Below, in pieces: positions 1 through 64,000 of a stretch of DNA of 64,000 nucleotides. Under the pieces are notes generated by a model that saw only the letters and a program-made list of their open reading frames with translations, was not told the origin of the DNA and did no database searches. The stretch covers positions 1-64,000 of the forward strand of contig NW_027451014.1 of the NCBI RefSeq assembly GCF_964194025.1, read 5' to 3'. The translations under genes were made by a program, and so were the position numbers. The DNA is from Convolutriloba macropyga (taxonomy: Eukaryota). How positions within the stretch are numbered: position 1 is the stretch's first letter; every line of letters begins with the position of its first letter.

Positions 1-223
1 TGTTCCTAACCATGGTTGTCAGATCAGGCGAGACCACCGAAGCAGACATGCAAAGCTCCTCGAGGCTTTTGCCCTTAAGCTCCTCAGACTTCTCCATGGC
101 CCCGTTGATGTTGTTAATGTATGTCTGGTGGTGCTTGGTGTGGTGGATTGTCATTGTCTCGGAGTCGATATATGGCTCCAGCGCCGAGTACTCATAAGCC
201 AGCTTGGGGAGTTCGAAGGCCAT
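1..223 (-). CDS. sod: Mn/Fe superoxide dismutase, N-terminal part (runs off the window)
   Basis: Manual translation from ATG at 223: MAFELPKLAYEYSALEPYIDSETMTIHHTKHHQTYINNINGAMEKSEELKGKSLEELC...MVRN. This matches the Fe/Mn-SOD N-terminal pattern (LP.L.Y...ALEP.I, HH.KHH..Y.NN). Absent from the ORF track because it has no stop in the window. Metal specificity cannot be determined. Confidence 0.93.
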   Translation of the reverse strand, partial: MAFELPKLAYEYSALEPYIDSETMTIHHTKHHQTYINNINGAMEKSEELKGKSLEELCMSASVVSPDLTTMVRN

Positions 224-1920
224 GGCGACTGCTGCCAGCAACAGTAGCTCAGTGATTGTGAGAAGCTTGGTTTGATCTATGGTCATATTCCATGACACGA
301 CACAACAAAACCAACACACTGAGGCACTCTCGGTTTTGGTTCCCGGCGGGGGTATCCCCATCCACGGCACATAGAAATATTCCTAGCCCCTCCCAAACTC
401 TGCTGTTTGCAGCAAAGAGAAACGACGACTGTGTCCAGGGGACCAGTCAAGACCAGAAACCTCCGCTTATACAATGTGTGTTACAATCGGGGCGGTGGCT
501 GGCTGGTGCCAGTAGGTAGACAGTAGGGGACCGACTCGAAACCTCCGCTAGGCTTGTCATATCTCTTACGAGTAGACGGCAGTCGGGTATTTCCAGCAGC
601 CCAACCGAGAACCTGGTCGGCGCGGCGGCAAATAAACTCCAGAGCACAGAGTCCCCAGAACGATTGAAAGTTCGGTTGCGGCCGACACTGGCCACACTGG
701 AAATCCGGAACCCTTTCAAAAGCGGCACGATGATTACATGCGCGTTGAGACAAAGACCGTAGTGGTAGTCTTCAGTCTTGCGAGCGGGAAGTCGGACGCC
801 GAGTGTTTGCCGGGGTCGAGGGTCTACGTGAGAGAAGTGGCGAGAAGTGACGAGAAGTGAAAGCGGATCAGATTCCGTGAAGTTTCTTGCAAAGCCATGA
901 AAAGAGAAGCATGGTTTCGCGAATGGCCCCTGTATTATTATAGCACGAGACGGAACGCATATTGCAGGTCGGCCCTGTTGAAGATTGAAGACACACAGAC
1001 CACGACTAACGCACAGCAGTCCCAGCACGAGACTTCGGCTATCGACGGCGCAATACTGAGTAGTTTTGTGAACATATAGCACGTCTGATGCAAGGACATA
1101 TGTTCATCCTGACGTCGAAGAATCCTTCTGGATAATACCGACTCAGACGCCGTGATGGCTGTTGCGATCACAGCACGATCGCGGTTGACACTCAAGGCGA
1201 TCGCGAGTTCAGATTACGACCGTGAAAACAAGTGTCGCTGCGCACGAGTGACACCCCGCTCCGTAATATGAAACGGAAACGATGAGATTTTGGGTACTTC
1301 GACGATCGTAGTACCTGATTGTGGACAGATACTATGGGTTGGCGTGCCGTGATCCGTCTCTCCCTCTCCCGGCGCGGTTCTGGAAGTTGATTTGGCTGAA
1401 AGATAGGCGAGCTGAGATATCACGAGACTCGGAGCTCGGAGGGCTTCATGGTCCATGGATGACGCTGTGATAACCTAGCCGGGTGCAGCCGTGCAGGCGT
1501 GGCCCGGCCGGCCGGTATGCCCGGCAATCGGCATGCTACTGTACAGTACCCTACTGTTTTTTTTTACGTAGCTAGCTAGGTGGTACCCTACTAGATGGTA
1601 CGTATCTGCTGGTATCTACTATATCATTTATCAACAGACAGTTCATTCAACATTCATCGTCAGATCAGATTTTTATATATCCAACTGCATGTTTCCCGTA
1701 CAAATCGCTAATGTAGTAGGGTACAGTACGTATCCTTTAATTAATAACCGGTATAGGGTAGGTAGGGTACCCGGCACCGGTCTACCCTACACCCTAGCTG
1801 CATACCTCTCTAGAGGTGCGTTGTGCAACAGTACGAGTACCTACTCGAATTACATTCCGTGATTTTATCGTGATATTCGAAGAATTCCGTGATTTTCCCC
1901 CGAGGGAATGTAGTTCGATC

Positions 1921-2032
1921 GGAAAAAGTCTCGAGTTTCATCACGAATAGTCGTCGAAATCACGCACTCGGGCTGTCGCCCTCGTGCATGATTTCGACGA
2001 CTATTCGTGATAAATCTCTCGAATCTTTTTCC
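1921..2032. repeat. Fold-back inverted repeat, possible MITE remnant
   Basis: Arms 1940-1973 (ATCACGAATAGTCGTCGAAATCACGCACTCGGGC) and 1978-2011 match 31/34 as reverse complements around a 4-nt loop (TGTC). Weaker pairing extends to GGAAAAAG/CTTTTTCC. Confidence 0.8.
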
Positions 2033-2230
2033 TCCCTCGTACTAGTACCATGCAGGCCATAGTCACTAGCCGGTACGTTGGAATTCCTCCTGAGTTCCAA
2101 TGGTACAGTACCAAGTTACTAATAACCTGCTAATAATACCAGGAGCTATTATTATAATACTGGCGCGCGCCGCGCTGCGCCGGCCATTATTTATATTCTA
2201 AGTATGGGTGAATGCGGCGGGTGGGTTCTT

Positions 2231-2232
<2 letters not shown>

Positions 2233-2262
<30 letters not shown>
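2233..2262. repeat. (GT)n microsatellite
   Basis: Direct observation; similar tracts at ~13589-13611 and ~15885-15913, and (CT)n at ~7342-7364. Confidence 0.9.
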
Positions 2263-2263
<1 letters not shown>

Positions 2264-2506
2264 CCTGTAACCCTTCCGTCTAGTGTCTGCCTGTATCTTC
2301 TCCAAGCGCAACCTGTGAACAATCTCGACACTCGTACGTATACACTGTATAACCTCGTGAACAGAGCACCGCCAGCACAGTCATTAGGACCCGCTGCATT
2401 ATTATCTATCTGGAATCCGCTTGACTCCAACTCACTGGAAGGCCAACCTACCGGTAGGATATCGAGACAAACCATACTGTGAGCCGCCAGAGCAGATACC
2501 AGAACA

Positions 2507-3078
2507 ATGCCTGGTGCAGAGGTGAGTCAGTGTGTCACAGTGAACTGCAGACATGAACCTGCGGCACTGAGCAAGCTTTAACCCGGTTTCTTTTGCATTG
2601 CTGGTCAGGCCTCTGACAATAGCAAGGGGGCTACGTTCAGTTTGGAGAATGAGGATCACACACTTGCGAACTCACTGCGGTACATGCTTAACAAAAGGTG
2701 GTTGCATCCTTGGTACTTTTAGTTTGTTTCAGTCATTGAGGAAGCGGCACATCTAACTTGCTCCATTGCGGCGCAGTCTCCATGTGGAGTTCGCAGGATA
2801 CAGCATCCCACACCCTTCAGAGAAAGTTGTGAATGTGAGGGTCCAAACAACAGGTAGGAGGCAGCTCATGGATGTGCCAGAGTTGCACCGTTGGTGGGTT
2901 CCGCCATCCGATGTTTGACTAAGTGTCGCGCATTGCAGGAGAGGTGACCGCTCATGATGCGTTCCGGGAGGCCCTTGGGAAGCTTGCAGAGCTTTGCGTG
3001 CATATGAAGACCACGTTCGAGGACTCCGTATCTGAATATGAATCAAAACCTTCAACAGATGATATGGATGAGACTTAG
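2507..3078 (+). CDS. RPAC2: DNA-directed RNA polymerase I/III subunit AC19 (RPAC2/RPC19, RPB11-like family), 4 exons
   Basis: Exons 2507-2521, 2609-2697, 2777-2853 and 2939-3078 joined by GT-AG introns give MPGAEASDNSKGATFSLENEDHTLANSLRYMLNKSLHVEFAGYSIPHPSEKVVNVRVQTTGEVTAHDAFREALGKLAELCVHMKTTFEDSV...*. EDHTL.N.LR and F.GYSIPHPSE motifs are typical of AC19. Confidence 0.92.
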
Positions 3079-3128
3079 GGCTCATGGCAGCAGTACAGGG
3101 AAATGAAGGATCAGCATGCACTGTAGCA

Positions 3129-4160
3129 TCATAAACTATGAACCCTATCGGAACTTGGAGAACGGAGTGATGCTGCACCTTTTTTTTGTCTGGGACAGCG
3201 TCCGAAAGCCCTACCAAACTCGCACAGAACCTGATTCACCTTACCCTCGTTGGTTGAGACGGGCTCCCCAAAGCCTGCTTCTTCCCAGAATTTGTGGAGA
3301 TCGCTTTGCCGTCCATTCATCACCGCCTGGAGTTTGTGGCCATCCCACCCAAAGAGCGGGGGAGGGGGGGGGGGGGGGGGAGTTGCATGTAACAAGATGG
3401 GTGACATCCCTGAGCGAGAGAAAGCAGCAGCAGGTTCCCACACCTCTTTCTGTGCAGCTTTGGCTGCGTGCCAGGCTGAATTCAACTCCCCATGGTCATC
3501 ACCTCCGGAGGAATGACCCATGCAATTTGCGATAGACCCACCCCTCTCCCCCCTCCCAAACACATACACATACACAAGAGCGCAGAAAGCCTTGCTCCCG
3601 CATCGGCAAATATGCAGTGCAAGCCGCGAGCCTACACGTCAGTACCGCATCCAGGAGCTCACGGATGGCTGAGCATGCGTTACAATCACATCAAAGCCCA
3701 AGTGCTGCATACAAACAGCATGGAAGAAAGTTCCAAGACCCCGGGTGAAATCTTTGCCGGTTTGCTCAGTTAGGGCCTCAGTCAAGCACGAGGGATCTGC
3801 ATGCCCAGCATTAATCTATTGGGAGTTCCATCCACACTCCGCTTATTAAAAGCAAGCCCATTGTACGCCCCTCACTGCCCCCACTGTGCCCTGTTCTGCT
3901 GACATTCATCCACTCGGACAGGATGCACTGATACCTCATTCTTAGCCACCAGCCAGAGCGCCGCAGCATTCAAGACCAGTGTTGAAAGGCCCTGTTTGTC
4001 CCTGAGCGGCCAGTTGGTGTCTGGGAAGCTATGCGCAGTTGAAGCAATCACCAACTCCGCAGCACAGAATTCAAGCTTCTGTCCTTGGTATTATACTTGC
4101 GGAGAGGAGTGACCATCACCTTAACATTTATTACAACTTCCTTTTCACTGCTGCTTGACA
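3129..4160 (-). CDS. Probable multi-exon hypothetical gene; boundaries unresolved
   Basis: Exon-like pieces bounded by AG/GT on the minus strand (e.g. ...LSTLVLNAAALWLVAKNE; DPSCLTEALTEQTGKDFTRGLGTFFHAVCMQHLGFDVIVTHAQPS; AVMNGRQSDLHKFWEEAGFGEPV...) and a sense-strand poly-C tract at 3361-3380. No family recognised. Confidence 0.35.
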
Positions 4161-4907
4161 CCTAAAGAAGTCACAGAAGCGGCGTGGGGTGCCCTGTCAG
4201 TAATTCTCGCAAGCCTCCGACGCATGAGCCATTCTACAGCGGTTCCGAGGCGAATACCCAAACTCCTTAGGCCTTTCTGTCCGATATGTCCGTGATCAGG
4301 TACAGCATTCTGCCTTTCAACTGCATTTTCTCTTCACTTGTCGGCACTTCCACAAGGTAGAGCAGACGGTTAACAGCCTTGGCTTCCACGGATGTCGTTC
4401 CTGCGACAGGCTGGAATGCCACTCGCAGTCACACAGAGGATGCATACACTGTGATAACATTGAACTTGGAGTCATGTCTCGTGTGCCTGACATATGGTAC
4501 AGCAGAGATCACCTGGTATCCCAGGCGCTGCATATCCTACGATTATGTCCATGCTGCATATTCCTTATCTGTCTGGCCCCTATGTAACACGCACACGCAT
4601 CCGGTTTGGGATGGATGCTCTGACATATAATGACAAATGGGACCCCCCCCCCCCCCCCTTCAAACAGCAGCACTCATAGAATAGCTCTGTATACACAATG
4701 CACATGTATCAGGTACGCACGCATGCAGCTAACGAGCAGGTGTTGGCGCAGGTATACTATCGACACCTTGCTGTACAGCCAACTGCCAGAAAATCAGTCA
4801 AATGCGAGGGTCTCCACTCAGATATGGAGAGAGGGGTCAGACAGGCGGCGGGGTCGGAGGGCGCAGGAATTCCTGTTACTTTCTCTACCAACTAGGGTAC
4901 CTACCTA

Positions 4908-6234
4908 CACCCCCACCCATAAGTTTCTACTCCCAGACAATTGGGACTAAAGTGTATGTAAAGTGCCACACGTGCGCATTTTTGGGCATGTTCACAATCC
5001 TTAGACACACAATATTCCAACCATGTGTGGTAATACCCTTCCAAAGGGCATACACCCTCATGCCTGACGAGTATCTATGGAGCAACAAATGTTGCTATCT
5101 GCTAGAGTCAGGATTGGTAGCTGAACGTGTGTTGCAGTGCCAACAGGCCCTACTCATCATGCAGGCACGAAACTGCACAACCACATAGGTAGTGTGAAAC
5201 TACACGATGTCTTGTTTCTGGAACACATGCCCAACTTCCAAGGGCCTCTAGGGATGCCTTCCATACTGCTTACCCTAAACAGTCAAGAAAATATTAGCAT
5301 GGAAATCTCGGATTTTTTAAGGAAACCTTGCCTCAAGTCATGCAATCACAAATGGGCGATCGTTACAAGTGTCATTCACAAGCACACTCATGGAGGGTGT
5401 CGTGGCACCCTACATACCCTATGAAAAACCCTGTCCTTTGGACTAAACTGCTCGAAAGGGTTTGCTAGGGTTTGCATTTTCTGCAATTGTCCCAATGCCT
5501 ATGCACCAGTTTGCCCCTAGTACATCCCTACCTCGCTTCAAAGCGACACCATGGCCTAAGCCTAGGCTAATCACTTGCCATAGGCTAGATTTCAGTCTAC
5601 AAGGATGGCATTGGGGGGCTAGCATGCAAAAGTATTAAGTGGGGTTGTGTTGTACTTGCTTTTTCCCCACGCCCGCGTCCGACGTCCAAGTCCAAGTCCA
5701 CGTCTCACGAGATATTAAAGTGTCATTGGTAGGAATCGAACCTGTGACCTCTAGCCTAGCGAGGGTAGTAGCTTGTCGCGCTACCAACAAGCCTAGAGTT
5801 GATTAAAGCGACGAAAGCGAAATTTTTGAATATATACAGTATCTGGAAAATCGAAATTTTGAAATTACAAGTACCTGCTCTGGTAATCATACAATTTCGT
5901 ACCTGCAAGTACGCCTAAGTAATACCTGGGACTGAGGTCGTCGCATGATGTACGATTTTCCCAGGATTATAAAGTATTCGTACTCGTCTACTGGGGCAGG
6001 TTTGGTACATGCAGCAAAATTTGTGCTAGTGTTGAAGTACATGTAAACTAGGCAAAGGATCACCAAGTCTAGACATGATGGGTTTTTGATGCAAGTATTG
6101 AGCCTAGACACAGAAGCATGATGTTATAAGCTCGATTACAAAGTTTCACATGTTTAATCCTAGTTTAGATAGGTCAAACACGATTAACTTAGTCCATACT
6201 ATCACTAGGAGGTAGAAACTTTTGGGTGGGGGTG
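4908..6234. mobile_element. Non-autonomous Tc1/mariner-type TIR element (1327 bp) with TA target duplication
   Basis: Left end TA|CACCCCCACCCATAAGTTTCTAC and right end GTAGAAACTTTTGGGTGGGGGTG|TA form a 22/23 inverted match. TA at 4906-4907 and 6235-6236. No long ORF inside. Confidence 0.85.
5720..5790 (-). other. Degenerate tRNA-like / Pol III internal promoter-like segment inside the TIR element
   Basis: Minus strand reads ...CTAGGCTTGTTGGTAGCGCG...AGAGGTCACAGGTTCGATTCCTACCAATGACA, with an A-box-like motif and a B-box GGTTCGATTCC. A full cloverleaf is not convincing. Confidence 0.4.
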
Positions 6235-7664
6235 TAGATATAAACATTCTCGCATACCTACCCTACCCAGGCCCTACCCTACCTCAATGACACACAGGAG
6301 GGATCAGGAGGGTACCAAGAAGGTGGCTCTGGTAAAGTAGGCACCGGGCACCGCAGTGTGCACTACTAGCGATAGCAGGGCGATAGTACCGCCTAGAGGT
6401 ACCGGGCCCCGCCCCCCCCCCCTTTAATTTGACCATCCTGTCACTACCTACTATAGACCGGATCCATACTTATCCCTTTAACTGCCGTACCCGTAGTATT
6501 TCGTACTGACTGGACCGCAAGAATTCTCAGTACATTAGGTTAATACCCCATAATATACTGAGCGGAGTCCCGCTGGCGCGCTACCGCGGGCACCGCCGCT
6601 GAGGCCGCAAGCACCTTTCGGCGATCTAGAGCTCTAGCATAGCTTCCGATCGAAGGTCTAGGACGCGACTATCGTGACGGATTTCATCTATCGCGGTCTT
6701 GAGCGGATTCCGCCGCCCCATCGACCTCCGAGTCCACCTATGTACCGCGTAAAGTACTGATGTGAAGAGCTAATGTTAGATGGCGCTAGGCATTGTTCAC
6801 CGACCTTCTCCATATGCGACTTTCTTGCCACCACGACTTTCCCAGCTTATTTGGTGTCTATAGATCGCTCTCAGATGTGTTGGTAGAATCGACACATGGC
6901 CCAGTAGCAGCGGCAGCGGTGCCCGCGGTGTTGCCGGCGGTCCCTCTACCAGTACTTTAGACCGTATGTACACGCTATCAGAGGGGGTACTGGACCGCAT
7001 TTGCGGTCCAGTTAGTACGAATATTTACGGATACGAGAGAGGGAAAGTTACTGTGGACGTGGTCTATAGTAGTAGCCCTCCTGGTAGTAAGGATACGAGT
7101 AGTAAGTTGCATCTTTATCTGCTGCATCGTGTAACTAAGGACTTACTCGTACAGAAAGCATAGCCCATGTTGGTTTCACTTCACATCTATTTCGTACATG
7201 TACGCGCGGTTTCAAGTAGGGTACGAGTGTACGTACATCACTTGATAATACCAACACGATCGTATTACCTAGGTAGCTGGCCAGCTGAACTTGGCCGCGC
7301 GCGGGATTACATTCATACAATTACATGAGTACGAGTATGAGCTCTCTCTCTCTCTCTCTCTCTCTACGAGTACATGAGTGCGGGTGTACGTACCGTACCC
7401 GTCCTACCCGGGCGCTACCTCCGATCGATCATGGAGCTAGCCTGCGCTGTTGAAGTTACACGTACTGTTTCCGTGACCTTATTGTACCCGCGGCCCACGC
7501 CCCTACATCATGCACGCGGCCACACTGCACCTCGAGGCTGACAAACTTTCCGTTTCTCTCAATGAATCATTCAAGAGTCTGTGGCGGTACATCCCATCGT
7601 CGATCGCTATAGATTCCCCCACAGGAGGCAACATCAGAGCTAAGCCAATCACGGCTATTGCAAT

Positions 7665-10600
7665 ATGAGCGCAGACAGGGAGCCATCACGGTCGGGGAGG
7701 GCGATCATCACACTAGTTATTGGAATCCTGGTGCGTAGCTAGAAAATCGTCTCCCGTCGCGCAGCTTCAAGTTCCTTCTGGCACGTGCATACAACACATC
7801 TGCGCAAAATGAGCCAACTCTCCGCTCGCTCATTGGATCGATCGATTCTGAGCGCACCGGCTCCGTAACCAAACCCCCCCCCCCCCCCGGCCCCCGCCCT
7901 CCTCCCTGAAATCAGCATGCCCCAGTACCAGTTGAGGTTCCGAAATCCTATGCCTGGATCAGGAGCTAAATCAAGTGTCGGGTGTCGCCAGGTCGGACTT
8001 CTGTTCGACGAGGCGTTCTTGAGGAGCGGCTACCACCCTTCCTCCCTAACTGTGGATTCGTCCTTGCTGAAAAGTGCAGTGACGAATGACCCAGAGCTTG
8101 AGGTGGGGACGACACCATTCACATCATATGAGCAGATTTGACAATGGCGAATCGCATGGATGCGTGTTGGCATCTGCTTAAGTATAACCATGCCCCTTTC
8201 ATCACCAGAGTGTCCTACGTCTTGACAAACTAAGGGAGGAGAGTTCTACTCAGCAAAAGGCATTACAAGAGGCTCGTCGGCAATACGAACTCCTGGAGAC
8301 GAGGTGAGAAACTGTGCTATCTGGCCAATCCACTGACACCACGAGTTGTGTTAGTGCCACGATTTCCTCTGTTGTCTCAGACCGGCTTTGTCTTCCACAG
8401 GTACAAAAACCTGGAGCAAGATTTCCATGCTGCCATCAACATGGAACGACCCCAGGCAGCAGATGCCCCCCGACTTCCTCTTACGGTATCATGCACAATC
8501 AACCCTGGCAACGTGTTGCTGTGATCCTTCATATTTATAGTCATATGCATACCACTGTGTCAATGATGGGTAGTGATGAACTGGACACTGACAACCCCCC
8601 CCCCCCCCCCCCCCCCCGAACACACACCCTCCCGGTGCTCGGTCTACCCTGGCTGCAGCCGGACTGCATCCTCGCTGTGAGGGCGGCACGGCAACGGGCG
8701 TGCCCGTGTGACGCCAACATGTGCCCTGTCCTTTACACTGGGGAGATGTGTGACTACCCAGCTGACGATCTTCCACAGTGCCTTGCACCCTGGAAGTTGC
8801 CTTATGAGAACCCTGATGGAGAGGACTTTCACATGTGGACCCTGAACAAGGAGACCATTACTAGCAAAAACATGCACAGTCTCAACCTGGGAAAATTCGA
8901 TGCATCCGAGGACGTTGTGGTACCACTGTCTCGAGAGGTGGGGATTTTCAGATTTGTATCCCCCCCCCCCCCCCCCCAATATAAAGAACACAGTAACTGC
9001 ACATGGCAGACTGGGCTGGATATTGAGCACGAAGTGAAATGTTCAACACGATCTGTCCTTGCAATTTCTACGCTCCTATGCCCTAATTGGGCAGATCGGG
9101 GCCGTTTCGGAGAGGACGGGCGCCTACGATCAGACATGCACAGAATCATTCTCACGGCGTCTGTCATCGTTGGATACCCACAGCAGCAACTTGTGTTTGT
9201 GTTCCGAAAGGTCATGGATCAGCTTCCGGCGAAAGAAGTGCTAAACCCCAAGACCTACCGCAGCTGTGCGATTGTGGGTTCCAGTGATAATCTGCTGCGT
9301 CAGTTTCTTGGCGATGAGATTAATGATCATGATGTTGTGATTCGTTTCAATGGAGCGACCACAAAGGTATTCCCGCCCCCCTTCTAAGCACCAAGCACAT
9401 GCCCATCCCAACCCCACCCAAAGTCCAGACGTAGCTTAGTTCACAACCCTGGGTGTCCCCAACTTTGCCATCCCCTCTGATCCATGTACTTAGCAGGTCG
9501 CCCCGCCATTGCACTGACACCATACAAACAAAGCCATCTGTTATGCTTGCTGCAGTTGTTTGCTGCAGCTAGTTCTGTGGTGGCATCCTGTGACAAGAGT
9601 CTGTTCTCGTTTTCAGGGATACGAAAAGCACGTCGGCCGCATCACAAACCTCCGATTTGTGACCAATGCATGGCTGGGCTTTCGGGTAACCTGCCCTGCC
9701 TACAAATCCCCCCCCCCCCCCCCCCCCCCCCGTCTCTGCCTCTCCTGACAGCAATGGGAATTGCATCCAGCGATAACCTAGCCACTCTGTCCGAGTACTT
9801 TTGGTGGTTAAACACTGTGTGACCATTGTAGCCTCGTTTGGCCAAAAACGGAACAGTCAAGCTCTGCATGCATTCATTGATCCTGTCATTGGGAACCCTC
9901 GAACAAACAATGATGGCCTGCCCTGCCCCGGCTCCTATTTTGCGCAGGAATTTCCTCAAGAAACGGTAATTTACTTGGACCCGTTCAGGTGGGCCGGCCC
10001 TGGGTTGCCCGCCCGCATTACAGACCAGTGCCACTGTATTCAGTCCATATAGGCTCAGATCAGACTTGGCAAAGCGTGCTGTAGATATCTCACTGCAAGA
10101 TGTGTACCACCTGCCTGGTGTGTCCCATGAATGTGCAGTGGCGATCCCTTGTATGGATGCGATCGAGTCACAGAGTGCACAAACACCAGTGCCACTGCCA
10201 ACAAGTTCCTGGAAGAGCTGAAGCTGTTTCGTCAACTGCGTGTTACTCAGCTGCACCCCAAGGTGGGAGCTTCCACTTCTGCATGAAGCCCGGCACCTGT
10301 ATCAACAAGCCGCACACAAACACGTCAGGCACTTGGTACCCAACTACAGTCTTCTAAGCCGCGCGCCTGTTGTTTCCCAGGTTGCTAAATGGATGGCATC
10401 ACCTTACTTTCACAAGGGGAAACACTGGATGCTGTCGTCTGGCTTCCAGGTAGAGTTGACTTACGAGCTGTAGAGGCATCCACTTGTTCATCACAGTTTG
10501 TTTACACGCAGTAGTGTTTTCGTACGCTGCCATAATTGATTGGCGTTTCACCTCGGCATCCTGCTGCTAAATGCGTTCACAGGTGGCGCTGCTGATGTCT

Positions 10601-11535
10601 CACATCTGTGAGGAGGTAGATATGTATGGGTTTGCGGGTATGGAGCCTCGCAAGTACTTTGACCACGAGACCGTTCAGGTAGCACCACAGCTGCAGGAGG
10701 TCATGCCACCGGCACTCGATGCAGCCGCAATCGGACTATCTCGCCCTTCACCCAGCCTAACCGCCATGCACCCACACCCACGCACATGTACATGTATAAA
10801 GTCCCCATCTCCCTCTGGTTAGTGCCTGTACGCTCGACAGCAAGCCCTGCATCGTCAACACTCTCTCAATGTGCTTTACATTGATTCTATCCCCGACCGT
10901 GCACATCGCGAGCAACGCCAGCACAGATATCAGTCCTTGTGCTCCCTGGGAGGCACTCCAATCGTTCGTTGCAGTCCTGTACTGATTCTCCTGGATACAA
11001 TTCACAGGAGAAGTTCTTGGGGGCTGTGGCAAAATGGGCTCAAGAAGTCAAGGATGGGGTCCCCGTCTCTTATCCTTTCACAGACCAGCGGTTCAGGCAC
11101 AGGTATGAGAATGCGGCCGTCTGCCGCGTATTGCCCAGCAATGTGATGCCGTCGCTAAAATTCACAAGAAACTGCTGGGATGTAGTGCAGCCCCCTATCC
11201 AAGCTACAATATCTGGAAAGCAGTCCAATAGCGGCACCGCCATCACCAGCAGCAGGGCAGCGCAACAGACCTGCATGGGGGAACAAGTCCTGACAATGTG
11301 TGGCGGTGCATGCAGGAGTCTGCTCGGACGCGATGCTGAAATCCATGCAGATGCAGGGGAGCTGGACGATCTCTCTGTTAGGCGGGCATTGCTAGGGAAA
11401 GCTGGCAAAGGCCGCAAAAAGGTCAAGCAGAACCCCACAGTAGCTCCTGTAGTCCAAATTGAAGATGTGCCAAACATTGAGTGGGAGCGGTCTTGCCAGG
11501 CAGACATGATTCTGAAAGGTTGGAGCACCAGCTAA
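7665..11535 (+). CDS. Glycosyltransferase family 29 (sialyltransferase-like) type II membrane protein, multi-exon
   Basis: Exons 9211-9366 and 9617-9685 give sialylmotif L (YRSCAIVGSSDNLLRQFLGDEINDHDVVIRFNGATTKGYEKHVGRITNLRF). Exons 10381-10449 and 10583-10678 give sialylmotif S (SSGFQVALLMSHICEEVDMYGF) then KYFD. The candidate first exon MSADREPSRSGRAIITLVIGIL is a hydrophobic anchor. Start and stop (TAA 11533-11535) are inferred. Confidence 0.85.
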
Positions 11536-12516
11536 CCCCCCACCCCCCCCCCCCCCCCCCCCCCCGGGCTGGCCGCAGCGAGGTTTCCCTGAGTCCGGCT
11601 GTGTTGGCTTGCGTGAAAGTACGGATGAGCCATGGATCGTATCTGCACTTCATTGCATGCTCTGAACTGGCAGCTGCCTCCGACGTTGGCCTGTGCAGGG
11701 TTGGTGACCATCCACGGCATTCATGCGGTTGAGCTGACCCCAACTGGGAAAGTTCCAATTGCTGCAAATGCAGCTCTACAAACGAAGTCCAAGGCCCGGG
11801 GCTGATTGGGAGCCTACTCATCCGGCGAAGTTCACAACCCTCAAGCAGTACTTCATTAGCTGAGGCGCTCACTGCAAACAGTTTCATCCAACCCCACGTT
11901 GGGCCAGCTTCCATAGCGCAGCATACGCGTCAGCATGACACGCGATAACTGTACTACAAAGCAGTAACGGGGGTGTAATGTATTATGTACCAAGGAGCGT
12001 GAAAGTGCAGGTAATATGAATGCGGGCGATACACGGAGCTTAGTGGACGTGCATGTATAATAGGCCGGGCATCTGGGCAAATTAGCAGGCAGCGTGTCTG
12101 CCTCTGCATGGTTAACTTTCATCGTTTACCACGGCCCTGCGTAGCAAACTGATTGGTCGAGTTGCCATTGCCATTTCATACTAAAGCACTGTATAGGCAG
12201 TGCTTGGGATATTATCCATGCAGTGATAGGAGCTTGGGACACGGACTTCAACAGACGTGCGGCAGAATTTGGCATGCCCGTTGTTAATACCCAGAATACT
12301 GCGGCCTGGATGTTATATATTAGTGACATCAAAATCGTTACCATGAAATGAAGCACGATAACAGTTCTTGTGCCCATTTAGCACTATAGATGTCATCGGT
12401 GTAGCATATGATCATGAGTTGTGGTGCTGAGGTATCGAAAGTCTTAAGCCGGGGGGACGTGGCTATCTGGGACCTGGGGATATTCCCCGATGCGCAGACA
12501 CACTCCGCCTAGATAG

Positions 12517-15500
12517 CTAGCGTGGTCTGCGGCTGTTGCTGGCAGCCTGGAGAGGCATTAGCATTTTCTCTGAATCTTGAATCATCAGATCGCCGAGATG
12601 GATATCCCTCATGCGCTTCTGATGAACCATGGGTATCCTGGAGAACAAGTCTGATGTGCGCTGCGTTTGCCCGCCTGACTGTTGCTGAGATTGACCGCCC
12701 AGGTGTGTGGGGGATGAGGGCTTGACAGATTGGGGCACTGGCTGCAACAGGTGGCTGCTGTCCTGAACTCTGGTATTGTGATGGGCGGCGTTGGAGTTTC
12801 TAGGGCTCCTTGGCAGCATCGGGCCTTGCAGCTGCAAAGAACCCACCAAAGGCGTCAGGGCGGCAGACGCTGTCAATTACAGGTTCGAAAGTGGCGTGGC
12901 GAATCATGAACACATAGCAAGGTACAGTGTAACAGGCAGCAAACCACATACACAGAAACGCGTGGCGCTTGCCTGGCTATCATCAAACCACATGGGCATT
13001 GCGCCAGGCTCCTCCAGCTCCACAGGGACATCAAGCTTCCTCAGAGTCACAGCTCCCTTCCGCCAGCCATGGCGTCTCGTCCGTCATTCGAGCCACCTGC
13101 GGCACTCCATGCATTGTCTGTGTCAAGTGCATTGTCATTAGAAGCACACACTGAGCGCATGTGCCATTGAGAGAGCTATGCTCCAAGGTGGGTCAACGTA
13201 CCCGCAACACCACCCCCCTCAGGAAGTGCTTGAGATGAGTTTGGTATGCCCATTGTCTTCCTTAGCATTTCAAGATAGGCTGCCGGGTTTGTGGTTTCCT
13301 CTTCCTGCACAGTTCAGGGCAATCTCAACAGAGCCCAGGCAGAGATATCCAGTAAGCAGCGCTGGATGGATAGGCTTTCGCCAGCAGGAGGATAGACTTG
13401 CCTGAGCCCCTTCGTGGTGCACAGTGTACGACAGCCAAACTGGGGCTTGGTCCGGGATTTCTGCAGGTGGAAGTATCGGAATCAGAATGTCTATCAGAAC
13501 AAGTGAATGGCTATCAGAAACAAGTGAATGGCCGCAGTGGTAGCTAACTGCGGGTTCAAATCCGGTCCCAGTTGAACAATTAAACAGCTGTGTGTGTGTG
13601 TGTGTGTGTGTTGGAGGGAGGATTCATTTCCTCTGGGCAGGCAGTCGCTCACCATCTCTGGTTATTGTTTGATATGCCAGAACTTTGAAAATGCTTGTTT
13701 TAGGGTCAGCTTTGGGAGGGATTCTTCGCTTTGGAGACTGCTTGCGAGGGTTCGTTTCTGCTGTCTTAGCAGCAATGTCACCCCCGTGATCCTGCAGCCC
13801 CGCATCCACCGGGGCGGGCAAGCTTGAAGGTTCTGTACTTTCCCTACGATCTTTGCTGGCACTACCACCAAATGTGTCATTCCTGATGCTCCTGGACGCT
13901 TCCTTCCCAGTCTGGGTGACAGCCTGCCCAGATTGCTGTGGCAAGCTTCTGCCCTGTCCATCAGCCTGCAACGAGCCAACGGAGGCATGGGCATGGAGCA
14001 ACGCCTCAGAAACAGGGACAATTTGCCAGACGGAAGACTTGAAATTGCGGTTAGACCGACGGTACACCCGTGACCTTTGTGAAATCGCCAGAGGTCCCCA
14101 CAGCAACAGCCACTGATTCCCAAAACAAATGCACACTGCAGAGGTACCGATCCAAGTTCTGACAATATCACGCAGTCTCGTCAACAATACAAGGCAGGGT
14201 TGGCTGCACAACTTCTTGTGGTCCCTAGTTATGCCCTGGAACTCCTGCTGTACCTTTGGTCCTGCAGTTTCGCTGCTTGTTTTGGGTCGTGCTGGAGGCT
14301 TTTTCCTCCGGGCAGAGACTTTATCTTTCCCTTTCGTTTTTGGCTTGCTCTCGCCTGCTGTGGAAAGGAAGTTCCAGTCCTCTTGCTCGTCTGCATCCGG
14401 GACTACTGAGAACTTCTTCGAAAGTAATCTCTGTACCCCAGGATGACCGTCTGAAACACGAAACGGCTGTCAAGCAGCAGCACAACACATGGTGCCAAAA
14501 GCCACAAGAGGGAAAAATACACGTGCAGGCTCAGCGAGAGAATGTGGGTGTGCAGTGCTATCCGAGTTTAAGGGTGGGGCATATGGGGAGACCATGTAAC
14601 CAGATGGTGAAATTTGGTAAGCGTGGGCAGGCTTTATGAGCGCACACCATTATGATAGGTGTCACGTAGGTCTGCATTTTCAAGCCCAAGGATAATCTGG
14701 TGTCTAGACTCTGATGCGTGGCCCCGCAACTTCAGCTGCGGCGTCCCCGCTCGAGCATCCGGAGAGAACAATTCAGCTGTGGGGGCTGGAATTAGTACCA
14801 GCGGCCAAAGTTAGTAGGAATGACATGTAAAGTACACACGTCTGCGGAATTGTATAGAAATGAAACGCCAACAGATATGGACCCATGTGTATCTTGAGAA
14901 AGGCCTTTCCATAAACAGGATACAATGAGGTTACGGGCAGGAAATGTTTCTCTATATGTTACTTGATATTCCATCTGACTGCGTCGTCTCAGAAGCAAAC
15001 CCTTTCCAACCCGCTTCCCCTCTCATAAGCAACGGTAGCTGGGCAGTCCGAGGGAGAACTCACAATGTTCCCATGAACATACCTGCACTAGCCGGCCCTA
15101 TCGTCTGCAGCCGCTTGATCTTTGGTTCGCTCTTGGATAACTGGTAGTACCGCAGAAACTCAATGGATCAACGCACTAATGTATATCGCACACAGCAGCA
15201 TTGCGCGGTGGACCGCACAGGGAGTCACTTCCTGTTGCAGCCGTGCATGGGGGAGAGGAAGGAGGCATCGAGAAAAAGAAGGCGGATCCCTACCATGGAT
15301 CGTTGCTTGATTCTCTCCAATCCTTCTGGATATATCGCCTTCAAGCACGCACTGTCCTCTACCGGCACAGTCTCCATGGGCCAGCCCTGTTATCCAGCGC
15401 GATCGGGGGAGCAACGTCAGCAAAGGGAGAAAGATAGCTGGCGAGAAATAGGTCAGAAGCAAGGTAAAACACCCTCCGCAGAGGAAAGCATGTCTCGAAC

Positions 15501-15880
15501 GAACGATTCTTGTGCCTGACGACGCAATATTGCCTGAGGGAAAGTATAAAAGAAGGCTTACCTGCAGTTGGGCTTCCTCAGCCTGGATGGGTGCGCTGCC
15601 ATGCTGTTCGAGGGGCTGCATACTGCTTAATGCGCACACAACATGACTCTCAATAGAGCGAAGCTTTGTAGCACATGACTTCAGCATTTTTAGAATGGCT
15701 GATCAGCGCTATGGGACATCTTAGCTGAGGTATACCTGCTACTCGGACGAGGTACATCAGCGAATTCTAGGTCTCGATGCATTTGCAAGTCCCGACCCTG
15801 GCAGACACAATGCACAAATCTGTCAGTGAAATGGCAGAACCCTATCAGTGGCTAATGAGCTAAAGCACGTGTGTGTATGA

Positions 15881-15916
<36 letters not shown>

Positions 15917-17744
15917 GTGAGGGGGGGGGGGGGGGGGGGGGGGGAGGGATGTATCGGAGATGACAAGAGAAAACCACCTCAATGCGCCACTGCCGTTCTT
16001 GCTTCTTCTCGTGCCTGTATGGGCAACGCCCTTACTTAGTAACACTCCCATCCAGGCTGGGGACATGCCTTTGATTGCATCATGCACCTCAAAGATCGGA
16101 GCCACAGTCAAGAGGGCATCACGGCTGTCATTCAATGACAACTAGAGCTCACATTTTGCGGATTTCTGTCCCATCCATGTAAGGGTAGCGTCGAAGAGTG
16201 CGCTCAAACTTGTCAGCAGAGAGATGGCTCGATCCCGTTGTTGGAGCATAGTAAAGAACCTGACGGTGCCACGGTGCGGTCAGGCCATTGAAGCAGATAC
16301 CTGTGCCCTTCTCACCGGCAGGTTCTCATAGCAGGGTCCCGGACCAACACTGCAACGGGATCTGATATCCGAATAAGGATCAGTAGCTCACAACTAAAGG
16401 AGTAATGCGCATTAATCCGCCTGGGGGGGGGGGGGGGGGGGGGGGCAGTGGTCCCACCACACAGACCTGTTTCTGGACAAGGTGTGTTGTTGGGGTTTTG
16501 GCAATGCCCGTGTCAAAGTTGAGCTTGTCATCCTTGTACCGCTTCTTATAGCTGCTGCTCATAGGGCGCTCGTGCTGTGGAGATGCTCCTCTTAGCCACG
16601 GAGACTTCTGAAATGACTGACGGGAGGTGGTTGCTGCTGTTGCTGCACGAATGAGATGACAGTGGGCTCAGGAATTTCATAATTAGGCGTACGTTCATGT
16701 GGGCATCCATTTTAAAGTGACAAACATCGTGGGCATCCCACAGGAATTCTGGGATGGATAGGAGACGTTGGGAGACTCGATGCACATGTTCTCAAGATCA
16801 TGCATCATGGAACAGGAGTACATGCAAAGGATTTACCGCGATGCCGTTGCCACTTTGGATTTGTCTGCACAGACCTGCGGGCAACCTGCCATGACAGCAA
16901 TCCAACTCTGACACAATCACAGATCGGGGCGCGGCCGGGCTTTTTGGGGGCCGGGGGGGGGGGGGGGGGGGGGGGGGAGGGGGGCGCATAGATAGATGGA
17001 TACGCGGATGGATGGATGGATAACACAGATGTCCTCATGTACGCGCCCTAGAGGATTGCCAGTACATTTACAGACCACGAATGGGCTGCTATGTTCAGCA
17101 TTGGCAGGCATGCGAGACTAGTTCTCTCGGAGACTTTCGGCTGACCGGCCCAGTTTGCAGAGTCGGCTCACCTCAATCTTGTATTCCAAAGCAGTGGGCT
17201 TTGCGGGTCGATGCCACACAGTTCCTGCGTTCAGATACAGTGCACACTGAGGGACAGATATGCATCTCATGCGATGACATGTGCAGCATGAGAATGATGA
17301 ACCAGGATGCCAGAGCACACGGGCTGGAGTTTTGAGCACATCCGAAGAGTCTCTAAGGCCCAGGGATTAAGAACAACACTGAATGCCCATACCGTTCTGT
17401 ACATGCCCAGGAGTGGGGACTCGATCCCAAACATTAAGGTCCACAAGGGAAGACTCGTGCTTCTGCGGCGGAGCTTTGCGGATCTTACTCCGGCTTTCTG
17501 CCACCAGGAAAGGGTACTTCTCTCCTTCATCAAGATAGTTTTTCCCCATTCTGCTGCAGAAATATTCGTCTCCACCGGCTACTGGCACGTCAAGTCTCCG
17601 TCCTAGGAGGGGCTAGCCCGACCGAACGCAACGCGAAATGTGCGCTGTCTATTTGGTGCCTTCGACGAGCAGAGGCGACTGGCCTGACCTGACCGCCGGC
17701 TCCACACACACCTGAATCAAGACTACTGCCCGGCAAAATGCCAT
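12517..17744 (-). CDS. Probable large multi-exon hypothetical gene; structure unresolved
   Basis: Candidate first exon MAFCRAVVLIQ|gt from 17744. Several AG/GT-bounded low-complexity exon-like segments (e.g. KKRYKDDKLNFDTGIAKTPTTHLVQK) and sense-strand poly-C intron tracts at ~15921, ~16423 and ~16953. No recognisable domain. Confidence 0.35.
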
Positions 17745-18215
17745 GCTTCTCTCCTTACAAGTCGCATAGCCAAGGCAGCACTATACGCTTTTCCTTGCGG
17801 CATTGACAGTTGAAGCAGGAGCCGTCGCACGGCATGTGCGGGCAGTGGGCACCGGCACTAGCGCAGTGGCGCTAGTACTAGAGTGTAGCACTAGTAGTCG
17901 CAGCAGGTGGTCGTAGGTGGGTACCCTACGCTTCCAGATGTACGGCCCTGGCTGAGTACGCGTACGTAATGATCCCCAATATTCCAATAGATAGGAGTAC
18001 AATACGCGTATAGATAGAGCGATCCAGCTACGGGCGAAGTACCCGGGTACTAAAAAAAGTACCCGGGTACTAGCGCCCATTCGGATAAGTCATAAAAGCC
18101 TAGGGTGGCGCGTAGATGAGGCCATGATGGCCGGGGGCCTCGAACAAGCAGGGCCATGGGTGCCCGAAGGCCCCCTTATTTGCTGGTGATGTGGTTCGAC
18201 TCATTCGAGCATATA

Positions 18216-19595
18216 CACTGCTCCACAAAAGTCCGTACCCCCTTGTAAATCCCTATCACACAAATTGTGGCAATTGTCTGTCATCTATGCACTTCCTGAC
18301 TGCCATTCACGTTAGTTTCAAAGACCACCGCAAACATAATTTAGCCATTCATAGTCTTGGAGAAGAATCCACGGCATGTGGCCTTTTCGAGCCCCTGGAA
18401 TATCAGTTAAAGGCTAGCCACACTCTTGAAAATCGCCCAAGAAATCGGTACGTGAAATAGTACTGAGCAGCCGTAGGCCATACGGTGGCAGGTTGGTCAT
18501 TGATGCCAAGCTGTCACAATAGTGCACCGCTGAAAAATATCAAATTGCAAGTCCAATTCGTCATTGAGGAGGAAATGGCGTCCATATGTGGCCATTGGGT
18601 GAGGCAGAAGCTTGCCCGAATTCATGGGCAGCCCTGTGAGCGAAAAACCCAATTTCGTCATACGGGCTCAGAACGGAGCGCTGTCAAGGCCAGCGTGAGC
18701 AGAATTTTCGCCGTCCCGGGCCAAGGGCTGGGGCTTAGCCCGGGTCAAAATCGATTGAGACCATAAAAAAGGGTACCTTGTTTCCTCACTAAAAAGATAT
18801 GGCCATTTGAAGTTTTCGTGCAGCCTGAAACTGGGCCAAGTCGCCATATTTTGGCACAAATGCCTCATTGTAATGACCACTCCCTAAGGATGATGCATGC
18901 ACTCCCATCCCACTCACATGAGGTGCAAAAACAAGCATTTTCAAGGCCTCCCCCACCTTTGGCATGGGCCCCTTTCCTACTCCCTTTCCAACCTTTTTTG
19001 CATTTTTCCAGTGAGAGGGTTAAAGGGGCACCACTGGTCAGGGCTCCCCTTACCACGTTGGGCAATGGCCCTCCCCACCAACCCTTGTGCACGATGCACT
19101 ATCACCATGGGTTGGTTGGCGCACGAATAGCATGGCTTGAGTGTCTCATCCATGGTGGAAGGACTCCAGATGGTGTCAACAAGGGGCCAAAATCGGGTCG
19201 CTCGAAATCACCAGCAAAGCACCACCAACTCATGGGGCCCTAGTGTTGTAGGGTGTGGCCTTATGGGTCCAAGCTATGCATGACGAGAGACACATTATCC
19301 TTGCTACGATGTTATAAGGAACTGAGAAGTGATCACTCATGTCTCGAAATGTGACAATATTTTTAGTTTCAGGCAAAATCGAAGTAAACTCAACATGGAA
19401 TTGCCTGACCATGGGCACCCCCACCCACCATATAATGCATAACCTTACCATTGCGTTGACATCTAAGCCATGTAACGAGTCATAATGCATTGTTCTGCAG
19501 CCAAGGGAGCCAATGATGGTTTCGTAACTCAATGCATTGGCCTTTGACAAAATTATGGGAAAACTTTAGGGGGTGCAAACTTTTGTGGAGCAGTG
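18216..19595. mobile_element. Element A copy 1: 1380-bp non-autonomous TIR element
   Basis: TIRs CACTGCTCCACAAAAGTCCGTACCCCCT / AGGGGGTGCAAACTTTTGTGGAGCAGTG (17 bp perfect, 25/28 overall). Preceded by TA. No ORF over 141 aa and none recognisable. Confidence 0.9.
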
Positions 19596-19636
19596 TGGGG
19601 CAGTAGTTTCCCCACCAGATTCACATACATAGGAGT

Positions 19637-19641
19637 TTACA
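19637..19641 (-). terminator. Candidate chlorophyte-type polyadenylation signal TGTAA in the transposase 3' UTR (present in every T copy)
   Basis: Minus strand AAGCAC-TGTAA-ACTCC, ~30 nt after the TAA stop and ~40 nt before the element end. Confidence 0.45.
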
Positions 19642-19669
19642 GTGCTTTAACCCAGTTGCATTCTTGGGC

Positions 19670-20746
19670 TTAATACTTTGTGACGCCCCCTCTAGCATCT
19701 ATGCATGCTTGCACTCGGTTTGGGATGGAGTTGTAGAATTTCATGAGTGTCTCATGGGGCATGTTGTCCCATTCTTCTTGCAGCGCATTTTGGAAATTTT
19801 GTTTTGTGAGCCCTGGTCTGTTGTTCACTTTCTTGGCTACCCAGCCCCATACATTCTCAATCCAGCTGAGATCGGGGCTTTTGGCAGGCCAATCTAGTAC
19901 CTTGAAGTCTTCTTGCTCAGATAGCCACCTAGTAACCTTCTTGGCAGTGTGGGCCTTGGCATTGTCTTGCTGCCAGACCCAATAAGCACCCATCCTGGCC
20001 CTGCTTGTGTGGGGCATCCTGGGCCTCATGAGTTCCCTGGCTGCTGGGATGAGCTTCTCCTTCAAGAGATCCAAGTACACCGTTGCATTCACGCCTTTGG
20101 AGTCCGCATGCATGCCTGTGGTCCCCACAGTGGCAAACAGGGGGCTCTTTCCATACTTGGTCACCACTGCATAGGCATGCACCTTGAAGCTGTGAGTTTC
20201 TGCAGCAATTACTGGTGGCTCTTCTCCATACATCACCCACACCTTGTCCCCAGGGCCACGAGATACAAGCCAGAAGTTCTTGCTGTCACTGATAGCCGTG
20301 TCTTCCCATGGGCTATTGCCATACAAGCCTTGCATCTCGATGCAAAACTGCTCCCTGGCTGTCTTGTGTTGTTCAGTCAGAGTTGGCTTCTTTTTGGGCT
20401 TCATACGCTGCCCCATGTGCTTTCGAATGAACTTTCTGATAGACTCTGCACTCGCTTCAATGCCCAGGCTGTCCCTCACGCGATTAGCGATGATAGAGCA
20501 CGCCAATTGTTGACGGACGCCGTCCTCCACCAGCTGCATTAGCTCAGGGTTGGTTGCTGCCAGCTTGGCAGGCCTCCCAACCCGCTTACTGTCCTGCACG
20601 TCTTGGGTGAGCCTGTGACGCTGCACCCATTTCTTGACTGTCTTGACTCCGCATTTGTGCTTACGTGCCACTTGCTTGAAGTTGCCAAGCTGTTCGTAGC
20701 TCAAAACTAGCCGCCATCGCTTGGCGACACTCGTAGGAGAGCGCAT
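19670..20746 (-). CDS. IS630/Tc1/mariner DD35E transposase (358 aa from ATG), copy T1
   Basis: N-terminal HTH region (QVARKHKCGVKTVKKWVQR), GRP motif, KPKKKPTLT linker, ISD, WQQDNAKAH, WPAKSPDLSWIENVWG and C-terminal CIDARGG.TKY. 35 residues lie between the second D and the E. The ORF-track start is GTG; the first ATG (ACCATG) is 12 nt downstream. Confidence 0.97.
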   Translation of the reverse strand: MRSPTSVAKRWRLVLSYEQLGNFKQVARKHKCGVKTVKKWVQRHRLTQDVQDSKRVGRPAKLAATNPELMQLVEDGVRQQLACSIIANRVRDSLGIEASAESIRKFIRKHMGQRMKPKKKPTLTEQHKTAREQFCIEMQGLYGNSPWEDTAISDSKNFWLVSRGPGDKVWVMYGEEPPVIAAETHSFKVHAYAVVTKYGKSPLFATVGTTGMHADSKGVNATVYLDLLKEKLIPAARELMRPRMPHTSRARMGAYWVWQQDNAKAHTAKKVTRWLSEQEDFKVLDWPAKSPDLSWIENVWGWVAKKVNNRPGLTKQNFQNALQEEWDNMPHETLMKFYNSIPNRVQACIDARGGVTKY

Positions 20747-20794
20747 GGTGAAGCGCACAGCAAAATACAGTATGAGCCCACCCCAGAAGTTTGA

Positions 20795-20805
20795 GCTATA
20801 TTTAG
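20795..20805 (-). promoter_or_regulatory. TATA-like element upstream of the transposase
   Basis: Minus strand CTAAATATAGC about 50-55 nt upstream of the ATG; same in all T copies. Confidence 0.35.
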
Positions 20806-20933
20806 AAATTGTGGAGAATTCACTGCCTCAAGGCCTTTGGCCAGTCAGGAAGCATTAAGTGGCATCATAGAACCACACGTCAGCATTAAAACGTACCAAC
20901 GTACCACTGATAATCCTTTGTTCTTTTGCCCCA

Positions 20934-22313
20934 CACTGCTCCACAAAAGTCCGTACCCCCTTGTAAATCCCTATCACACAAATTGTGGCAATTGTCTGTC
21001 ATCTATGCACTTCCTGACTGCCATTCACGTTAGTTTCAAAGACCACCGCAAACATAATTTAGCCATTCATAGTCTTGGAGAAGAATCCACGGCATGTGGC
21101 CTTTTCGAGCCCCTGGAATATCAGTTAAAGGCTAGCCACACTCTTGAAAATCGCCCAAGAAATCGGTACGTGAAATAGTACTGAGCAGCCGTAGGCCATA
21201 CGGTGGCAGGTTGGTCATTGATGCCAAGCTGTCACAATAGTGCACCGCTGAAAAATATCAAATTGCAAGTCCAATTCGTCATTGAGGAGGAAATGGCGTC
21301 CATATGTGGCCATTGGGTGAGGCAGAAGCTTGCCCGAATTCATGGGCAGCCCTGTGAGCGAAAAACCCAATTTCGTCATACGGGCTCAGAACGGAGCGCT
21401 GTCAAGGCCAGCGTGAGCAGAATTTTCGCCGTCCCGGGCCAAGGGCTGGGGCTTAGCCCGGGTCAAAATCGATTGAGACCATAAAAAAGGGTACCTTGTT
21501 TCCTCACTAAAAAGATATGGCCATTTGAAGTTTTCGTGCAGCCTGAAACTGGGCCAAGTCGCCATATTTTGGCACAAATGCCTCATTGTAATGACCACTC
21601 CCTAAGGATGATGCATGCACTCCCATCCCACTCACATGAGGTGCAAAAACAAGCATTTTCAAGGCCTCCCCCACCTTTGGCATGGGCCCCTTTCCTACTC
21701 CCTTTCCAACCTTTTTTGCATTTTTCCAGTGAGAGGGTTAAAGGGGCACCACTGGTCAGGGCTCCCCTTACCACGTTGGGCAATGGCCCTCCCCACCAAC
21801 CCTTGTGCACGATGCACTATCACCATGGGTTGGTTGGCGCACGAATAGCATGGCTTGAGTGTCTCATCCATGGTGGAAGGACTCCAGATGGTGTCAACAA
21901 GGGGCCAAAATCGGGTCGCTCGAAATCACCAGCAAAGCACCACCAACTCATGGGGCCCTAGTGTTGTAGGGTGTGGCCTTATGGGTCCAAGCTATGCATG
22001 ACGAGAGACACATTATCCTTGCTACGATGTTATAAGGAACTGAGAAGTGATCACTCATGTCTCGAAATGTGACAATATTTTTAGTTTCAGGCAAAATCGA
22101 AGTAAACTCAACATGGAATTGCCTGACCATGGGCACCCCCACCCACCATATAATGCATAACCTTACCATTGCGTTGACATCTAAGCCATGTAACGAGTCA
22201 TAATGCATTGTTCTGCAGCCAAGGGAGCCAATGATGGTTTCGTAACTCAATGCATTGGCCTTTGACAAAATTATGGGAAAACTTTAGGGGGTGCAAACTT
22301 TTGTGGAGCAGTG
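20934..22313. mobile_element. Element A copy 2
   Basis: Same TIRs as copy 1; flanked directly by T cores (CCCCA|CACTG...CAGTG|TGGGG), no TA. Confidence 0.9.
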
Positions 22314-22387
22314 TGGGGCAGTAGTTTCCCCACCAGATTCACATACATAGGAGTTTACAGTGCTTTAACCCAGTTGCATTCTTGGGC

Positions 22388-23464
22388 TTAATACTTTGTG
22401 ACGCCCCCTCTAGCATCTATGCATGCTTGCACTCGGTTTGGGATGGAGTTGTAGAATTTCATGAGTGTCTCATGGGGCATGTTGTCCCATTCTTCTTGCA
22501 GCGCATTTTGGAAATTTTGTTTTGTGAGCCCTGGTCTGTTGTTCACTTTCTTGGCTACCCAGCCCCATACATTCTCAATCCAGCTGAGATCGGGGCTTTT
22601 GGCAGGCCAATCTAGTACCTTGAAGTCTTCTTGCTCAGATAGCCACCTAGTAACCTTCTTGGCAGTGTGGGCCTTGGCATTGTCTTGCTGCCAGACCCAA
22701 TAAGCACCCATCCTGGCCCTGCTTGTGTGGGGCATCCTGGGCCTCATGAGTTCCCTGGCTGCTGGGATGAGCTTCTCCTTCAAGAGATCCAAGTACACCG
22801 TTGCATTCACGCCTTTGGAGTCCGCATGCATGCCTGTGGTCCCCACAGTGGCAAACAGGGGGCTCTTTCCATACTTGGTCACCACTGCATAGGCATGCAC
22901 CTTGAAGCTGTGAGTTTCTGCAGCAATTACTGGTGGCTCTTCTCCATACATCACCCACACCTTGTCCCCAGGGCCACGAGATACAAGCCAGAAGTTCTTG
23001 CTGTCACTGATAGCCGTGTCTTCCCATGGGCTATTGCCATACAAGCCTTGCATCTCGATGCAAAACTGCTCCCTGGCTGTCTTGTGTTGTTCAGTCAGAG
23101 TTGGCTTCTTTTTGGGCTTCATACGCTGCCCCATGTGCTTTCGAATGAACTTTCTGATAGACTCTGCACTCGCTTCAATGCCCAGGCTGTCCCTCACGCG
23201 ATTAGCGATGATAGAGCACGCCAATTGTTGACGGACGCCGTCCTCCACCAGCTGCATTAGCTCAGGGTTGGTTGCTGCCAGCTTGGCAGGCCTCCCAACC
23301 CGCTTACTGTCCTGCACGTCTTGGGTGAGCCTGTGACGCTGCACCCATTTCTTGACTGTCTTGACTCCGCATTTGTGCTTACGTGCCACTTGCTTGAAGT
23401 TGCCAAGCTGTTCGTAGCTCAAAACTAGCCGCCATCGCTTGGCGACACTCGTAGGAGAGCGCAT
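22388..23464 (-). CDS. DD35E transposase T2
   Basis: Protein identical to T1. Confidence 0.95.
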   Translation of the reverse strand: MRSPTSVAKRWRLVLSYEQLGNFKQVARKHKCGVKTVKKWVQRHRLTQDVQDSKRVGRPAKLAATNPELMQLVEDGVRQQLACSIIANRVRDSLGIEASAESIRKFIRKHMGQRMKPKKKPTLTEQHKTAREQFCIEMQGLYGNSPWEDTAISDSKNFWLVSRGPGDKVWVMYGEEPPVIAAETHSFKVHAYAVVTKYGKSPLFATVGTTGMHADSKGVNATVYLDLLKEKLIPAARELMRPRMPHTSRARMGAYWVWQQDNAKAHTAKKVTRWLSEQEDFKVLDWPAKSPDLSWIENVWGWVAKKVNNRPGLTKQNFQNALQEEWDNMPHETLMKFYNSIPNRVQACIDARGGVTKY

Positions 23465-23728
23465 GGTGAAGCGCACAGCAAAATACAGTATGAGCCCACC
23501 CCAGAAGTTTGAGCTATATTTAGAAATTGTGGAGAATTCACTGCCTCAAGGCCTTTGGCCAGTCAGGAAGCATTAAGTGGCATCATAGAACCACACGTCA
23601 GCATTAAAACGTACCAACGTACCACTGATAATCCTTTGTTCTTTTGCCCCACTGTGGGGCAGTAGTTTCCCCACCAGATTCACATACATAGGAGTTTACA
23701 GTGCTTTAACCCAGTTGCATTCTTGGGC

Positions 23729-24804
23729 TTAATACTTTGTGACGCCCCCTCTAGCATCTATGCATGCTTGCACTCGGTTTGGGATGGAGTTGTAGAATTT
23801 CATGAGTGTCTCATGGGGCATGTTGTCCCATTCTTCTTGCAGCGCATTTTGGAAATTTTGTTTTGTGAGCCCTGGTCTGTTGTTCACTTTCTTGCTACCC
23901 AGCCCCATACATTCTCAATCCAGCTGAGATCGGGGCTTTTGGCAGGCCAATCTAGTACCTTGAAGTCTTCTTGCTCAGATAGCCACCTAGTAACCTTCTT
24001 GGCAGTGTGGGCCTTGGCATTGTCTTGCTGCCAGACCCAATAAGCACCCATCCTGGCCCTGCTTGTGTGGGGCATCCTGGGCCTCATGAGTTCCCTGGCT
24101 GCTGGGATGAGCTTCTCCTTCAAGAGATCCAAGTACACCGTTGCATTCACGCCTTTGGAGTCCGCATGCATGCCTGTGGTCCCCACAGTGGCAAACAGGG
24201 GGCTCTTTCCATACTTGGTCACCACTGCATAGGCATGCACCTTGAAGCTGTGAGTTTCTGCAGCAATTACTGGTGGCTCTTCTCCATACATCACCCACAC
24301 CTTGTCCCCAGGGCCACGAGATACAAGCCAGAAGTTCTTGCTGTCACTGATAGCCGTGTCTTCCCATGGGCTATTGCCATACAAGCCTTGCATCTCGATG
24401 CAAAACTGCTCCCTGGCTGTCTTGTGTTGTTCAGTCAGAGTTGGCTTCTTTTTGGGCTTCATACGCTGCCCCATGTGCTTTCGAATGAACTTTCTGATAG
24501 ACTCTGCACTCGCTTCAATGCCCAGGCTGTCCCTCACGCGATTAGCGATGATAGAGCACGCCAATTGTTGACGGACGCCGTCCTCCACCAGCTGCATTAG
24601 CTCAGGGTTGGTTGCTGCCAGCTTGGCAGGCCTCCCAACCCGCTTACTGTCCTGCACGTCTTGGGTGAGCCTGTGACGCTGCACCCATTTCTTGACTGTC
24701 TTGACTCCGCATTTGTGCTTACGTGCCACTTGCTTGAAGTTGCCAAGCTGTTCGTAGCTCAAAACTAGCCGCCATCGCTTGGCGACACTCGTAGGAGAGC
24801 GCAT
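23729..24804 (-). pseudogene. DD35E transposase T3, frameshifted
   Basis: 1-bp deletion at ~23894 (CTTGCTACCC vs CTTGGCTACCC) truncates the protein after WGWVARK. Could be a sequencing error. Confidence 0.8.
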
Positions 24805-24991
24805 GGTGAAGCGCACAGCAAAATACAGTATGAGCCCACCCCAGAAGTTTGAGCTATATTTAGAAATTGTGGAGAATTCACTGCCTCAAGGCCTTTGGCC
24901 AGTCAGGAAGCATTAAGTGGCATCATAGAACCACACGTCAGCATTAAAACGTACCAACGTACCACTGATAATCCTTTGTTCTTTTGCCCCA

Positions 24992-26371
24992 CACTGCTCC
25001 ACAAAAGTCCGTACCCCCTTGTAAATCCCTATCACACAAATTGTGGCAATTGTCTGTCATCTATGCACTTCCTGACTGCCATTCACGTTAGTTTCAAAGA
25101 CCACCGCAAACATAATTTAGCCATTCATAGTCTTGGAGAAGAATCCACGGCATGTGGCCTTTTCGAGCCCCTGGAATATCAGTTAAAGGCTAGCCACACT
25201 CTTGAAAATCGCCCAAGAAATCGGTACGTGAAATAGTACTGAGCAGCCGTAGGCCATACGGTGGCAGGTTGGTCATTGATGCCAAGCTGTCACAATAGTG
25301 CACCGCTGAAAAATATCAAATTGCAAGTCCAATTCGTCATTGAGGAGGAAATGGCGTCCATATGTGGCCATTGGGTGAGGCAGAAGCTTGCCCGAATTCA
25401 TGGGCAGCCCTGTGAGCGAAAAACCCAATTTCGTCATACGGGCTCAGAACGGAGCGCTGTCAAGGCCAGCGTGAGCAGAATTTTCGCCGTCCCGGGCCAA
25501 GGGCTGGGGCTTAGCCCGGGTCAAAATCGATTGAGACCATAAAAAAGGGTACCTTGTTTCCTCACTAAAAAGATATGGCCATTTGAAGTTTTCGTGCAGC
25601 CTGAAACTGGGCCAAGTCGCCATATTTTGGCACAAATGCCTCATTGTAATGACCACTCCCTAAGGATGATGCATGCACTCCCATCCCACTCACATGAGGT
25701 GCAAAAACAAGCATTTTCAAGGCCTCCCCCACCTTTGGCATGGGCCCCTTTCCTACTCCCTTTCCAACCTTTTTTGCATTTTTCCAGTGAGAGGGTTAAA
25801 GGGGCACCACTGGTCAGGGCTCCCCTTACCACGTTGGGCAATGGCCCTCCCCACCAACCCTTGTGCACGATGCACTATCACCATGGGTTGGTTGGCGCAC
25901 GAATAGCATGGCTTGAGTGTCTCATCCATGGTGGAAGGACTCCAGATGGTGTCAACAAGGGGCCAAAATCGGGTCGCTCGAAATCACCAGCAAAGCACCA
26001 CCAACTCATGGGGCCCTAGTGTTGTAGGGTGTGGCCTTATGGGTCCAAGCTATGCATGACGAGAGACACATTATCCTTGCTACGATGTTATAAGGAACTG
26101 AGAAGTGATCACTCATGTCTCGAAATGTGACAATATTTTTAGTTTCAGGCAAAATCGAAGTAAACTCAACATGGAATTGCCTGACCATGGGCACCCCCAC
26201 CCACCATATAATGCATAACCTTACCATTGCGTTGACATCTAAGCCATGTAACGAGTCATAATGCATTGTTCTGCAGCCAAGGGAGCCAATGATGGTTTCG
26301 TAACTCAATGCATTGGCCTTTGACAAAATTATGGGAAAACTTTAGGGGGTGCAAACTTTTGTGGAGCAGTG
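24992..26371. mobile_element. Element A copy 3
   Basis: Same TIRs and junctions as copy 2. Confidence 0.9.
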
Positions 26372-26445
26372 TGGGGCAGTAGTTTCCCCACCAGATTCAC
26401 ATACATAGGAGTTTACAGTGCTTTAACCCAGTTGCATTCTTGGGC

Positions 26446-27522
26446 TTAATACTTTGTGACGCCCCCTCTAGCATCTATGCATGCTTGCACTCGGTTTGGG
26501 ATGGAGTTGTAGAATTTCATGAGTGTCTCATGGGGCATGTTGTCCCATTCTTCTTGCAGCGCATTTTGGAAATTTTGTTTTGTGAGCCCTGGTCTGTTGT
26601 TCACTTTCTTGGCTACCCAGCCCCATACATTCTCAATCCAGCTGAGATCGGGGCTTTTGGCAGGCCAATCTAGTACCTTGAAGTCTTCTTGCTCAGATAG
26701 CCACCTAGTAACCTTCTTGGCAGTGTGGGCCTTGGCATTGTCTTGCTGCCAGACCCAATAAGCACCCATCCTGGCCCTGCTTGTGTGGGGCATCCTGGGC
26801 CTCATGAGTTCCCTGGCTGCTGGGATGAGCTTCTCCTTCAAGAGATCCAAGTACACCGTTGCATTCACGCCTTTGGAGTCCGCATGCATGCCTGTGGTCC
26901 CCACAGTGGCAAACAGGGGGCTCTTTCCATACTTGGTCACCACTGCATAGGCATGCACCTTGAAGCTGTGAGTTTCTGCAGCAATTACTGGTGGCTCTTC
27001 TCCATACATCACCCACACCTTGTCCCCAGGGCCACGAGATACAAGCCAGAAGTTCTTGCTGTCACTGATAGCCGTGTCTTCCCATGGGCTATTGCCATAC
27101 AAGCCTTGCATCTCGATGCAAAACTGCTCCCTGGCTGTCTTGTGTTGTTCAGTCAGAGTTGGCTTCTTTTTGGGCTTCATACGCTGCCCCATGTGCTTTC
27201 GAATGAACTTTCTGATAGACTCTGCACTCGCTTCAATGCCCAGGCTGTCCCTCACGCGATTAGCGATGATAGAGCACGCCAATTGTTGACGGACGCCGTC
27301 CTCCACCAGCTGCATTAGCTCAGGGTTGGTTGCTGCCAGCTTGGCAGGCCTCCCAACCCGCTTACTGTCCTGCACGTCTTGGGTGAGCCTGTGACGCTGC
27401 ACCCATTTCTTGACTGTCTTGACTCCGCATTTGTGCTTACGTGCCACTTGCTTGAAGTTGCCAAGCTGTTCGTAGCTCAAAACTAGCCGCCATCGCTTGG
27501 CGACACTCGTAGGAGAGCGCAT
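26446..27522 (-). CDS. DD35E transposase T4
   Basis: Protein identical to T1. Confidence 0.95.
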   Translation of the reverse strand: MRSPTSVAKRWRLVLSYEQLGNFKQVARKHKCGVKTVKKWVQRHRLTQDVQDSKRVGRPAKLAATNPELMQLVEDGVRQQLACSIIANRVRDSLGIEASAESIRKFIRKHMGQRMKPKKKPTLTEQHKTAREQFCIEMQGLYGNSPWEDTAISDSKNFWLVSRGPGDKVWVMYGEEPPVIAAETHSFKVHAYAVVTKYGKSPLFATVGTTGMHADSKGVNATVYLDLLKEKLIPAARELMRPRMPHTSRARMGAYWVWQQDNAKAHTAKKVTRWLSEQEDFKVLDWPAKSPDLSWIENVWGWVAKKVNNRPGLTKQNFQNALQEEWDNMPHETLMKFYNSIPNRVQACIDARGGVTKY

Positions 27523-27786
27523 GGTGAAGCGCACAGCAAAATACAGTATGAGCCCACCCCAGAAGTTTGAGCTATATTTAGAAATTGTGGAGAATTCACT
27601 GCCTCAAGGCCTTTGGCCAGTCAGGAAGCATTAAGTGGCATCATAGAACCACACGTCAGCATTAAAACGTACCAACGTACCACTGATAATCCTTTGTTCT
27701 TTTGCCCCACTGTGGGGCAGTAGTTTCCCCACCAGATTCACATACATAGGAGTTTACAGTGCTTTAACCCAGTTGCATTCTTGGGC

Positions 27787-28863
27787 TTAATACTTTGTGA
27801 CGCCCCCTCTAGCATCTATGCATGCTTGCACTCGGTTTGGGATGGAGTTGTAGAATTTCATGAGTGTCTCATGGGGCATGTTGTCCCATTCTTCTTGCAG
27901 CGCATTTTGGAAATTTTGTTTTGTGAGCCCTGGTCTGTTGTTCACTTTCTTGGCTACCCAGCCCCATACATTCTCAATCCAGCTGAGATCGGGGCTTTTG
28001 GCAGGCCAATCTAGTACCTTGAAGTCTTCTTGCTCAGATAGCCACCTAGTAACCTTCTTGGCAGTGTGGGCCTTGGCATTGTCTTGCTGCCAGACCCAAT
28101 AAGCACCCATCCTGGCCCTGCTTGTGTGGGGCATCCTGGGCCTCATGAGTTCCCTGGCTGCTGGGATGAGCTTCTCCTTCAAGAGATCCAAGTACACCGT
28201 TGCATTCACGCCTTTGGAGTCCGCATGCATGCCTGTGGTCCCCACAGTGGCAAACAGGGGGCTCTTTCCATACTTGGTCACCACTGCATAGGCATGCACC
28301 TTGAAGCTGTGAGTTTCTGCAGCAATTACTGGTGGCTCTTCTCCATACATCACCCACACCTTGTCCCCAGGGCCACGAGATACAAGCCAGAAGTTCTTGC
28401 TGTCACTGATAGCCGTGTCTTCCCATGGGCTATTGCCATACAAGCCTTGCATCTCGATGCAAAACTGCTCCCTGGCTGTCTTGTGTTGTTCAGTCAGAGT
28501 TGGCTTCTTTTTGGGCTTCATACGCTGCCCCATGTGCTTTCGAATGAACTTTCTGATAGACTCTGCACTCGCTTCAATGCCCAGGCTGTCCCTCACGCGA
28601 TTAGCGATGATAGAGCACGCCAATTGTTGACGGACGCCGTCCTCCACCAGCTGCATTAGCTCAGGGTTGGTTGCTGCCAGCTTGGCAGGCCTCCCAACCC
28701 GCTTACTGTCCTGCACGTCTTGGGTGAGCCTGTGACGCTGCACCCATTTCTTGACTGTCTTGACTCCGCATTTGTGCTTACGTGCCACTTGCTTGAAGTT
28801 GCCAAGCTGTTCGTAGCTCAAAACTAGCCGCCATCGCTTGGCGACACTCGTAGGAGAGCGCAT
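27787..28863 (-). CDS. DD35E transposase T5
   Basis: Protein identical to T1. Confidence 0.95.
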   Translation of the reverse strand: MRSPTSVAKRWRLVLSYEQLGNFKQVARKHKCGVKTVKKWVQRHRLTQDVQDSKRVGRPAKLAATNPELMQLVEDGVRQQLACSIIANRVRDSLGIEASAESIRKFIRKHMGQRMKPKKKPTLTEQHKTAREQFCIEMQGLYGNSPWEDTAISDSKNFWLVSRGPGDKVWVMYGEEPPVIAAETHSFKVHAYAVVTKYGKSPLFATVGTTGMHADSKGVNATVYLDLLKEKLIPAARELMRPRMPHTSRARMGAYWVWQQDNAKAHTAKKVTRWLSEQEDFKVLDWPAKSPDLSWIENVWGWVAKKVNNRPGLTKQNFQNALQEEWDNMPHETLMKFYNSIPNRVQACIDARGGVTKY

Positions 28864-29127
28864 GGTGAAGCGCACAGCAAAATACAGTATGAGCCCACCC
28901 CAGAAGTTTGAGCTATATTTAGAAATTGTGGAGAATTCACTGCCTCAAGGCCTTTGGCCAGTCAGGAAGCATTAAGTGGCATCATAGAACCACACGTCAG
29001 CATTAAAACGTACCAACGTACCACTGATAATCCTTTGTTCTTTTGCCCCACTGTGGGGCAGTAGTTTCCCCACCAGATTCACATACATAGGAGTTTACAG
29101 TGCTTTAACCCAGTTGCATTCTTGGGC

Positions 29128-30204
29128 TTAATACTTTGTGACGCCCCCTCTAGCATCTATGCATGCTTGCACTCGGTTTGGGATGGAGTTGTAGAATTTC
29201 ATGAGTGTCTCATGGGGCATGTTGTCCCATTCTTCTTGCAGCGCATTTTGGAAATTTTGTTTTGTGAGCCCTGGTCTGTTGTTCACTTTCTTGGCTACCC
29301 AGCCCCATACATTCTCAATCCAGCTGAGATCGGGGCTTTTGGCAGGCCAATCTAGTACCTTGAAGTCTTCTTGCTCAGATAGCCACCTAGTAACCTTCTT
29401 GGCAGTGTGGGCCTTGGCATTGTCTTGCTGCCAGACCCAATAAGCACCCATCCTGGCCCTGCTTGTGTGGGGCATCCTGGGCCTCATGAGTTCCCTGGCT
29501 GCTGGGATGAGCTTCTCCTTCAAGAGATCCAAGTACACCGTTGCATTCACGCCTTTGGAGTCCGCATGCATGCCTGTGGTCCCCACAGTGGCAAACAGGG
29601 GGCTCTTTCCATACTTGGTCACCACTGCATAGGCATGCACCTTGAAGCTGTGAGTTTCTGCAGCAATTACTGGTGGCTCTTCTCCATACATCACCCACAC
29701 CTTGTCCCCAGGGCCACGAGATACAAGCCAGAAGTTCTTGCTGTCACTGATAGCCGTGTCTTCCCATGGGCTATTGCCATACAAGCCTTGCATCTCGATG
29801 CAAAACTGCTCCCTGGCTGTCTTGTGTTGTTCAGTCAGAGTTGGCTTCTTTTTGGGCTTCATACGCTGCCCCATGTGCTTTCGAATGAACTTTCTGATAG
29901 ACTCTGCACTCGCTTCAATGCCCAGGCTGTCCCTCACGCGATTAGCGATGATAGAGCACGCCAATTGTTGACGGACGCCGTCCTCCACCAGCTGCATTAG
30001 CTCAGGGTTGGTTGCTGCCAGCTTGGCAGGCCTCCCAACCCGCTTACTGTCCTGCACGTCTTGGGTGAGCCTGTGACGCTGCACCCATTTCTTGACTGTC
30101 TTGACTCCGCATTTGTGCTTACGTGCCACTTGCTTGAAGTTGCCAAGCTGTTCGTAGCTCAAAACTAGCCGCCATCGCTTGGCGACACTCGTAGGAGAGC
30201 GCAT
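29128..30204 (-). CDS. DD35E transposase T6
   Basis: Protein identical to T1. Confidence 0.95.
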   Translation of the reverse strand: MRSPTSVAKRWRLVLSYEQLGNFKQVARKHKCGVKTVKKWVQRHRLTQDVQDSKRVGRPAKLAATNPELMQLVEDGVRQQLACSIIANRVRDSLGIEASAESIRKFIRKHMGQRMKPKKKPTLTEQHKTAREQFCIEMQGLYGNSPWEDTAISDSKNFWLVSRGPGDKVWVMYGEEPPVIAAETHSFKVHAYAVVTKYGKSPLFATVGTTGMHADSKGVNATVYLDLLKEKLIPAARELMRPRMPHTSRARMGAYWVWQQDNAKAHTAKKVTRWLSEQEDFKVLDWPAKSPDLSWIENVWGWVAKKVNNRPGLTKQNFQNALQEEWDNMPHETLMKFYNSIPNRVQACIDARGGVTKY

Positions 30205-30391
30205 GGTGAAGCGCACAGCAAAATACAGTATGAGCCCACCCCAGAAGTTTGAGCTATATTTAGAAATTGTGGAGAATTCACTGCCTCAAGGCCTTTGGCC
30301 AGTCAGGAAGCATTAAGTGGCATCATAGAACCACACGTCAGCATTAAAACGTACCAACGTACCACTGATAATCCTTTGTTCTTTTGCCCCA

Positions 30392-31771
30392 CACTGCTCC
30401 ACAAAAGTCCGTACCCCCTTGTAAATCCCTATCACACAAATTGTGGCAATTGTCTGTCATCTATGCACTTCCTGACTGCCATTCACGTTAGTTTCAAAGA
30501 CCACCGCAAACATAATTTAGCCATTCATAGTCTTGGAGAAGAATCCACGGCATGTGGCCTTTTCGAGCCCCTGGAATATCAGTTAAAGGCTAGCCACACT
30601 CTTGAAAATCGCCCAAGAAATCGGTACGTGAAATAGTACTGAGCAGCCGTAGGCCATACGGTGGCAGGTTGGTCATTGATGCCAAGCTGTCACAATAGTG
30701 CACCGCTGAAAAATATCAAATTGCAAGTCCAATTCGTCATTGAGGAGGAAATGGCGTCCATATGTGGCCATTGGGTGAGGCAGAAGCTTGCCCGAATTCA
30801 TGGGCAGCCCTGTGAGCGAAAAACCCAATTTCGTCATACGGGCTCAGAACGGAGCGCTGTCAAGGCCAGCGTGAGCAGAATTTTCGCCGTCCCGGGCCAA
30901 GGGCTGGGGCTTAGCCCGGGTCAAAATCGATTGAGACCATAAAAAAGGGTACCTTGTTTCCTCACTAAAAAGATATGGCCATTTGAAGTTTTCGTGCAGC
31001 CTGAAACTGGGCCAAGTCGCCATATTTTGGCACAAATGCCTCATTGTAATGACCACTCCCTAAGGATGATGCATGCACTCCCATCCCACTCACATGAGGT
31101 GCAAAAACAAGCATTTTCAAGGCCTCCCCCACCTTTGGCATGGGCCCCTTTCCTACTCCCTTTCCAACCTTTTTTGCATTTTTCCAGTGAGAGGGTTAAA
31201 GGGGCACCACTGGTCAGGGCTCCCCTTACCACGTTGGGCAATGGCCCTCCCCACCAACCCTTGTGCACGATGCACTATCACCATGGGTTGGTTGGCGCAC
31301 GAATAGCATGGCTTGAGTGTCTCATCCATGGTGGAAGGACTCCAGATGGTGTCAACAAGGGGCCAAAATCGGGTCGCTCGAAATCACCAGCAAAGCACCA
31401 CCAACTCATGGGGCCCTAGTGTTGTAGGGTGTGGCCTTATGGGTCCAAGCTATGCATGACGAGAGACACATTATCCTTGCTACGATGTTATAAGGAACTG
31501 AGAAGTGATCACTCATGTCTCGAAATGTGACAATATTTTTAGTTTCAGGCAAAATCGAAGTAAACTCAACATGGAATTGCCTGACCATGGGCACCCCCAC
31601 CCACCATATAATGCATAACCTTACCATTGCGTTGACATCTAAGCCATGTAACGAGTCATAATGCATTGTTCTGCAGCCAAGGGAGCCAATGATGGTTTCG
31701 TAACTCAATGCATTGGCCTTTGACAAAATTATGGGAAAACTTTAGGGGGTGCAAACTTTTGTGGAGCAGTG
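30392..31771. mobile_element. Element A copy 4
   Basis: Same TIRs and junctions as copy 2. Confidence 0.9.
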
Positions 31772-31845
31772 TGGGGCAGTAGTTTCCCCACCAGATTCAC
31801 ATACATAGGAGTTTACAGTGCTTTAACCCAGTTGCATTCTTGGGC

Positions 31846-32922
31846 TTAATACTTTGTGACGCCCCCTCTAGCATCTATGCATGCTTGCACTCGGTTTGGG
31901 ATGGAGTTGTAGAATTTCATGAGTGTCTCATGGGGCATGTTGTCCCATTCTTCTTGCAGCGCATTTTGGAAATTTTGTTTTGTGAGCCCTGGTCTGTTGT
32001 TCACTTTCTTGGCTACCCAGCCCCATACATTCTCAATCCAGCTGAGATCGGGGCTTTTGGCAGGCCAATCTAGTACCTTGAAGTCTTCTTGCTCAGATAG
32101 CCACCTAGTAACCTTCTTGGCAGTGTGGGCCTTGGCATTGTCTTGCTGCCAGACCCAATAAGCACCCATCCTGGCCCTGCTTGTGTGGGGCATCCTGGGC
32201 CTCATGAGTTCCCTGGCTGCTGGGATGAGCTTCTCCTTCAAGAGATCCAAGTACACCGTTGCATTCACGCCTTTGGAGTCCGCATGCATGCCTGTGGTCC
32301 CCACAGTGGCAAACAGGGGGCTCTTTCCATACTTGGTCACCACTGCATAGGCATGCACCTTGAAGCTGTGAGTTTCTGCAGCAATTACTGGTGGCTCTTC
32401 TCCATACATCACCCACACCTTGTCCCCAGGGCCACGAGATACAAGCCAGAAGTTCTTGCTGTCACTGATAGCCGTGTCTTCCCATGGGCTATTGCCATAC
32501 AAGCCTTGCATCTCGATGCAAAACTGCTCCCTGGCTGTCTTGTGTTGTTCAGTCAGAGTTGGCTTCTTTTTGGGCTTCATACGCTGCCCCATGTGCTTTC
32601 GAATGAACTTTCTGATAGACTCTGCACTCGCTTCAATGCCCAGGCTGTCCCTCACGCGATTAGCGATGATAGAGCACGCCAATTGTTGACGGACGCCGTC
32701 CTCCACCAGCTGCATTAGCTCAGGGTTGGTTGCTGCCAGCTTGGCAGGCCTCCCAACCCGCTTACTGTCCTGCACGTCTTGGGTGAGCCTGTGACGCTGC
32801 ACCCATTTCTTGACTGTCTTGACTCCGCATTTGTGCTTACGTGCCACTTGCTTGAAGTTGCCAAGCTGTTCGTAGCTCAAAACTAGCCGCCATCGCTTGG
32901 CGACACTCGTAGGAGAGCGCAT
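31846..32922 (-). CDS. DD35E transposase T7
   Basis: Protein identical to T1. Confidence 0.95.
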   Translation of the reverse strand: MRSPTSVAKRWRLVLSYEQLGNFKQVARKHKCGVKTVKKWVQRHRLTQDVQDSKRVGRPAKLAATNPELMQLVEDGVRQQLACSIIANRVRDSLGIEASAESIRKFIRKHMGQRMKPKKKPTLTEQHKTAREQFCIEMQGLYGNSPWEDTAISDSKNFWLVSRGPGDKVWVMYGEEPPVIAAETHSFKVHAYAVVTKYGKSPLFATVGTTGMHADSKGVNATVYLDLLKEKLIPAARELMRPRMPHTSRARMGAYWVWQQDNAKAHTAKKVTRWLSEQEDFKVLDWPAKSPDLSWIENVWGWVAKKVNNRPGLTKQNFQNALQEEWDNMPHETLMKFYNSIPNRVQACIDARGGVTKY

Positions 32923-33186
32923 GGTGAAGCGCACAGCAAAATACAGTATGAGCCCACCCCAGAAGTTTGAGCTATATTTAGAAATTGTGGAGAATTCACT
33001 GCCTCAAGGCCTTTGGCCAGTCAGGAAGCATTAAGTGGCATCATAGAACCACACGTCAGCATTAAAACGTACCAACGTACCACTGATAATCCTTTGTTCT
33101 TTTGCCCCACTGTGGGGCAGTAGTTTCCCCACCAGATTCACATACATAGGAGTTTACAGTGCTTTAACCCAGTTGTATTCTTGGGC

Positions 33187-34263
33187 TTAATACTTTGTGA
33201 CGCCCCCTCTAGCATCTATGCATGCTTGCACTCGGTTTGGGATGGAGTTGTAGAATTTCATGAGTGTCTCATGGGGCATGTTGTCCCATTCTTCTTGCAG
33301 CGCATTTTGGAAATTTTGTTTTGTGAGCCCTGGTCTGTTGTTCACTTTCTTGGCTACCCAGCCCCATACATTCTCAATCCAGCTGAGATCGGGGCTTTTG
33401 GCAGGCCAATCTAGTACCTTGAAGTCTTCTTGCTCAGATAGCCACCTAGTAACCTTCTTGGCAGTGTGGGCCTTGGCATTGTCTTGCTGCCAGACCCAAT
33501 AAGCACCCATCCTGGCCCTGCTTGTGTGGGGCATCCTGGGCCTCATGAGTTCCCTGGCTGCTGGGATGAGCTTCTCCTTCAAGAGATCCAAGTACACCGT
33601 TGCATTCACGCCTTTGGAGTCCGCATGCATGCCTGTGGTCCCCACAGTGGCAAACAGGGGGCTCTTTCCATACTTGGTCACCACTGCATAGGCATGCACC
33701 TTGAAGCTGTGAGTTTCTGCAGCAATTACTGGTGGCTCTTCTCCATACATCACCCACACCTTGTCCCCAGGGCCACGAGATACAAGCCAGAAGTTCTTGC
33801 TGTCACTGATAGCCGTGTCTTCCCATGGGCTATTGCCATACAAGCCTTGCATCTCGATGCAAAACTGCTCCCTGGCTGTCTTGTGTTGTTCAGTCAGAGT
33901 TGGCTTCTTTTTGGGCTTCATACGCTGCCCCATGTGCTTTCGAATGAACTTTCTGATAGACTCTGCACTCGCTTCAATGCCCAGGCTGTCCCTCACGCGA
34001 TTAGCGATGATAGAGCACGCCAATTGTTGACGGACGCCGTCCTCCACCAGCTGCATTAGCTCAGGGTTGGTTGCTGCCAGCTTGGCAGGCCTCCCAACCC
34101 GCTTACTGTCCTGCACGTCTTGGGTGAGCCTGTGACGCTGCACCCATTTCTTGACTGTCTTGACTCCGCATTTGTGCTTACGTGCCACTTGCTTGAAGTT
34201 GCCAAGCTGTTCGTAGCTCAAAACTAGCCGCCATCGCTTGGCGACACTCGTAGGAGAGCGCAT
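33187..34263 (-). CDS. DD35E transposase T8
   Basis: Protein identical to T1; non-coding SNP at ~33176 and 1-bp deletion at ~34422. Confidence 0.95.
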   Translation of the reverse strand: MRSPTSVAKRWRLVLSYEQLGNFKQVARKHKCGVKTVKKWVQRHRLTQDVQDSKRVGRPAKLAATNPELMQLVEDGVRQQLACSIIANRVRDSLGIEASAESIRKFIRKHMGQRMKPKKKPTLTEQHKTAREQFCIEMQGLYGNSPWEDTAISDSKNFWLVSRGPGDKVWVMYGEEPPVIAAETHSFKVHAYAVVTKYGKSPLFATVGTTGMHADSKGVNATVYLDLLKEKLIPAARELMRPRMPHTSRARMGAYWVWQQDNAKAHTAKKVTRWLSEQEDFKVLDWPAKSPDLSWIENVWGWVAKKVNNRPGLTKQNFQNALQEEWDNMPHETLMKFYNSIPNRVQACIDARGGVTKY

Positions 34264-34526
34264 GGTGAAGCGCACAGCAAAATACAGTATGAGCCCACCC
34301 CAGAAGTTTGAGCTATATTTAGAAATTGTGGAGAATTCACTGCCTCAAGGCCTTTGGCCAGTCAGGAAGCATTAAGTGGCATCATAGAACCACACGTCAG
34401 CATTAAAACGTACCAACGTACCCTGATAATCCTTTGTTCTTTTGCCCCACTGTGGGGCAGTAGTTTCCCCACCAGATTCACATACATAGGAGTTTACAGT
34501 GCTTTAACCCAGTTGCATTCTTGGGC

Positions 34527-35603
34527 TTAATACTTTGTGACGCCCCCTCTAGCATCTATGCATGCTTGCACTCGGTTTGGGATGGAGTTGTAGAATTTCA
34601 TGAGTGTCTCATGGGGCATGTTGTCCCATTCTTCTTGCAGCGCATTTTGGAAATTTTGTTTTGTGAGCCCTGGTCTGTTGTTCACTTTCTTGGCTACCCA
34701 GCCCCATACATTCTCAATCCAGCTGAGATCGGGGCTTTTGGCAGGCCAATCTAGTACCTTGAAGTCTTCTTGCTCAGATAGCCACCTAGTAACCTTCTTG
34801 GCAGTGTGGGCCTTGGCATTGTCTTGCTGCCAGACCCAATAAGCACCCATCCTGGCCCTGCTTGTGTGGGGCATCCTGGGCCTCATGAGTTCCCTGGCTG
34901 CTGGGATGAGCTTCTCCTTCAAGAGATCCAAGTACACCGTTGCATTCACGCCTTTGGAGTCCGCATGCATGCCTGTGGTCCCCACAGTGGCAAACAGGGG
35001 GCTCTTTCCATACTTGGTCACCACTGCATAGGCATGCACCTTGAAGCTGTGAGTTTCTGCAGCAATTACTGGTGGCTCTTCTCCATACATCACCCACACC
35101 TTGTCCCCAGGGCCACGAGATACAAGCCAGAAGTTCTTGCTGTCACTGATAGCCGTGTCTTCCCATGGGCTATTGCCATACAAGCCTTGCATCTCGATGC
35201 AAAACTGCTCCCTGGCTGTCTTGTGTTGTTCAGTCAGAGTTGGCTTCTTTTTGGGCTTCATACGCTGCCCCATGTGCTTTCGAATGAACTTTCTGATAGA
35301 CTCTGCACTCGCTTCAATGCCCAGGCTGTCCCTCACGCGATTAGCGATGATAGAGCACGCCAATTGTTGACGGACGCCGTCCTCCACCAGCTGCATTAGC
35401 TCAGGGTTGGTTGCTGCCAGCTTGGCAGGCCTCCCAACCCGCTTACTGTCCTGCACGTCTTGGGTGAGCCTGTGACGCTGCACCCATTTCTTGACTGTCT
35501 TGACTCCGCATTTGTGCTTACGTGCCACTTGCTTGAAGTTGCCAAGCTGTTCGTAGCTCAAAACTAGCCGCCATCGCTTGGCGACACTCGTAGGAGAGCG
35601 CAT
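34527..35603 (-). CDS. DD35E transposase T9
   Basis: Protein identical to T1. Confidence 0.95.
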   Translation of the reverse strand: MRSPTSVAKRWRLVLSYEQLGNFKQVARKHKCGVKTVKKWVQRHRLTQDVQDSKRVGRPAKLAATNPELMQLVEDGVRQQLACSIIANRVRDSLGIEASAESIRKFIRKHMGQRMKPKKKPTLTEQHKTAREQFCIEMQGLYGNSPWEDTAISDSKNFWLVSRGPGDKVWVMYGEEPPVIAAETHSFKVHAYAVVTKYGKSPLFATVGTTGMHADSKGVNATVYLDLLKEKLIPAARELMRPRMPHTSRARMGAYWVWQQDNAKAHTAKKVTRWLSEQEDFKVLDWPAKSPDLSWIENVWGWVAKKVNNRPGLTKQNFQNALQEEWDNMPHETLMKFYNSIPNRVQACIDARGGVTKY

Positions 35604-35790
35604 GGTGAAGCGCACAGCAAAATACAGTATGAGCCCACCCCAGAAGTTTGAGCTATATTTAGAAATTGTGGAGAATTCACTGCCTCAAGGCCTTTGGCCA
35701 GTCAGGAAGCATTAAGTGGCATCATAGAACCACACGTCAGCATTAAAACGTACCAACGTACCACTGATAATCCTTTGTTCTTTTGCCCCA

Positions 35791-37170
35791 CACTGCTCCA
35801 CAAAAGTCCGTACCCCCTTGTAAATCCCTATCACACAAATTGTGGCAATTGTCTGTCATCTATGCACTTCCTGACTGCCATTCACGTTAGTTTCAAAGAC
35901 CACCGCAAACATAATTTAGCCATTCATAGTCTTGGAGAAGAATCCACGGCATGTGGCCTTTTCGAGCCCCTGGAATATCAGTTAAAGGCTAGCCACACTC
36001 TTGAAAATCGCCCAAGAAATCGGTACGTGAAATAGTACTGAGCAGCCGTAGGCCATACGGTGGCAGGTTGGTCATTGATGCCAAGCTGTCACAATAGTGC
36101 ACCGCTGAAAAATATCAAATTGCAAGTCCAATTCGTCATTGAGGAGGAAATGGCGTCCATATGTGGCCATTGGGTGAGGCAGAAGCTTGCCCGAATTCAT
36201 GGGCAGCCCTGTGAGCGAAAAACCCAATTTCGTCATACGGGCTCAGAACGGAGCGCTGTCAAGGCCAGCGTGAGCAGAATTTTCGCCGTCCCGGGCCAAG
36301 GGCTGGGGCTTAGCCCGGGTCAAAATCGATTGAGACCATAAAAAAGGGTACCTTGTTTCCTCACTAAAAAGATATGGCCATTTGAAGTTTTCGTGCAGCC
36401 TGAAACTGGGCCAAGTCGCCATATTTTGGCACAAATGCCTCATTGTAATGACCACTCCCTAAGGATGATGCATGCACTCCCATCCCACTCACATGAGGTG
36501 CAAAAACAAGCATTTTCAAGGCCTCCCCCACCTTTGGCATGGGCCCCTTTCCTACTCCCTTTCCAACCTTTTTTGCATTTTTCCAGTGAGAGGGTTAAAG
36601 GGGCACCACTGGTCAGGGCTCCCCTTACCACGTTGGGCAATGGCCCTCCCCACCAACCCTTGTGCACGATGCACTATCACCATGGGTTGGTTGGCGCACG
36701 AATAGCATGGCTTGAGTGTCTCATCCATGGTGGAAGGACTCCAGATGGTGTCAACAAGGGGCCAAAATCGGGTCGCTCGAAATCACCAGCAAAGCACCAC
36801 CAACTCATGGGGCCCTAGTGTTGTAGGGTGTGGCCTTATGGGTCCAAGCTATGCATGACGAGAGACACATTATCCTTGCTACGATGTTATAAGGAACTGA
36901 GAAGTGATCACTCATGTCTCGAAATGTGACAATATTTTTAGTTTCAGGCAAAATCGAAGTAAACTCAACATGGAATTGCCTGACCATGGGCACCCCCACC
37001 CACCATATAATGCATAACCTTACCATTGCGTTGACATCTAAGCCATGTAACGAGTCATAATGCATTGTTCTGCAGCCAAGGGAGCCAATGATGGTTTCGT
37101 AACTCAATGCATTGGCCTTTGACAAAATTATGGGAAAACTTTAGGGGGTGCAAACTTTTGTGGAGCAGTG
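35791..37170. mobile_element. Element A copy 5
   Basis: Same TIRs and junctions as copy 2. Confidence 0.9.
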
Positions 37171-37244
37171 TGGGGCAGTAGTTTCCCCACCAGATTCACA
37201 TACATAGGAGTTTACAGTGCTTTAACCCAGTTGCATTCTTGGGC

Positions 37245-38321
37245 TTAATACTTTGTGACGCCCCCTCTAGCATCTATGCATGCTTGCACTCGGTTTGGGA
37301 TGGAGTTGTAGAATTTCATGAGTGTCTCATGGGGCATGTTGTCCCATTCTTCTTGCAGCGCATTTTGGAAATTTTGTTTTGTGAGCCCTGGTCTGTTGTT
37401 CACTTTCTTGGCTACCCAGCCCCATACATTCTCAATCCAGCTGAGATCGGGGCTTTTGGCAGGCCAATCTAGTACCTTGAAGTCTTCTTGCTCAGATAGC
37501 CACCTAGTAACCTTCTTGGCAGTGTGGGCCTTGGCATTGTCTTGCTGCCAGACCCAATAAGCACCCATCCTGGCCCTGCTTGTGTGGGGCATCCTGGGCC
37601 TCATGAGTTCCCTGGCTGCTGGGATGAGCTTCTCCTTCAAGAGATCCAAGTACACCGTTGCATTCACGCCTTTGGAGTCCGCATGCATGCCTGTGGTCCC
37701 CACAGTGGCAAACAGGGGGCTCTTTCCATACTTGGTCACCACTGCATAGGCATGCACCTTGAAGCTGTGAGTTTCTGCAGCAATTACTGGTGGCTCTTCT
37801 CCATACATCACCCACACCTTGTCCCCAGGGCCACGAGATACAAGCCAGAAGTTCTTGCTGTCACTGATAGCCGTGTCTTCCCATGGGCTATTGCCATACA
37901 AGCCTTGCATCTCGATGCAAAACTGCTCCCTGGCTGTCTTGTGTTGTTCAGTCAGAGTTGGCTTCTTTTTGGGCTTCATACGCTGCCCCATGTGCTTTCG
38001 AATGAACTTTCTGATAGACTCTGCACTCGCTTCAATGCCCAGGCTGTCCCTCACGCGATTAGCGATGATAGAGCACGCCAATTGTTGACGGACGCCGTCC
38101 TCCACCAGCTGCATTAGCTCAGGGTTGGTTGCTGCCAGCTTGGCAGGCCTCCCAACCCGCTTACTGTCCTGCACGTCTTGGGTGAGCCTGTGACGCTGCA
38201 CCCATTTCTTGACTGTCTTGACTCCGCATTTGTGCTTACGTGCCACTTGCTTGAAGTTGCCAAGCTGTTCGTAGCTCAAAACTAGCCGCCATCGCTTGGC
38301 GACACTCGTAGGAGAGCGCAT
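37245..38321 (-). CDS. DD35E transposase T10
   Basis: Protein identical to T1. Confidence 0.95.
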   Translation of the reverse strand: MRSPTSVAKRWRLVLSYEQLGNFKQVARKHKCGVKTVKKWVQRHRLTQDVQDSKRVGRPAKLAATNPELMQLVEDGVRQQLACSIIANRVRDSLGIEASAESIRKFIRKHMGQRMKPKKKPTLTEQHKTAREQFCIEMQGLYGNSPWEDTAISDSKNFWLVSRGPGDKVWVMYGEEPPVIAAETHSFKVHAYAVVTKYGKSPLFATVGTTGMHADSKGVNATVYLDLLKEKLIPAARELMRPRMPHTSRARMGAYWVWQQDNAKAHTAKKVTRWLSEQEDFKVLDWPAKSPDLSWIENVWGWVAKKVNNRPGLTKQNFQNALQEEWDNMPHETLMKFYNSIPNRVQACIDARGGVTKY

Positions 38322-38585
38322 GGTGAAGCGCACAGCAAAATACAGTATGAGCCCACCCCAGAAGTTTGAGCTATATTTAGAAATTGTGGAGAATTCACTG
38401 CCTCAAGGCCTTTGGCCAGTCAGGAAGCATTAAGTGGCATCATAGAACCACACGTCAGCATTAAAACGTACCAACGTACCACTGATAATCCTTTGTTCTT
38501 TTGCCCCACAGTGGGGCAGTAGTTTCCCCACCAGATTCACATACATAGGAGTTTACAGTGCTTTAACCCAGTTGCATTCTTGGGC

Positions 38586-39662
38586 TTAATACTTTGTGAC
38601 GCCCCCTCTAGCATCTATGCATGCTTGCACTCGGTTTGGGATGGAGTTGTAGAATTTCATGAGTGTCTCATGGGGCATGTTGTCCCATTCTTCTTGCAGC
38701 GCATTTTGGAAATTTTGTTTTGTGAGCCCTGGTCTGTTGTTCACTTTCTTGGCTACCCAGCCCCATACATTCTCAATCCAGCTGAGATCGGGGCTTTTGG
38801 CAGGCCAATCTAGTACCTTGAAGTCTTCTTGCTCAGATAGCCACCTAGTAACCTTCTTGGCAGTGTGGGCCTTGGCATTGTCTTGCTGCCAGACCCAATA
38901 AGCACCCATCCTGGCCCTGCTTGTGTGGGGCATCCTGGGCCTCATGAGTTCCCTGGCTGCTGGGATGAGCTTCTCCTTCAAGAGATCCAAGTACACCGTT
39001 GCATTCACGCCTTTGGAGTCCGCATGCATGCCTGTGGTCCCCACAGTGGCAAACAGGGGGCTCTTTCCATACTTGGTCACCACTGCATAGGCATGCACCT
39101 TGAAGCTGTGAGTTTCTGCAGCAATTACTGGTGGCTCTTCTCCATACATCACCCACACCTTGTCCCCAGGGCCACGAGATACAAGCCAGAAGTTCTTGCT
39201 GTCACTGATAGCCGTGTCTTCCCATGGGCTATTGCCATACAAGCCTTGCATCTCGATGCAAAACTGCTCCCTAGCTGTCTTGTGTTGTTCAGTCAGAGTT
39301 GGCTTCTTTTTGGGCTTCATACGCTGCCCCATGTGCTTTCGAATGAACTTTCTGATAGACTCTGCACTCGCTTCAATGCCCAGGCTGTCCCTCACGCGAT
39401 TAGCGATGATAGAGCACGCCAATTGTTGACGGACGCCGTCCTCCACCAGCTGCATTAGCTCAGGGTTGGTTGCTGCCAGCTTGGCAGGCCTCCCAACCCG
39501 CTTACTGTCCTGCACGTCTTGGGTGAGCCTGTGACGCTGCACCCATTTCTTGACTGTCTTGACTCCGCATTTGTGCTTACGTGCCACTTGCTTGAAGTTG
39601 CCAAGCTGTTCGTAGCTCAAAACTAGCCGCCATCGCTTGGCGACACTCGTAGGAGAGCGCAT
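38586..39662 (-). CDS. DD35E transposase T11
   Basis: Protein identical to T1; synonymous SNP at 39273. Confidence 0.95.
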   Translation of the reverse strand: MRSPTSVAKRWRLVLSYEQLGNFKQVARKHKCGVKTVKKWVQRHRLTQDVQDSKRVGRPAKLAATNPELMQLVEDGVRQQLACSIIANRVRDSLGIEASAESIRKFIRKHMGQRMKPKKKPTLTEQHKTAREQFCIEMQGLYGNSPWEDTAISDSKNFWLVSRGPGDKVWVMYGEEPPVIAAETHSFKVHAYAVVTKYGKSPLFATVGTTGMHADSKGVNATVYLDLLKEKLIPAARELMRPRMPHTSRARMGAYWVWQQDNAKAHTAKKVTRWLSEQEDFKVLDWPAKSPDLSWIENVWGWVAKKVNNRPGLTKQNFQNALQEEWDNMPHETLMKFYNSIPNRVQACIDARGGVTKY

Positions 39663-39926
39663 GGTGAAGCGCACAGCAAAATACAGTATGAGCCCACCCC
39701 AGAAGTTTGAGCTATATTTAGAAATTGTGGAGAATTCACTGCCTCAAGGCCTTTGGCCAGTCAGGAAGCATTAAGTGGCATCATAGAACCACACGTCAGC
39801 ATTAAAACGTACCAACGTACCACTGATAATCCTTTGTTCTTTTGCCCCACTGTGGGGCAGTAGTTTCCCCACCAGATTCACATACATAGGAGTTTACAGT
39901 GCTTTAACCCAGTTGCATTCTTGGGC

Positions 39927-41003
39927 TTAATACTTTGTGACGCCCCCTCTAGCATCTATGCATGCTTGCACTCGGTTTGGGATGGAGTTGTAGAATTTCA
40001 TGAGTGTCTCATGGGGCATGTTGTCCCATTCTTCTTGCAGCGCATTTTGGAAATTTTGTTTTGTGAGCCCTGGTCTGTTGTTCACTTTCTTGGCTACCCA
40101 GCCCCATACATTCTCAATCCAGCTGAGATCGGGGCTTTTGGCAGGCCAATCTAGTACCTTGAAGTCTTCTTGCTCAGATAGCCACCTAGTAACCTTCTTG
40201 GCAGTGTGGGCCTTGGCATTGTCTTGCTGCCAGACCCAATAAGCACCCATCCTGGCCCTGCTTGTGTGGGGCATCCTGGGCCTCATGAGTTCCCTGGCTG
40301 CTGGGATGAGCTTCTCCTTCAAGAGATCCAAGTACACCGTTGCATTCACGCCTTTGGAGTCCGCATGCATGCCTGTGGTCCCCACAGTGGCAAACAGGGG
40401 GCTCTTTCCATACTTGGTCACCACTGCATAGGCATGCACCTTGAAGCTGTGAGTTTCTGCAGCAATTACTGGTGGCTCTTCTCCATACATCACCCACACC
40501 TTGTCCCCAGGGCCACGAGATACAAGCCAGAAGTTCTTGCTGTCACTGATAGCCGTGTCTTCCCATGGGCTATTGCCATACAAGCCTTGCATCTCGATGC
40601 AAAACTGCTCCCTGGCTGTCTTGTGTTGTTCAGTCAGAGTTGGCTTCTTTTTGGGCTTCATACGCTGCCCCATGTGCTTTCGAATGAACTTTCTGATAGA
40701 CTCTGCACTCGCTTCAATGCCCAGGCTGTCCCTCACGCGATTAGCGATGATAGAGCACGCCAATTGTTGACGGACGCCGTCCTCCACCAGCTGCATTAGC
40801 TCAGGGTTGGTTGCTGCCAGCTTGGCAGGCCTCCCAACCCGCTTACTGTCCTGCACGTCTTGGGTGAGCCTGTGACGCTGCACCCATTTCTTGACTGTCT
40901 TGACTCCGCATTTGTGCTTACGTGCCACTTGCTTGAAGTTGCCAAGCTGTTCGTAGCTCAAAACTAGCCGCCATCGCTTGGCGACACTCGTAGGAGAGCG
41001 CAT
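39927..41003 (-). CDS. DD35E transposase T12
   Basis: Protein identical to T1. Confidence 0.95.
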   Translation of the reverse strand: MRSPTSVAKRWRLVLSYEQLGNFKQVARKHKCGVKTVKKWVQRHRLTQDVQDSKRVGRPAKLAATNPELMQLVEDGVRQQLACSIIANRVRDSLGIEASAESIRKFIRKHMGQRMKPKKKPTLTEQHKTAREQFCIEMQGLYGNSPWEDTAISDSKNFWLVSRGPGDKVWVMYGEEPPVIAAETHSFKVHAYAVVTKYGKSPLFATVGTTGMHADSKGVNATVYLDLLKEKLIPAARELMRPRMPHTSRARMGAYWVWQQDNAKAHTAKKVTRWLSEQEDFKVLDWPAKSPDLSWIENVWGWVAKKVNNRPGLTKQNFQNALQEEWDNMPHETLMKFYNSIPNRVQACIDARGGVTKY

Positions 41004-41267
41004 GGTGAAGCGCACAGCAAAATACAGTATGAGCCCACCCCAGAAGTTTGAGCTATATTTAGAAATTGTGGAGAATTCACTGCCTCAAGGCCTTTGGCCA
41101 GTCAGGAAGCATTAAGTGGCATCATAGAACCACACGTCAGCATTAAAACGTACCAACGTACCACTGATAATCCTTTGTTCTTTTGCCCCACAGTGGGGCA
41201 GTAGTTTCCCCACCAGATTCACATACATAGGAGTTTACAGTGCTTTAACCCAGTTGCATTCTTGGGC

Positions 41268-42344
41268 TTAATACTTTGTGACGCCCCCTCTAGCATCTAT
41301 GCATGCTTGCACTCGGTTTGGGATGGAGTTGTAGAATTTCATGAGTGTCTCATGGGGCATGTTGTCCCATTCTTCTTGCAGCGCATTTTGGAAATTTTGT
41401 TTTGTGAGCCCTGGTCTGTTGTTCACTTTCTTGGCTACCCAGCCCCATACATTCTCAATCCAGCTGAGATCGGGGCTTTTGGCAGGCCAATCTAGTACCT
41501 TGAAGTCTTCTTGCTCAGATAGCCACCTAGTAACCTTCTTGGCAGTGTGGGCCTTGGCATTGTCTTGCTGCCAGACCCAATAAGCACCCATCCTGGCCCT
41601 GCTTGTGTGGGGCATCCTGGGCCTCATGAGTTCCCTGGCTGCTGGGATGAGCTTCTCCTTCAAGAGATCCAAGTACACCGTTGCATTCACGCCTTTGGAG
41701 TCCGCATGCATGCCTGTGGTCCCCACAGTGGCAAACAGGGGGCTCTTTCCATACTTGGTCACCACTGCATAGGCATGCACCTTGAAGCTGTGAGTTTCTG
41801 CAGCAATTACTGGTGGCTCTTCTCCATACATCACCCACACCTTGTCCCCAGGGCCACGAGATACAAGCCAGAAGTTCTTGCTGTCACTGATAGCCGTGTC
41901 TTCCCATGGGCTATTGCCATACAAGCCTTGCATCTCGATGCAAAACTGCTCCCTAGCTGTCTTGTGTTGTTCAGTCAGAGTTGGCTTCTTTTTGGGCTTC
42001 ATACGCTGCCCCATGTGCTTTCGAATGAACTTTCTGATAGACTCTGCACTCGCTTCAATGCCCAGGCTGTCCCTCACGCGATTAGCGATGATAGAGCACG
42101 CCAATTGTTGACGGACGCCGTCCTCCACCAGCTGCATTAGCTCAGGGTTGGTTGCTGCCAGCTTGGCAGGCCTCCCAACCCGCTTACTGTCCTGCACGTC
42201 TTGGGTGAGCCTGTGACGCTGCACCCATTTCTTGACTGTCTTGACTCCGCATTTGTGCTTACGTGCCACTTGCTTGAAGTTGCCAAGCTGTTCGTAGCTC
42301 AAAACTAGCCGCCATCGCTTGGCGACACTCGTAGGAGAGCGCAT
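41268..42344 (-). CDS. DD35E transposase T13
   Basis: Protein identical to T1; same synonymous SNP as T11 at 41955. Confidence 0.95.
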   Translation of the reverse strand: MRSPTSVAKRWRLVLSYEQLGNFKQVARKHKCGVKTVKKWVQRHRLTQDVQDSKRVGRPAKLAATNPELMQLVEDGVRQQLACSIIANRVRDSLGIEASAESIRKFIRKHMGQRMKPKKKPTLTEQHKTAREQFCIEMQGLYGNSPWEDTAISDSKNFWLVSRGPGDKVWVMYGEEPPVIAAETHSFKVHAYAVVTKYGKSPLFATVGTTGMHADSKGVNATVYLDLLKEKLIPAARELMRPRMPHTSRARMGAYWVWQQDNAKAHTAKKVTRWLSEQEDFKVLDWPAKSPDLSWIENVWGWVAKKVNNRPGLTKQNFQNALQEEWDNMPHETLMKFYNSIPNRVQACIDARGGVTKY

Positions 42345-42608
42345 GGTGAAGCGCACAGCAAAATACAGTATGAGCCCACCCCAGAAGTTTGAGCTATATT
42401 TAGAAATTGTGGAGAATTCACTGCCTCAAGGCCTTTGGCCAGTCAGGAAGCATTAAGTGGCATCATAGAACCACACGTCAGCATTAAAACGTACCAACGT
42501 ACCACTGATAATCCTTTGTTCTTTTGCCCCACAGTGGGGCAGTAGTTTCCCCACCAGATTCACATACATAGGAGTTTACAGTGCTTTAACCCAGTTGCAT
42601 TCTTGGGC

Positions 42609-43685
42609 TTAATACTTTGTGACGCCCCCTCTAGCATCTATGCATGCTTGCACTCGGTTTGGGATGGAGTTGTAGAATTTCATGAGTGTCTCATGGGGCA
42701 TGTTGTCCCATTCTTCTTGCAGCGCATTTTGGAAATTTTGTTTTGTGAGCCCTGGTCTGTTGTTCACTTTCTTGGCTACCCAGCCCCATACATTCTCAAT
42801 CCAGCTGAGATCGGGGCTTTTGGCAGGCCAATCTAGTACCTTGAAGTCTTCTTGCTCAGATAGCCACCTAGTAACCTTCTTGGCAGTGTGGGCCTTGGCA
42901 TTGTCTTGCTGCCAGACCCAATAAGCACCCATCCTGGCCCTGCTTGTGTGGGGCATCCTGGGCCTCATGAGTTCCCTGGCTGCTGGGATGAGCTTCTCCT
43001 TCAAGAGATCCAAGTACACCGTTGCATTCACGCCTTTGGAGTCCGCATGCATGCTTGTGGTCCCCACAGTGGCAAACAGGGGGCTCTTTCCATACTTGGT
43101 CACCACTGCATAGGCATGCACCTTGAAGCTGTGAGTTTCTGCAGCAATTACTGGTGGCTCTTCTCCATACATCACCCACACCTTGTCCCCAGGGCCACGA
43201 GATACAAGCCAGAAGTTCTTGCTGTCACTGATAGCCGTGTCTTCCCATGGGCTATTGCCATACAAGCCTTGCATCTCGATGCAAAACTGCTCCCTGGCTG
43301 TCTTGTGTTGTTCAGTCAGAGTTGGCTTCTTTTTGGGCTTCATACGCTGCCCCATGTGCTTTCGAATGAACTTTCTGATAGACTCTGCACTCGCTTCAAT
43401 GCCCAGGCTGTCCCTCACGCGATTAGCGATGATAGAGCACGCCAATTGTTGACGGACGCCGTCCTCCACCAGCTGCATTAGCTCAGGGTTGGTTGCTGCC
43501 AGCTTGGCAGGCCTCCCAACCCGCTTACTGTCCTGCACGTCTTGGGTGAGCCTGTGACGCTGCACCCATTTCTTGACTGTCTTGACTCCGCATTTGTGCT
43601 TACGTGCCACTTGCTTGAAGTTGCCAAGCTGTTCGTAGCTCAAAACTAGCCGCCATCGCTTGGCGACACTCGTAGGAGAGCGCAT
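42609..43685 (-). CDS. DD35E transposase T14
   Basis: One substitution (GTTGM to GTTSM). Confidence 0.95.
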   Translation of the reverse strand: MRSPTSVAKRWRLVLSYEQLGNFKQVARKHKCGVKTVKKWVQRHRLTQDVQDSKRVGRPAKLAATNPELMQLVEDGVRQQLACSIIANRVRDSLGIEASAESIRKFIRKHMGQRMKPKKKPTLTEQHKTAREQFCIEMQGLYGNSPWEDTAISDSKNFWLVSRGPGDKVWVMYGEEPPVIAAETHSFKVHAYAVVTKYGKSPLFATVGTTSMHADSKGVNATVYLDLLKEKLIPAARELMRPRMPHTSRARMGAYWVWQQDNAKAHTAKKVTRWLSEQEDFKVLDWPAKSPDLSWIENVWGWVAKKVNNRPGLTKQNFQNALQEEWDNMPHETLMKFYNSIPNRVQACIDARGGVTKY

Positions 43686-43872
43686 GGTGAAGCGCACAGC
43701 AAAATACAGTATGAGCCCACCCCAGAAGTTTGAGCTATATTTAGAAATTGTGGAGAATTCACTGCCTCAAGGCCTTTGGCCAGTCAGGAAGCATTAAGTG
43801 GCATCATAGAACCACACGTCAGCATTAAAACGTACCAACGTACCACTGATAATCCTTTGTTCTTTTGCCCCA

Positions 43873-45252
43873 CACTGCTCCACAAAAGTCCGTACCCCCT
43901 TGTAAATCCCTATCACACAAATTGTGGCAATTGTCTGTCATCTATGCACTTCCTGACTGCCATTCACGTTAGTTTCAAAGACCACCGCAAACATAATTTA
44001 GCCATTCATAGTCTTGGAGAAGAATCCACGGCATGTGGCCTTTTCGAGCCCCTGGAATATCAGTTAAAGGCTAGCCACACTCTTGAAAATCGCCCAAGAA
44101 ATCGGTACGTGAAATAGTACTGAGCAGCCGTAGGCCATACGGTGGCAGGTTGGTCATTGATGCCAAGCTGTCACAATAGTGCACCGCTGAAAAATATCAA
44201 ATTGCAAGTCCAATTCGTCATTGAGGAGGAAATGGCGTCCATATGTGGCCATTGGGTGAGGCAGAAGCTTGCCCGAATTCATGGGCAGCCCTGTGAGCGA
44301 AAAACCCAATTTCGTCATACGGGCTCAGAACGGAGCGCTGTCAAGGCCAGCGTGAGCAGAATTTTCGCCGTCCCGGGCCAAGGGCTGGGGCTTAGCCCGG
44401 GTCAAAATCGATTGAGACCATAAAAAAGGGTACCTTGTTTCCTCACTAAAAAGATATGGCCATTTGAAGTTTTCGTGCAGCCTGAAACTGGGCCAAGTCG
44501 CCATATTTTGGCACAAATGCCTCATTGTAATGACCACTCCCTAAGGATGATGCATGCACTCCCATCCCACTCACATGAGGTGCAAAAACAAGCATTTTCA
44601 AGGCCTCCCCCACCTTTGGCATGGGCCCCTTTCCTACTCCCTTTCCAACCTTTTTTGCATTTTTCCAGTGAGAGGGTTAAAGGGGCACCACTGGTCAGGG
44701 CTCCCCTTACCACGTTGGGCAATGGCCCTCCCCACCAACCCTTGTGCACGATGCACTATCACCATGGGTTGGTTGGCGCACGAATAGCATGGCTTGAGTG
44801 TCTCATCCATGGTGGAAGGACTCCAGATGGTGTCAACAAGGGGCCAAAATCGGGTCGCTCGAAATCACCAGCAAAGCACCACCAACTCATGGGGCCCTAG
44901 TGTTGTAGGGTGTGGCCTTATGGGTCCAAGCTATGCATGACGAGAGACACATTATCCTTGCTACGATGTTATAAGGAACTGAGAAGTGATCACTCATGTC
45001 TCGAAATGTGACAATATTTTTAGTTTCAGGCAAAATCGAAGTAAACTCAACATGGAATTGCCTGACCATGGGCACCCCCACCCACCATATAATGCATAAC
45101 CTTACCATTGCGTTGACATCTAAGCCATGTAACGAGTCATAATGCATTGTTCTGCAGCCAAGGGAGCCAATGATGGTTTCGTAACTCAATGCATTGGCCT
45201 TTGACAAAATTATGGGAAAACTTTAGGGGGTGCAAACTTTTGTGGAGCAGTG
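43873..45252. mobile_element. Element A copy 6
   Basis: Same TIRs and junctions as copy 2. Confidence 0.9.
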
Positions 45253-45326
45253 TGGGGCAGTAGTTTCCCCACCAGATTCACATACATAGGAGTTTACAGT
45301 GCTTTAACCCAGTTGCATTCTTGGGC

Positions 45327-46403
45327 TTAATACTTTGTGACGCCCCCTCTAGCATCTATGCATGCTTGCACTCGGTTTGGGATGGAGTTGTAGAATTTCA
45401 TGAGTGTCTCATGGGGCATGTTGTCCCATTCTTCTTGCAGCGCATTTTGGAAATTTTGTTTTGTGAGCCCTGGTCTGTTGTTCACTTTCTTGGCTACCCA
45501 GCCCCATACATTCTCAATCCAGCTGAGATCGGGGCTTTTGGCAGGCCAATCTAGTACCTTGAAGTCTTCTTGCTCAGATAGCCACCTAGTAACCTTCTTG
45601 GCAGTGTGGGCCTTGGCATTGTCTTGCTGCCAGACCCAATAAGCACCCATCCTGGCCCTGCTTGTGTGGGGCATCCTGGGCCTCATGAGTTCCCTGGCTG
45701 CTGGGATGAGCTTCTCCTTCAAGAGATCCAAGTACACCGTTGCATTCACGCCTTTGGAGTCCGCATGCATGCCTGTGGTCCCCACAGTGGCAAACAGGGG
45801 GCTCTTTCCATACTTGGTCACCACTGCATAGGCATGCACCTTGAAGCTGTGAGTTTCTGCAGCAATTACTGGTGGCTCTTCTCCATACATCACCCACACC
45901 TTGTCCCCAGGGCCACGAGATACAAGCCAGAAGTTCTTGCTGTCACTGATAGCCGTGTCTTCCCATGGGCTATTGCCATACAAGCCTTGCATCTCGATGC
46001 AAAACTGCTCCCTGGCTGTCTTGTGTTGTTCAGTCAGAGTTGGCTTCTTTTTGGGCTTCATACGCTGCCCCATGTGCTTTCGAATGAACTTTCTGATAGA
46101 CTCTGCACTCGCTTCAATGCCCAGGCTGTCCCTCACGCGATTAGCGATGATAGAGCACGCCAATTGTTGACGGACGCCGTCCTCCACCAGCTGCATTAGC
46201 TCAGGGTTGGTTGCTGCCAGCTTGGCAGGCCTCCCAACCCGCTTACTGTCCTGCACGTCTTGGGTGAGCCTGTGACGCTGCACCCATTTCTTGACTGTCT
46301 TGACTCCGCATTTGTGCTTACGTGCCACTTGCTTGAAGTTGCCAAGCTGTTCGTAGCTCAAAACTAGCCGCCATCGCTTGGCGACACTCGTAGGAGAGCG
46401 CAT
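45327..46403 (-). CDS. DD35E transposase T15
   Basis: Protein identical to T1. Confidence 0.95.
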   Translation of the reverse strand: MRSPTSVAKRWRLVLSYEQLGNFKQVARKHKCGVKTVKKWVQRHRLTQDVQDSKRVGRPAKLAATNPELMQLVEDGVRQQLACSIIANRVRDSLGIEASAESIRKFIRKHMGQRMKPKKKPTLTEQHKTAREQFCIEMQGLYGNSPWEDTAISDSKNFWLVSRGPGDKVWVMYGEEPPVIAAETHSFKVHAYAVVTKYGKSPLFATVGTTGMHADSKGVNATVYLDLLKEKLIPAARELMRPRMPHTSRARMGAYWVWQQDNAKAHTAKKVTRWLSEQEDFKVLDWPAKSPDLSWIENVWGWVAKKVNNRPGLTKQNFQNALQEEWDNMPHETLMKFYNSIPNRVQACIDARGGVTKY

Positions 46404-46667
46404 GGTGAAGCGCACAGCAAAATACAGTATGAGCCCACCCCAGAAGTTTGAGCTATATTTAGAAATTGTGGAGAATTCACTGCCTCAAGGCCTTTGGCCA
46501 GTCAGGAAGCATTAAGTGGCATCATAGAACCACACGTCAGCATTAAAACGTACCAACGTACCACTGATAATCCTTTGTTCTTTTGCCCCACAGTGGGGCA
46601 GTAGTTTCCCCACCAGATTCACATACATAGGAGTTTACAGTGCTTTAACCCAGTTGCATTCTTGGGC

Positions 46668-47744
46668 TTAATACTTTGTGACGCCCCCTCTAGCATCTAT
46701 GCATGCTTGCACTCGGTTTGGGATGGAGTTGTAGAATTTCATGAGTGTCTCATGGGGCATGTTGTCCCATTCTTCTTGCAGCGCATTTTGGAAATTTTGT
46801 TTTGTGAGCCCTGGGCTGTTGTTCACTTTCTTGGCTACCCAGCCCCATACATTCTCAATCCAGCTGAGATCGGGGCTTTTGGCAGGCCAATCTAGTACCT
46901 TGAAGTCTTCTTGCTCAGATAGCCACCTAGTAACCTTCTTGGCAGTGTGGGCCTTGGCATTGTCTTGCTGCCAGACCCAATAAGCACCCATCCTGGCCCT
47001 GCTTGTGTGGGGCATCCTGGGCCTCATGAGTTCCCTGGCTGCTGGGATGAGCTTCTCCTTCAAGAGATCCAAGTACACCGTTGCATTCACGCCTTTGGAG
47101 TCCGCATGCATGCCTGTGGTCCCCACAGTGGCAAACAGGGGGCTCTTTCCATACTTGGTCACCACTGCATAGGCATGCACCTTGAAGCTGTGAGTTTCTG
47201 CAGCAATTACTGGTGGCTCTTCTCCATACATCACCCACACCTTGTCCCCAGGGCCACGAGATACAAGCCAGAAGTTCTTGCTGTCACTGATAGCCGTGTC
47301 TTCCCATGGGCTATTGCCATACAAGCCTTGCATCTCGATGCAAAACTGCTCCCTGGCTGTCTTGTGTTGTTCAGTCAGAGTTGGCTTCTTTTTGGGCTTC
47401 ATACGCTGCCCCATGTGCTTTCGAATGAACTTTCTGATAGACTCTGCACTCGCTTCAATGCCCAGGCTGTCCCTCACGCGATTAGCGATGATAGAGCACG
47501 CCAATTGTTGACGGACGCCGTCCTCCACCAGCTGCATTAGCTCAGGGTTGGTTGCTGCCAGCTTGGCAGGCCTCCCAACCCGCTTACTGTCCTGCACGTC
47601 TTGGGTGAGCCTGTGACGCTGCACCCATTTCTTGACTGTCTTGACTCCGCATTTGTGCTTACGTGCCACTTGCTTGAAGTTGCCAAGCTGTTCGTAGCTC
47701 AAAACTAGCCGCCATCGCTTGGCGACACTCGTAGGAGAGCGCAT
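46668..47744 (-). CDS. DD35E transposase T16
   Basis: One substitution (NNRPG to NNSPG). Confidence 0.95.
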   Translation of the reverse strand: MRSPTSVAKRWRLVLSYEQLGNFKQVARKHKCGVKTVKKWVQRHRLTQDVQDSKRVGRPAKLAATNPELMQLVEDGVRQQLACSIIANRVRDSLGIEASAESIRKFIRKHMGQRMKPKKKPTLTEQHKTAREQFCIEMQGLYGNSPWEDTAISDSKNFWLVSRGPGDKVWVMYGEEPPVIAAETHSFKVHAYAVVTKYGKSPLFATVGTTGMHADSKGVNATVYLDLLKEKLIPAARELMRPRMPHTSRARMGAYWVWQQDNAKAHTAKKVTRWLSEQEDFKVLDWPAKSPDLSWIENVWGWVAKKVNNSPGLTKQNFQNALQEEWDNMPHETLMKFYNSIPNRVQACIDARGGVTKY

Positions 47745-48008
47745 GGTGAAGCGCACAGCAAAATACAGTATGAGCCCACCCCAGAAGTTTGAGCTATATT
47801 TAGAAATTGTGGAGAATTCACTGCCTCAAGGCCTTTGGCCAGTCAGGAAGCATTAAGTGGCATCATAGAACCACACGTCAGCATTAAAACGTACCAACGT
47901 ACCACTGATAATCCTTTGTTCTTTTGCCCCACTGTGGGGCAGTAGTTTCCCAACCAGATTCACATACATAGGAGTTTACAGTGCTTTAACCCAGTTGCAT
48001 TCTTGGGC

Positions 48009-49085
48009 TTAATACTTTGTGACGCCCCCTCTAGCATCTATGCATGCTTGCACTCGGTTTGGGATGGAGTTGTAGAATTTCATGAGTGTCTCATGGGGCA
48101 TGTTGTCCCATTCTTCTTGCAGCGCATTTTGGAAATTTTGTTTTGTGAGCCCTGGTCTGTTGTTCACTTTCTTGGCTACCCAGCCCCATACATTCTCAAT
48201 CCAGCTGAGATCGGGGCTTTTGGCAGGCCAATCTAGTACCTTGAAGTCTTCTTGCTCAGATAGCCACCTAGTAACCTTCTTGGCAGTGTGGGCCTTGGCA
48301 TTGTCTTGCTGCCAGACCCAATAAGCACCCATCCTGGCCCTGCTTGTGTGGGGCATCCTGGGCCTCATGAGTTCCCTGGCTGCTGGGATGAGCTTCTCCT
48401 TCAAGAGATCCAAGTACACCGTTGCATTCACGCCTTTGGAGTCCGCATGCATGCCTGTGGTCCCCACAGTGGCAAACAGGGGGCTCTTTCCATACTTGGT
48501 CACCACTGCATAGGCATGCACCTTGAAGCTGTGAGTTTCTGCAGCAATTACTGGTGGCTCTTCTCCATACATCACCCACACCTTGTCCCCAGGGCCACGA
48601 GATACAAGCCAGAAGTTCTTGCTGTCACTGATAGCCGTGTCTTCCCATGGGCTATTGCCATACAAGCCTTGCATCTCGATGCAAAACTGCTCCCTGGCTG
48701 TCTTGTGTTGTTCAGTCAGAGTTGGCTTCTTTTTGGGCTTCATACGCTGCCCCATGTGCTTTCGAATGAACTTTCTGATAGACTCTGCACTCGCTTCAAT
48801 GCCCAGGCTGTCCCTCACGCGATTAGCGATGATAGAGCACGCCAATTGTTGACGGACGCCGTCCTCCACCAGCTGCATTAGCTCAGGGTTGGTTGCTGCC
48901 AGCTTGGCAGGCGTCCCAACCCGCTTACTGTCCTGCACGTCTTGGGTGAGCCTGTGACGCTGCACCCATTTCTTGACTGTCTTGACTCCGCATTTGTGCT
49001 TACGTGCCACTTGCTTGAAGTTGCCAAGCTGTTCGTAGCTCAAAACTAGCCGCCATCGCTTGGCGACACTCGTAGGAGAGCGCAT
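48009..49085 (-). CDS. DD35E transposase T17
   Basis: One substitution in the GRP motif (GRP to GTP). Confidence 0.95.
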   Translation of the reverse strand: MRSPTSVAKRWRLVLSYEQLGNFKQVARKHKCGVKTVKKWVQRHRLTQDVQDSKRVGTPAKLAATNPELMQLVEDGVRQQLACSIIANRVRDSLGIEASAESIRKFIRKHMGQRMKPKKKPTLTEQHKTAREQFCIEMQGLYGNSPWEDTAISDSKNFWLVSRGPGDKVWVMYGEEPPVIAAETHSFKVHAYAVVTKYGKSPLFATVGTTGMHADSKGVNATVYLDLLKEKLIPAARELMRPRMPHTSRARMGAYWVWQQDNAKAHTAKKVTRWLSEQEDFKVLDWPAKSPDLSWIENVWGWVAKKVNNRPGLTKQNFQNALQEEWDNMPHETLMKFYNSIPNRVQACIDARGGVTKY

Positions 49086-49349
49086 GGTGAAGCGCACAGC
49101 AAAATACAGTATGAGCCCACCCCAGAAGTTTGAGCTATATTTAGAAATTGTGGAGAATTCACTGCCTCAAGGCCTTTGGCCAGTCAGGAAGCATTAAGTG
49201 GCATCATAGAACCACACGTCAGCATTAAAACGTACCAACGTACCACTGATAATCCTTTGTTCTTTTGCCCCACTGTGGGGCAGTAGTTTCCCAACCAGAT
49301 TCACATACATAGGAGTTTACAGTGCTTTAACCCAGTTGCATTCTTGGGC

Positions 49350-50426
49350 TTAATACTTTGTGACGCCCCCTCTAGCATCTATGCATGCTTGCACTCGGTT
49401 TGGGATGGAGTTGTAGAATTTCATGAGTGTCTCATGGGGCATGTTGTCCCATTCTTCTTGCAGCGCATTTTGGAAATTTTGTTTTGTGAGCCCTGGTCTG
49501 TTGTTCACTTTCTTGGCTACCCAGCCCCATACATTCTCAATCCAGCTGAGATCGGGGCTTTTGGCAGGCCAATCTAGTACCTTGAAGTCTTCTTGCTCAG
49601 ATAGCCACCTAGTAACCTTCTTGGCAGTGTGGGCCTTGGCATTGTCTTGCTGCCAGACCCAATAAGCACCCATCCTGGCCCTGCTTGTGTGGGGCATCCT
49701 GGGCCTCATGAGTTCCCTGGCTGCTGGGATGAGCTTCTCCTTCAAGAGATCCAAGTACACCGTTGCATTCACGCCTTTGGAGTCCGCATGCATGCCTGTG
49801 GTCCCCACAGTGGCAAACAGGGGGCTCTTTCCATACTTGGTCACCACTGCATAGGCATGCACCTTGAAGCTGTGAGTTTCTGCAGCAATTACTGGTGGCT
49901 CTTCTCCATACATCACCCACACCTTGTCCCCAGGGCCACGAGATACAAGCCAGAAGTTCTTGCTGTCACTGATAGCCGTGTCTTCCCATGGGCTATTGCC
50001 ATACAAGCCTTGCATCTCGATGCAAAACTGCTCCCTGGCTGTCTTGTGTTGTTCAGTCAGAGTTGGCTTCTTTTTGGGCTTCATACGCTGCCCCATGTGC
50101 TTTCGAATGAACTTTCTGATAGACTCTGCACTCGCTTCAATGCCCAGGCTGTCCCTCACGCGATTAGCGATGATAGAGCACGCCAATTGTTGACGGACGC
50201 CGTCCTCCACCAGCTGCATTAGCTCAGGGTTGGTTGCTGCCAGCTTGGCAGGCCTCCCAACCCGCTTACTGTCCTGCACGTCTTGGGTGAGCCTGTGACG
50301 CTGCACCCATTTCTTGACTGTCTTGACTCCGCATTTGTGCTTACGTGCCACTTGCTTGAAGTTGCCAAGCTGTTCGTAGCTCAAAACTAGCCGCCATCGC
50401 TTGGCGACACTCGTAGGAGAGCGCAT
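49350..50426 (-). CDS. DD35E transposase T18
   Basis: Protein identical to T1. Confidence 0.95.
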   Translation of the reverse strand: MRSPTSVAKRWRLVLSYEQLGNFKQVARKHKCGVKTVKKWVQRHRLTQDVQDSKRVGRPAKLAATNPELMQLVEDGVRQQLACSIIANRVRDSLGIEASAESIRKFIRKHMGQRMKPKKKPTLTEQHKTAREQFCIEMQGLYGNSPWEDTAISDSKNFWLVSRGPGDKVWVMYGEEPPVIAAETHSFKVHAYAVVTKYGKSPLFATVGTTGMHADSKGVNATVYLDLLKEKLIPAARELMRPRMPHTSRARMGAYWVWQQDNAKAHTAKKVTRWLSEQEDFKVLDWPAKSPDLSWIENVWGWVAKKVNNRPGLTKQNFQNALQEEWDNMPHETLMKFYNSIPNRVQACIDARGGVTKY

Positions 50427-50690
50427 GGTGAAGCGCACAGCAAAATACAGTATGAGCCCACCCCAGAAGTTTGAGCTATATTTAGAAATTGTGGAGAATT
50501 CACTGCCTCAAGGCCTTTGGCCAGTCAGGAAGCATTACGTGGCATCATAGAACCACACGTCAGCATTAAAACGTACCAACGTACCACTGATAATCCTTTG
50601 TTCTTTTGCCCCACTGTGGGGCAGTAGTTTCCCCACCAGATTCACATACATAGGAGTTTACAGTGCTTTAACCCAGTTGCATTCTTGGGC

Positions 50691-51767
50691 TTAATACTTT
50701 GTGACGCCCCCTCTAGCATCTATGCATGCTTGCACTCGGTTTGGGATGGAGTTGTAGAATTTCATGAGTGTCTCATGGGGCATGTTGTCCCATTCTTCTT
50801 GCAGCGCATTTTGGAAATTTTGTTTTGTGAGCCCTGGTCTGTTGTTCACTTTCTTGGCTACCCAGCCCCATACATTCTCAATCCAGCTGAGATCGGGGCT
50901 TTTGGCAGGCCAATCTAGTACCTTGAAGTCTTCTTGCTCAGATAGCCACCTAGTAACCTTCTTGGCAGTGTGGGCCTTGGCATTGTCTTGCTGCCAGACC
51001 CAATAAGCACCCATCCTGGCCCTGCTTGTGTGGGGCATCCTGGGCCTCATGAGTTCCCTGGCTGCTGGGATGAGCTTCTCCTTCAAGAGATCCAAGTACA
51101 CCGTTGCATTCACGCCTTTGGAGTCCGCATGCATGCCTGTGGTCCCCACAGTGGCAAACAGGGGGCTCTTTCCATACTTGGTCACCACTGCATAGGCATG
51201 CACCTTGAAGCTGTGAGTTTCTGCAGCAATTACTGGTGGCTCTTCTCCATACATCACCCACACCTTGTCCCCAGGGCCACGAGATACAAGCCAGAAGTTC
51301 TTGCTGTCACTGATAGCCGTGTCTTCCCATGGGCTATTGCCATACAAGCCTTGCATCTCGATGCAAAACTGCTCCCTGGCTGTCTTGTGTTGTTCAGTCA
51401 GAGTTGGCTTCTTTTTGGGCTTCATACGCTGCCCCATGTGCTTTCGAATGAACTTTCTGATAGACTCTGCACTCGCTTCAATGCCCAGGCTGTCCCTCAC
51501 GCGATTAGCGATGATAGAGCACGCCAATTGTTGACGGACGCCGTCCTCCACCAGCTGCATTAGCTCAGGGTTGGTTGCTGCCAGCTTGGCAGGCCTCCCA
51601 ACCCGCTTACTGTCCTGCACGTCTTGGGTGAGCCTGTGACGCTGCACCCATTTCTTGACTGTCTTGACTCCGCATTTGTGCTTACGTGCCACTTGCTTGA
51701 AGTTGCCAAGCTGTTCGTAGCTCAAAACTAGCCGCCATCGCTTGGCGACACTCGTAGGAGAGCGCAT
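50691..51767 (-). CDS. DD35E transposase T19
   Basis: Protein identical to T1. Confidence 0.95.
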   Translation of the reverse strand: MRSPTSVAKRWRLVLSYEQLGNFKQVARKHKCGVKTVKKWVQRHRLTQDVQDSKRVGRPAKLAATNPELMQLVEDGVRQQLACSIIANRVRDSLGIEASAESIRKFIRKHMGQRMKPKKKPTLTEQHKTAREQFCIEMQGLYGNSPWEDTAISDSKNFWLVSRGPGDKVWVMYGEEPPVIAAETHSFKVHAYAVVTKYGKSPLFATVGTTGMHADSKGVNATVYLDLLKEKLIPAARELMRPRMPHTSRARMGAYWVWQQDNAKAHTAKKVTRWLSEQEDFKVLDWPAKSPDLSWIENVWGWVAKKVNNRPGLTKQNFQNALQEEWDNMPHETLMKFYNSIPNRVQACIDARGGVTKY

Positions 51768-52031
51768 GGTGAAGCGCACAGCAAAATACAGTATGAGCCC
51801 ACCCCAGAAGTTTGAGCTATATTTAGAAATTGTGGAGAATTCACTGCCTCAAGGCCTTTGGCCAGTCAGGAAGCATTAAGTGGCATCATAGAACCACACG
51901 TCAGCATTAAAACGTACCAACGTACCACTGATAATCCTTTGTTCTTTTGCCCCACTGTGGGGCAGTAGTTTCCCCACCAGATTCACATACATAGGAGTTT
52001 ACAGTGCTTTAACCCAGTTGCATTCTTGGGC

Positions 52032-53108
52032 TTAATACTTTGTGACGCCCCCTCTAGCATCTATGCATGCTTGCACTCGGTTTGGGATGGAGTTGTAGAA
52101 TTTCATGAGTGTCTCATGGGGCATGTTGTCCCATTCTTCTTGCAGCGCATTTTGGAAATTTTGTTTTGTGAGCCCTGGTCTGTTGTTCACTTTCTTGGCT
52201 ACCCAGCCCCATACATTCTCAATCCAGCTGAGATCGGGGCTTTTGGCAGGCCAATCTAGTACCTTGAAGTCTTCTTGCTCAGATAGCCACCTAGTAACCT
52301 TCTTGGCAGTGTGGGCCTTGGCATTGTCTTGCTGCCAGACCCAATAAGCACCCATCCTGGCCCTGCTTGTGTGGGGCATCCTGGGCCTCATGAGTTCCCT
52401 GGCTGCTGGGATGAGCTTCTCCTTCAAGAGATCCAAGTACACCGTTGCATTCACGCCTTTGGAGTCCGCATGCATGCCTGTGGTCCCCACAGTGGCAAAC
52501 AGGGGGCTCTTTCCATACTTGGTCACCACTGCATAGGCATGCACCTTGAAGCTGTGAGTTTCTGCAGCAATTACTGGTGGCTCTTCTCCATACATCACCC
52601 ACACCTTGTCCCCAGGGCCACGAGATACAAGCCAGAAGTTCTTGCTGTCACTGATAGCCGTGTCTTCCCATGGGCTATTGCCATACAAGCCTTGCATCTC
52701 GATGCAAAACTGCTCCCTGGCTGTCTTGTGTTGTTCAGTCAGAGTTGGCTTCTTTTTGGGCTTCATACGCTGCCCCATGTGCTTTCGAATGAACTTTCTG
52801 ATAGACTCTGCACTCGCTTCAATGCCCAGGCTGTCCCTCACGCGATTAGCGATGATAGAGCACGCCAATTGTTGACGGACGCCGTCCTCCACCAGCTGCA
52901 TTAGCTCAGGGTTGGTTGCTGCCAGCTTGGCAGGCCTCCCAACCCGCTTACTGTCCTGCACGTCTTGGGTGAGCCTGTGACGCTGCACCCATTTCTTGAC
53001 TGTCTTGACTCCGCATTTGTGCTTACGTGCCACTTGCTTGAAGTTGCCAAGCTGTTCGTAGCTCAAAACTAGCCGCCATCGCTTGGCGACACTCGTAGGA
53101 GAGCGCAT
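52032..53108 (-). CDS. DD35E transposase T20
   Basis: Protein identical to T1. Confidence 0.95.
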   Translation of the reverse strand: MRSPTSVAKRWRLVLSYEQLGNFKQVARKHKCGVKTVKKWVQRHRLTQDVQDSKRVGRPAKLAATNPELMQLVEDGVRQQLACSIIANRVRDSLGIEASAESIRKFIRKHMGQRMKPKKKPTLTEQHKTAREQFCIEMQGLYGNSPWEDTAISDSKNFWLVSRGPGDKVWVMYGEEPPVIAAETHSFKVHAYAVVTKYGKSPLFATVGTTGMHADSKGVNATVYLDLLKEKLIPAARELMRPRMPHTSRARMGAYWVWQQDNAKAHTAKKVTRWLSEQEDFKVLDWPAKSPDLSWIENVWGWVAKKVNNRPGLTKQNFQNALQEEWDNMPHETLMKFYNSIPNRVQACIDARGGVTKY

Positions 53109-53372
53109 GGTGAAGCGCACAGCAAAATACAGTATGAGCCCACCCCAGAAGTTTGAGCTATATTTAGAAATTGTGGAGAATTCACTGCCTCAAGGCCTTT
53201 GGCCAGTCAGGAAGCATTAAGTGGCATCATAGAACCACACGTCAGCATTAAAACGTACCAACGTACCACTGATAATCCTTTGTTCTTTTGCCCCACTGTG
53301 GGGCAGTAGTTTCCCCACCAGATTCACATACATAGGAGTTTACAGTGCTTTAACCCAGTTGCATTCTTGGGC

Positions 53373-54449
53373 TTAATACTTTGTGACGCCCCCTCTAGCA
53401 TCTATGCATGCTTGCACTCGGTTTGGGATGGAGTTGTAGAATTTCATGAGTGTCTCATGGGGCATGTTGTCCCATTCTTCTTGCAGCGCATTTTGGAAAT
53501 TTTGTTTTGTGAGCCCTGGTCTGTTGTTCACTTTCTTGGCTACCCAGCCCCATACATTCTCAATCCAGCTGAGATCGGGGCTTTTGGCAGGCCAATCTAG
53601 TACCTTGAAGTCTTCTTGCTCAGATAGCCACCTAGTAACCTTCTTGGCAGTGTGGGCCTTGGCATTGTCTTGCTGCCAGACCCAATAAGCACCCATCCTG
53701 GCCCTGCTTGTGTGGGGCATCCTGGGCCTCATGAGTTCCCTGGCTGCTGGGATGAGCTTCTCCTTCAAGAGATCCAAGTACACCGTTGCATTCACGCCTT
53801 TGGAGTCCGCATGCATGCCTGTGGTCCCCACAGTGGCAAACAGGGGGCTCTTTCCATACTTGGTCACCACTGCATAGGCATGCACCTTGAAGCTGTGAGT
53901 TTCTGCAGCAATTACTGGTGGCTCTTCTCCATACATCACCCACACCTTGTCCCCAGGGCCACGAGATACAAGCCAGAAGTTCTTGCTGTCACTGATAGCC
54001 GTGTCTTCCCATGGGCTATTGCCATACAAGCCTTGCATCTCGATGCAAAACTGCTCCCTGGCTGTCTTGTGTTGTTCAGTCAGAGTTGGCTTCTTTTTGG
54101 GCTTCATACGCTGCCCCATGTGCTTTCGAATGAACTTTCTGATAGACTCTGCACTCGCTTCAATGCCCAGGCTGTCCCTCACGCGATTAGCGATGATAGA
54201 GCACGCCAATTGTTGACGGACGCCGTCCTCCACCAGCTGCATTAGCTCAGGGTTGGTTGCTGCCAGCTTGGCAGGCCTCCCAACCCGCTTACTGTCCTGC
54301 ACGTCTTGGGTGAGCCTGTGACGCTGCACCCATTTCTTGACTGTCTTGACTCCGCATTTGTGCTTACGTGCCACTTGCTTGAAGTTGCCAAGCTGTTCGT
54401 AGCTCAAAACTAGCCGCCATCGCTTGGCGACACTCGTAGGAGAGCGCAT
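53373..54449 (-). CDS. DD35E transposase T21
   Basis: Protein identical to T1. Confidence 0.95.
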   Translation of the reverse strand: MRSPTSVAKRWRLVLSYEQLGNFKQVARKHKCGVKTVKKWVQRHRLTQDVQDSKRVGRPAKLAATNPELMQLVEDGVRQQLACSIIANRVRDSLGIEASAESIRKFIRKHMGQRMKPKKKPTLTEQHKTAREQFCIEMQGLYGNSPWEDTAISDSKNFWLVSRGPGDKVWVMYGEEPPVIAAETHSFKVHAYAVVTKYGKSPLFATVGTTGMHADSKGVNATVYLDLLKEKLIPAARELMRPRMPHTSRARMGAYWVWQQDNAKAHTAKKVTRWLSEQEDFKVLDWPAKSPDLSWIENVWGWVAKKVNNRPGLTKQNFQNALQEEWDNMPHETLMKFYNSIPNRVQACIDARGGVTKY

Positions 54450-54713
54450 GGTGAAGCGCACAGCAAAATACAGTATGAGCCCACCCCAGAAGTTTGAGCT
54501 ATATTTAGAAATTGTGGAGAATTCACTGCCTCAAGGCCTTTGGCCAGTCAGGAAGCATTAAGTGGCATCATAGAACCACACGTCAGCATTAAAACGTACC
54601 AACGTACCACTGATAATCCTTTGTTCTTTTGCCCCACTGTGGGGCAGTAGTTTCCCCACCAGATTCACATACATAGGAGTTTACAGTGCTTTAACCCAGT
54701 TGCATTCTTGGGC

Positions 54714-55790
54714 TTAATACTTTGTGACGCCCCCTCTAGCATCTATGCATGCTTGCACTCGGTTTGGGATGGAGTTGTAGAATTTCATGAGTGTCTCATG
54801 GGGCATGTTGTCCCATTCTTCTTGCAGCGCATTTTGGAAATTTTGTTTTGTGAGCCCTGGTCTGTTGTTCACTTTCTTGGCTACCCAGCCCCATACATTC
54901 TCAATCCAGCTGAGATCGGGGCTTTTGGCAGGCCAATCTAGTACCTTGAAGTCTTCTTGCTCAGATAGCCACCTAGTAACCTTCTTGGCAGTGTGGGCCT
55001 TGGCATTGTCTTGCTGCCAGACCCAATAAGCACCCATCCTGGCCCTGCTTGTGTGGGGCATCCTGGGCCTCATGAGTTCCCTGGCTGCTGGGATGAGCTT
55101 CTCCTTCAAGAGATCCAAGTACACCGTTGCATTCACGCCTTTGGAGTCCGCATGCATGCCTGTGGTCCCCACAGTGGCAAACAGGGGGCTCTTTCCATAC
55201 TTGGTCACCACTGCATAGGCATGCACCTTGAAGCTGTGAGTTTCTGCAGCAATTACTGGTGGCTCTTCTCCATACATCACCCACACCTTGTCCCCAGGGC
55301 CACGAGATACAAGCCAGAAGTTCTTGCTGTCACTGATAGCCGTGTCTTCCCATGGGCTATTGCCATACAAGCCTTGCATCTCGATGCAAAACTGCTCCCT
55401 GGCTGTCTTGTGTTGTTCAGTCAGAGTTGGCTTCTTTTTGGGCTTCATACGCTGCCCCATGTGCTTTCGAATGAACTTTCTGATAGACTCTGCACTCGCT
55501 TCAATGCCCAGGCTGTCCCTCACGCGATTAGCGATGATAGAGCACGCCAATTGTTGACGGACGCCGTCCTCCACCAGCTGCATTAGCTCAGGGTTGGTTG
55601 CTGCCAGCTTGGCAGGCCTCCCAACCCGCTTACTGTCCTGCACGTCTTGGGTGAGCCTGTGACGCTGCACCCATTTCTTGACTGTCTTGACTCCGCATTT
55701 GTGCTTACGTGCCACTTGCTTGAAGTTGCCAAGCTGTTCGTAGCTCAAAACTAGCCGCCATCGCTTGGCGACACTCGTAGGAGAGCGCAT
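54714..55790 (-). CDS. DD35E transposase T22
   Basis: Protein identical to T1. Confidence 0.95.
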   Translation of the reverse strand: MRSPTSVAKRWRLVLSYEQLGNFKQVARKHKCGVKTVKKWVQRHRLTQDVQDSKRVGRPAKLAATNPELMQLVEDGVRQQLACSIIANRVRDSLGIEASAESIRKFIRKHMGQRMKPKKKPTLTEQHKTAREQFCIEMQGLYGNSPWEDTAISDSKNFWLVSRGPGDKVWVMYGEEPPVIAAETHSFKVHAYAVVTKYGKSPLFATVGTTGMHADSKGVNATVYLDLLKEKLIPAARELMRPRMPHTSRARMGAYWVWQQDNAKAHTAKKVTRWLSEQEDFKVLDWPAKSPDLSWIENVWGWVAKKVNNRPGLTKQNFQNALQEEWDNMPHETLMKFYNSIPNRVQACIDARGGVTKY

Positions 55791-56054
55791 GGTGAAGCGC
55801 ACAGCAAAATACAGTATGAGCCCACCCCAGAAGTTTGAGCTATATTTAGAAATTGTGGAGAATTCACTGCCTCAAGGCCTTTGGCCAGTCAGGAAGCATT
55901 AAGTGGCATCATAGAACCACACGTCAGCATTAAAACGTACCAACGTACCACTGATAATCCTTTGTTCTTTTGCCCCACTGTGGGGCAGTAGTTTCCCCAC
56001 CAGATTCACATACATAGGAGTTTACAGTGCTTTAACCCAGTTGCATTCTTGGGC

Positions 56055-57131
56055 TTAATACTTTGTGACGCCCCCTCTAGCATCTATGCATGCTTGCACT
56101 CGGTTTGGGATGGAGTTGTAGAATTTCATGAGTGTCTCATGGGGCATGTTGTCCCATTCTTCTTGCAGCGCATTTTGGAAATTTTGTTTTGTGAGCCCTG
56201 GTCTGTTGTTCACTTTCTTGGCTACCCAGCCCCATACATTCTCAATCCAGCTGAGATCGGGGCTTTTGGCAGGCCAATCTAGTACCTTGAAGTCTTCTTG
56301 CTCAGATAGCCACCTAGTAACCTTCTTGGCAGTGTGGGCCTTGGCATTGTCTTGCTGCCAGACCCAATAAGCACCCATCCTGGCCCTGCTTGTGTGGGGC
56401 ATCCTGGGCCTCATGAGTTCCCTGGCTGCTGGGATGAGCTTCTCCTTCAAGAGATCCAAGTACACCGTTGCATTCACGCCTTTGGAGTCCGCATGCATGC
56501 CTGTGGTCCCCACAGTGGCAAACAGGGGGCTCTTTCCATACTTGGTCACCACTGCATAGGCATGCACCTTGAAGCTGTGAGTTTCTGCAGCAATTACTGG
56601 TGGCTCTTCTCCATACATCACCCACACCTTGTCCCCAGGGCCACGAGATACAAGCCAGAAGTTCTTGCTGTCACTGATAGCCGTGTCTTCCCATGGGCTA
56701 TTGCCATACAAGCCTTGCATCTCGATGCAAAACTGCTCCCTGGCTGTCTTGTGTTGTTCAGTCAGAGTTGGCTTCTTTTTGGGCTTCATACGCTGCCCCA
56801 TGTGCTTTCGAATGAACTTTCTGATAGACTCTGCACTCGCTTCAATGCCCAGGCTGTCCCTCACGCGATTAGCGATGATAGAGCACGCCAATTGTTGACG
56901 GACGCCGTCCTCCACCAGCTGCATTAGCTCAGGGTTGGTTGCTGCCAGCTTGGCAGGCCTCCCAACCCGCTTACTGTCCTGCACGTCTTGGGTGAGCCTG
57001 TGACGCTGCACCCATTTCTTGACTGTCTTGACTCCGCATTTGTGCTTACGTGCCACTTGCTTGAAGTTGCCAAGCTGTTCGTAGCTCAAAACTAGCCGCC
57101 ATCGCTTGGCGACACTCGTAGGAGAGCGCAT
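56055..57131 (-). CDS. DD35E transposase T23
   Basis: Protein identical to T1. Confidence 0.95.
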   Translation of the reverse strand: MRSPTSVAKRWRLVLSYEQLGNFKQVARKHKCGVKTVKKWVQRHRLTQDVQDSKRVGRPAKLAATNPELMQLVEDGVRQQLACSIIANRVRDSLGIEASAESIRKFIRKHMGQRMKPKKKPTLTEQHKTAREQFCIEMQGLYGNSPWEDTAISDSKNFWLVSRGPGDKVWVMYGEEPPVIAAETHSFKVHAYAVVTKYGKSPLFATVGTTGMHADSKGVNATVYLDLLKEKLIPAARELMRPRMPHTSRARMGAYWVWQQDNAKAHTAKKVTRWLSEQEDFKVLDWPAKSPDLSWIENVWGWVAKKVNNRPGLTKQNFQNALQEEWDNMPHETLMKFYNSIPNRVQACIDARGGVTKY

Positions 57132-57395
57132 GGTGAAGCGCACAGCAAAATACAGTATGAGCCCACCCCAGAAGTTTGAGCTATATTTAGAAATTGTGGA
57201 GAATTCACTGCCTCAAGGCCTTTGGCCAGTCAGGAAGCATTAAGTGGCATCATAGAACCACACGTCAGCATTAAAACGTACCAACGTACCACTGATAATC
57301 CTTTGTTCTTTTGCCCCACTGTGGGGCAGTAGTTTCCCCACCAGATTCACATACATAGGAGTTTACAGTGCTTTAACCCAGTTGCATTCTTGGGC

Positions 57396-58472
57396 TTAAT
57401 ACTTTGTGACGCCCCCTCTAGCATCTATGCATGCTTGCACTCGGTTTGGGATGGAGTTGTAGAATTTCATGAGTGTCTCATGGGGCATGTTGTCCCATTC
57501 TTCTTGCAGCGCATTTTGGAAATTTTGTTTTGTGAGCCCTGGTCTGTTGTTCACTTTCTTGGCTACCCAGCCCCATACATTCTCAATCCAGCTGAGATCG
57601 GGGCTTTTGGCAGGCCAATCTAGTACCTTGAAGTCTTCTTGCTCAGATAGCCACCTAGTAACCTTCTTGGCAGTGTGGGCCTTGGCATTGTCTTGCTGCC
57701 AGACCCAATAAGCACCCATCCTGGCCCTGCTTGTGTGGGGCATCCTGGGCCTCATGAGTTCCCTGGCTGCTGGGATGAGCTTCTCCTTCAAGAGATCCAA
57801 GTACACCGTTGCATTCACGCCTTTGGAGTCCGCATGCATGCCTGTGGTCCCCACAGTGGCAAACAGGGGGCTCTTTCCATACTTGGTCACCACTGCATAG
57901 GCATGCACCTTGAAGCTGTGAGTTTCTGCAGCAATTACTGGTGGCTCTTCTCCATACATCACCCACACCTTGTCCCCAGGGCCACGAGATACAAGCCAGA
58001 AGTTCTTGCTGTCACTGATAGCCGTGTCTTCCCATGGGCTATTGCCATACAAGCCTTGCATCTCGATGCAAAACTGCTCCCTGGCTGTCTTGTGTTGTTC
58101 AGTCAGAGTTGGCTTCTTTTTGGGCTTCATACGCTGCCCCATGTGCTTTCGAATGAACTTTCTGATAGACTCTGCACTCGCTTCAATGCCCAGGCTGTCC
58201 CTCACGCGATTAGCGATGATAGAGCACGCCAATTGTTGACGGACGCCGTCCTCCACCAGCTGCATTAGCTCAGGGTTGGTTGCTGCCAGCTTGGCAGGCC
58301 TCCCAACCCGCTTACTGTCCTGCACGTCTTGGGTGAGCCTGTGACGCTGCACCCATTTCTTGACTGTCTTGACTCCGCATTTGTGCTTACGTGCCACTTG
58401 CTTGAAGTTGCCAAGCTGTTCGTAGCTCAAAACTAGCCGCCATCGCTTGGCGACACTCGTAGGAGAGCGCAT
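57396..58472 (-). CDS. DD35E transposase T24
   Basis: Protein identical to T1. Confidence 0.95.
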   Translation of the reverse strand: MRSPTSVAKRWRLVLSYEQLGNFKQVARKHKCGVKTVKKWVQRHRLTQDVQDSKRVGRPAKLAATNPELMQLVEDGVRQQLACSIIANRVRDSLGIEASAESIRKFIRKHMGQRMKPKKKPTLTEQHKTAREQFCIEMQGLYGNSPWEDTAISDSKNFWLVSRGPGDKVWVMYGEEPPVIAAETHSFKVHAYAVVTKYGKSPLFATVGTTGMHADSKGVNATVYLDLLKEKLIPAARELMRPRMPHTSRARMGAYWVWQQDNAKAHTAKKVTRWLSEQEDFKVLDWPAKSPDLSWIENVWGWVAKKVNNRPGLTKQNFQNALQEEWDNMPHETLMKFYNSIPNRVQACIDARGGVTKY

Positions 58473-58736
58473 GGTGAAGCGCACAGCAAAATACAGTATG
58501 AGCCCACCCCAGAAGTTTGAGCTATATTTAGAAATTGTGGAGAATTCACTGCCTCAAGGCCTTTGGCCAGTCAGGAAGCATTAAGTGGCATCATAGAACC
58601 ACACGTCAGCATTAAAACGTACCAACGTACCACTGATAATCCTTTGTTCTTTTGCCCCACAGTGGGGCAGTAGTTTCCCCACCAGATTCACATACATAGG
58701 AGTTTACAGTGCTTTAACCCAGTTGCATTCTTGGGC

Positions 58737-59813
58737 TTAATACTTTGTGACGCCCCCTCTAGCATCTATGCATGCTTGCACTCGGTTTGGGATGGAGTTG
58801 TAGAATTTCATGAGTGTCTCATGGGGCATGTTGTCCCATTCTTCTTGCAGCGCATTTTGGAAATTTTGTTTTGTGAGCCCTGGTCTGTTGTTCACTTTCT
58901 TGGCTACCCAGCCCCATACATTCTCAATCCAGCTGAGATCGGGGCTTTTGGCAGGCCAATCTAGTACCTTGAAGTCTTCTTGCTCAGATAGCCACCTAGT
59001 AACCTTCTTGGCAGTGTGGGCCTTGGCATTGTCTTGCTGCCAGACCCAATAAGCACCCATCCTGGCCCTGCTTGTGTGGGGCATCCTGGGCCTCATGAGT
59101 TCCCTGGCTGCTGGGATGAGCTTCTCCTTCAAGAGATCCAAGTACACCGTTGCATTCACGCCTTTGGAGTCCGCATGCATGCCTGTGGTCCCCACAGTGG
59201 CAAACAGGGGGCTCTTTCCATACTTGGTCACCACTGCATAGGCATGCACCTTGAAGCTGTGAGTTTCTGCAGCAATTACTGGTGGCTCTTCTCCATACAT
59301 CACCCACACCTTGTCCCCAGGGCCACGAGATACAAGCCAGAAGTTCTTGCTGTCACTGATAGCCGTGTCTTCCCATGGGCTATTGCCATACAAGCCTTGC
59401 ATCTCGATGCAAAACTGCTCCCTGGCTGTCTTGTGTTGTTCAGTCAGAGTTGGCTTCTTTTTGGGCTTCATACGCTGCCCCATGTGCTTTCGAATGAACT
59501 TTCTGATAGACTCTGCACTCGCTTCAATGCCCAGGCTGTCCCTCACGCGATTAGCGATGATAGAGCACGCCAATTGTTGACGGACGCCGTCCTCCACCAG
59601 CTGCATTAGCTCAGGGTTGGTTGCTGCCAGCTTGGCAGGCCTCCCAACCCGCTTACTGTCCTGCACGTCTTGGGTGAGCCTGTGACGCTGCACCCATTTC
59701 TTGACTGTCTTGACTCCGCATTTGTGCTTACGTGCCACTTGCTTGAAGTTGCCAAGCTGTTCGTAGCTCAAAACTAGCCGCCATCGCTTGGCGACACTCG
59801 TAGGAGAGCGCAT
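58737..59813 (-). CDS. DD35E transposase T25
   Basis: Protein identical to T1. Confidence 0.95.
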   Translation of the reverse strand: MRSPTSVAKRWRLVLSYEQLGNFKQVARKHKCGVKTVKKWVQRHRLTQDVQDSKRVGRPAKLAATNPELMQLVEDGVRQQLACSIIANRVRDSLGIEASAESIRKFIRKHMGQRMKPKKKPTLTEQHKTAREQFCIEMQGLYGNSPWEDTAISDSKNFWLVSRGPGDKVWVMYGEEPPVIAAETHSFKVHAYAVVTKYGKSPLFATVGTTGMHADSKGVNATVYLDLLKEKLIPAARELMRPRMPHTSRARMGAYWVWQQDNAKAHTAKKVTRWLSEQEDFKVLDWPAKSPDLSWIENVWGWVAKKVNNRPGLTKQNFQNALQEEWDNMPHETLMKFYNSIPNRVQACIDARGGVTKY

Positions 59814-60077
59814 GGTGAAGCGCACAGCAAAATACAGTATGAGCCCACCCCAGAAGTTTGAGCTATATTTAGAAATTGTGGAGAATTCACTGCCTCAAGG
59901 CCTTTGGCCAGTCAGGAAGCATTAAGTGGCATCATAGAACCACACGTCAGCATTAAAACGTACCAACGTACCACTGATAATCCTTTGTTCTTTTGCCCCA
60001 CTGTGGGGCAGTAGTTTCCCCACCAGATTCACATACATAGGAGTTTACAGTGCTTTAACCCAGTTGCATTCTTGGGC

Positions 60078-61154
60078 TTAATACTTTGTGACGCCCCCTC
60101 TAGCATCTATGCATGCTTGCACTCGGTTTGGGATGGAGTTGTAGAATTTCATGAGTGTCTCATGGGGCATGTTGTCCCATTCTTCTTGCAGCGCATTTTG
60201 GAAATTTTGTTTTGTGAGCCCTGGTCTGTTGTTCACTTTCTTGGCTACCCAGCCCCATACATTCTCAATCCAGCTGAGATCGGGGCTTTTGGCAGGCCAA
60301 TCTAGTACCTTGAAGTCTTCTTGCTCAGATAGCCACCTAGTAACCTTCTTGGCAGTGTGGGCCTTGGCATTGTCTTGCTGCCAGACCCAATAAGCACCCA
60401 TCCTGGCCCTGCTTGTGTGGGGCATCCTGGGCCTCATGAGTTCCCTGGCTGCTGGGATGAGCTTCTCCTTCAAGAGATCCAAGTACACCGTTGCATTCAC
60501 GCCTTTGGAGTCCGCATGCATGCCTGTGGTCCCCACAGTGGCAAACAGGGGGCTCTTTCCATACTTGGTCACCACTGCATAGGCATGCACCTTGAAGCTG
60601 TGAGTTTCTGCAGCAATTACTGGTGGCTCTTCTCCATACATCACCCACACCTTGTCCCCAGGGCCACGAGATACAAGCCAGAAGTTCTTGCTGTCACTGA
60701 TAGCCGTGTCTTCCCATGGGCTATTGCCATACAAGCCTTGCATCTCGATGCAAAACTGCTCCCTGGCTGTCTTGTGTTGTTCAGTCAGAGTTGGCTTCTT
60801 TTTGGGCTTCATACGCTGCCCCATGTGCTTTCGAATGAACTTTCTGATAGACTCTGCACTCGCTTCAATGCCCAGGCTGTCCCTCACGCGATTAGCGATG
60901 ATAGAGCACGCCAATTGTTGACGGACGCCGTCCTCCACCAGCTGCATTAGCTCAGGGTTGGTTGCTGCCAGCTTGGCAGGCCTCCCAACCCGCTTACTGT
61001 CCTGCACGTCTTGGGTGAGCCTGTGACGCTGCACCCATTTCTTGACTGTCTTGACTCCGCATTTGTGCTTACGTGCCACTTGCTTGAAGTTGCCAAGCTG
61101 TTCGTAGCTCAAAACTAGCCGCCATCGCTTGGCGACACTCGTAGGAGAGCGCAT
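60078..61154 (-). CDS. DD35E transposase T26
   Basis: Protein identical to T1. Confidence 0.95.
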   Translation of the reverse strand: MRSPTSVAKRWRLVLSYEQLGNFKQVARKHKCGVKTVKKWVQRHRLTQDVQDSKRVGRPAKLAATNPELMQLVEDGVRQQLACSIIANRVRDSLGIEASAESIRKFIRKHMGQRMKPKKKPTLTEQHKTAREQFCIEMQGLYGNSPWEDTAISDSKNFWLVSRGPGDKVWVMYGEEPPVIAAETHSFKVHAYAVVTKYGKSPLFATVGTTGMHADSKGVNATVYLDLLKEKLIPAARELMRPRMPHTSRARMGAYWVWQQDNAKAHTAKKVTRWLSEQEDFKVLDWPAKSPDLSWIENVWGWVAKKVNNRPGLTKQNFQNALQEEWDNMPHETLMKFYNSIPNRVQACIDARGGVTKY

Positions 61155-61418
61155 GGTGAAGCGCACAGCAAAATACAGTATGAGCCCACCCCAGAAGTTT
61201 GAGCTATATTTAGAAATTGTGGAGAATTCACTGCCTCAAGGCCTTTGGCCAGTCAGGAAGCATTAAGTGGCATCATAGAACCACACGTCAGCATTAAAAC
61301 GTACCAACGTACCACTGATAATCCTTTGTTCTTTTGCCCCACTGTGGGGCAGTAGTTTCCCCACCAGATTCACATACATAGGAGTTTACAGTGCTTTAAC
61401 CCAGTTGCATTCTTGGGC

Positions 61419-62495
61419 TTAATACTTTGTGACGCCCCCTCTAGCATCTATGCATGCTTGCACTCGGTTTGGGATGGAGTTGTAGAATTTCATGAGTGTC
61501 TCATGGGGCATGTTGTCCCATTCTTCTTGCAGCGCATTTTGGAAATTTTGTTTTGTGAGCCCTGGTCTGTTGTTCACTTTCTTGGCTACCCAGCCCCATA
61601 CATTCTCAATCCAGCTGAGATCGGGGCTTTTGGCAGGCCAATCTAGTACCTTGAAGTCTTCTTGCTCAGATAGCCACCTAGTAACCTTCTTGGCAGTGTG
61701 GGCCTTGGCATTGTCTTGCTGCCAGACCCAATAAGCACCCATCCTGGCCCTGCTTGTGTGGGGCATCCTGGGCCTCATGAGTTCCCTGGCTGCTGGGATG
61801 AGCTTCTCCTTCAAGAGATCCAAGTACACCGTTGCATTCACGCCTTTGGAGTCCGCATGCATGCCTGTGGTCCCCACAGTGGCAAACAGGGGGCTCTTTC
61901 CATACTTGGTCACCACTGCATAGGCATGCACCTTGAAGCTGTGAGTTTCTGCAGCAATTACTGGTGGCTCTTCTCCATACATCACCCACACCTTGTCCCC
62001 AGGGCCACGAGATACAAGCCAGAAGTTCTTGCTGTCACTGATAGCCGTGTCTTCCCATGGGCTATTGCCATACAAGCCTTGCATCTCGATGCAAAACTGC
62101 TCCCTGGCTGTCTTGTGTTGTTCAGTCAGAGTTGGCTTCTTTTTGGGCTTCATACGCTGCCCCATGTGCTTTCGAATGAACTTTCTGATAGACTCTGCAC
62201 TCGCTTCAATGCCCAGGCTGTCCCTCACGCGATTAGCGATGATAGAGCACGCCAATTGTTGACGGACGCCGTCCTCCACCAGCTGCATTAGCTCAGGGTT
62301 GGTTGCTGCCAGCTTGGCAGGCCTCCCAACCCGCTTACTGTCCTGCACGTCTTGGGTGAGCCTGTGACGCTGCACCCATTTCTTGACTGTCTTGACTCCG
62401 CATTTGTGCTTACGTGCCACTTGCTTGAAGTTGCCAAGCTGTTCGTAGCTCAAAACTAGCCGCCATCGCTTGGCGACACTCGTAGGAGAGCGCAT
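61419..62495 (-). CDS. DD35E transposase T27
   Basis: Protein identical to T1. Confidence 0.95.
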   Translation of the reverse strand: MRSPTSVAKRWRLVLSYEQLGNFKQVARKHKCGVKTVKKWVQRHRLTQDVQDSKRVGRPAKLAATNPELMQLVEDGVRQQLACSIIANRVRDSLGIEASAESIRKFIRKHMGQRMKPKKKPTLTEQHKTAREQFCIEMQGLYGNSPWEDTAISDSKNFWLVSRGPGDKVWVMYGEEPPVIAAETHSFKVHAYAVVTKYGKSPLFATVGTTGMHADSKGVNATVYLDLLKEKLIPAARELMRPRMPHTSRARMGAYWVWQQDNAKAHTAKKVTRWLSEQEDFKVLDWPAKSPDLSWIENVWGWVAKKVNNRPGLTKQNFQNALQEEWDNMPHETLMKFYNSIPNRVQACIDARGGVTKY

Positions 62496-62759
62496 GGTGA
62501 AGCGCACAGCAAAATACAGTATGAGCCCACCCCAGAAGTTTGAGCTATATTTAGAAATTGTGGAGAATTCACTGCCTCAAGGCCTTTGGCCAGTCAGGAA
62601 GCATTAAGTGGCATCATAGAACCACACGTCAGCATTAAAACGTACCAACGTACCACTGATAATCCTTTGTTCTTTTGCCCCACAGTGGGGCAGTAGTTTC
62701 CCCACCAGATTCACATACATAGGAGTTTACAGTGCTTTAACCCAGTTGCATTCTTGGGC

Positions 62760-63836
62760 TTAATACTTTGTGACGCCCCCTCTAGCATCTATGCATGCTT
62801 GCACTCGGTTTGGGATGGAGTTGTAGAATTTCATGAGTGTCTCATGGGGCATGTTGTCCCATTCTTCTTGCAGCGCATTTTGGAAATTTTGTTTTGTGAG
62901 CCCTGGTCTGTTGTTCACTTTCTTGGCTACCCAGCCCCATACATTCTCAATCCAGCTGAGATCGGGGCTTTTGGCAGGCCAATCTAGTACCTTGAAGTCT
63001 TCTTGCTCAGATAGCCACCTAGTAACCTTCTTGGCAGTGTGGGCCTTGGCATTGTCTTGCTGCCAGACCCAATAAGCACCCATCCTGGCCCTGCTTGTGT
63101 GGGGCATCCTGGGCCTCATGAGTTCCCTGGCTGCTGGGATGAGCTTCTCCTTCAAGAGATCCAAGTACACCGTTGCATTCACGCCTTTGGAGTCCGCATG
63201 CATGCCTGTGGTCCCCACAGTGGCAAACAGGGGGCTCTTTCCATACTTGGTCACCACTGCATAGGCATGCACCTTGAAGCTGTGAGTTTCTGCAGCAATT
63301 ACTGGTGGCTCTTCTCCATACATCACCCACACCTTGTCCCCAGGGCCACGAGATACAAGCCAGAAGTTCTTGCTGTCACTGATAGCCGTGTCTTCCCATG
63401 GGCTATTGCCATACAAGCCTTGCATCTCGATGCAAAACTGCTCCCTGGCTGTCTTGTGTTGTTCAGTCAGAGTTGGCTTCTTTTTGGGCTTCATACGCTG
63501 CCCCATGTGCTTTCGAATGAACTTTCTGATAGACTCTGCACTCGCTTCAATGCCCAGGCTGTCCCTCACGCGATTAGCGATGATAGAGCACGCCAATTGT
63601 TGACGGACGCCGTCCTCCACCAGCTGCATTAGCTCAGGGTTGGTTGCTGCCAGCTTGGCAGGCCTCCCAACCCGCTTACTGTCCTGCACGTCTTGGGTGA
63701 GCCTGTGACGCTGCACCCATTTCTTGACTGTCTTGACTCCGCATTTGTGCTTACGTGCCACTTGCTTGAAGTTGCCAAGCTGTTCGTAGCTCAAAACTAG
63801 CCGCCATCGCTTGGCGACACTCGTAGGAGAGCGCAT
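62760..63836 (-). CDS. DD35E transposase T28
   Basis: Protein identical to T1; the element end lies beyond the window. Confidence 0.95.
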   Translation of the reverse strand: MRSPTSVAKRWRLVLSYEQLGNFKQVARKHKCGVKTVKKWVQRHRLTQDVQDSKRVGRPAKLAATNPELMQLVEDGVRQQLACSIIANRVRDSLGIEASAESIRKFIRKHMGQRMKPKKKPTLTEQHKTAREQFCIEMQGLYGNSPWEDTAISDSKNFWLVSRGPGDKVWVMYGEEPPVIAAETHSFKVHAYAVVTKYGKSPLFATVGTTGMHADSKGVNATVYLDLLKEKLIPAARELMRPRMPHTSRARMGAYWVWQQDNAKAHTAKKVTRWLSEQEDFKVLDWPAKSPDLSWIENVWGWVAKKVNNRPGLTKQNFQNALQEEWDNMPHETLMKFYNSIPNRVQACIDARGGVTKY

Positions 63837-64000
63837 GGTGAAGCGCACAGCAAAATACAGTATGAGCCCACCCCAGAAGTTTGAGCTATATTTAGAAATT
63901 GTGGAGAATTCACTGCCTCAAGGCCTTTGGCCAGTCAGGAAGCATTAAGTGGCATCATAGAACCACACGTCAGCATTAAAACGTACCAACGTACCACTGA

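What the first reader, a model, noticed from the sequence alone, without database searches (positions are those of the whole stretch)
18216..64000. Two-partner cassette-like array of end-joined Tc1/mariner elements (28 transposase units + 6 non-coding TIR units, >45 kb)
Seen: two internally unrelated ~1.35-kb modules are concatenated, all in one orientation, with no spacer and no TA duplication between them; 27 of 28 transposase ORFs are intact. Established: IS630/Tc1/mariner elements normally disperse singly into TA sites. Tandem double insertions keep a TSD between copies. The closest precedent I know, the Drosophila Bari1 heterochromatic cluster, is a single-element array with uniform junctions. 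Inference: an autonomous element and a different non-autonomous partner share one junction rule and build a growing array, using each other's ends as the landing site instead of TA. This looks like a cassette-array or concatemer mode of transposon propagation. Whether it serves the host (centromeric, telomeric or small-RNA locus) cannot be read from this window.
Basis: partly seen in the sequence, partly recalled or inferred. Interest (0 to 1): 0.92.

Follow-up and report, generated by a model that had tools for sequence, protein, structure and literature searches.

The report
Two-module Tc1/mariner tandem array
This animal genome holds a real array of hundreds of intact jumping-gene enzyme units and a non-coding partner joined end to end by a shared 3-letter overlap, and diverged relatives in other public assemblies are built the same way, so the design is old and conserved rather than a one-off accident.

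Summary
From 18216 to the window end there are 28 T units (1341 bp, with a 362-aa DD35E Tc1/mariner transposase on the minus strand, 27 intact). There are also 6 identical non-coding A units (1377-bp period, 29-bp TIRs). All lie in one orientation, in the order A T A TT A TTT A TTT A TTTTT A T(14).

The array starts with TA next to an A end. Every internal joint is a 3-nt overlap of termini with no TA. T-T joints read CTG (16) or CAG (6). These are the two outcomes published for a Sleeping Beauty circle junction.

Public short-read contigs give about 390x (T) and about 100x (A) the flank depth. The T-T joint has about 85% of the T depth, so this is not an assembly artefact.

The main new result is that T lineages only 44-89% identical, from other public assemblies, show the same T-plus-partner layout and the same joint rule. 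A ends are co-diverging and TA-flanked. T evolves at dN/dS 0.16, and A carries a conserved hairpin core.

My best reading is joints made by end-joining of transposase-type 3-nt staggered cuts, followed by growth through recombination. T may be a transposase gene lying outside the TIR-bounded mobile module. The closest precedent is the Drosophila Bari1 cluster.

The scan also noted a second such array on another piece of this genome (s1-214599).

The parts
18214..18215 (.). TA dinucleotide flanking the outermost A end (left edge of the array)
   Evidence: Contigs of other A copies diverge into different flanks at 18209-18214.
18216..19595 (-). A unit 1, non-coding, tips CAC...GTG. TIRs lie at about 18216-18243 and 19568-19595. 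Orientation is given relative to the transposase.
   Evidence: Inverted repeat I3. No codon periodicity. No Rfam or tRNA hit.
18716..18743 (-). Conserved hairpin core of A: a 10-bp stem that is invariant in four lineages. The same site occurs in every A copy, at 21434, 25492, 30892, 36291 and 44373.
19593..20936 (-). T run 1 (1 unit)
20934..22313 (-). A unit 2
   Evidence: 100% identical to A1.
22311..24994 (-). T run 2 (2 units). The second unit (23652-24991) has a 1-nt deletion near 23894 that cuts the ORF to 310 aa.
24992..26371 (-). A unit 3
26369..30394 (-). T run 3 (3 units)
30392..31771 (-). A unit 4
31769..35793 (-). T run 4 (3 units)
35791..37170 (-). A unit 5
37168..43875 (-). T run 5 (5 units)
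43873..45252 (-). A unit 6
45250..64000 (-). T run 6 (14 units; the last is cut by the window end)
50691..51779 (-). Representative transposase ORF (362 aa from GTG, 358 from the first ATG). It has a paired-like HTH plus a DDE core, with D158, D265 and E301 (DD35E).
50607..50623 (.). Example T-T joint: a 17-bp palindrome of 8-bp arms around a central T or A. There are 22 such joints in the window, 16 with T and 6 with A.

Best explanation
This is a genuine chromosomal, high-copy head-to-tail array built from the two modules of one Tc1/mariner system.

Module T carries the transposase gene. Its ends share only about 10 nt (CAGTGGGGCA). Module A is a non-coding element with 29-bp TIRs that inserts at TA and is also dispersed in the genome.

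The joints are 'cohesive-end' joints: neighbouring modules overlap by their terminal trinucleotide. That is what results when DNA ends cut by a Tc1/mariner transposase are ligated by the host. The cut places the 3' end exactly at the tip and the 5' strand 3 nt inside, leaving 3-nt 3' overhangs. The same joint arises whether the event is circularisation, end-to-end joining, or repair after a partner is excised.

The array is anchored in the chromosome by an outer A end next to TA. It then grows and shrinks by homology-driven processes: unequal exchange, re-entry of circles by recombination, or rolling-circle copying. These processes keep all units in one orientation and nearly identical.

Shown here: the anatomy, the joint rule, the copy number, the recurrence in relatives, and purifying selection on T.

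Inferred: that the transposase makes the cuts, that the stagger is 3 nt, and the mode of growth.
For: Joint rule in the window: T-T is TGCCCCA-C(T/A)G-TGGGGCA, T-A keeps CAC, and A-T keeps GTG. No joint has TA.

The middle base of the T-T trinucleotide is the only common polymorphism in 37.5 kb of T sequence. It is CTG in 16 joints and CAG in 6, on different backgrounds. L001 shows another pattern of the same two alleles. PMC6943129 states that a canonical Sleeping Beauty circle junction has a central T:T mismatch resolved to CTG or CAG, and that excision footprints are TACAGTA or TACTGTA.

Bari1 arrays lack the first 2 nt of each copy and have no TSD. By my reading of the published junction, that is the 2-nt version of the same rule.

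Recurrence in diverged T lineages:
- L002 and L003 (89% aa): T-A-T.
- L004 (61%) and L005 (59%): contigs that close on themselves as a T+A unit of 2698 or 2761 bp.
- L006 (45%): flank-A'-T-T-A'-TA.
- L088 (49%): A-T-A.
- L090 (44%): A-T-T-A-TA.
- L007 (44%): at least 10 tandem T units.
In these lineages the joints are 3 nt of the form C-N-G; the one exception is the T-T joint of L090, which is 2 nt.

A TIRs co-diverge with T and keep a common motif. The transposase is intact in six lineages. dN/dS is 0.16 at dS 0.36 against L002, and the DDE triad is invariant.

Depth figures: T about 390x, A about 100x, and the T-T joint about 85% of the T depth. A's left end runs into several different flanks.
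Against: No experiment or read-level evidence shows cleavage, circles or a 3-nt stagger for this enzyme.

A's tips in this genome are CAC...GTG. Canonical repair after A excision would therefore not give C(A/T)G, and A-T overhangs would pair at only 1-2 of 3 positions.

Random ligation of free ends would give both orientations, and only one is seen, so recombination has to be added to the model.

The CTG/CAG polymorphism sits at the centre of a perfect 17-bp palindrome. It could be a template-switch hotspot instead of a repair outcome. L007, whose joint is not a long palindrome, shows CTG at all 10 joints.

Some CAG joints may be copies of each other made by multi-unit duplication.

Host identities of the relatives are unknown. 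Several T lineages could live in one host genome.
Confidence: 0.6

Rival explanations
1. Plain transposon-derived satellite. Three accidental joints (T-T, T-A, A-T) arose once in an ancestor. Everything since is unequal crossing-over and concerted evolution, with no continuing role for the transposase. The relatives share the layout only by descent.
For: All six A copies and their joints are identical. T copies differ at only 11 columns. Patterns such as CAG-CTG-CAG with shared linked variants suggest multi-unit duplications. Copy number differs about six-fold between samples, as is usual for satellites.
Against: The transposase ORF is under purifying selection (dN/dS 0.16) and is intact in all six lineages examined, which a dead satellite would not keep. 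Joint trinucleotides differ between lineages while still obeying the rule: CTG against GTG at A-T, and CG at T-T in L090. This points to repeated formation. A is still mobile, being dispersed with other flanks.
Confidence: 0.2
2. T and A are two transposons that integrate specifically into each other's ends (the joint acts as the target site instead of TA), and so extend a cassette array.
For: A spacing widens with distance from the array edge, with T runs of 1, 2, 3, 3, 5 and at least 14. That could reflect local hopping.
Against: Tc1/mariner integration duplicates its target, whereas here 3 nt are lost or shared. All six A copies have the same orientation and are identical. The A-to-T orientation is the same in four lineages, which independent insertions would not give. 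A elsewhere uses TA.
Confidence: 0.1
3. The repeats are mainly extrachromosomal (circles or rolling-circle concatemers of T and T+A), and the link to the chromosome at 18216 is an assembly join.
For: Short-read contigs of relatives close on themselves at about 2.7 kb. One long-read contig of a relative is labelled circular (L007). The last 150 nt of flank is a repeat, so short reads cannot bridge it.
Against: L006 and L090 show arrays embedded in other DNA, with TA at the A end. Tandem arrays also produce self-closing contigs. A second array is noted on another piece of the genome.
Confidence: 0.05
4. Assembly artefact or cloned construct with only one or two real copies.
For: None found.
Against: Depth is about 390x the flank for T, and the T-T joint contig has depth of about 1800. 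There is an independent contig, L001, and relatives occur in many assemblies.
Confidence: 0.02

Closest known systems
Bari1 heterochromatic clusters of Drosophila melanogaster (h39, about 80 copies, and a 6-copy X-linked cluster)
   Same: Both are Tc1/mariner elements in precise head-to-tail arrays. Both have uniform joints without TA that lack a few terminal nucleotides, and both vary in copy number between strains. The origin proposed for Bari1 is a circular transposon plus rolling circle, or a dimer plus unequal exchange (PMC8834629, PMC5932611). T's transposase belongs to the same 'non-K248' group as Bari, with DNAKAH at the second catalytic D.
   Different: Bari1 is a single-element array, specific to one species, with 2 nt missing per copy. 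Here there are two partners and a 3-nt overlap. The joint trinucleotide is polymorphic. ORFs are intact and under selection. The same design is found across a whole clade of diverged transposases.
Sleeping Beauty transposon circles and canonical excision footprints
   Same: The expected circle junction is the two ends overlapping by 3 nt, with a central T:T mismatch resolved to CTG or CAG. Footprints are TA-CAG-TA or TA-CTG-TA (PMC6943129). The T-T joint alleles here are exactly these.
   Different: SB circles are episomal dead-end products seen in cell culture. Here the same junction is fixed hundreds of times in a germline array. It also links two different modules.
Tandem dimers of P and hobo made by double insertion (McGurk and Barbash 2018)
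   Same: DNA transposons forming head-to-tail tandems that can expand into arrays (PMC5932611).
   Different: Those joints keep a target-site duplication between the copies. Here no TA is present at any of the 33 internal joints.
MITE plus autonomous-partner pairs (for example Stowaway with mariner-like elements) and bacterial composite transposons or abutted-end IS junctions (from my own knowledge, not tested)
   Same: A is a non-coding TIR element presumably moved in trans by a linked transposase. An A-T(n)-A block bounded by outer A ends next to TA resembles a composite transposon. Abutted ends recall IS circle or dimer junctions.
   Different: MITEs normally share TIRs with their autonomous partner and are not physically joined to it. 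Here T's ends lack the A TIR motif, yet A and T are covalently paired in every lineage examined that has a partner.

Membership tests
IS630/Tc1/mariner transposase | RNase-H-like DDE/D catalytic triad | tested here: met
   D158, D265 and E301 are invariant in 19 aligned relatives, with 35 residues between the second D and E. Pfam DDE_3 matches.
IS630/Tc1/mariner transposase | N-terminal paired-like helix-turn-helix DNA-binding domain | tested here: met
   Pfam HTH_Tnp_Tc3_2, HTH_23 and HTH_32 match.
Tc1/mariner transposon (element level), module A | Terminal inverted repeats with 5'-CA tips, and insertion at TA | tested here: met
   A has 29-bp TIRs. TA lies at the left edge. TA follows the A end in L006 and L090. 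Only one side of any insertion is visible, so the duplication itself is not shown.
Tc1/mariner transposon (element level), module T | TIRs long enough to hold a transposase binding site, and TA duplication at its ends | tested here: not met
   The two T ends share only about 10 nt, and in L005 almost nothing. They lack the A-type motif. No T end is next to TA in the window or in any locus fetched.
Bari1-type tandem transposon cluster | Precise head-to-tail copies with an identical joint, lacking terminal nucleotides and lacking a TSD | tested here: met
   22 T-T joints are identical except for the central base, and none has TA.
Bari1-type tandem transposon cluster | An array made of a single element family | tested here: not met
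   Six A units are interspersed. The partner is also present in relatives.
Bari1-type tandem transposon cluster | Heterochromatic location | not testable with these tools
   Only 18 kb of flank is visible. It holds a GT29-domain ORF and many homopolymer tracts.
Double-insertion tandem (P or hobo type) | Target-site duplication kept inside the joint | tested here: not met
   No TA is present at any internal joint.
Traveler (DD35E) family | DD35E spacing together with phylogenetic placement in the Traveler clade | tested here: inconclusive
   The spacing is DD35E. Traveler is reported only from vertebrates with ordinary TIR/TA structure (PMC7093834). No tree was built.
Composite transposon (TIR elements flanking a cargo) | Two TIR-bearing elements bracket the cargo, with the outer ends flanked by one target duplication | tested here: inconclusive
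   L006 reads A'-T-T-A' with TA at the right end and a damaged left tip. L090 ends in A-TA. The window shows only the left end.

The most novel reading that the evidence does not exclude
An 'inside-out' or split Tc1/mariner system. The transposase gene (T) lies outside the TIR-bounded mobile module (A), and the two are held together through the enzyme's own 3-nt cohesive cuts. They propagate as A-bounded composite arrays, and perhaps as T+A circles. A is shed to new TA sites, leaving T-T joints as footprints. This architecture has been inherited and kept by selection across a whole clade of transposases.
Probability: 0.35. Interest if true: 0.9.

Novelty: new variant of a known kind. Interest (0 to 1): 0.78.

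Why it matters
The Bari1 cluster has stood for 30 years as an unexplained one-off. Its reviewers write that it has 'no comparable described examples' (PMC8834629).

Here the same kind of joint appears hundreds of times, with two partners. It is also found in many diverged relatives that still have intact, selected transposase genes.

This turns an oddity into a testable class. It offers natural material for asking how cut-and-paste transposons become satellites. It allows a test of whether transposon circles are truly dead ends. It raises the question of whether a transposase gene can persist outside the element it moves.

It also supplies an apparently active transposase with a defined non-coding substrate that could be tested directly.

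Tried and rejected
Searches on A that found nothing:
- An Rfam scan at permissive E-value and a tRNA scan of A and T found nothing relevant.
- A coding test of A found no codon periodicity in 302 substitutions against L002 and no shared ORF, so A is non-coding.

Database searches that gave little:
- The exact-sequence look-up of the 358-aa product was not on record.
It added nothing.
- The contig of P0002 (78% identity) had no retrievable DNA.

Motif and flank checks:
- An ATGGCCAT palindrome that seemed shared by both A subclades was not consistently conserved and was dropped.
- Pfam on eight further flank ORFs gave nothing.
- L089 (46% aa) has a partner with a different TIR and asymmetric tips. 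I did not force it into the rule.

Readings rejected:
- A as a decayed copy of T: there is no similarity between them.
- T-T joints as recent footprints of the present A: its CAC/GTG tips do not predict C(A/T)G.

Literature searches found no description of a two-partner Tc1/mariner array. The library is partial, so this is not proof of absence.
Full report
**What is there**

The window has no N. From 18216 to 64000 it consists only of two kinds of unit.

A BLAST of one unit against the window and parsing by end anchors give 28 T units. They have a 1341-bp period. Two are 1340 bp, and the last is cut by the window end. The same analysis gives 6 A units with a 1377-bp period.

All units share one orientation, in the order A T A TT A TTT A TTT A TTTTT A T(x14).

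T encodes, on the minus strand, a 362-aa ORF. It matches Pfam DDE_3 and HTH_Tnp_Tc3_2. Its catalytic triad is D158, D265 and E301, which gives DD35E spacing.

27 of the 28 ORFs are intact. The T at 23652-24991 has a 1-nt deletion that shortens its ORF to 310 aa.

A has 29-bp terminal inverted repeats. It has no similarity to T. It shows no codon periodicity in 302 substitutions against its nearest relative. It has no Rfam or tRNA match.

**The joints**

On the + strand the array starts ...CATA TA | CACTGCTCC. This is TA followed by an intact A tip.

The three kinds of internal joint are:
- T-A: TGCCCCA-CAC-TGCTCC
- A-T: GGAGCA-GTG-TGGGGCA
- T-T: TGCCCCA-C(T/A)G-TGGGGCA

None contains TA. A always keeps both of its own tips (CAC...GTG). 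T bodies are joined to each other through a single trinucleotide.

If T's tips are CAG...CTG, the usual Tc1-type tips, then each joint equals end one plus end two overlapped by 3 nt.

**Variation**

The six A copies are identical over 1377 bp. The 28 T copies vary at only 11 columns, nearly all singletons.

The exception is the middle base of the T-T trinucleotide. It is T in 16 joints and A in 6, on different linked backgrounds and scattered along the array.

The independent contig L001 has a further pattern of the same two alleles, and that pattern matches no block of the window.

PMC6943129 (Fig. [quoted passage not shown] It also states that donor-site footprints are TACAGTA or TACTGTA. 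Both arise because the non-transferred strand is cut a few nucleotides inside the element.

The T-T joints here are exactly those two alleles. This is the strongest sequence-level link between the joints and transposase-type cuts.

A caveat applies. The base sits at the centre of a perfect 17-bp palindrome, where template switching can also invert the centre. The relative L007, whose joint is not a long palindrome, has CTG at all ten joints.

**Not an artefact**

Logan contigs of public runs of the same organism give these word depths:
- 5.5 for the unique flank (17800-18062)
- about 500-600 for A
- about 2110-2170 for T
- about 1800 for a contig spanning a T-T joint (23538-23682)

Taken roughly, this means about 390 T and about 100 A copies per single-copy equivalent. 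About 85% of T right ends are joined to another T.

Contigs that match A from its first base run into several different upstream sequences at 18209-18214. A is therefore also dispersed, with TA-compatible flanks. No such loose ends were listed at T ends.

A run from another sample has about six-fold less T.

An ENA contig (L001) carries an A end plus 3.3 tandem T units at 100% identity.

There is a limit to this evidence. The 150 nt next to the array has depth of about 50, so it is itself repeated. The chromosomal link therefore rests on the long-read assembly alone.

An earlier first-reader note reports a second array on another piece of this genome (s1-214599). I did not check it.

**Relatives**

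A protein search found 43 relatives, many on contigs of 2.6-2.8 kb. Fetching their DNA showed the same architecture:

| Locus | aa identity to T | Layout | Joints |
|---|---|---|---|
| L002, L003 | 89% (T 87% nt, A 79% nt) | T-A-T | CAC, and CTG where the window has GTG |
| L004 | 61% | 2753-bp contig with a 55-nt terminal overlap; a 2698-bp unit of T plus an A homologue with TIR CAGTGCTCCACAAAAGTCC | CAG and CTG |
| L005 | 59% | closes as a 2761-bp T+A unit | CAG and CTG |
| L006 | 45% | long-read contig: flank-A'-T-T-A'-TA-flank | CTG, CAG, CAG |
| L088 | 49% | A-T-A | CTG and CAG |
| L090 | 44% | A-T-T-A followed by TA; A tips CAG...CCG | A-T keeps CCG; T-T is only CG |
| L007 | 44% | at least 10 tandem T units of 1283 bp, no partner | CTG |

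The partner's length is conserved at 1343-1394 bp. Its TIRs keep a common motif that co-diverges with the transposase.

Its orientation relative to T is the same in the four lineages where an internal landmark exists. That landmark is a core of about 60-115 nt, 98% identical to L002 over 60 nt against 79% for A overall. It contains an invariant 10-bp-stem hairpin shared by the window, L002, L004 and L005. Its function is unknown. L088 and L090 share a different conserved block at a similar relative position.

The transposase is intact in all six lineages compared. It evolves at dN/dS 0.16 with dS 0.36 against L002.

The hosts of the relatives are unknown. Some lineages come from the same metagenome. 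The evidence therefore concerns independent element lineages, not necessarily independent hosts.

Salt-marsh metatranscriptomes hold 7-10% of T's 31-mers. This is weak evidence for transcription.

**How it most likely works**

Shown by the data:
- The two modules form a conserved pair.
- A is a TA-inserting, dispersed element with good TIRs.
- T is a selected transposase gene.
- T's ends share only about 10 nt and lack the A-type motif.
- Arrays end in an A tip next to TA in three lineages.
- Every joint is a trinucleotide overlap.

Inferred: the transposase cuts at the tips with a 3-nt stagger, as other Tc1/mariner enzymes do, and host end-joining seals such ends to each other. One staggered break at a joint is at once the correct cut for the right end of one unit and the left end of the next. 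Excised pieces therefore have mutually cohesive ends.

Free ligation would give both orientations, and only one is seen. Growth must therefore be mostly homology-driven: unequal exchange, recombination of circles into the array, or rolling-circle copying. This also explains the near-identity of the copies.

Whether T-T joints arise from T circles or T ends, or as footprints where A was excised from an alternating T-A array, cannot be decided here. The second route is attractive because alternating 2.7-kb units dominate in the relatives. However, the present A tips (CAC/GTG) do not predict C(A/T)G by canonical repair.

**Comparison with the known**

The closest case is the Bari1 cluster: about 80 precise head-to-tail copies, each lacking its first two nucleotides, with no TSD. 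Its reviewers describe it as having no comparable example. It is explained either by a circular transposon plus rolling circle or by a dimer plus unequal exchange (PMC8834629 and PMC5932611).

By my reading, the published Bari1 joint is a full right end joined to a left end minus CA. That is a 2-nt version of the overlap rule.

T's transposase has DNAKAH at the second catalytic aspartate. This places it with the 'non-K248' group that includes Bari, Minos, Tc3 and Impala.

The differences from Bari1 are: two partners, a 3-nt overlap, a polymorphic joint, intact selected ORFs, and recurrence across a clade.

Double-insertion tandems of P and hobo are excluded because they keep a TSD in the joint.

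I found no description of a two-partner array in the searchable library.

**Verdict**

I rate this a new variant of a known kind (a Bari1-type tandem transposon array). There is a substantial chance (about 0.35) that it is something more unusual: a split system in which the transposase gene lies outside the mobile, TIR-bounded module.

Noticed in passing
window 3358-16999: The 18-kb flank is studded with long homopolymer tracts. Poly-C of 15-28 nt occurs at about 4644, 7874, 8596, 9708 and 11537. Poly-G occurs at about 3358, 15920, 16423 and 16949. There are also (GT)n runs at about 2230, 13590 and 15880. The strand switch may follow gene orientation.
   Followed up: no
window 18063-18215: The last ~150 nt before the array has Logan depth of about 50 against 5.5 further left, with loose ends at 18104, 18190 and 18199. 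The array therefore abuts another repeat of about 9 copies. Just upstream, the palindrome AGTACCCGGGTACT occurs twice, at 18038-18051 and 18058-18071.
   Followed up: partly
window 18716-18743 and the same site in each A copy: A GC-rich hairpin with a 10-bp stem inside the non-coding A unit is invariant in four element lineages whose A units are otherwise barely alignable. It has no Rfam match. Possible roles are a binding site, an origin or a small-RNA element.
   Followed up: partly
window 18216-64000: The number of T units between successive A units never decreases from the array edge inward: 1, 2, 3, 3, 5, at least 14. This could be chance, could reflect A loss or gain depending on distance from the edge, or could reflect faster expansion of longer T runs.
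   Followed up: no
window 8314-9387: An ORF with a GT29 sialyltransferase domain match. It is the only recognisable host gene piece in the flank.
   Followed up: no
L006 5608-7536: The contig carrying the A'-T-T-A' block of a relative also has an array of about 11 copies of a 174-bp tandem repeat, and a retroelement RNase H ORF nearby.
   Followed up: no
L090 1363: In this relative the T-T joint has only CG between the T bodies, so the middle (mismatch) base is missing. The A-T joint keeps A's variant tip CCG, which is also seen where A meets TA.
   Followed up: partly

Follow-up and report, generated by a model that had tools for sequence, protein, structure and literature searches.

The window, as the whole stretch of 64,000 nucleotides of Convolutriloba macropyga DNA analysed here is called, is occupied from position 18,216 onwards by a head-to-tail chain of two kinds of unit, a non-coding element named A and a unit named T, which carries an intact, Tc1-like transposase gene. 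This chain extends over at least 94 kb (94,000 bases). On the full contig (112,009 bp) it comprises 14 A and 56 T units, all 14 A copies being identical and the orientation being uniform for all 70 units; the array is still running at the contig end, at 112,009, and its right edge lies outside the assembly. The features of the locus are the following:

18216 to 64000, forward strand: portion of the array inside the window (6 A and 28 T), which runs on to the contig end at 112,009
18214 to 18215, no strand: TA dinucleotide beside the outermost A, forming the left edge of the array, read as ...CATATA followed by CACTGCTCC
18216 to 19595, forward strand: first A copy, 1380 bp, non-coding, with 100% identity to the remaining A copies
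19593 to 19595, forward strand: GTG, the terminal triplet belonging to A, at the A-T joint; it abuts TA in solo copies too
19596 to 20933, reverse strand: T core, 1338 bp, TGGGGCA...TGCCCCA, without both terminal triplets, with inverted ends of 10-14 nt
19670 to 20746, reverse strand: T transposase gene, 358 aa from ATG, with DDE_3 and HTH_Tnp_Tc3_2 domains
20934 to 22313, forward strand: the A copy of the earlier note, CAC...GTG, 1380 bp
20934 to 20961, forward strand: left terminal inverted repeat of A, beginning CACTGCTCCACAAAAGT (A positions 1-28 against 1380-1353)
22286 to 22313, reverse strand: right terminal inverted repeat of A
21380 to 21545, reverse strand: internal block conserved in A, containing the invariant hairpin CCGGGC...GCCCGG
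22314 to 23651, reverse strand: the following T core
23652 to 23654, forward strand: CTG, one triplet common to two T units (CAG at other T-T joints)

The unit period exceeds the 500-bp limit of Tandem Repeats Finder, which reports no repeat, and BLAST mapping was used instead. In this census, the window contains 6 A copies of 1380 bp, with 100% identity among them, and 28 T cores, each 1338 bp long, with 99.85-100% identity, with the copies of each unit in a single strand orientation and none of them interrupted. The spacing of A is irregular, with 1 to 14 T units separating successive copies. The segment 19579-22320 holds an A-T joint at 19595/19596, a T core, a T-A joint at 20933/20934, the A copy at 20934-22313 and a further A-T joint.

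An exact-string search finds the A-T joint, GGAGCAGTG-TGGGGCA, at 6 places in the window, and the T-A joint, TGCCCCA-CACTGCTCC, at 5. These are the 11 mixed joints described in the earlier note, and at each of them A is indeed complete (CAC...GTG) and T is without its terminal triplet; in the whole contig the mixed joints amount to 27, with invariant triplets. Every joint, whether A-T or T-T, has the same anatomy, that is, a core, 3 nt and a core. Among the 22 T-T joints of the window, TGCCCCA-CTG-TGGGGCA appears 16 times and the corresponding CAG version 6 times, and the 41 T-T joints of the contig are divided into 24 CTG, 16 CAG and a single 2-nt joint, CG. A second array, formed by the unrelated unit T2, has 10 CTG and 11 CAG joints, and in the two arrays together a clean C(T/A)G is present at 61/62 T-T joints. 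At no site is the repeat more polymorphic than at the central base of the T-T joint, where the minor allele is present in 16/41 joints, against at most 11/56 at any core position. The T end branches into A or T in contigs built from this organism's runs, of which one belongs to a second sample, and one such run contains CTG and CAG joints together.

A TA target duplication between units is absent from all internal joints of the array. There are no A-A joints in the window or the contig (a random order of units would give this with P=0.35 and P=0.04, respectively), and a genome-wide search for a generic A-end/A-end pattern gave 0 matches; insertion of A within a T body occurs in 0 cases in the window. 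The absence of target duplications, of A-A joints and of A copies inside T, which the earlier note had pointed out, is thereby borne out in the window. Double insertion, a possible source of abutted units, was ruled out as the origin of these joints, since the internal ones are without TA (PMC5932611).

Unit A has terminal inverted repeats of 27-28 bp, with a start of the type CA(C/G)TG, and no ORF of note, and the comparison of the T protein with A, A2 and A3 by tblastn gave no match; thus, A is not recognisable as a decayed copy of T. Five full solo copies of A exist, each one flanked as TA-CAC...GTG-TA, plus one truncated copy with TA at its right end. Dispersed copies of the A1 family (at least 6) and of the A3 family (at least 6) occupy at least 12 unrelated TA sites. 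Since these dispersed relatives sit at unrelated sites with TA duplications, A may be regarded, from its sequence and flanks, as an ordinary non-coding, non-autonomous element of the Tc1/mariner type. Membership of the CACTA/EnSpm group, which would be compatible with CACTG ends and 3-bp duplications, was ruled out by the TA duplications at the solo copies. The internal block of A recurs in the A elements of three further pairs (A', A6 and A7), with its position and its orientation relative to T unchanged. When A elements are compared with each other by tblastx, matches fall in all frames, so that this block is not coding; its consensus fold contains an invariant hairpin with no informative covariation, and an Rfam search on A and T gave no match. 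A itself encodes nothing, and the T transposase is the only candidate linked gene for its mobilisation.

The T transposase matches the Pfam families DDE_3 (44.2 bits, cut-off 28.6) and HTH_Tnp_Tc3_2, an N-terminal paired-like HTH (37.1 bits, cut-off 31.5). By motif inspection, the catalytic triad is formed by a candidate first D, D158, followed by D265 and E301, with DD35E spacing. Its dyad type is A246/non-K248, as reported for the Bari, Minos and Tc3 groups (PMC6943129). The dN/dS ratio with respect to a copy in other sampled DNA is 0.16, and the transposase is under purifying selection.

The two ends of T have only CAGTGGGGCA in common (10 nt, or 12/14), which is less than the terminal inverted repeats of about 20 bp or more that characterise the Tc1/mariner superfamily, and in T2 to T4 the ends have 5-9 nt in common. 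The short inverted ends of the T cores co-vary between families, for instance TTGGA/TCCAA and TGGGAATTAT/ATAATTTCCCA. A comparison of the T ends with the A terminal inverted repeat revealed no sequence similarity suggestive of a common binding site. No T copies were found outside the array of the contig, and hence no T flank showing a TA duplication. A reading in which T would be a TG...CA element flanked by a duplication of 3 bp was rejected, being unnatural for the superfamily and in conflict with the solo A copies. Further arrays lie on C4013 and C1584, and single T-like matches on C317, C337 and C539.

The arrays are capped by A on both sides. The leftmost copy (18216), whose outer end is the twelfth A end in the window, abuts unique DNA ending in TA. 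The same TA-A edge is also present in two further arrays of this genome, and one locus, L062, shows a complete structure composed of TA, A, T, T, A and TA. Altogether, an A end beside TA is found at 7/7 of the array edges seen, always with complete A ends and no partial units. A search for an empty site, or for a second locus of the same family, that would indicate movement as a unit found none.

The rule of core, triplet and core is obeyed by 10 T/A pairs, some of them found in this genome and others in metagenome or other assemblies, and in all 10 the triplet of the mixed joint is A's version. In the same comparison, the triplet of an A end abutting TA is the same as that found at its T joint, and the motif of the A terminal inverted repeat is conserved across the A-type partners. 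A T'+A' unit in another assembly has a T that is 87-90% identical and an A that is 79% identical. The related arrays are mostly plain (A+T)n, including 2.7-kb collapsed units, with a single T-T joint in C492. Several unrelated T families, each with its own array, coexist in one genome. A search of the DNA for the spliced leader of dinoflagellates gave no match. In three arrays of this genome A terminates in CAC/GTG, and one relative, L060, has mixed A ends, one of CAG type and one of CAC type; because of this CAG-type end, the preservation of CAC/GTG by A is not universal.

The arrangement of units in the array also reveals how the joints have multiplied. A block A-T-T-T-T-T is found twice, with the same SNPs (762A and 521T) and the same CAG/CTG/CAG/CAG spacers, and a block A-T-T(762A) is found 4 times, one of them bearing a private SNP. 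Because such multi-unit blocks recur identically, the 11 mixed joints are copies of a few events and not independent ones, and therefore their uniformity by itself is weak evidence. The formation of mixed joints was a rare event; they are passed on together with the T+A pair, and inside the array their number has grown through segmental duplication or unequal exchange. The earlier note had set against its own models a scenario in which all A copies derive from one ancestral A-T joint spread by unequal crossing-over, and within the array this is largely what the repeated blocks indicate.

The joints coincide with a known type of transposase product. They fall exactly between the two strand nicks, 3 nt apart, of a Tc1/mariner cut, and the geometry described in the earlier note is right in this respect. 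The T-T joints have, moreover, the junction type published for Sleeping Beauty circles and footprints, with one common triplet, C(T/A)G, both variants of which are seen. In circle junctions of Sleeping Beauty, the central T:T mismatch is predicted to resolve to CTG or CAG, and sequenced circles revealed simple end religation, the footprints being TACAGTA/TACTGTA (PMC6943129).

On these grounds, the array is probably a co-inherited chain of Tc1/mariner-type A and T units, in which staggered cuts by the transposase were rejoined by host end-joining. The ends cut by the transposase would carry 3-nt 3' overhangs, which would be annealed by the end-joining machinery of the host. When T meets T (CTG vs CTG), C:G and G:C would pair, and resolution of the central T:T mismatch would lead to CTG or CAG. 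When T meets A (CTG vs GTG), the sole pairing would be that of the 3'-terminal G of A with the inner C of T; later, the unpaired 3' end of T would be trimmed and refilled from the A strand, so that A's triplet would be retained. This would agree with the earlier proposal that the 3' strand of A is joined to the recessed 5' end of T. Finally, no pairing would be possible between two A ends (GTG vs GTG). An unusual conservative reaction of a DDE transposase, which the earlier note had invoked, is not needed, as standard Tc1/mariner staggered cleavage followed by host end-joining would suffice (PMC6943129).

Several observations count against this account. The overhangs of the unit ends are alike, and free ligation would also give inverted joints, but the orientation is uniform; therefore, end-joining needs either a pairing of left and right ends by the transposase or the loss of unstable long palindromes. 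Moreover, where the A of a pair has CAG/CTG ends, a central mismatch alone would be expected, yet A's version is always found; random resolution accounts for this constancy less well than a single ancient origin or a strand bias would. The inverted ends of T are also very short, and their cleavage by any transposase is putative.

Two other interpretations had been advanced in the earlier note. According to one of them, A would be a satellite inserted site-specifically, each copy separately, at a cleaved T-T junction serving as an att-like site. The location of A exactly at junctions and never within T, the identity of 14/14 A copies and the presence of A's triplet at mixed joints in all 10 pairs, as expected if only the 3' ends of A join the recessed 5' ends of T, would be in accordance with it. 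The flanks of A across the genome contradict such targeting, as copies of the A1 and A3 families are dispersed at unrelated sites with TA duplications; in addition, the repeated multi-unit blocks imply that A was multiplied together with its T neighbours, diverged pairs have in common, by inheritance, the association of T with A and the orientation of the internal A block relative to T, and all the A copies have one orientation though the two ends of A are alike. An att-type cassette has a single specific target and a tyrosine or serine recombinase, whereas A has neither, the only gene of the repeat being that of a DDE transposase, and this proposal is very unlikely. According to the other interpretation, the ancestral array was (A+T)n and the T-T joints are footprints of A excision, T never having been cut as a transposon. 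The ancestral A+T repeat stands, taking into account that the T+A unit is also present in DNA sampled elsewhere and that the A elements of three further pairs share the internal block, identically oriented with respect to T; the predominance of plain (A+T)n among the related arrays points in the same direction. For an A with CAG/CTG ends, the canonical excision footprint would be exactly C(A/T)G (PMC6943129), and at a common triplet the nicks for A excision and for T end cleavage coincide, so that chemically both are the same cut. It is the precise loss of A, restoring a T terminus as C(T/A)G, that fits poorly here, because an A that terminates in CAC/GTG would, on excision, leave unpaired overhangs (CAC vs CAC), from which varied footprints would be expected and not the 61/62 clean joints seen. 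The co-varying short inverted ends of T also suggest that the T ends are themselves recognised, and excision of A as the source of the T-T joints is thus unlikely, even if it deserves more credit than site-specific insertion.

The array could also have arisen as has been proposed for Bari1, for which a circle-based origin has been suggested (PMC8834629; PMC5932611), if an excised circle of T (or T+A) had given a rolling-circle concatemer that re-entered the chromosome, with later mutation and unequal exchange. The strictly head-to-tail array and the joints of the circle-junction type would be explained in this way, as would a pure T5 array on a contig whose name ends in c (taken as circular), the joints of which are uniformly CTG. 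One circle, however, would give one junction type, and two arrays have CTG and CAG in a ratio of about 1:1; the irregular spacing of A, by 1 to 14 T units, is no simple rolling-circle product, and 7/7 edges are complete A ends beside TA, in place of the partial units of Bari1. Such an origin has therefore a rather small chance of being correct. An artefact, in which the order of the units or their joints would have been produced by assembling and polishing a repeat, might be suspected from the near-perfect identity of the copies, from the termination of the contig inside the array, and from one 2-nt joint and two 1-bp deletions resembling read errors. Nevertheless, in runs of this organism, a second sample included, the branching of contigs falls precisely at the joints, CTG and CAG appear in one run, and identical joints are present in metagenome and other assemblies from different assemblers, which makes this explanation extremely improbable.

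In addition to the joining of staggered cuts by the host, it can be tentatively suggested that A-(T)n-A constitutes a two-part autonomous Tc1/mariner transposon, in which T would supply the transposase and A the inverted repeats on which it acts. If this were true, many families of the partnership would have arisen by co-divergence, both in these worms and in relatives known from marine metagenomes, and the joints with a shared triplet would be built-in sites for staggered cutting and rejoining, by which the array expands, shrinks and sheds solo A copies. These arrays may reveal a division of labour between a unit that carries the gene and a unit that carries the ends. The arrays bear on how cut-and-paste transposons become long tandem arrays, and several independent ones are available in this genome; the joints carry the exact signature of transposase cuts rejoined by the host, and the partner element, the defined edges, the copies in other sampled DNA and the transposase maintained by selection make the origin of the array testable.

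The closest known case is that of the heterochromatic Bari1 clusters of Drosophila melanogaster, with about 80 copies at h39 and a small X-linked cluster. Bari1 provides the only classic full-length arrays of the Tc1 family, which have been proposed to originate from aberrant transposase action or from circles (PMC8834629; PMC5932611), and which a 2022 review describes as being without comparable example (PMC8834629). In both systems, full-length elements of the Tc1 family are lined up precisely head to tail, terminal nucleotides are lost in a constant manner at each joint, and TA is missing between copies. In contrast to Bari1, where 2 nt are lost, 3 nt are shared per joint here; a second, non-coding element with terminal inverted repeats is interleaved and caps the array beside TA, in contrast to the partial unit at the end of a Bari1 array; and several unrelated families have arrays in one genome, the pairing has been conserved in DNA sampled elsewhere, and purifying selection acts on the transposase.

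With Sleeping Beauty circles and footprints, these arrays share the end-C(T/A)G-end structure, which results when 3-nt 3' overhangs anneal and leave a T:T mismatch in the centre (PMC6943129). The Sleeping Beauty products are extrachromosomal dead ends or empty donor sites in cell culture, whereas the junction described here forms a fixed part of chromosomal arrays, which measure tens of kb, and also links two different elements. Tandem dimers of P element, hobo and R1 expand by unequal exchange into arrays with higher-order repeats (McGurk and Barbash 2018), a pattern that the repeated blocks of this array match. Tandem dimers originated by double insertion keep the target-site duplication in their joints, unlike the internal joints of this array, from which TA is absent. 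In bacteria, composite transposons consist of two IS arms around a cargo, as in Tn10, and IS dimers with abutted ends are known, for example (IS30)2. The array resembles them in that its outer ends are the ends of flanking A units with TA, and in having internal abutted ends with a short spacer; unlike the bacterial composites, its arms are non-coding, its cargo encodes the transposase and its host is a eukaryote. In sum, this two-part variant of a Bari1-like array is new.

The locus holds a Bari1-like transposon array of two parts; its joints bear the signature of transposase cutting and re-joining via 3-nt overhangs, followed by spread through unequal exchange. Exact-string search and BLAST mapping show that a head-to-tail chain of two units, A and T, fills the window from 18216 to its end, with all copies of both in a single orientation; the six A copies are 100% identical to one another, and the 28 T copies share 99.85-100% identity.

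Features of the two units
Unit A: 1380 bp, CACTGCTCC...GGAGCAGTG, inverted ends of 27-28 bp
Unit T, core: 1338 bp, TGGGGCA...TGCCCCA
19670-20746, minus strand: T open reading frame, 358 aa, Pfam DDE_3 and HTH_Tnp_Tc3_2 domains
21380-21545: block of ~165 nt inside A, bearing an invariant hairpin (CCGGGCTAAGCCC..GCCCTTGGCCCGG) plus the conserved motif GGCCATATCTTTTT

Motif inspection gives the T transposase a D..D(35)E catalytic spacing. After the second catalytic D, its residues 265-270 read DNAKAH, equal to the A246/non-K248 dyad reported for the Bari, Minos, Tc3 and Impala groups; Sleeping Beauty lacking K248 alone excises without integrating and makes circles (PMC6943129). The T inverted ends measure only 5-14 nt across T families, and their co-variation from family to family suggests that they may matter. 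An ORF scan found no frame of note in A, and protein-versus-DNA comparison no similarity to the T protein; the 165-nt block is non-coding and matches no Rfam family.

The 11 mixed joints of the window, six GGAGCA-GTG-TGGGGCA and five TGCCCCA-CAC-TGCTCC, are exactly as the earlier note described them, with A complete and T lacking its terminal triplet. The window also holds 22 T-T joints, TGCCCCA-C(T/A)G-TGGGGCA, and neither an A-A joint nor an interrupted T. The contig (C1918), whose first 64 kb make up the window, is 112 kb long; it terminates within the array and carries 14 A and 56 T units, with triplets invariant at all 27 mixed joints, and CTG at 24, CAG at 16 and CG at one of the 41 T-T joints. 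Of all positions in the repeat, the central base of the T-T joint varies most, and in two unrelated arrays CTG and CAG occur at about 1:1. The CG joint (G000:C1918:97801-97802) is only 2 nt long, and two T copies have 1-bp deletions, one of which (240G; 23884-24816) shortens the frame to 310 aa; the short joint and the deletions either are genuine variants or stem from homopolymer errors in long reads. No T copy was found elsewhere in the assembly by DNA search or by end pattern with up to 2 mismatches, nor a second one by T protein search, whose next best match is 48% identical.

The joints are also supported by same-organism sequencing runs, one of them from a second sample, where contigs branch exactly at the joints and both CTG and CAG T-T forms are present within one run. 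Both there and in a related organism, A has variable flanks, which is what dispersed copies next to TA should show. Word depth over 20700-22560 was ~1150 for T and ~340 for A in run X4 (~1.1 billion letters), and 24 and 8.5 in run X1; the T:A ratio of ~3:1 is in line with the contig, and the absolute depths suggest that the array may far exceed its assembled size, or may differ between samples.

Outside the array, six A-family copies (88-95% identity) were found on other contigs, five of them full and solo in unrelated DNA, with CAC...GTG between two TA dinucleotides, and the sixth truncated, with TA at its right end. Pattern search adds further solo copies, as well as at least six of the A3 family, every one adjoining TA, and the leftmost A of the array itself adjoins ...CATATA. 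Thus, the triplets are A's own ends and a T-T junction is not required as a target, so that the proposal that A targets this junction like an att site is not supported; judged from its flanks, A is an ordinary TA-inserting element.

Array edges visible in this genome (C contigs) and in other or metagenome assemblies (L contigs)
C1918, left: complete A end + TA
C492, left: complete A end + TA
C2199, left, and C4560, right: complete A end + TA
L062, both sides: A, T, T, A between TA and TA, left terminus slightly decayed
L074, right: complete A end + TA

A accounts for about one fifth to one half of the units, yet all seven visible edges consist of a complete A end next to TA. That A-(T)n-A moves as a composite autonomous transposon, with the enzyme from T and the ends from A, is a tentative and rather doubtful reading. 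Some 140 bp upstream of the C1918 edge, at 18040-18075, there is a direct repeat of GTACCCGGGTACTA with an A run between its copies. Further upstream, ~9 kb from the array, lies an open frame (8314-9387, plus strand) that ends in a match to Pfam Glyco_transf_29 (sialyltransferase, E 8e-12) and probably represents a host-gene exon. This exon, like the sequencing-run records (metagenomes of marine sediment, reef and salt marsh), fits a marine animal as the source of the 1.18-Gb eukaryotic genome.

A search with the T protein revealed other Tc1-like families, with transposases 38-48% identical to that of T, each forming its own long array in this genome (contigs C2199, C492, C1584, C4013 and C4560; periods 1308-1345 bp). 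C2199/C4560 and C492 contain their own A-type partners, and the pairs T2/A2 (C2199) and T3/A3 (C492) were read. Neither A2 nor A3 has detectable internal similarity to A; their ends are related to those of A (CACTACTCCAATAAAG, CACCCCTCCACAAAAG), and the joints follow those of the main array (Tcore-CAC-Acore, Acore-GTG-Tcore, T-T as C(T/A)G), the mixed ones being invariant by pattern search (21/21 and 15/15). Transposase homologues come chiefly from metagenome or Logan assemblies, in contigs of ~2.7 kb; the ones that were read consist of either a collapsed T+A unit or a short array, with identical joint anatomy.

Triplets at the T-to-A and A-to-T joints of ten T/A pairs, this genome and other assemblies
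CAC, GTG: four pairs
CAG, CTG: four pairs
CAG, GTG: one pair
CAG, CCG: one pair

Where A ends adjoin TA (pairs 1, 4 and 10, and the solo copies) the triplet equals that at the T joint. Thus, the earlier claim that A always keeps its own ends extends to a general rule over the ten pairs, the CAC/GTG spelling being family-specific. Contig ctg14747c (ENA ERZ25878734, 16,188 bp; the suffix c taken as circular) consists purely of tandem copies of a related T unit, with a period of 1283 bp and only CTG joints. It represents either a multimeric circle outside the chromosomes or a tandem repeat closed artificially by the assembler.

The idea of an ancestral A+T repeat gains support from L060, a contig of a different assembly that carries a T'+A' unit, with T' 87% identical to T in nucleotides over the element (89.5% over the coding region) and A' 79% identical to A. 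The hairpin block is common to A, A', A6 and A7, constant in position and orientation relative to the T gene, with partner transposases just ~60% identical; another block, common to A4 and A8, lies at the same place. T and T' differ by dN 0.057 and dS 0.36 (dN/dS 0.16), indicating that the transposase, in this genome confined to the array, is kept by selection. On this comparative evidence, the T+A pairing is inherited.

In Tc1/mariner cleavage, the transposase nicks the 3' strand exactly at the element end but the 5' strand a few nucleotides further in, so that 3' overhangs result. The Sleeping Beauty stagger measures 3 nt, with TAC(A/T)GTA footprints after host end-joining; in the circularised excised element a central T:T mismatch is expected, resolved to CTG or CAG, and sequenced circles included simple end religation (PMC6943129). 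The T-T joint here is exactly that C(T/A)G junction. With a shared triplet, the nick positions of the left unit's right end and the right unit's left end would coincide, so that at any joint one cut per strand would suffice to give cohesive ends for re-ligation. In the CAC/GTG families, the overhang sequences would account for all three junction rules of the earlier note: T with T (CTG against CTG) would form two base pairs around the central mismatch; between T and A (CTG against GTG), pairing would involve only A's 3'-terminal G with T's inner C, and T's unpaired 3' end would be trimmed and refilled from the A strand, keeping the A triplet; and A with A (GTG against GTG) would not pair, which fits the lack of A-A joints. 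Most likely, then, the joints arose from transposase cuts and host end-joining via 3-nt overhangs, the T transposase being the sole linked candidate for cutting A. The junction geometry of the insertion model is thereby retained, close to this scheme, and ordinary excision chemistry with end-joining suffices for it.

Double insertion is excluded, since TA is absent from the joints. The T-T joints could instead be footprints of A loss from the ancestral repeat, which works cleanly for A elements with CAG/CTG ends; however, with the CAC/GTG ends of this genome's arrays, loss would leave non-pairing overhangs. Cutting and end-joining, for its part, offers alike overhangs at both unit ends, yet all units point one way, so one has to invoke either a transposase that pairs left with right ends or a loss of long palindromes. 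In the CAG/CTG pairs the joint is always A's version, although a central mismatch alone is expected, and this is better explained by one ancient T+A joint origin, or by strand bias, than by random resolution time after time. Nor are the 11 window joints, by their arrangement, 11 separate events: the block [A, T, T(762A), T, T(762A), T(521T)], with spacers CAG, CTG, CAG and CAG, occurs twice in the contig (35791-43872 and 65365-73446), and [A, T, T(762A)] in four tandem copies (73447-87003), one with a private SNP. A-T joints were thus copied along with the adjoining units, through segmental duplication or unequal exchange, the very scenario that the earlier note had set against its own models.

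A literature search on acoels found no paper describing such arrays. The closest known system is found in Drosophila melanogaster, where the Tc1-like element Bari1 forms precise head-to-tail clusters, with the first two nucleotides missing from every copy. Aberrant action of the transposase and copying by rolling circle are given as the origin (PMC8834629; PMC5932611), and a 2022 review knew no comparable example (PMC8834629). The core head-to-tail anatomy is common to both. However, Bari1 loses 2 nt per copy where the A/T arrays have a 3-nt shared triplet, and the latter further differ in containing a second interleaved element, in A-capped edges adjoining TA, in the presence of several families in one genome, each with its own array, and in their conservation in other sampled DNA.

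Follow-up and report, generated by a model that had tools for sequence, protein, structure and literature searches.

Background

In V(D)J signal joints, RAG, acting via hairpinned coding ends, brings about a blunt, flush fusion of heptamer to heptamer; such joints share no nucleotides from overhangs and are not known as amplified arrays. The circle junctions and (IS)2 dimers of IS911, IS30 and IS21 have inverted repeat tips abutted 2-3 bp apart, head to tail, with TG...CA cores, and these bacterial circles are produced by copy-out-paste-in transposases of other families, with a spacer taken from flanking DNA. Tc1/mariner circles are known from experiments and are regarded as dead-end by-products. 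Those of Sleeping Beauty are episomal products of transfected cells that do not transpose further; some are simple religations of the ends after canonical excision, and the central T:T mismatch expected at their junction resolves to CTG or CAG (PMC6943129, Fig. 6B legend; Kesselring et al. 2020). The canonical footprints TACAGTA and TACTGTA result from the same chemistry as the circle joint, and the analogy with V(D)J signal joints was made in that paper too (PMC6943129). Dimers of transposable elements formed by double insertion expand to satellites by unequal exchange and retain the target-site duplication (TSD) inside the joint (McGurk and Barbash 2018, PMC5932611). Bari1 is the one natural complete Tc1-like array described so far, and its reviewers called it 'enigmatic' and without comparable examples (PMC8834629).

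Here we analysed a window of 64,000 nt from Convolutriloba macropyga (the whole stretch of DNA under study; GCF_964194025.1, NW_027451014.1, positions 1-64,000, forward strand), in which a transposase-bearing unit, T, and a non-coding partner, A, form a head-to-tail array. The closest natural precedent is Bari1, whose heterochromatic cluster in Drosophila melanogaster (h39 and X) likewise consists of dozens of complete and homogeneous Tc1-like elements standing head to tail; each of its joints lacks terminal nucleotides and has no TSD, and a circle origin has been proposed for it. In Bari1, however, the first 2 nt are lost uniformly with no dimorphism, a partial element lies at the array edge, and the cluster occurs in one species only and has no partner element. 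Neither a uniform 2-nt terminal deletion nor a partial element at the left edge was found here; at each joint the two ends share a 3-bp triplet, which comes in two forms, a complete A beside TA caps the array, and about 20 diverged lineages show the same organisation.

The joints resemble the Sleeping Beauty circle junction in their shared terminal triplet, CTG or CAG, without TA, and the two transposases share fold and sequence family. Unlike those circles, the joints here are chromosomal, 22 in a row and inherited, and the transposase is DD35E with a DNAKAH motif, whereas that of Sleeping Beauty is DD34E with DNDPKH. The canonical footprint TAC(A/T)GTA matches the origin proposed here in the annealing of 3-nt overhangs, the central mismatch and the C(A/T)G dimorphism, but it lies at an empty donor site between two TA, while the triplet here lies between two element cores. 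As in V(D)J signal joints, the ends of an excised segment would be fused together. Abutted tips, a short spacer, tandem arrangement and TG...CA cores are shared with bacterial IS circle junctions and (IS)2 dimers; unlike in those, the enzyme is of the IS630/Tc1 type and the element itself, through its tip, supplies the spacer. Double-insertion dimers share the unequal-exchange route from tandem to array, evidenced here by linked SNPs, but the TSD that they carry inside each joint is missing, since TA is absent from every T-T and T-A joint of the window.

Organization of the array and its units

At least 28 near-identical T copies, mostly intact, stand head to tail in one chromosomal array, which runs off the window end, so that the T count is a lower bound. 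Six identical non-coding TIR elements (A, 1380 bp) break up the T array, and the order after the first of them (A1) is T A TT A TTT A TTT A TTTTT A T x14+. All 28 T and all 6 A units of the window have the same orientation, and unit identity across the array is 99.97-100%.

18214..18215, no strand: TA dinucleotide at the left edge of the array
18216..19595, plus strand: A unit 1, 1380-bp non-coding TIR element capping the array, tips CAC...GTG, TIR CACTGCTCCACAAAAGT
19596..64000, minus strand: array body, 28 T and 5 further A units, transposase gene on the minus strand
20934..22313, plus strand: A unit 2, left TGCCCCA-CAC-TGCTCCA, right TGGAGCA-GTG-TGGGGCA
24992..26371, plus strand: A unit 3
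30392..31771, plus strand: A unit 4
35791..37170, plus strand: A unit 5
43873..45252, plus strand: A unit 6
48009..49097, minus strand: representative transposase ORF, 362 aa from GTG, 358 aa from ATG, HTH_Tnp_Tc3_2 and DDE_3

The T core has 1338 bp (TGGGGCAGTAG...TTTTGCCCCA), and its TIR of about 10-14 bp comprises C(A/T)G and TGGGGCA at both ends, the triplet being read from the joints. The transposase is intact in 26 of the 27 full T copies; T3 and T8 have a 1-bp deletion each. It matches the Pfam domain DDE_3 (E 2.2e-11) and, at the N-terminus, HTH_Tnp_Tc3_2 (E 3.7e-9), with a further HTH_23 match under the curated cut-off (21.3 bits vs 24.6). D158, D265 and E301 are invariant among 17 relatives (DD35E), and the sole PDB sequence match is the SB100X catalytic domain (5CR4, E 2.5e-22). 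The T unit has the DDE_3 triad and the paired-like N-terminal HTH, and both T and A have the CAGTG/CACTG-type TIR start, that mark Tc1/mariner-IS630 (ITm) elements; T encodes a Tc1/Sleeping-Beauty-like DD35E transposase. The DNAKAH motif was rejected as a clue to circle formation, for it belongs to a natural A246/non-K248 class common to Bari, Minos, Tc3 and mariner.

The six A units are 100% identical to each other, with a 27-bp TIR (CACTGCTCCACAAAAGT...) and the tips CAC/GTG in every unit of the window. The left end of the array is a complete A1 adjoining TA (TA-CAC... at 18214-18218), and at least four other genomic flanks in Logan contigs also end in TA before CACTGCTCC; TA-flanked ends in relatives read ...GGACTG-TA (contig L006) and ...GGACCG-TA (L098). 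This flanking of A is seen on one side per array, and T was never seen with TA. Since the TA-flanked A ends keep their triplet, the terminal triplet is part of the element. Conservation in A is limited to the TIRs and a block of about 115 nt. A role of A as coding partner was rejected, the 141-aa ORFs of A and of the L006 partner being unrelated. No Rfam family matched A in a scan of 18000-24000, where one weak match sits in the flank, and a tRNA search of 1-24000 found none.

Joints between T units

We searched for the joints with the pattern TGCCCCACWGTGGGGCA, using shuffled sequence as control, and obtained exactly 22 matches in the window and none in the shuffles. Every T-T joint is a 17-bp palindrome, TGCCCCA-CWG-TGGGGCA, with CTG in 16 of 22 and CAG in the other 6 (triplet starts 38509, 41191, 42532, 46591, 58660 and 62683). 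When spacers of 0-12 bp between the cores were scanned, only 3 bp occurred, as CTG 16 times and CAG 6 times. The preliminary description had reported 22 T-T joints of exactly 3 bp, divided into the same two forms; both statements hold, and all six CAG positions agree. As in a circle junction, one terminal triplet is common to both ends at 22/22 joints, no TA is present, and the centre is T or A with the outer C and G fixed. The joints, listed without strand, are:

23645..23661: CTG
27703..27719: CTG
29044..29060: CTG
33103..33119: CTG
34443..34459: CTG
38502..38518: CAG, left of T11, which has a private SNP (column 762)
39843..39859: CTG
41184..41200: CAG, left of T13; the column-762 SNP is common to T11 and T13
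42525..42541: CAG, with CTG at the same place in contig L001
46584..46600: CAG
47925..47941: CTG
49266..49282: CTG
50607..50623: CTG
51948..51964: CTG
53289..53305: CTG
54630..54646: CTG
55971..55987: CTG
57312..57328: CTG
58653..58669: CAG
59994..60010: CTG
61335..61351: CTG
62676..62692: CAG

Joints of 3 bp, both T-T and T-A, are also present in about 20 related metagenome lineages, and T-T joints with CAG, CTG or CG were found in at least 7 diverged lineages, the CG joint of L098 having 2 bp. The usual form in relatives is (T A)n, with contig periods of about 2.65-2.76 kb; a related T-only array, L007, has 9/9 identical joints. Comparison of the printed ends by eye suggests that the two ends of T co-vary across families as short inverted repeats.

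Variation at the joint centre

Variability at the joint centre exceeds that of the remainder of T about 900-fold: the minor form reaches 6/22 at the centre, diversity inside T is 0.0003, and none of the 1338 T columns has a minor count of 3 or more. From position alone, the chance of a variable site hitting the joint centre is about 1 in 1341. The order of CAG and CTG along the array looks random (runs test P 0.24). Metagenome contig L001, which has both CTG and CAG joints, shows 3 differences from window positions 39476-43954, one of them at the joint centre 42533, and contigs L027 and L039 show 3 differences in about 950 sites, one of which is again the joint centre (CAG/CTG). Three independent comparisons mark the joint centre as a true hot spot. 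Heterogeneity in the reads, which the preliminary description had proposed to look for, was seen in one run, where two 60-nt bubble arms span the joint in Logan contigs (depths 7.27 and 6.0); the 7.27-depth arm equals the reference and the 6.0-depth arm is one letter off, the table not giving which letter.

An artefact of assembly or consensus, caused by collapsing or polishing of a near-identical repeat, is very improbable as a source of this pattern. It is true that the array is longer than typical reads, that its units are almost identical, that the 1-bp deletions of T3 and T8 could be consensus errors, and that a related 16-kb array contig was marked circular by the assembler, which is also weak evidence for a circle. 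Against this, the similar-depth arms across the joint come from separately built Logan contigs, an independently assembled metagenome contig has both forms, and the same joints were recovered in SPAdes, MEGAHIT and hifiasm contigs from many samples.

Since T11 and T13 share a private SNP (column 762) and each has CAG on its left, at least one CAG joint is a copy, and to judge from this linkage the joint left of T13 was probably copied in a 2-unit duplication. Blocks 5 and 6 also share the same start, A-T-CAG-T-CTG. Multi-unit copying of this kind would be expected if a single founder joint had been amplified by unequal sister-chromatid exchange, as a satellite is, and if a mutation in the middle of the palindrome had turned CTG into CAG, for instance when hairpin-mediated template switching inverted the 3-nt loop, and the new form had then spread by duplication and gene conversion. 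In a predicted fold (-7.7 kcal/mol, z -4.0), 7 bp of the palindrome form a stem around a CTG loop, inversion of which gives CAG; the unit identity is as under strong homogenisation, and L007 is uniform. We nevertheless consider this origin unlikely. L027 and L039 show the same CAG/CTG difference in a family, 41-49% identical, whose joint forms no hairpin (-0.6 kcal/mol), and the joint of L010 forms a strong one yet is CTG only. A T-to-A transversion at 27%, similar in reads, with no other column above a minor count of 2, would be an unlikely coincidence, and a 3-bp, TA-less founder joint would itself still require an overhang mechanism.

Origin of the joints

The single orientation of 28 T and 6 A units rules out random ligation of free excised linear elements, so that an intramolecular (circle) joint or a joint between neighbours is required. 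Of the proposal in the preliminary description that transposon ends had been joined, what stands is that the joint fits annealed 3-nt overhangs, and what falls is free linear ligation. The resolution of such overhangs to CAG or CTG, which it had also invoked, is stated for Sleeping Beauty circles (PMC6943129). Rolling-circle copying of one circle, which it had dismissed, predicts uniform joints and is rejected as sole origin by the interspersed pattern; as one contributor it may have taken part. A reading of the triplets as a 3-bp TSD was rejected because a TSD would be a direct repeat, whereas the two sides of A, CAC...GTG or CAG...CTG, are inverted relative to each other.

The TG...CA cores and the 3-bp spacer recall copy-out-paste-in of the IS3/IS30 type. 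That mechanism was rejected, as the transposase is of the wrong family and the TA-flanked triplet belongs to the element.

A solo T copy of the form TA-CAG...CTG-TA, expected from the preliminary description, was sought in vain in the window, among about 20 related lineages and in scans of two collections. Exact-pattern scans for a TA-flanked T end and for the T end itself gave nothing in genome_contigs and viral_contigs, which probably lack this organism and whose blank scans are weak evidence. The T unitig in four runs stops exactly at G-TGGGGCA...TGCCCCA-C; its depth in run X6 is roughly matched by the T-T and T-A branches together. The terminal CAG/CTG of T is therefore deduced from the joints, because no T with its own triplet beside TA was found.

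This absence of solo T, together with the usual (T A)n of relatives, would agree with another origin, in which the T-T joint is the footprint of an A excised from T-A-T. The CAG 3' overhangs on both T flanks would then be the first three nucleotides of A and not T's, an A:A mismatch would give T-C(A/T)G-T, equal to the canonical Tc1/Sleeping Beauty footprint minus its TA, and successive loss of A would leave runs of T; overhangs of 3 nt would be joined in this case too. It is A that has long conserved TIRs, is seen beside TA and, across all lineages examined, retains its triplet where it meets T. Such excision keeps orientation automatically, its independent 50:50 outcomes fit the runs test (P 0.24) and the similar-depth bubble arms, the 2-bp CG joint in L098 resembles a non-canonical footprint, and CAG-tipped relatives are fitted equally well. 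In the window, however, the present tips of A are CAC/GTG, so that CWG cannot derive from its ends as they are now: two CAC-3' overhangs cannot pair and give no CWG. CAC-tipped A ends, which lie beside TA at several loci, appear usable, yet 0/22 joints have a CAC-derived scar. All joints would have to be older than a very recent tip change, as a relative about 90% identical in DNA still has A tips CAG/CTG, and the 9/9 identical joints of L007 are unlike independent footprints. We doubt that the T-T joints arose by loss of A.

We lean towards circle-type T joints, formed by annealing of 3-nt overhangs and then multiplied in the chromosome. T would be a cut-and-paste element of the Tc1/Sleeping Beauty type with full ends CAG-TGGGGCA...TGCCCCA-CTG. 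By analogy with the family, its transposase would cut the non-transferred strand 3 nt inside each end and leave each end of excised T with a CTG-3' overhang. Within one T, these ends could then anneal through C-G and G-C pairs around a central T:T mismatch, and repair or replication would turn it into CTG or CAG, giving core-C(T/A)G-core with no TA. Because circles of Sleeping Beauty do not transpose further, the circle-type reading has to assume another way for the joints to return to the chromosome, probably homologous recombination of T circles with resident T copies. Once there, the joints would multiply, to which unequal exchange or the duplication of entire units certainly contributed, and the outcome would be a one-orientation head-to-tail array between A copies, with the conserved Tc1-like TIRs of A supplying the TA-flanked outer end at the left edge.

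Under this circle-type origin, joints of at least two types would have formed de novo. The preliminary description had gone further and proposed repeated independent joining, which need not have happened: T11/T13 reveals at least one copied CAG joint and L007 is uniform at 9/9; amplification without new joints is thus possible, and two founder joint types with unequal exchange would yield the same CAG/CTG pattern. Its linked-SNP test of CAG origin traces at least one of the six CAG joints to unit duplication. As a whole, the earlier interpretation is partly supported.

The array looks like a rare natural record of circle-type joints in the germline, with the predicted 3-nt overhang signature and both mismatch outcomes at 22 joints and an organisation that recurs in many diverged lineages. 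It is conceivable, if rather speculative, that in a widespread marine Tc1-like lineage T, with its minimal TIRs, is routinely amplified via circle-type joints and re-enters the germline by recombination, and that the TA-inserting ends of the conserved A move whole A-capped arrays. Cut and paste would then work as a two-part, 'inside-out' system in which circles are not dead ends but part of a pathway that raises copy number, and this system would have been retained while the transposases diverged to about 44% identity. The locus offers a natural system for the circularisation of excised DNA transposons and the return of their joints to chromosomes, for the conversion of transposons into satellite-like arrays, and for what holds a transposase unit and a non-coding TIR partner together. 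As a built-in marker, the joint centre could tell de novo from copied joints in population data.

With respect to the T-A joints, the triplet at all of them, in the window and in relatives, is that of A and never that of T. This counts against the circle-type origin: symmetric annealing does not predict such an A-only triplet, which fits only if the T-A pairing was one ancient event or if the bound ends of A are protected.

Organization of the array

The array contains 28 units of T, the transposase-encoding Tc1/Sleeping Beauty-like unit with a core of 1338 bp (TGGGGCAGTAG...TTTTGCCCCA), and six units of A, its partner element, each 1380 bp long with tips CAC...GTG and a 27-bp TIR starting CACTGCTCCACAAAAGT. 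The units follow the order A T A TT A TTT A TTT A TTTTT A, then at least 14 T, and all 34 share one orientation. The right end of the array lies beyond the window. The A units are identical to one another; A lacks a conserved ORF and matches neither an Rfam family nor a tRNA.

Features of the array
18216, start of the array, directly after TA
18216-19595, first A unit, with tips CAC/GTG as in the five other A units
19596-64000, T runs between A units, rising in length from left to right (1, 2, 3, 3, 5, at least 14)
21417-21534, block of about 115 nt (A positions 484-601) present in each A unit

The 115-nt block is 79-87% conserved in two relatives (L004 and L005) whose transposases are only 59-61% identical, yet the rest of A is non-coding and fast-evolving; the block has no match in Rfam and no tRNA match. 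Among the Logan runs of this organism (X5-X8), X5 gave word depths of about 2170 for T, 600-700 for A and 20-50 for unique flank; if the runs are DNA, these depths correspond to roughly 50-100 copies of T and 15-30 of A in the genome.

The product of T, encoded on the minus strand, has 362 amino acids (358 counted from the ATG) and carries a Tc3-type HTH and a DDE_3 domain, and its ORF is intact in 26 of the 27 full copies. Residues D158, D265 and E301 are invariant across 17 relatives, which places the protein in the DD35E class. Among solved structures the only sequence match was the catalytic domain of the Sleeping Beauty transposase SB100X (E 2.5e-22).

Assignment of the joint triplet

At every T-A joint exactly 3 bp lie between the cores and the triplet always belongs to A (TGCCCCA-CAC-TGCTCCA, with the mirror image at the opposite side of A). 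The outer edges confirm that the triplet is part of the A element. The left array edge reads TA followed by CAC-TGCTCC, and at least four further flanks in Logan contigs from four runs of this organism likewise end in TA before CACTGCTCC; the right array edge reads ...GGAGGA-CTG before TA in L006 and ...GGAGGA-CCG before TA in L098, both loci of relatives. Since the triplet lies inside the element and TA outside, the cores begin at position 4 of a Tc1-like end, and since a joint holds only 3 bp, one triplet is common to two ends.

The preliminary description had proposed looking for solo T copies flanked by TA (TA, CAGTGGGGCA...TGCCCCACTG, TA), but none was found in the Logan contigs, the collection scans or any locus examined, including those of relatives. 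The TIR of A is well conserved across lineages and the ends of T are short and lineage-variable. By eye, the two ends of T co-vary within each lineage (TTGGA/TTGGA, TAGGAC/TAGGAC, TGGGGCA/TGGGGCA, TGGGAATTATGT vs TGGGAAATTATGT), which suggests that T has real, though minimal, TIRs.

T-T joints and variation at their centre

The window contains 22 matches to the pattern TGCCCCACWGTGGGGCA, and shuffled sequence contains none. The triplet is CTG in 16 of these T-T joints and CAG in six (38509, 41191, 42532, 46591, 58660 and 62683), exactly the numbers and coordinates first described. Scanning spacings of 0-12 bp between the 7-bp cores revealed only these 3-bp joints, which are 1341 bp apart, or about 4059 bp where the other element lies between them. 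The departure of 16:6 from 1:1 is not significant (P 0.052), and the two forms show no clustering along the array (8 runs, P 0.24).

Three independent comparisons show that the joint centre is special. The 27 full T cores hold 11 minor-allele cells in 36,126 (diversity 0.0003), with a minor count of at most 2 in any column, whereas the minor form at the joint centre occurs in 6 of 22. An independently assembled metagenome contig of 4479 bp (L001) differs from window positions 39476-43954 at three sites, one of them the joint centre at 42533 (CTG in the contig, CAG in the window). Two loci from different metagenomes, L027 and L039, which belong to a family with just 41-49% protein identity, show three differences in about 950 aligned bases, one again at the joint centre (CACC-CAG-CATGG vs CACC-CTG-CATGG).

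A single founder joint altered by centre-specific mutation and spread by unequal exchange could also give both forms. The predicted hairpin energy of the joint is -7.7 kcal/mol in the window and -0.6 kcal/mol, that is, no hairpin, in L027/L039, where the centre varies all the same, so that palindrome-specific mutation is not a sufficient explanation; we regard this origin as rather unlikely. The joint is crossed by a pair of 60-nt bubble arms in one run; the first (depth 7.27) agrees with the reference and the second (depth 6.0) departs from it by a single letter. We consider an artefact highly improbable.

Related arrays in other lineages

Relatives were collected by exact-protein look-ups and a metagenome scan. 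The same T/A organization was found in about 20 lineages, down to about 44% protein identity, with T and A alternating in contig periods of about 2.65-2.76 kb, in constant relative orientation and with 3-bp joints.

Joints in arrays of relatives (locus; joint; remarks)
L100-102; CAG / CTG; T about 90% identical in DNA, TARA sample included
L002; CAG / GTG
L004, L005, L019, L026; CAG; CTG at the opposite A end where observed
L020, L021, L023, L025, L028; CAC; GTG at the opposite A end where observed
L006; T-T joint CAG
L007; T-T joints CTG, 9/9
L010-12; T-T joint CTG
L030; T-T joint CAG
L027/L039; T-T joints in both forms
L098; T-T joint CG only, 2 bp

The tips of A are CAC/GTG in this genome, whereas they are CAG/CTG in L100-102 and mixed (CAG/GTG) in L002; CAC/GTG recurs in the distant lineages L020, L021 and L023. 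From these sequences, the two tips seem to have changed in step, more than once.

The 16,188-bp contig of L007 (ERZ25878734 ctg14747c) was labelled circular by the assembler, and the 11.5 kb examined consist of T-type units alone, with a period of 1283 bp and CTG at every joint. Either a multimeric circle or the collapse of an array could underlie this contig. In L098 (1269-1527 and right edge), from the 43%-identity family, the T-T joint lacks its centre, and the right tip of A is CCG both in the A-T joint and beside the flanking TA. The long-read contig of L006 carries an A T T A array (8487, 13735) with a clean right edge and a degenerate left A tip, about 4 nt of which are changed relative to the internal copy.

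Origin of the joints

Tc1/mariner transposases cleave the non-transferred strand a few nucleotides within the element, leaving 3' overhangs, and Sleeping Beauty footprints read TACAGTA or TACTGTA (PMC6943129). For the circle junction of Sleeping Beauty, the same paper expects a T:T mismatch at the centre that is resolved into CTG or CAG. Some sequenced Sleeping Beauty circle junctions are simple religations of the ends after canonical excision (PMC6943129), and the T-T joint is this same structure, found 22 times in one chromosome. Among known systems, this circle junction and the canonical footprint are the nearest in chemistry.

We lean towards the view that the CAG...CTG ends of T itself would be cut with a 3-nt stagger and joined to one another, the resulting T:T mismatch giving both CTG and CAG forms. 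Circles recombining with resident copies, together with unequal exchange, would have brought the joints into the chromosome and spread them there, and the T array would sit inside an A-capped composite whose A ends perform TA insertion. Locally, the ends of T are best supported as overhang source by the CAC/GTG tips of A in this genome, since two such overhangs could neither pair nor give CWG. Alternatively, the same chemistry could have acted on a CAG-tipped A: its excision would leave overhangs on the flanking T units, and each T-T joint would be the resulting footprint. This would account for A always keeping its tips, T never being solo and orientation being kept, but the 22 joints would all have to be older than the switch of the A tips from CAG to CAC, which was very recent, and no CAC-tipped A could have been excised since; we consider this origin doubtful.

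For joining of the ends of T, ligation of separate free molecules is ruled out, because the two ends carry the same overhang and yet all 34 units share one orientation. The joint must have formed intramolecularly, in a circle, or between neighbours.

The interspersed forms had been attributed to repeated independent joining, which our data do not demonstrate. The units T11 and T13 have in common a SNP found in no other copy, and CAG lies to the left of both; blocks 5 and 6 both open A-T-CAG-T-CTG. Some of the CAG joints, at the least, are therefore copies. Two founder joint types, which could be the two daughters of one mismatched joint, would give the interspersed pattern through unequal exchange; the uniform joints of L007 show that fully uniform arrays are possible. 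The preliminary description holds in part: the signature of joined 3-nt overhangs stands, the independent joining events may be few or many, and T is the more probable overhang donor.

In genome organization, the Bari1 cluster of D. melanogaster comes nearest, with about 80 head-to-tail copies each lacking the first 2 nt, for which rolling-circle copying of a circle was proposed and no comparable example was known to its reviewers (PMC8834629); McGurk and Barbash instead proposed a dimer followed by unequal exchange (PMC5932611). Unlike in Bari1, the ends joined in the T/A array share a 3-bp triplet, the joint exists in two states, a complete element next to TA caps the array, a partner element is obligatory, and the organization recurs across many lineages. 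Dimers formed by double insertion are excluded because the joints lack TA.

Features of the host flank
8314-9387, plus strand, ORF of 357 amino acids whose end resembles, by eye, a sialyltransferase L-motif (CAIVGSS...DVVIRFN)
11536-11565, tract of about 30 C, 93% pure
16953-16984, tract of about 32 G, 93% pure

The two tracts lie about 5.4 kb apart and form an inverted homopolymer pair.
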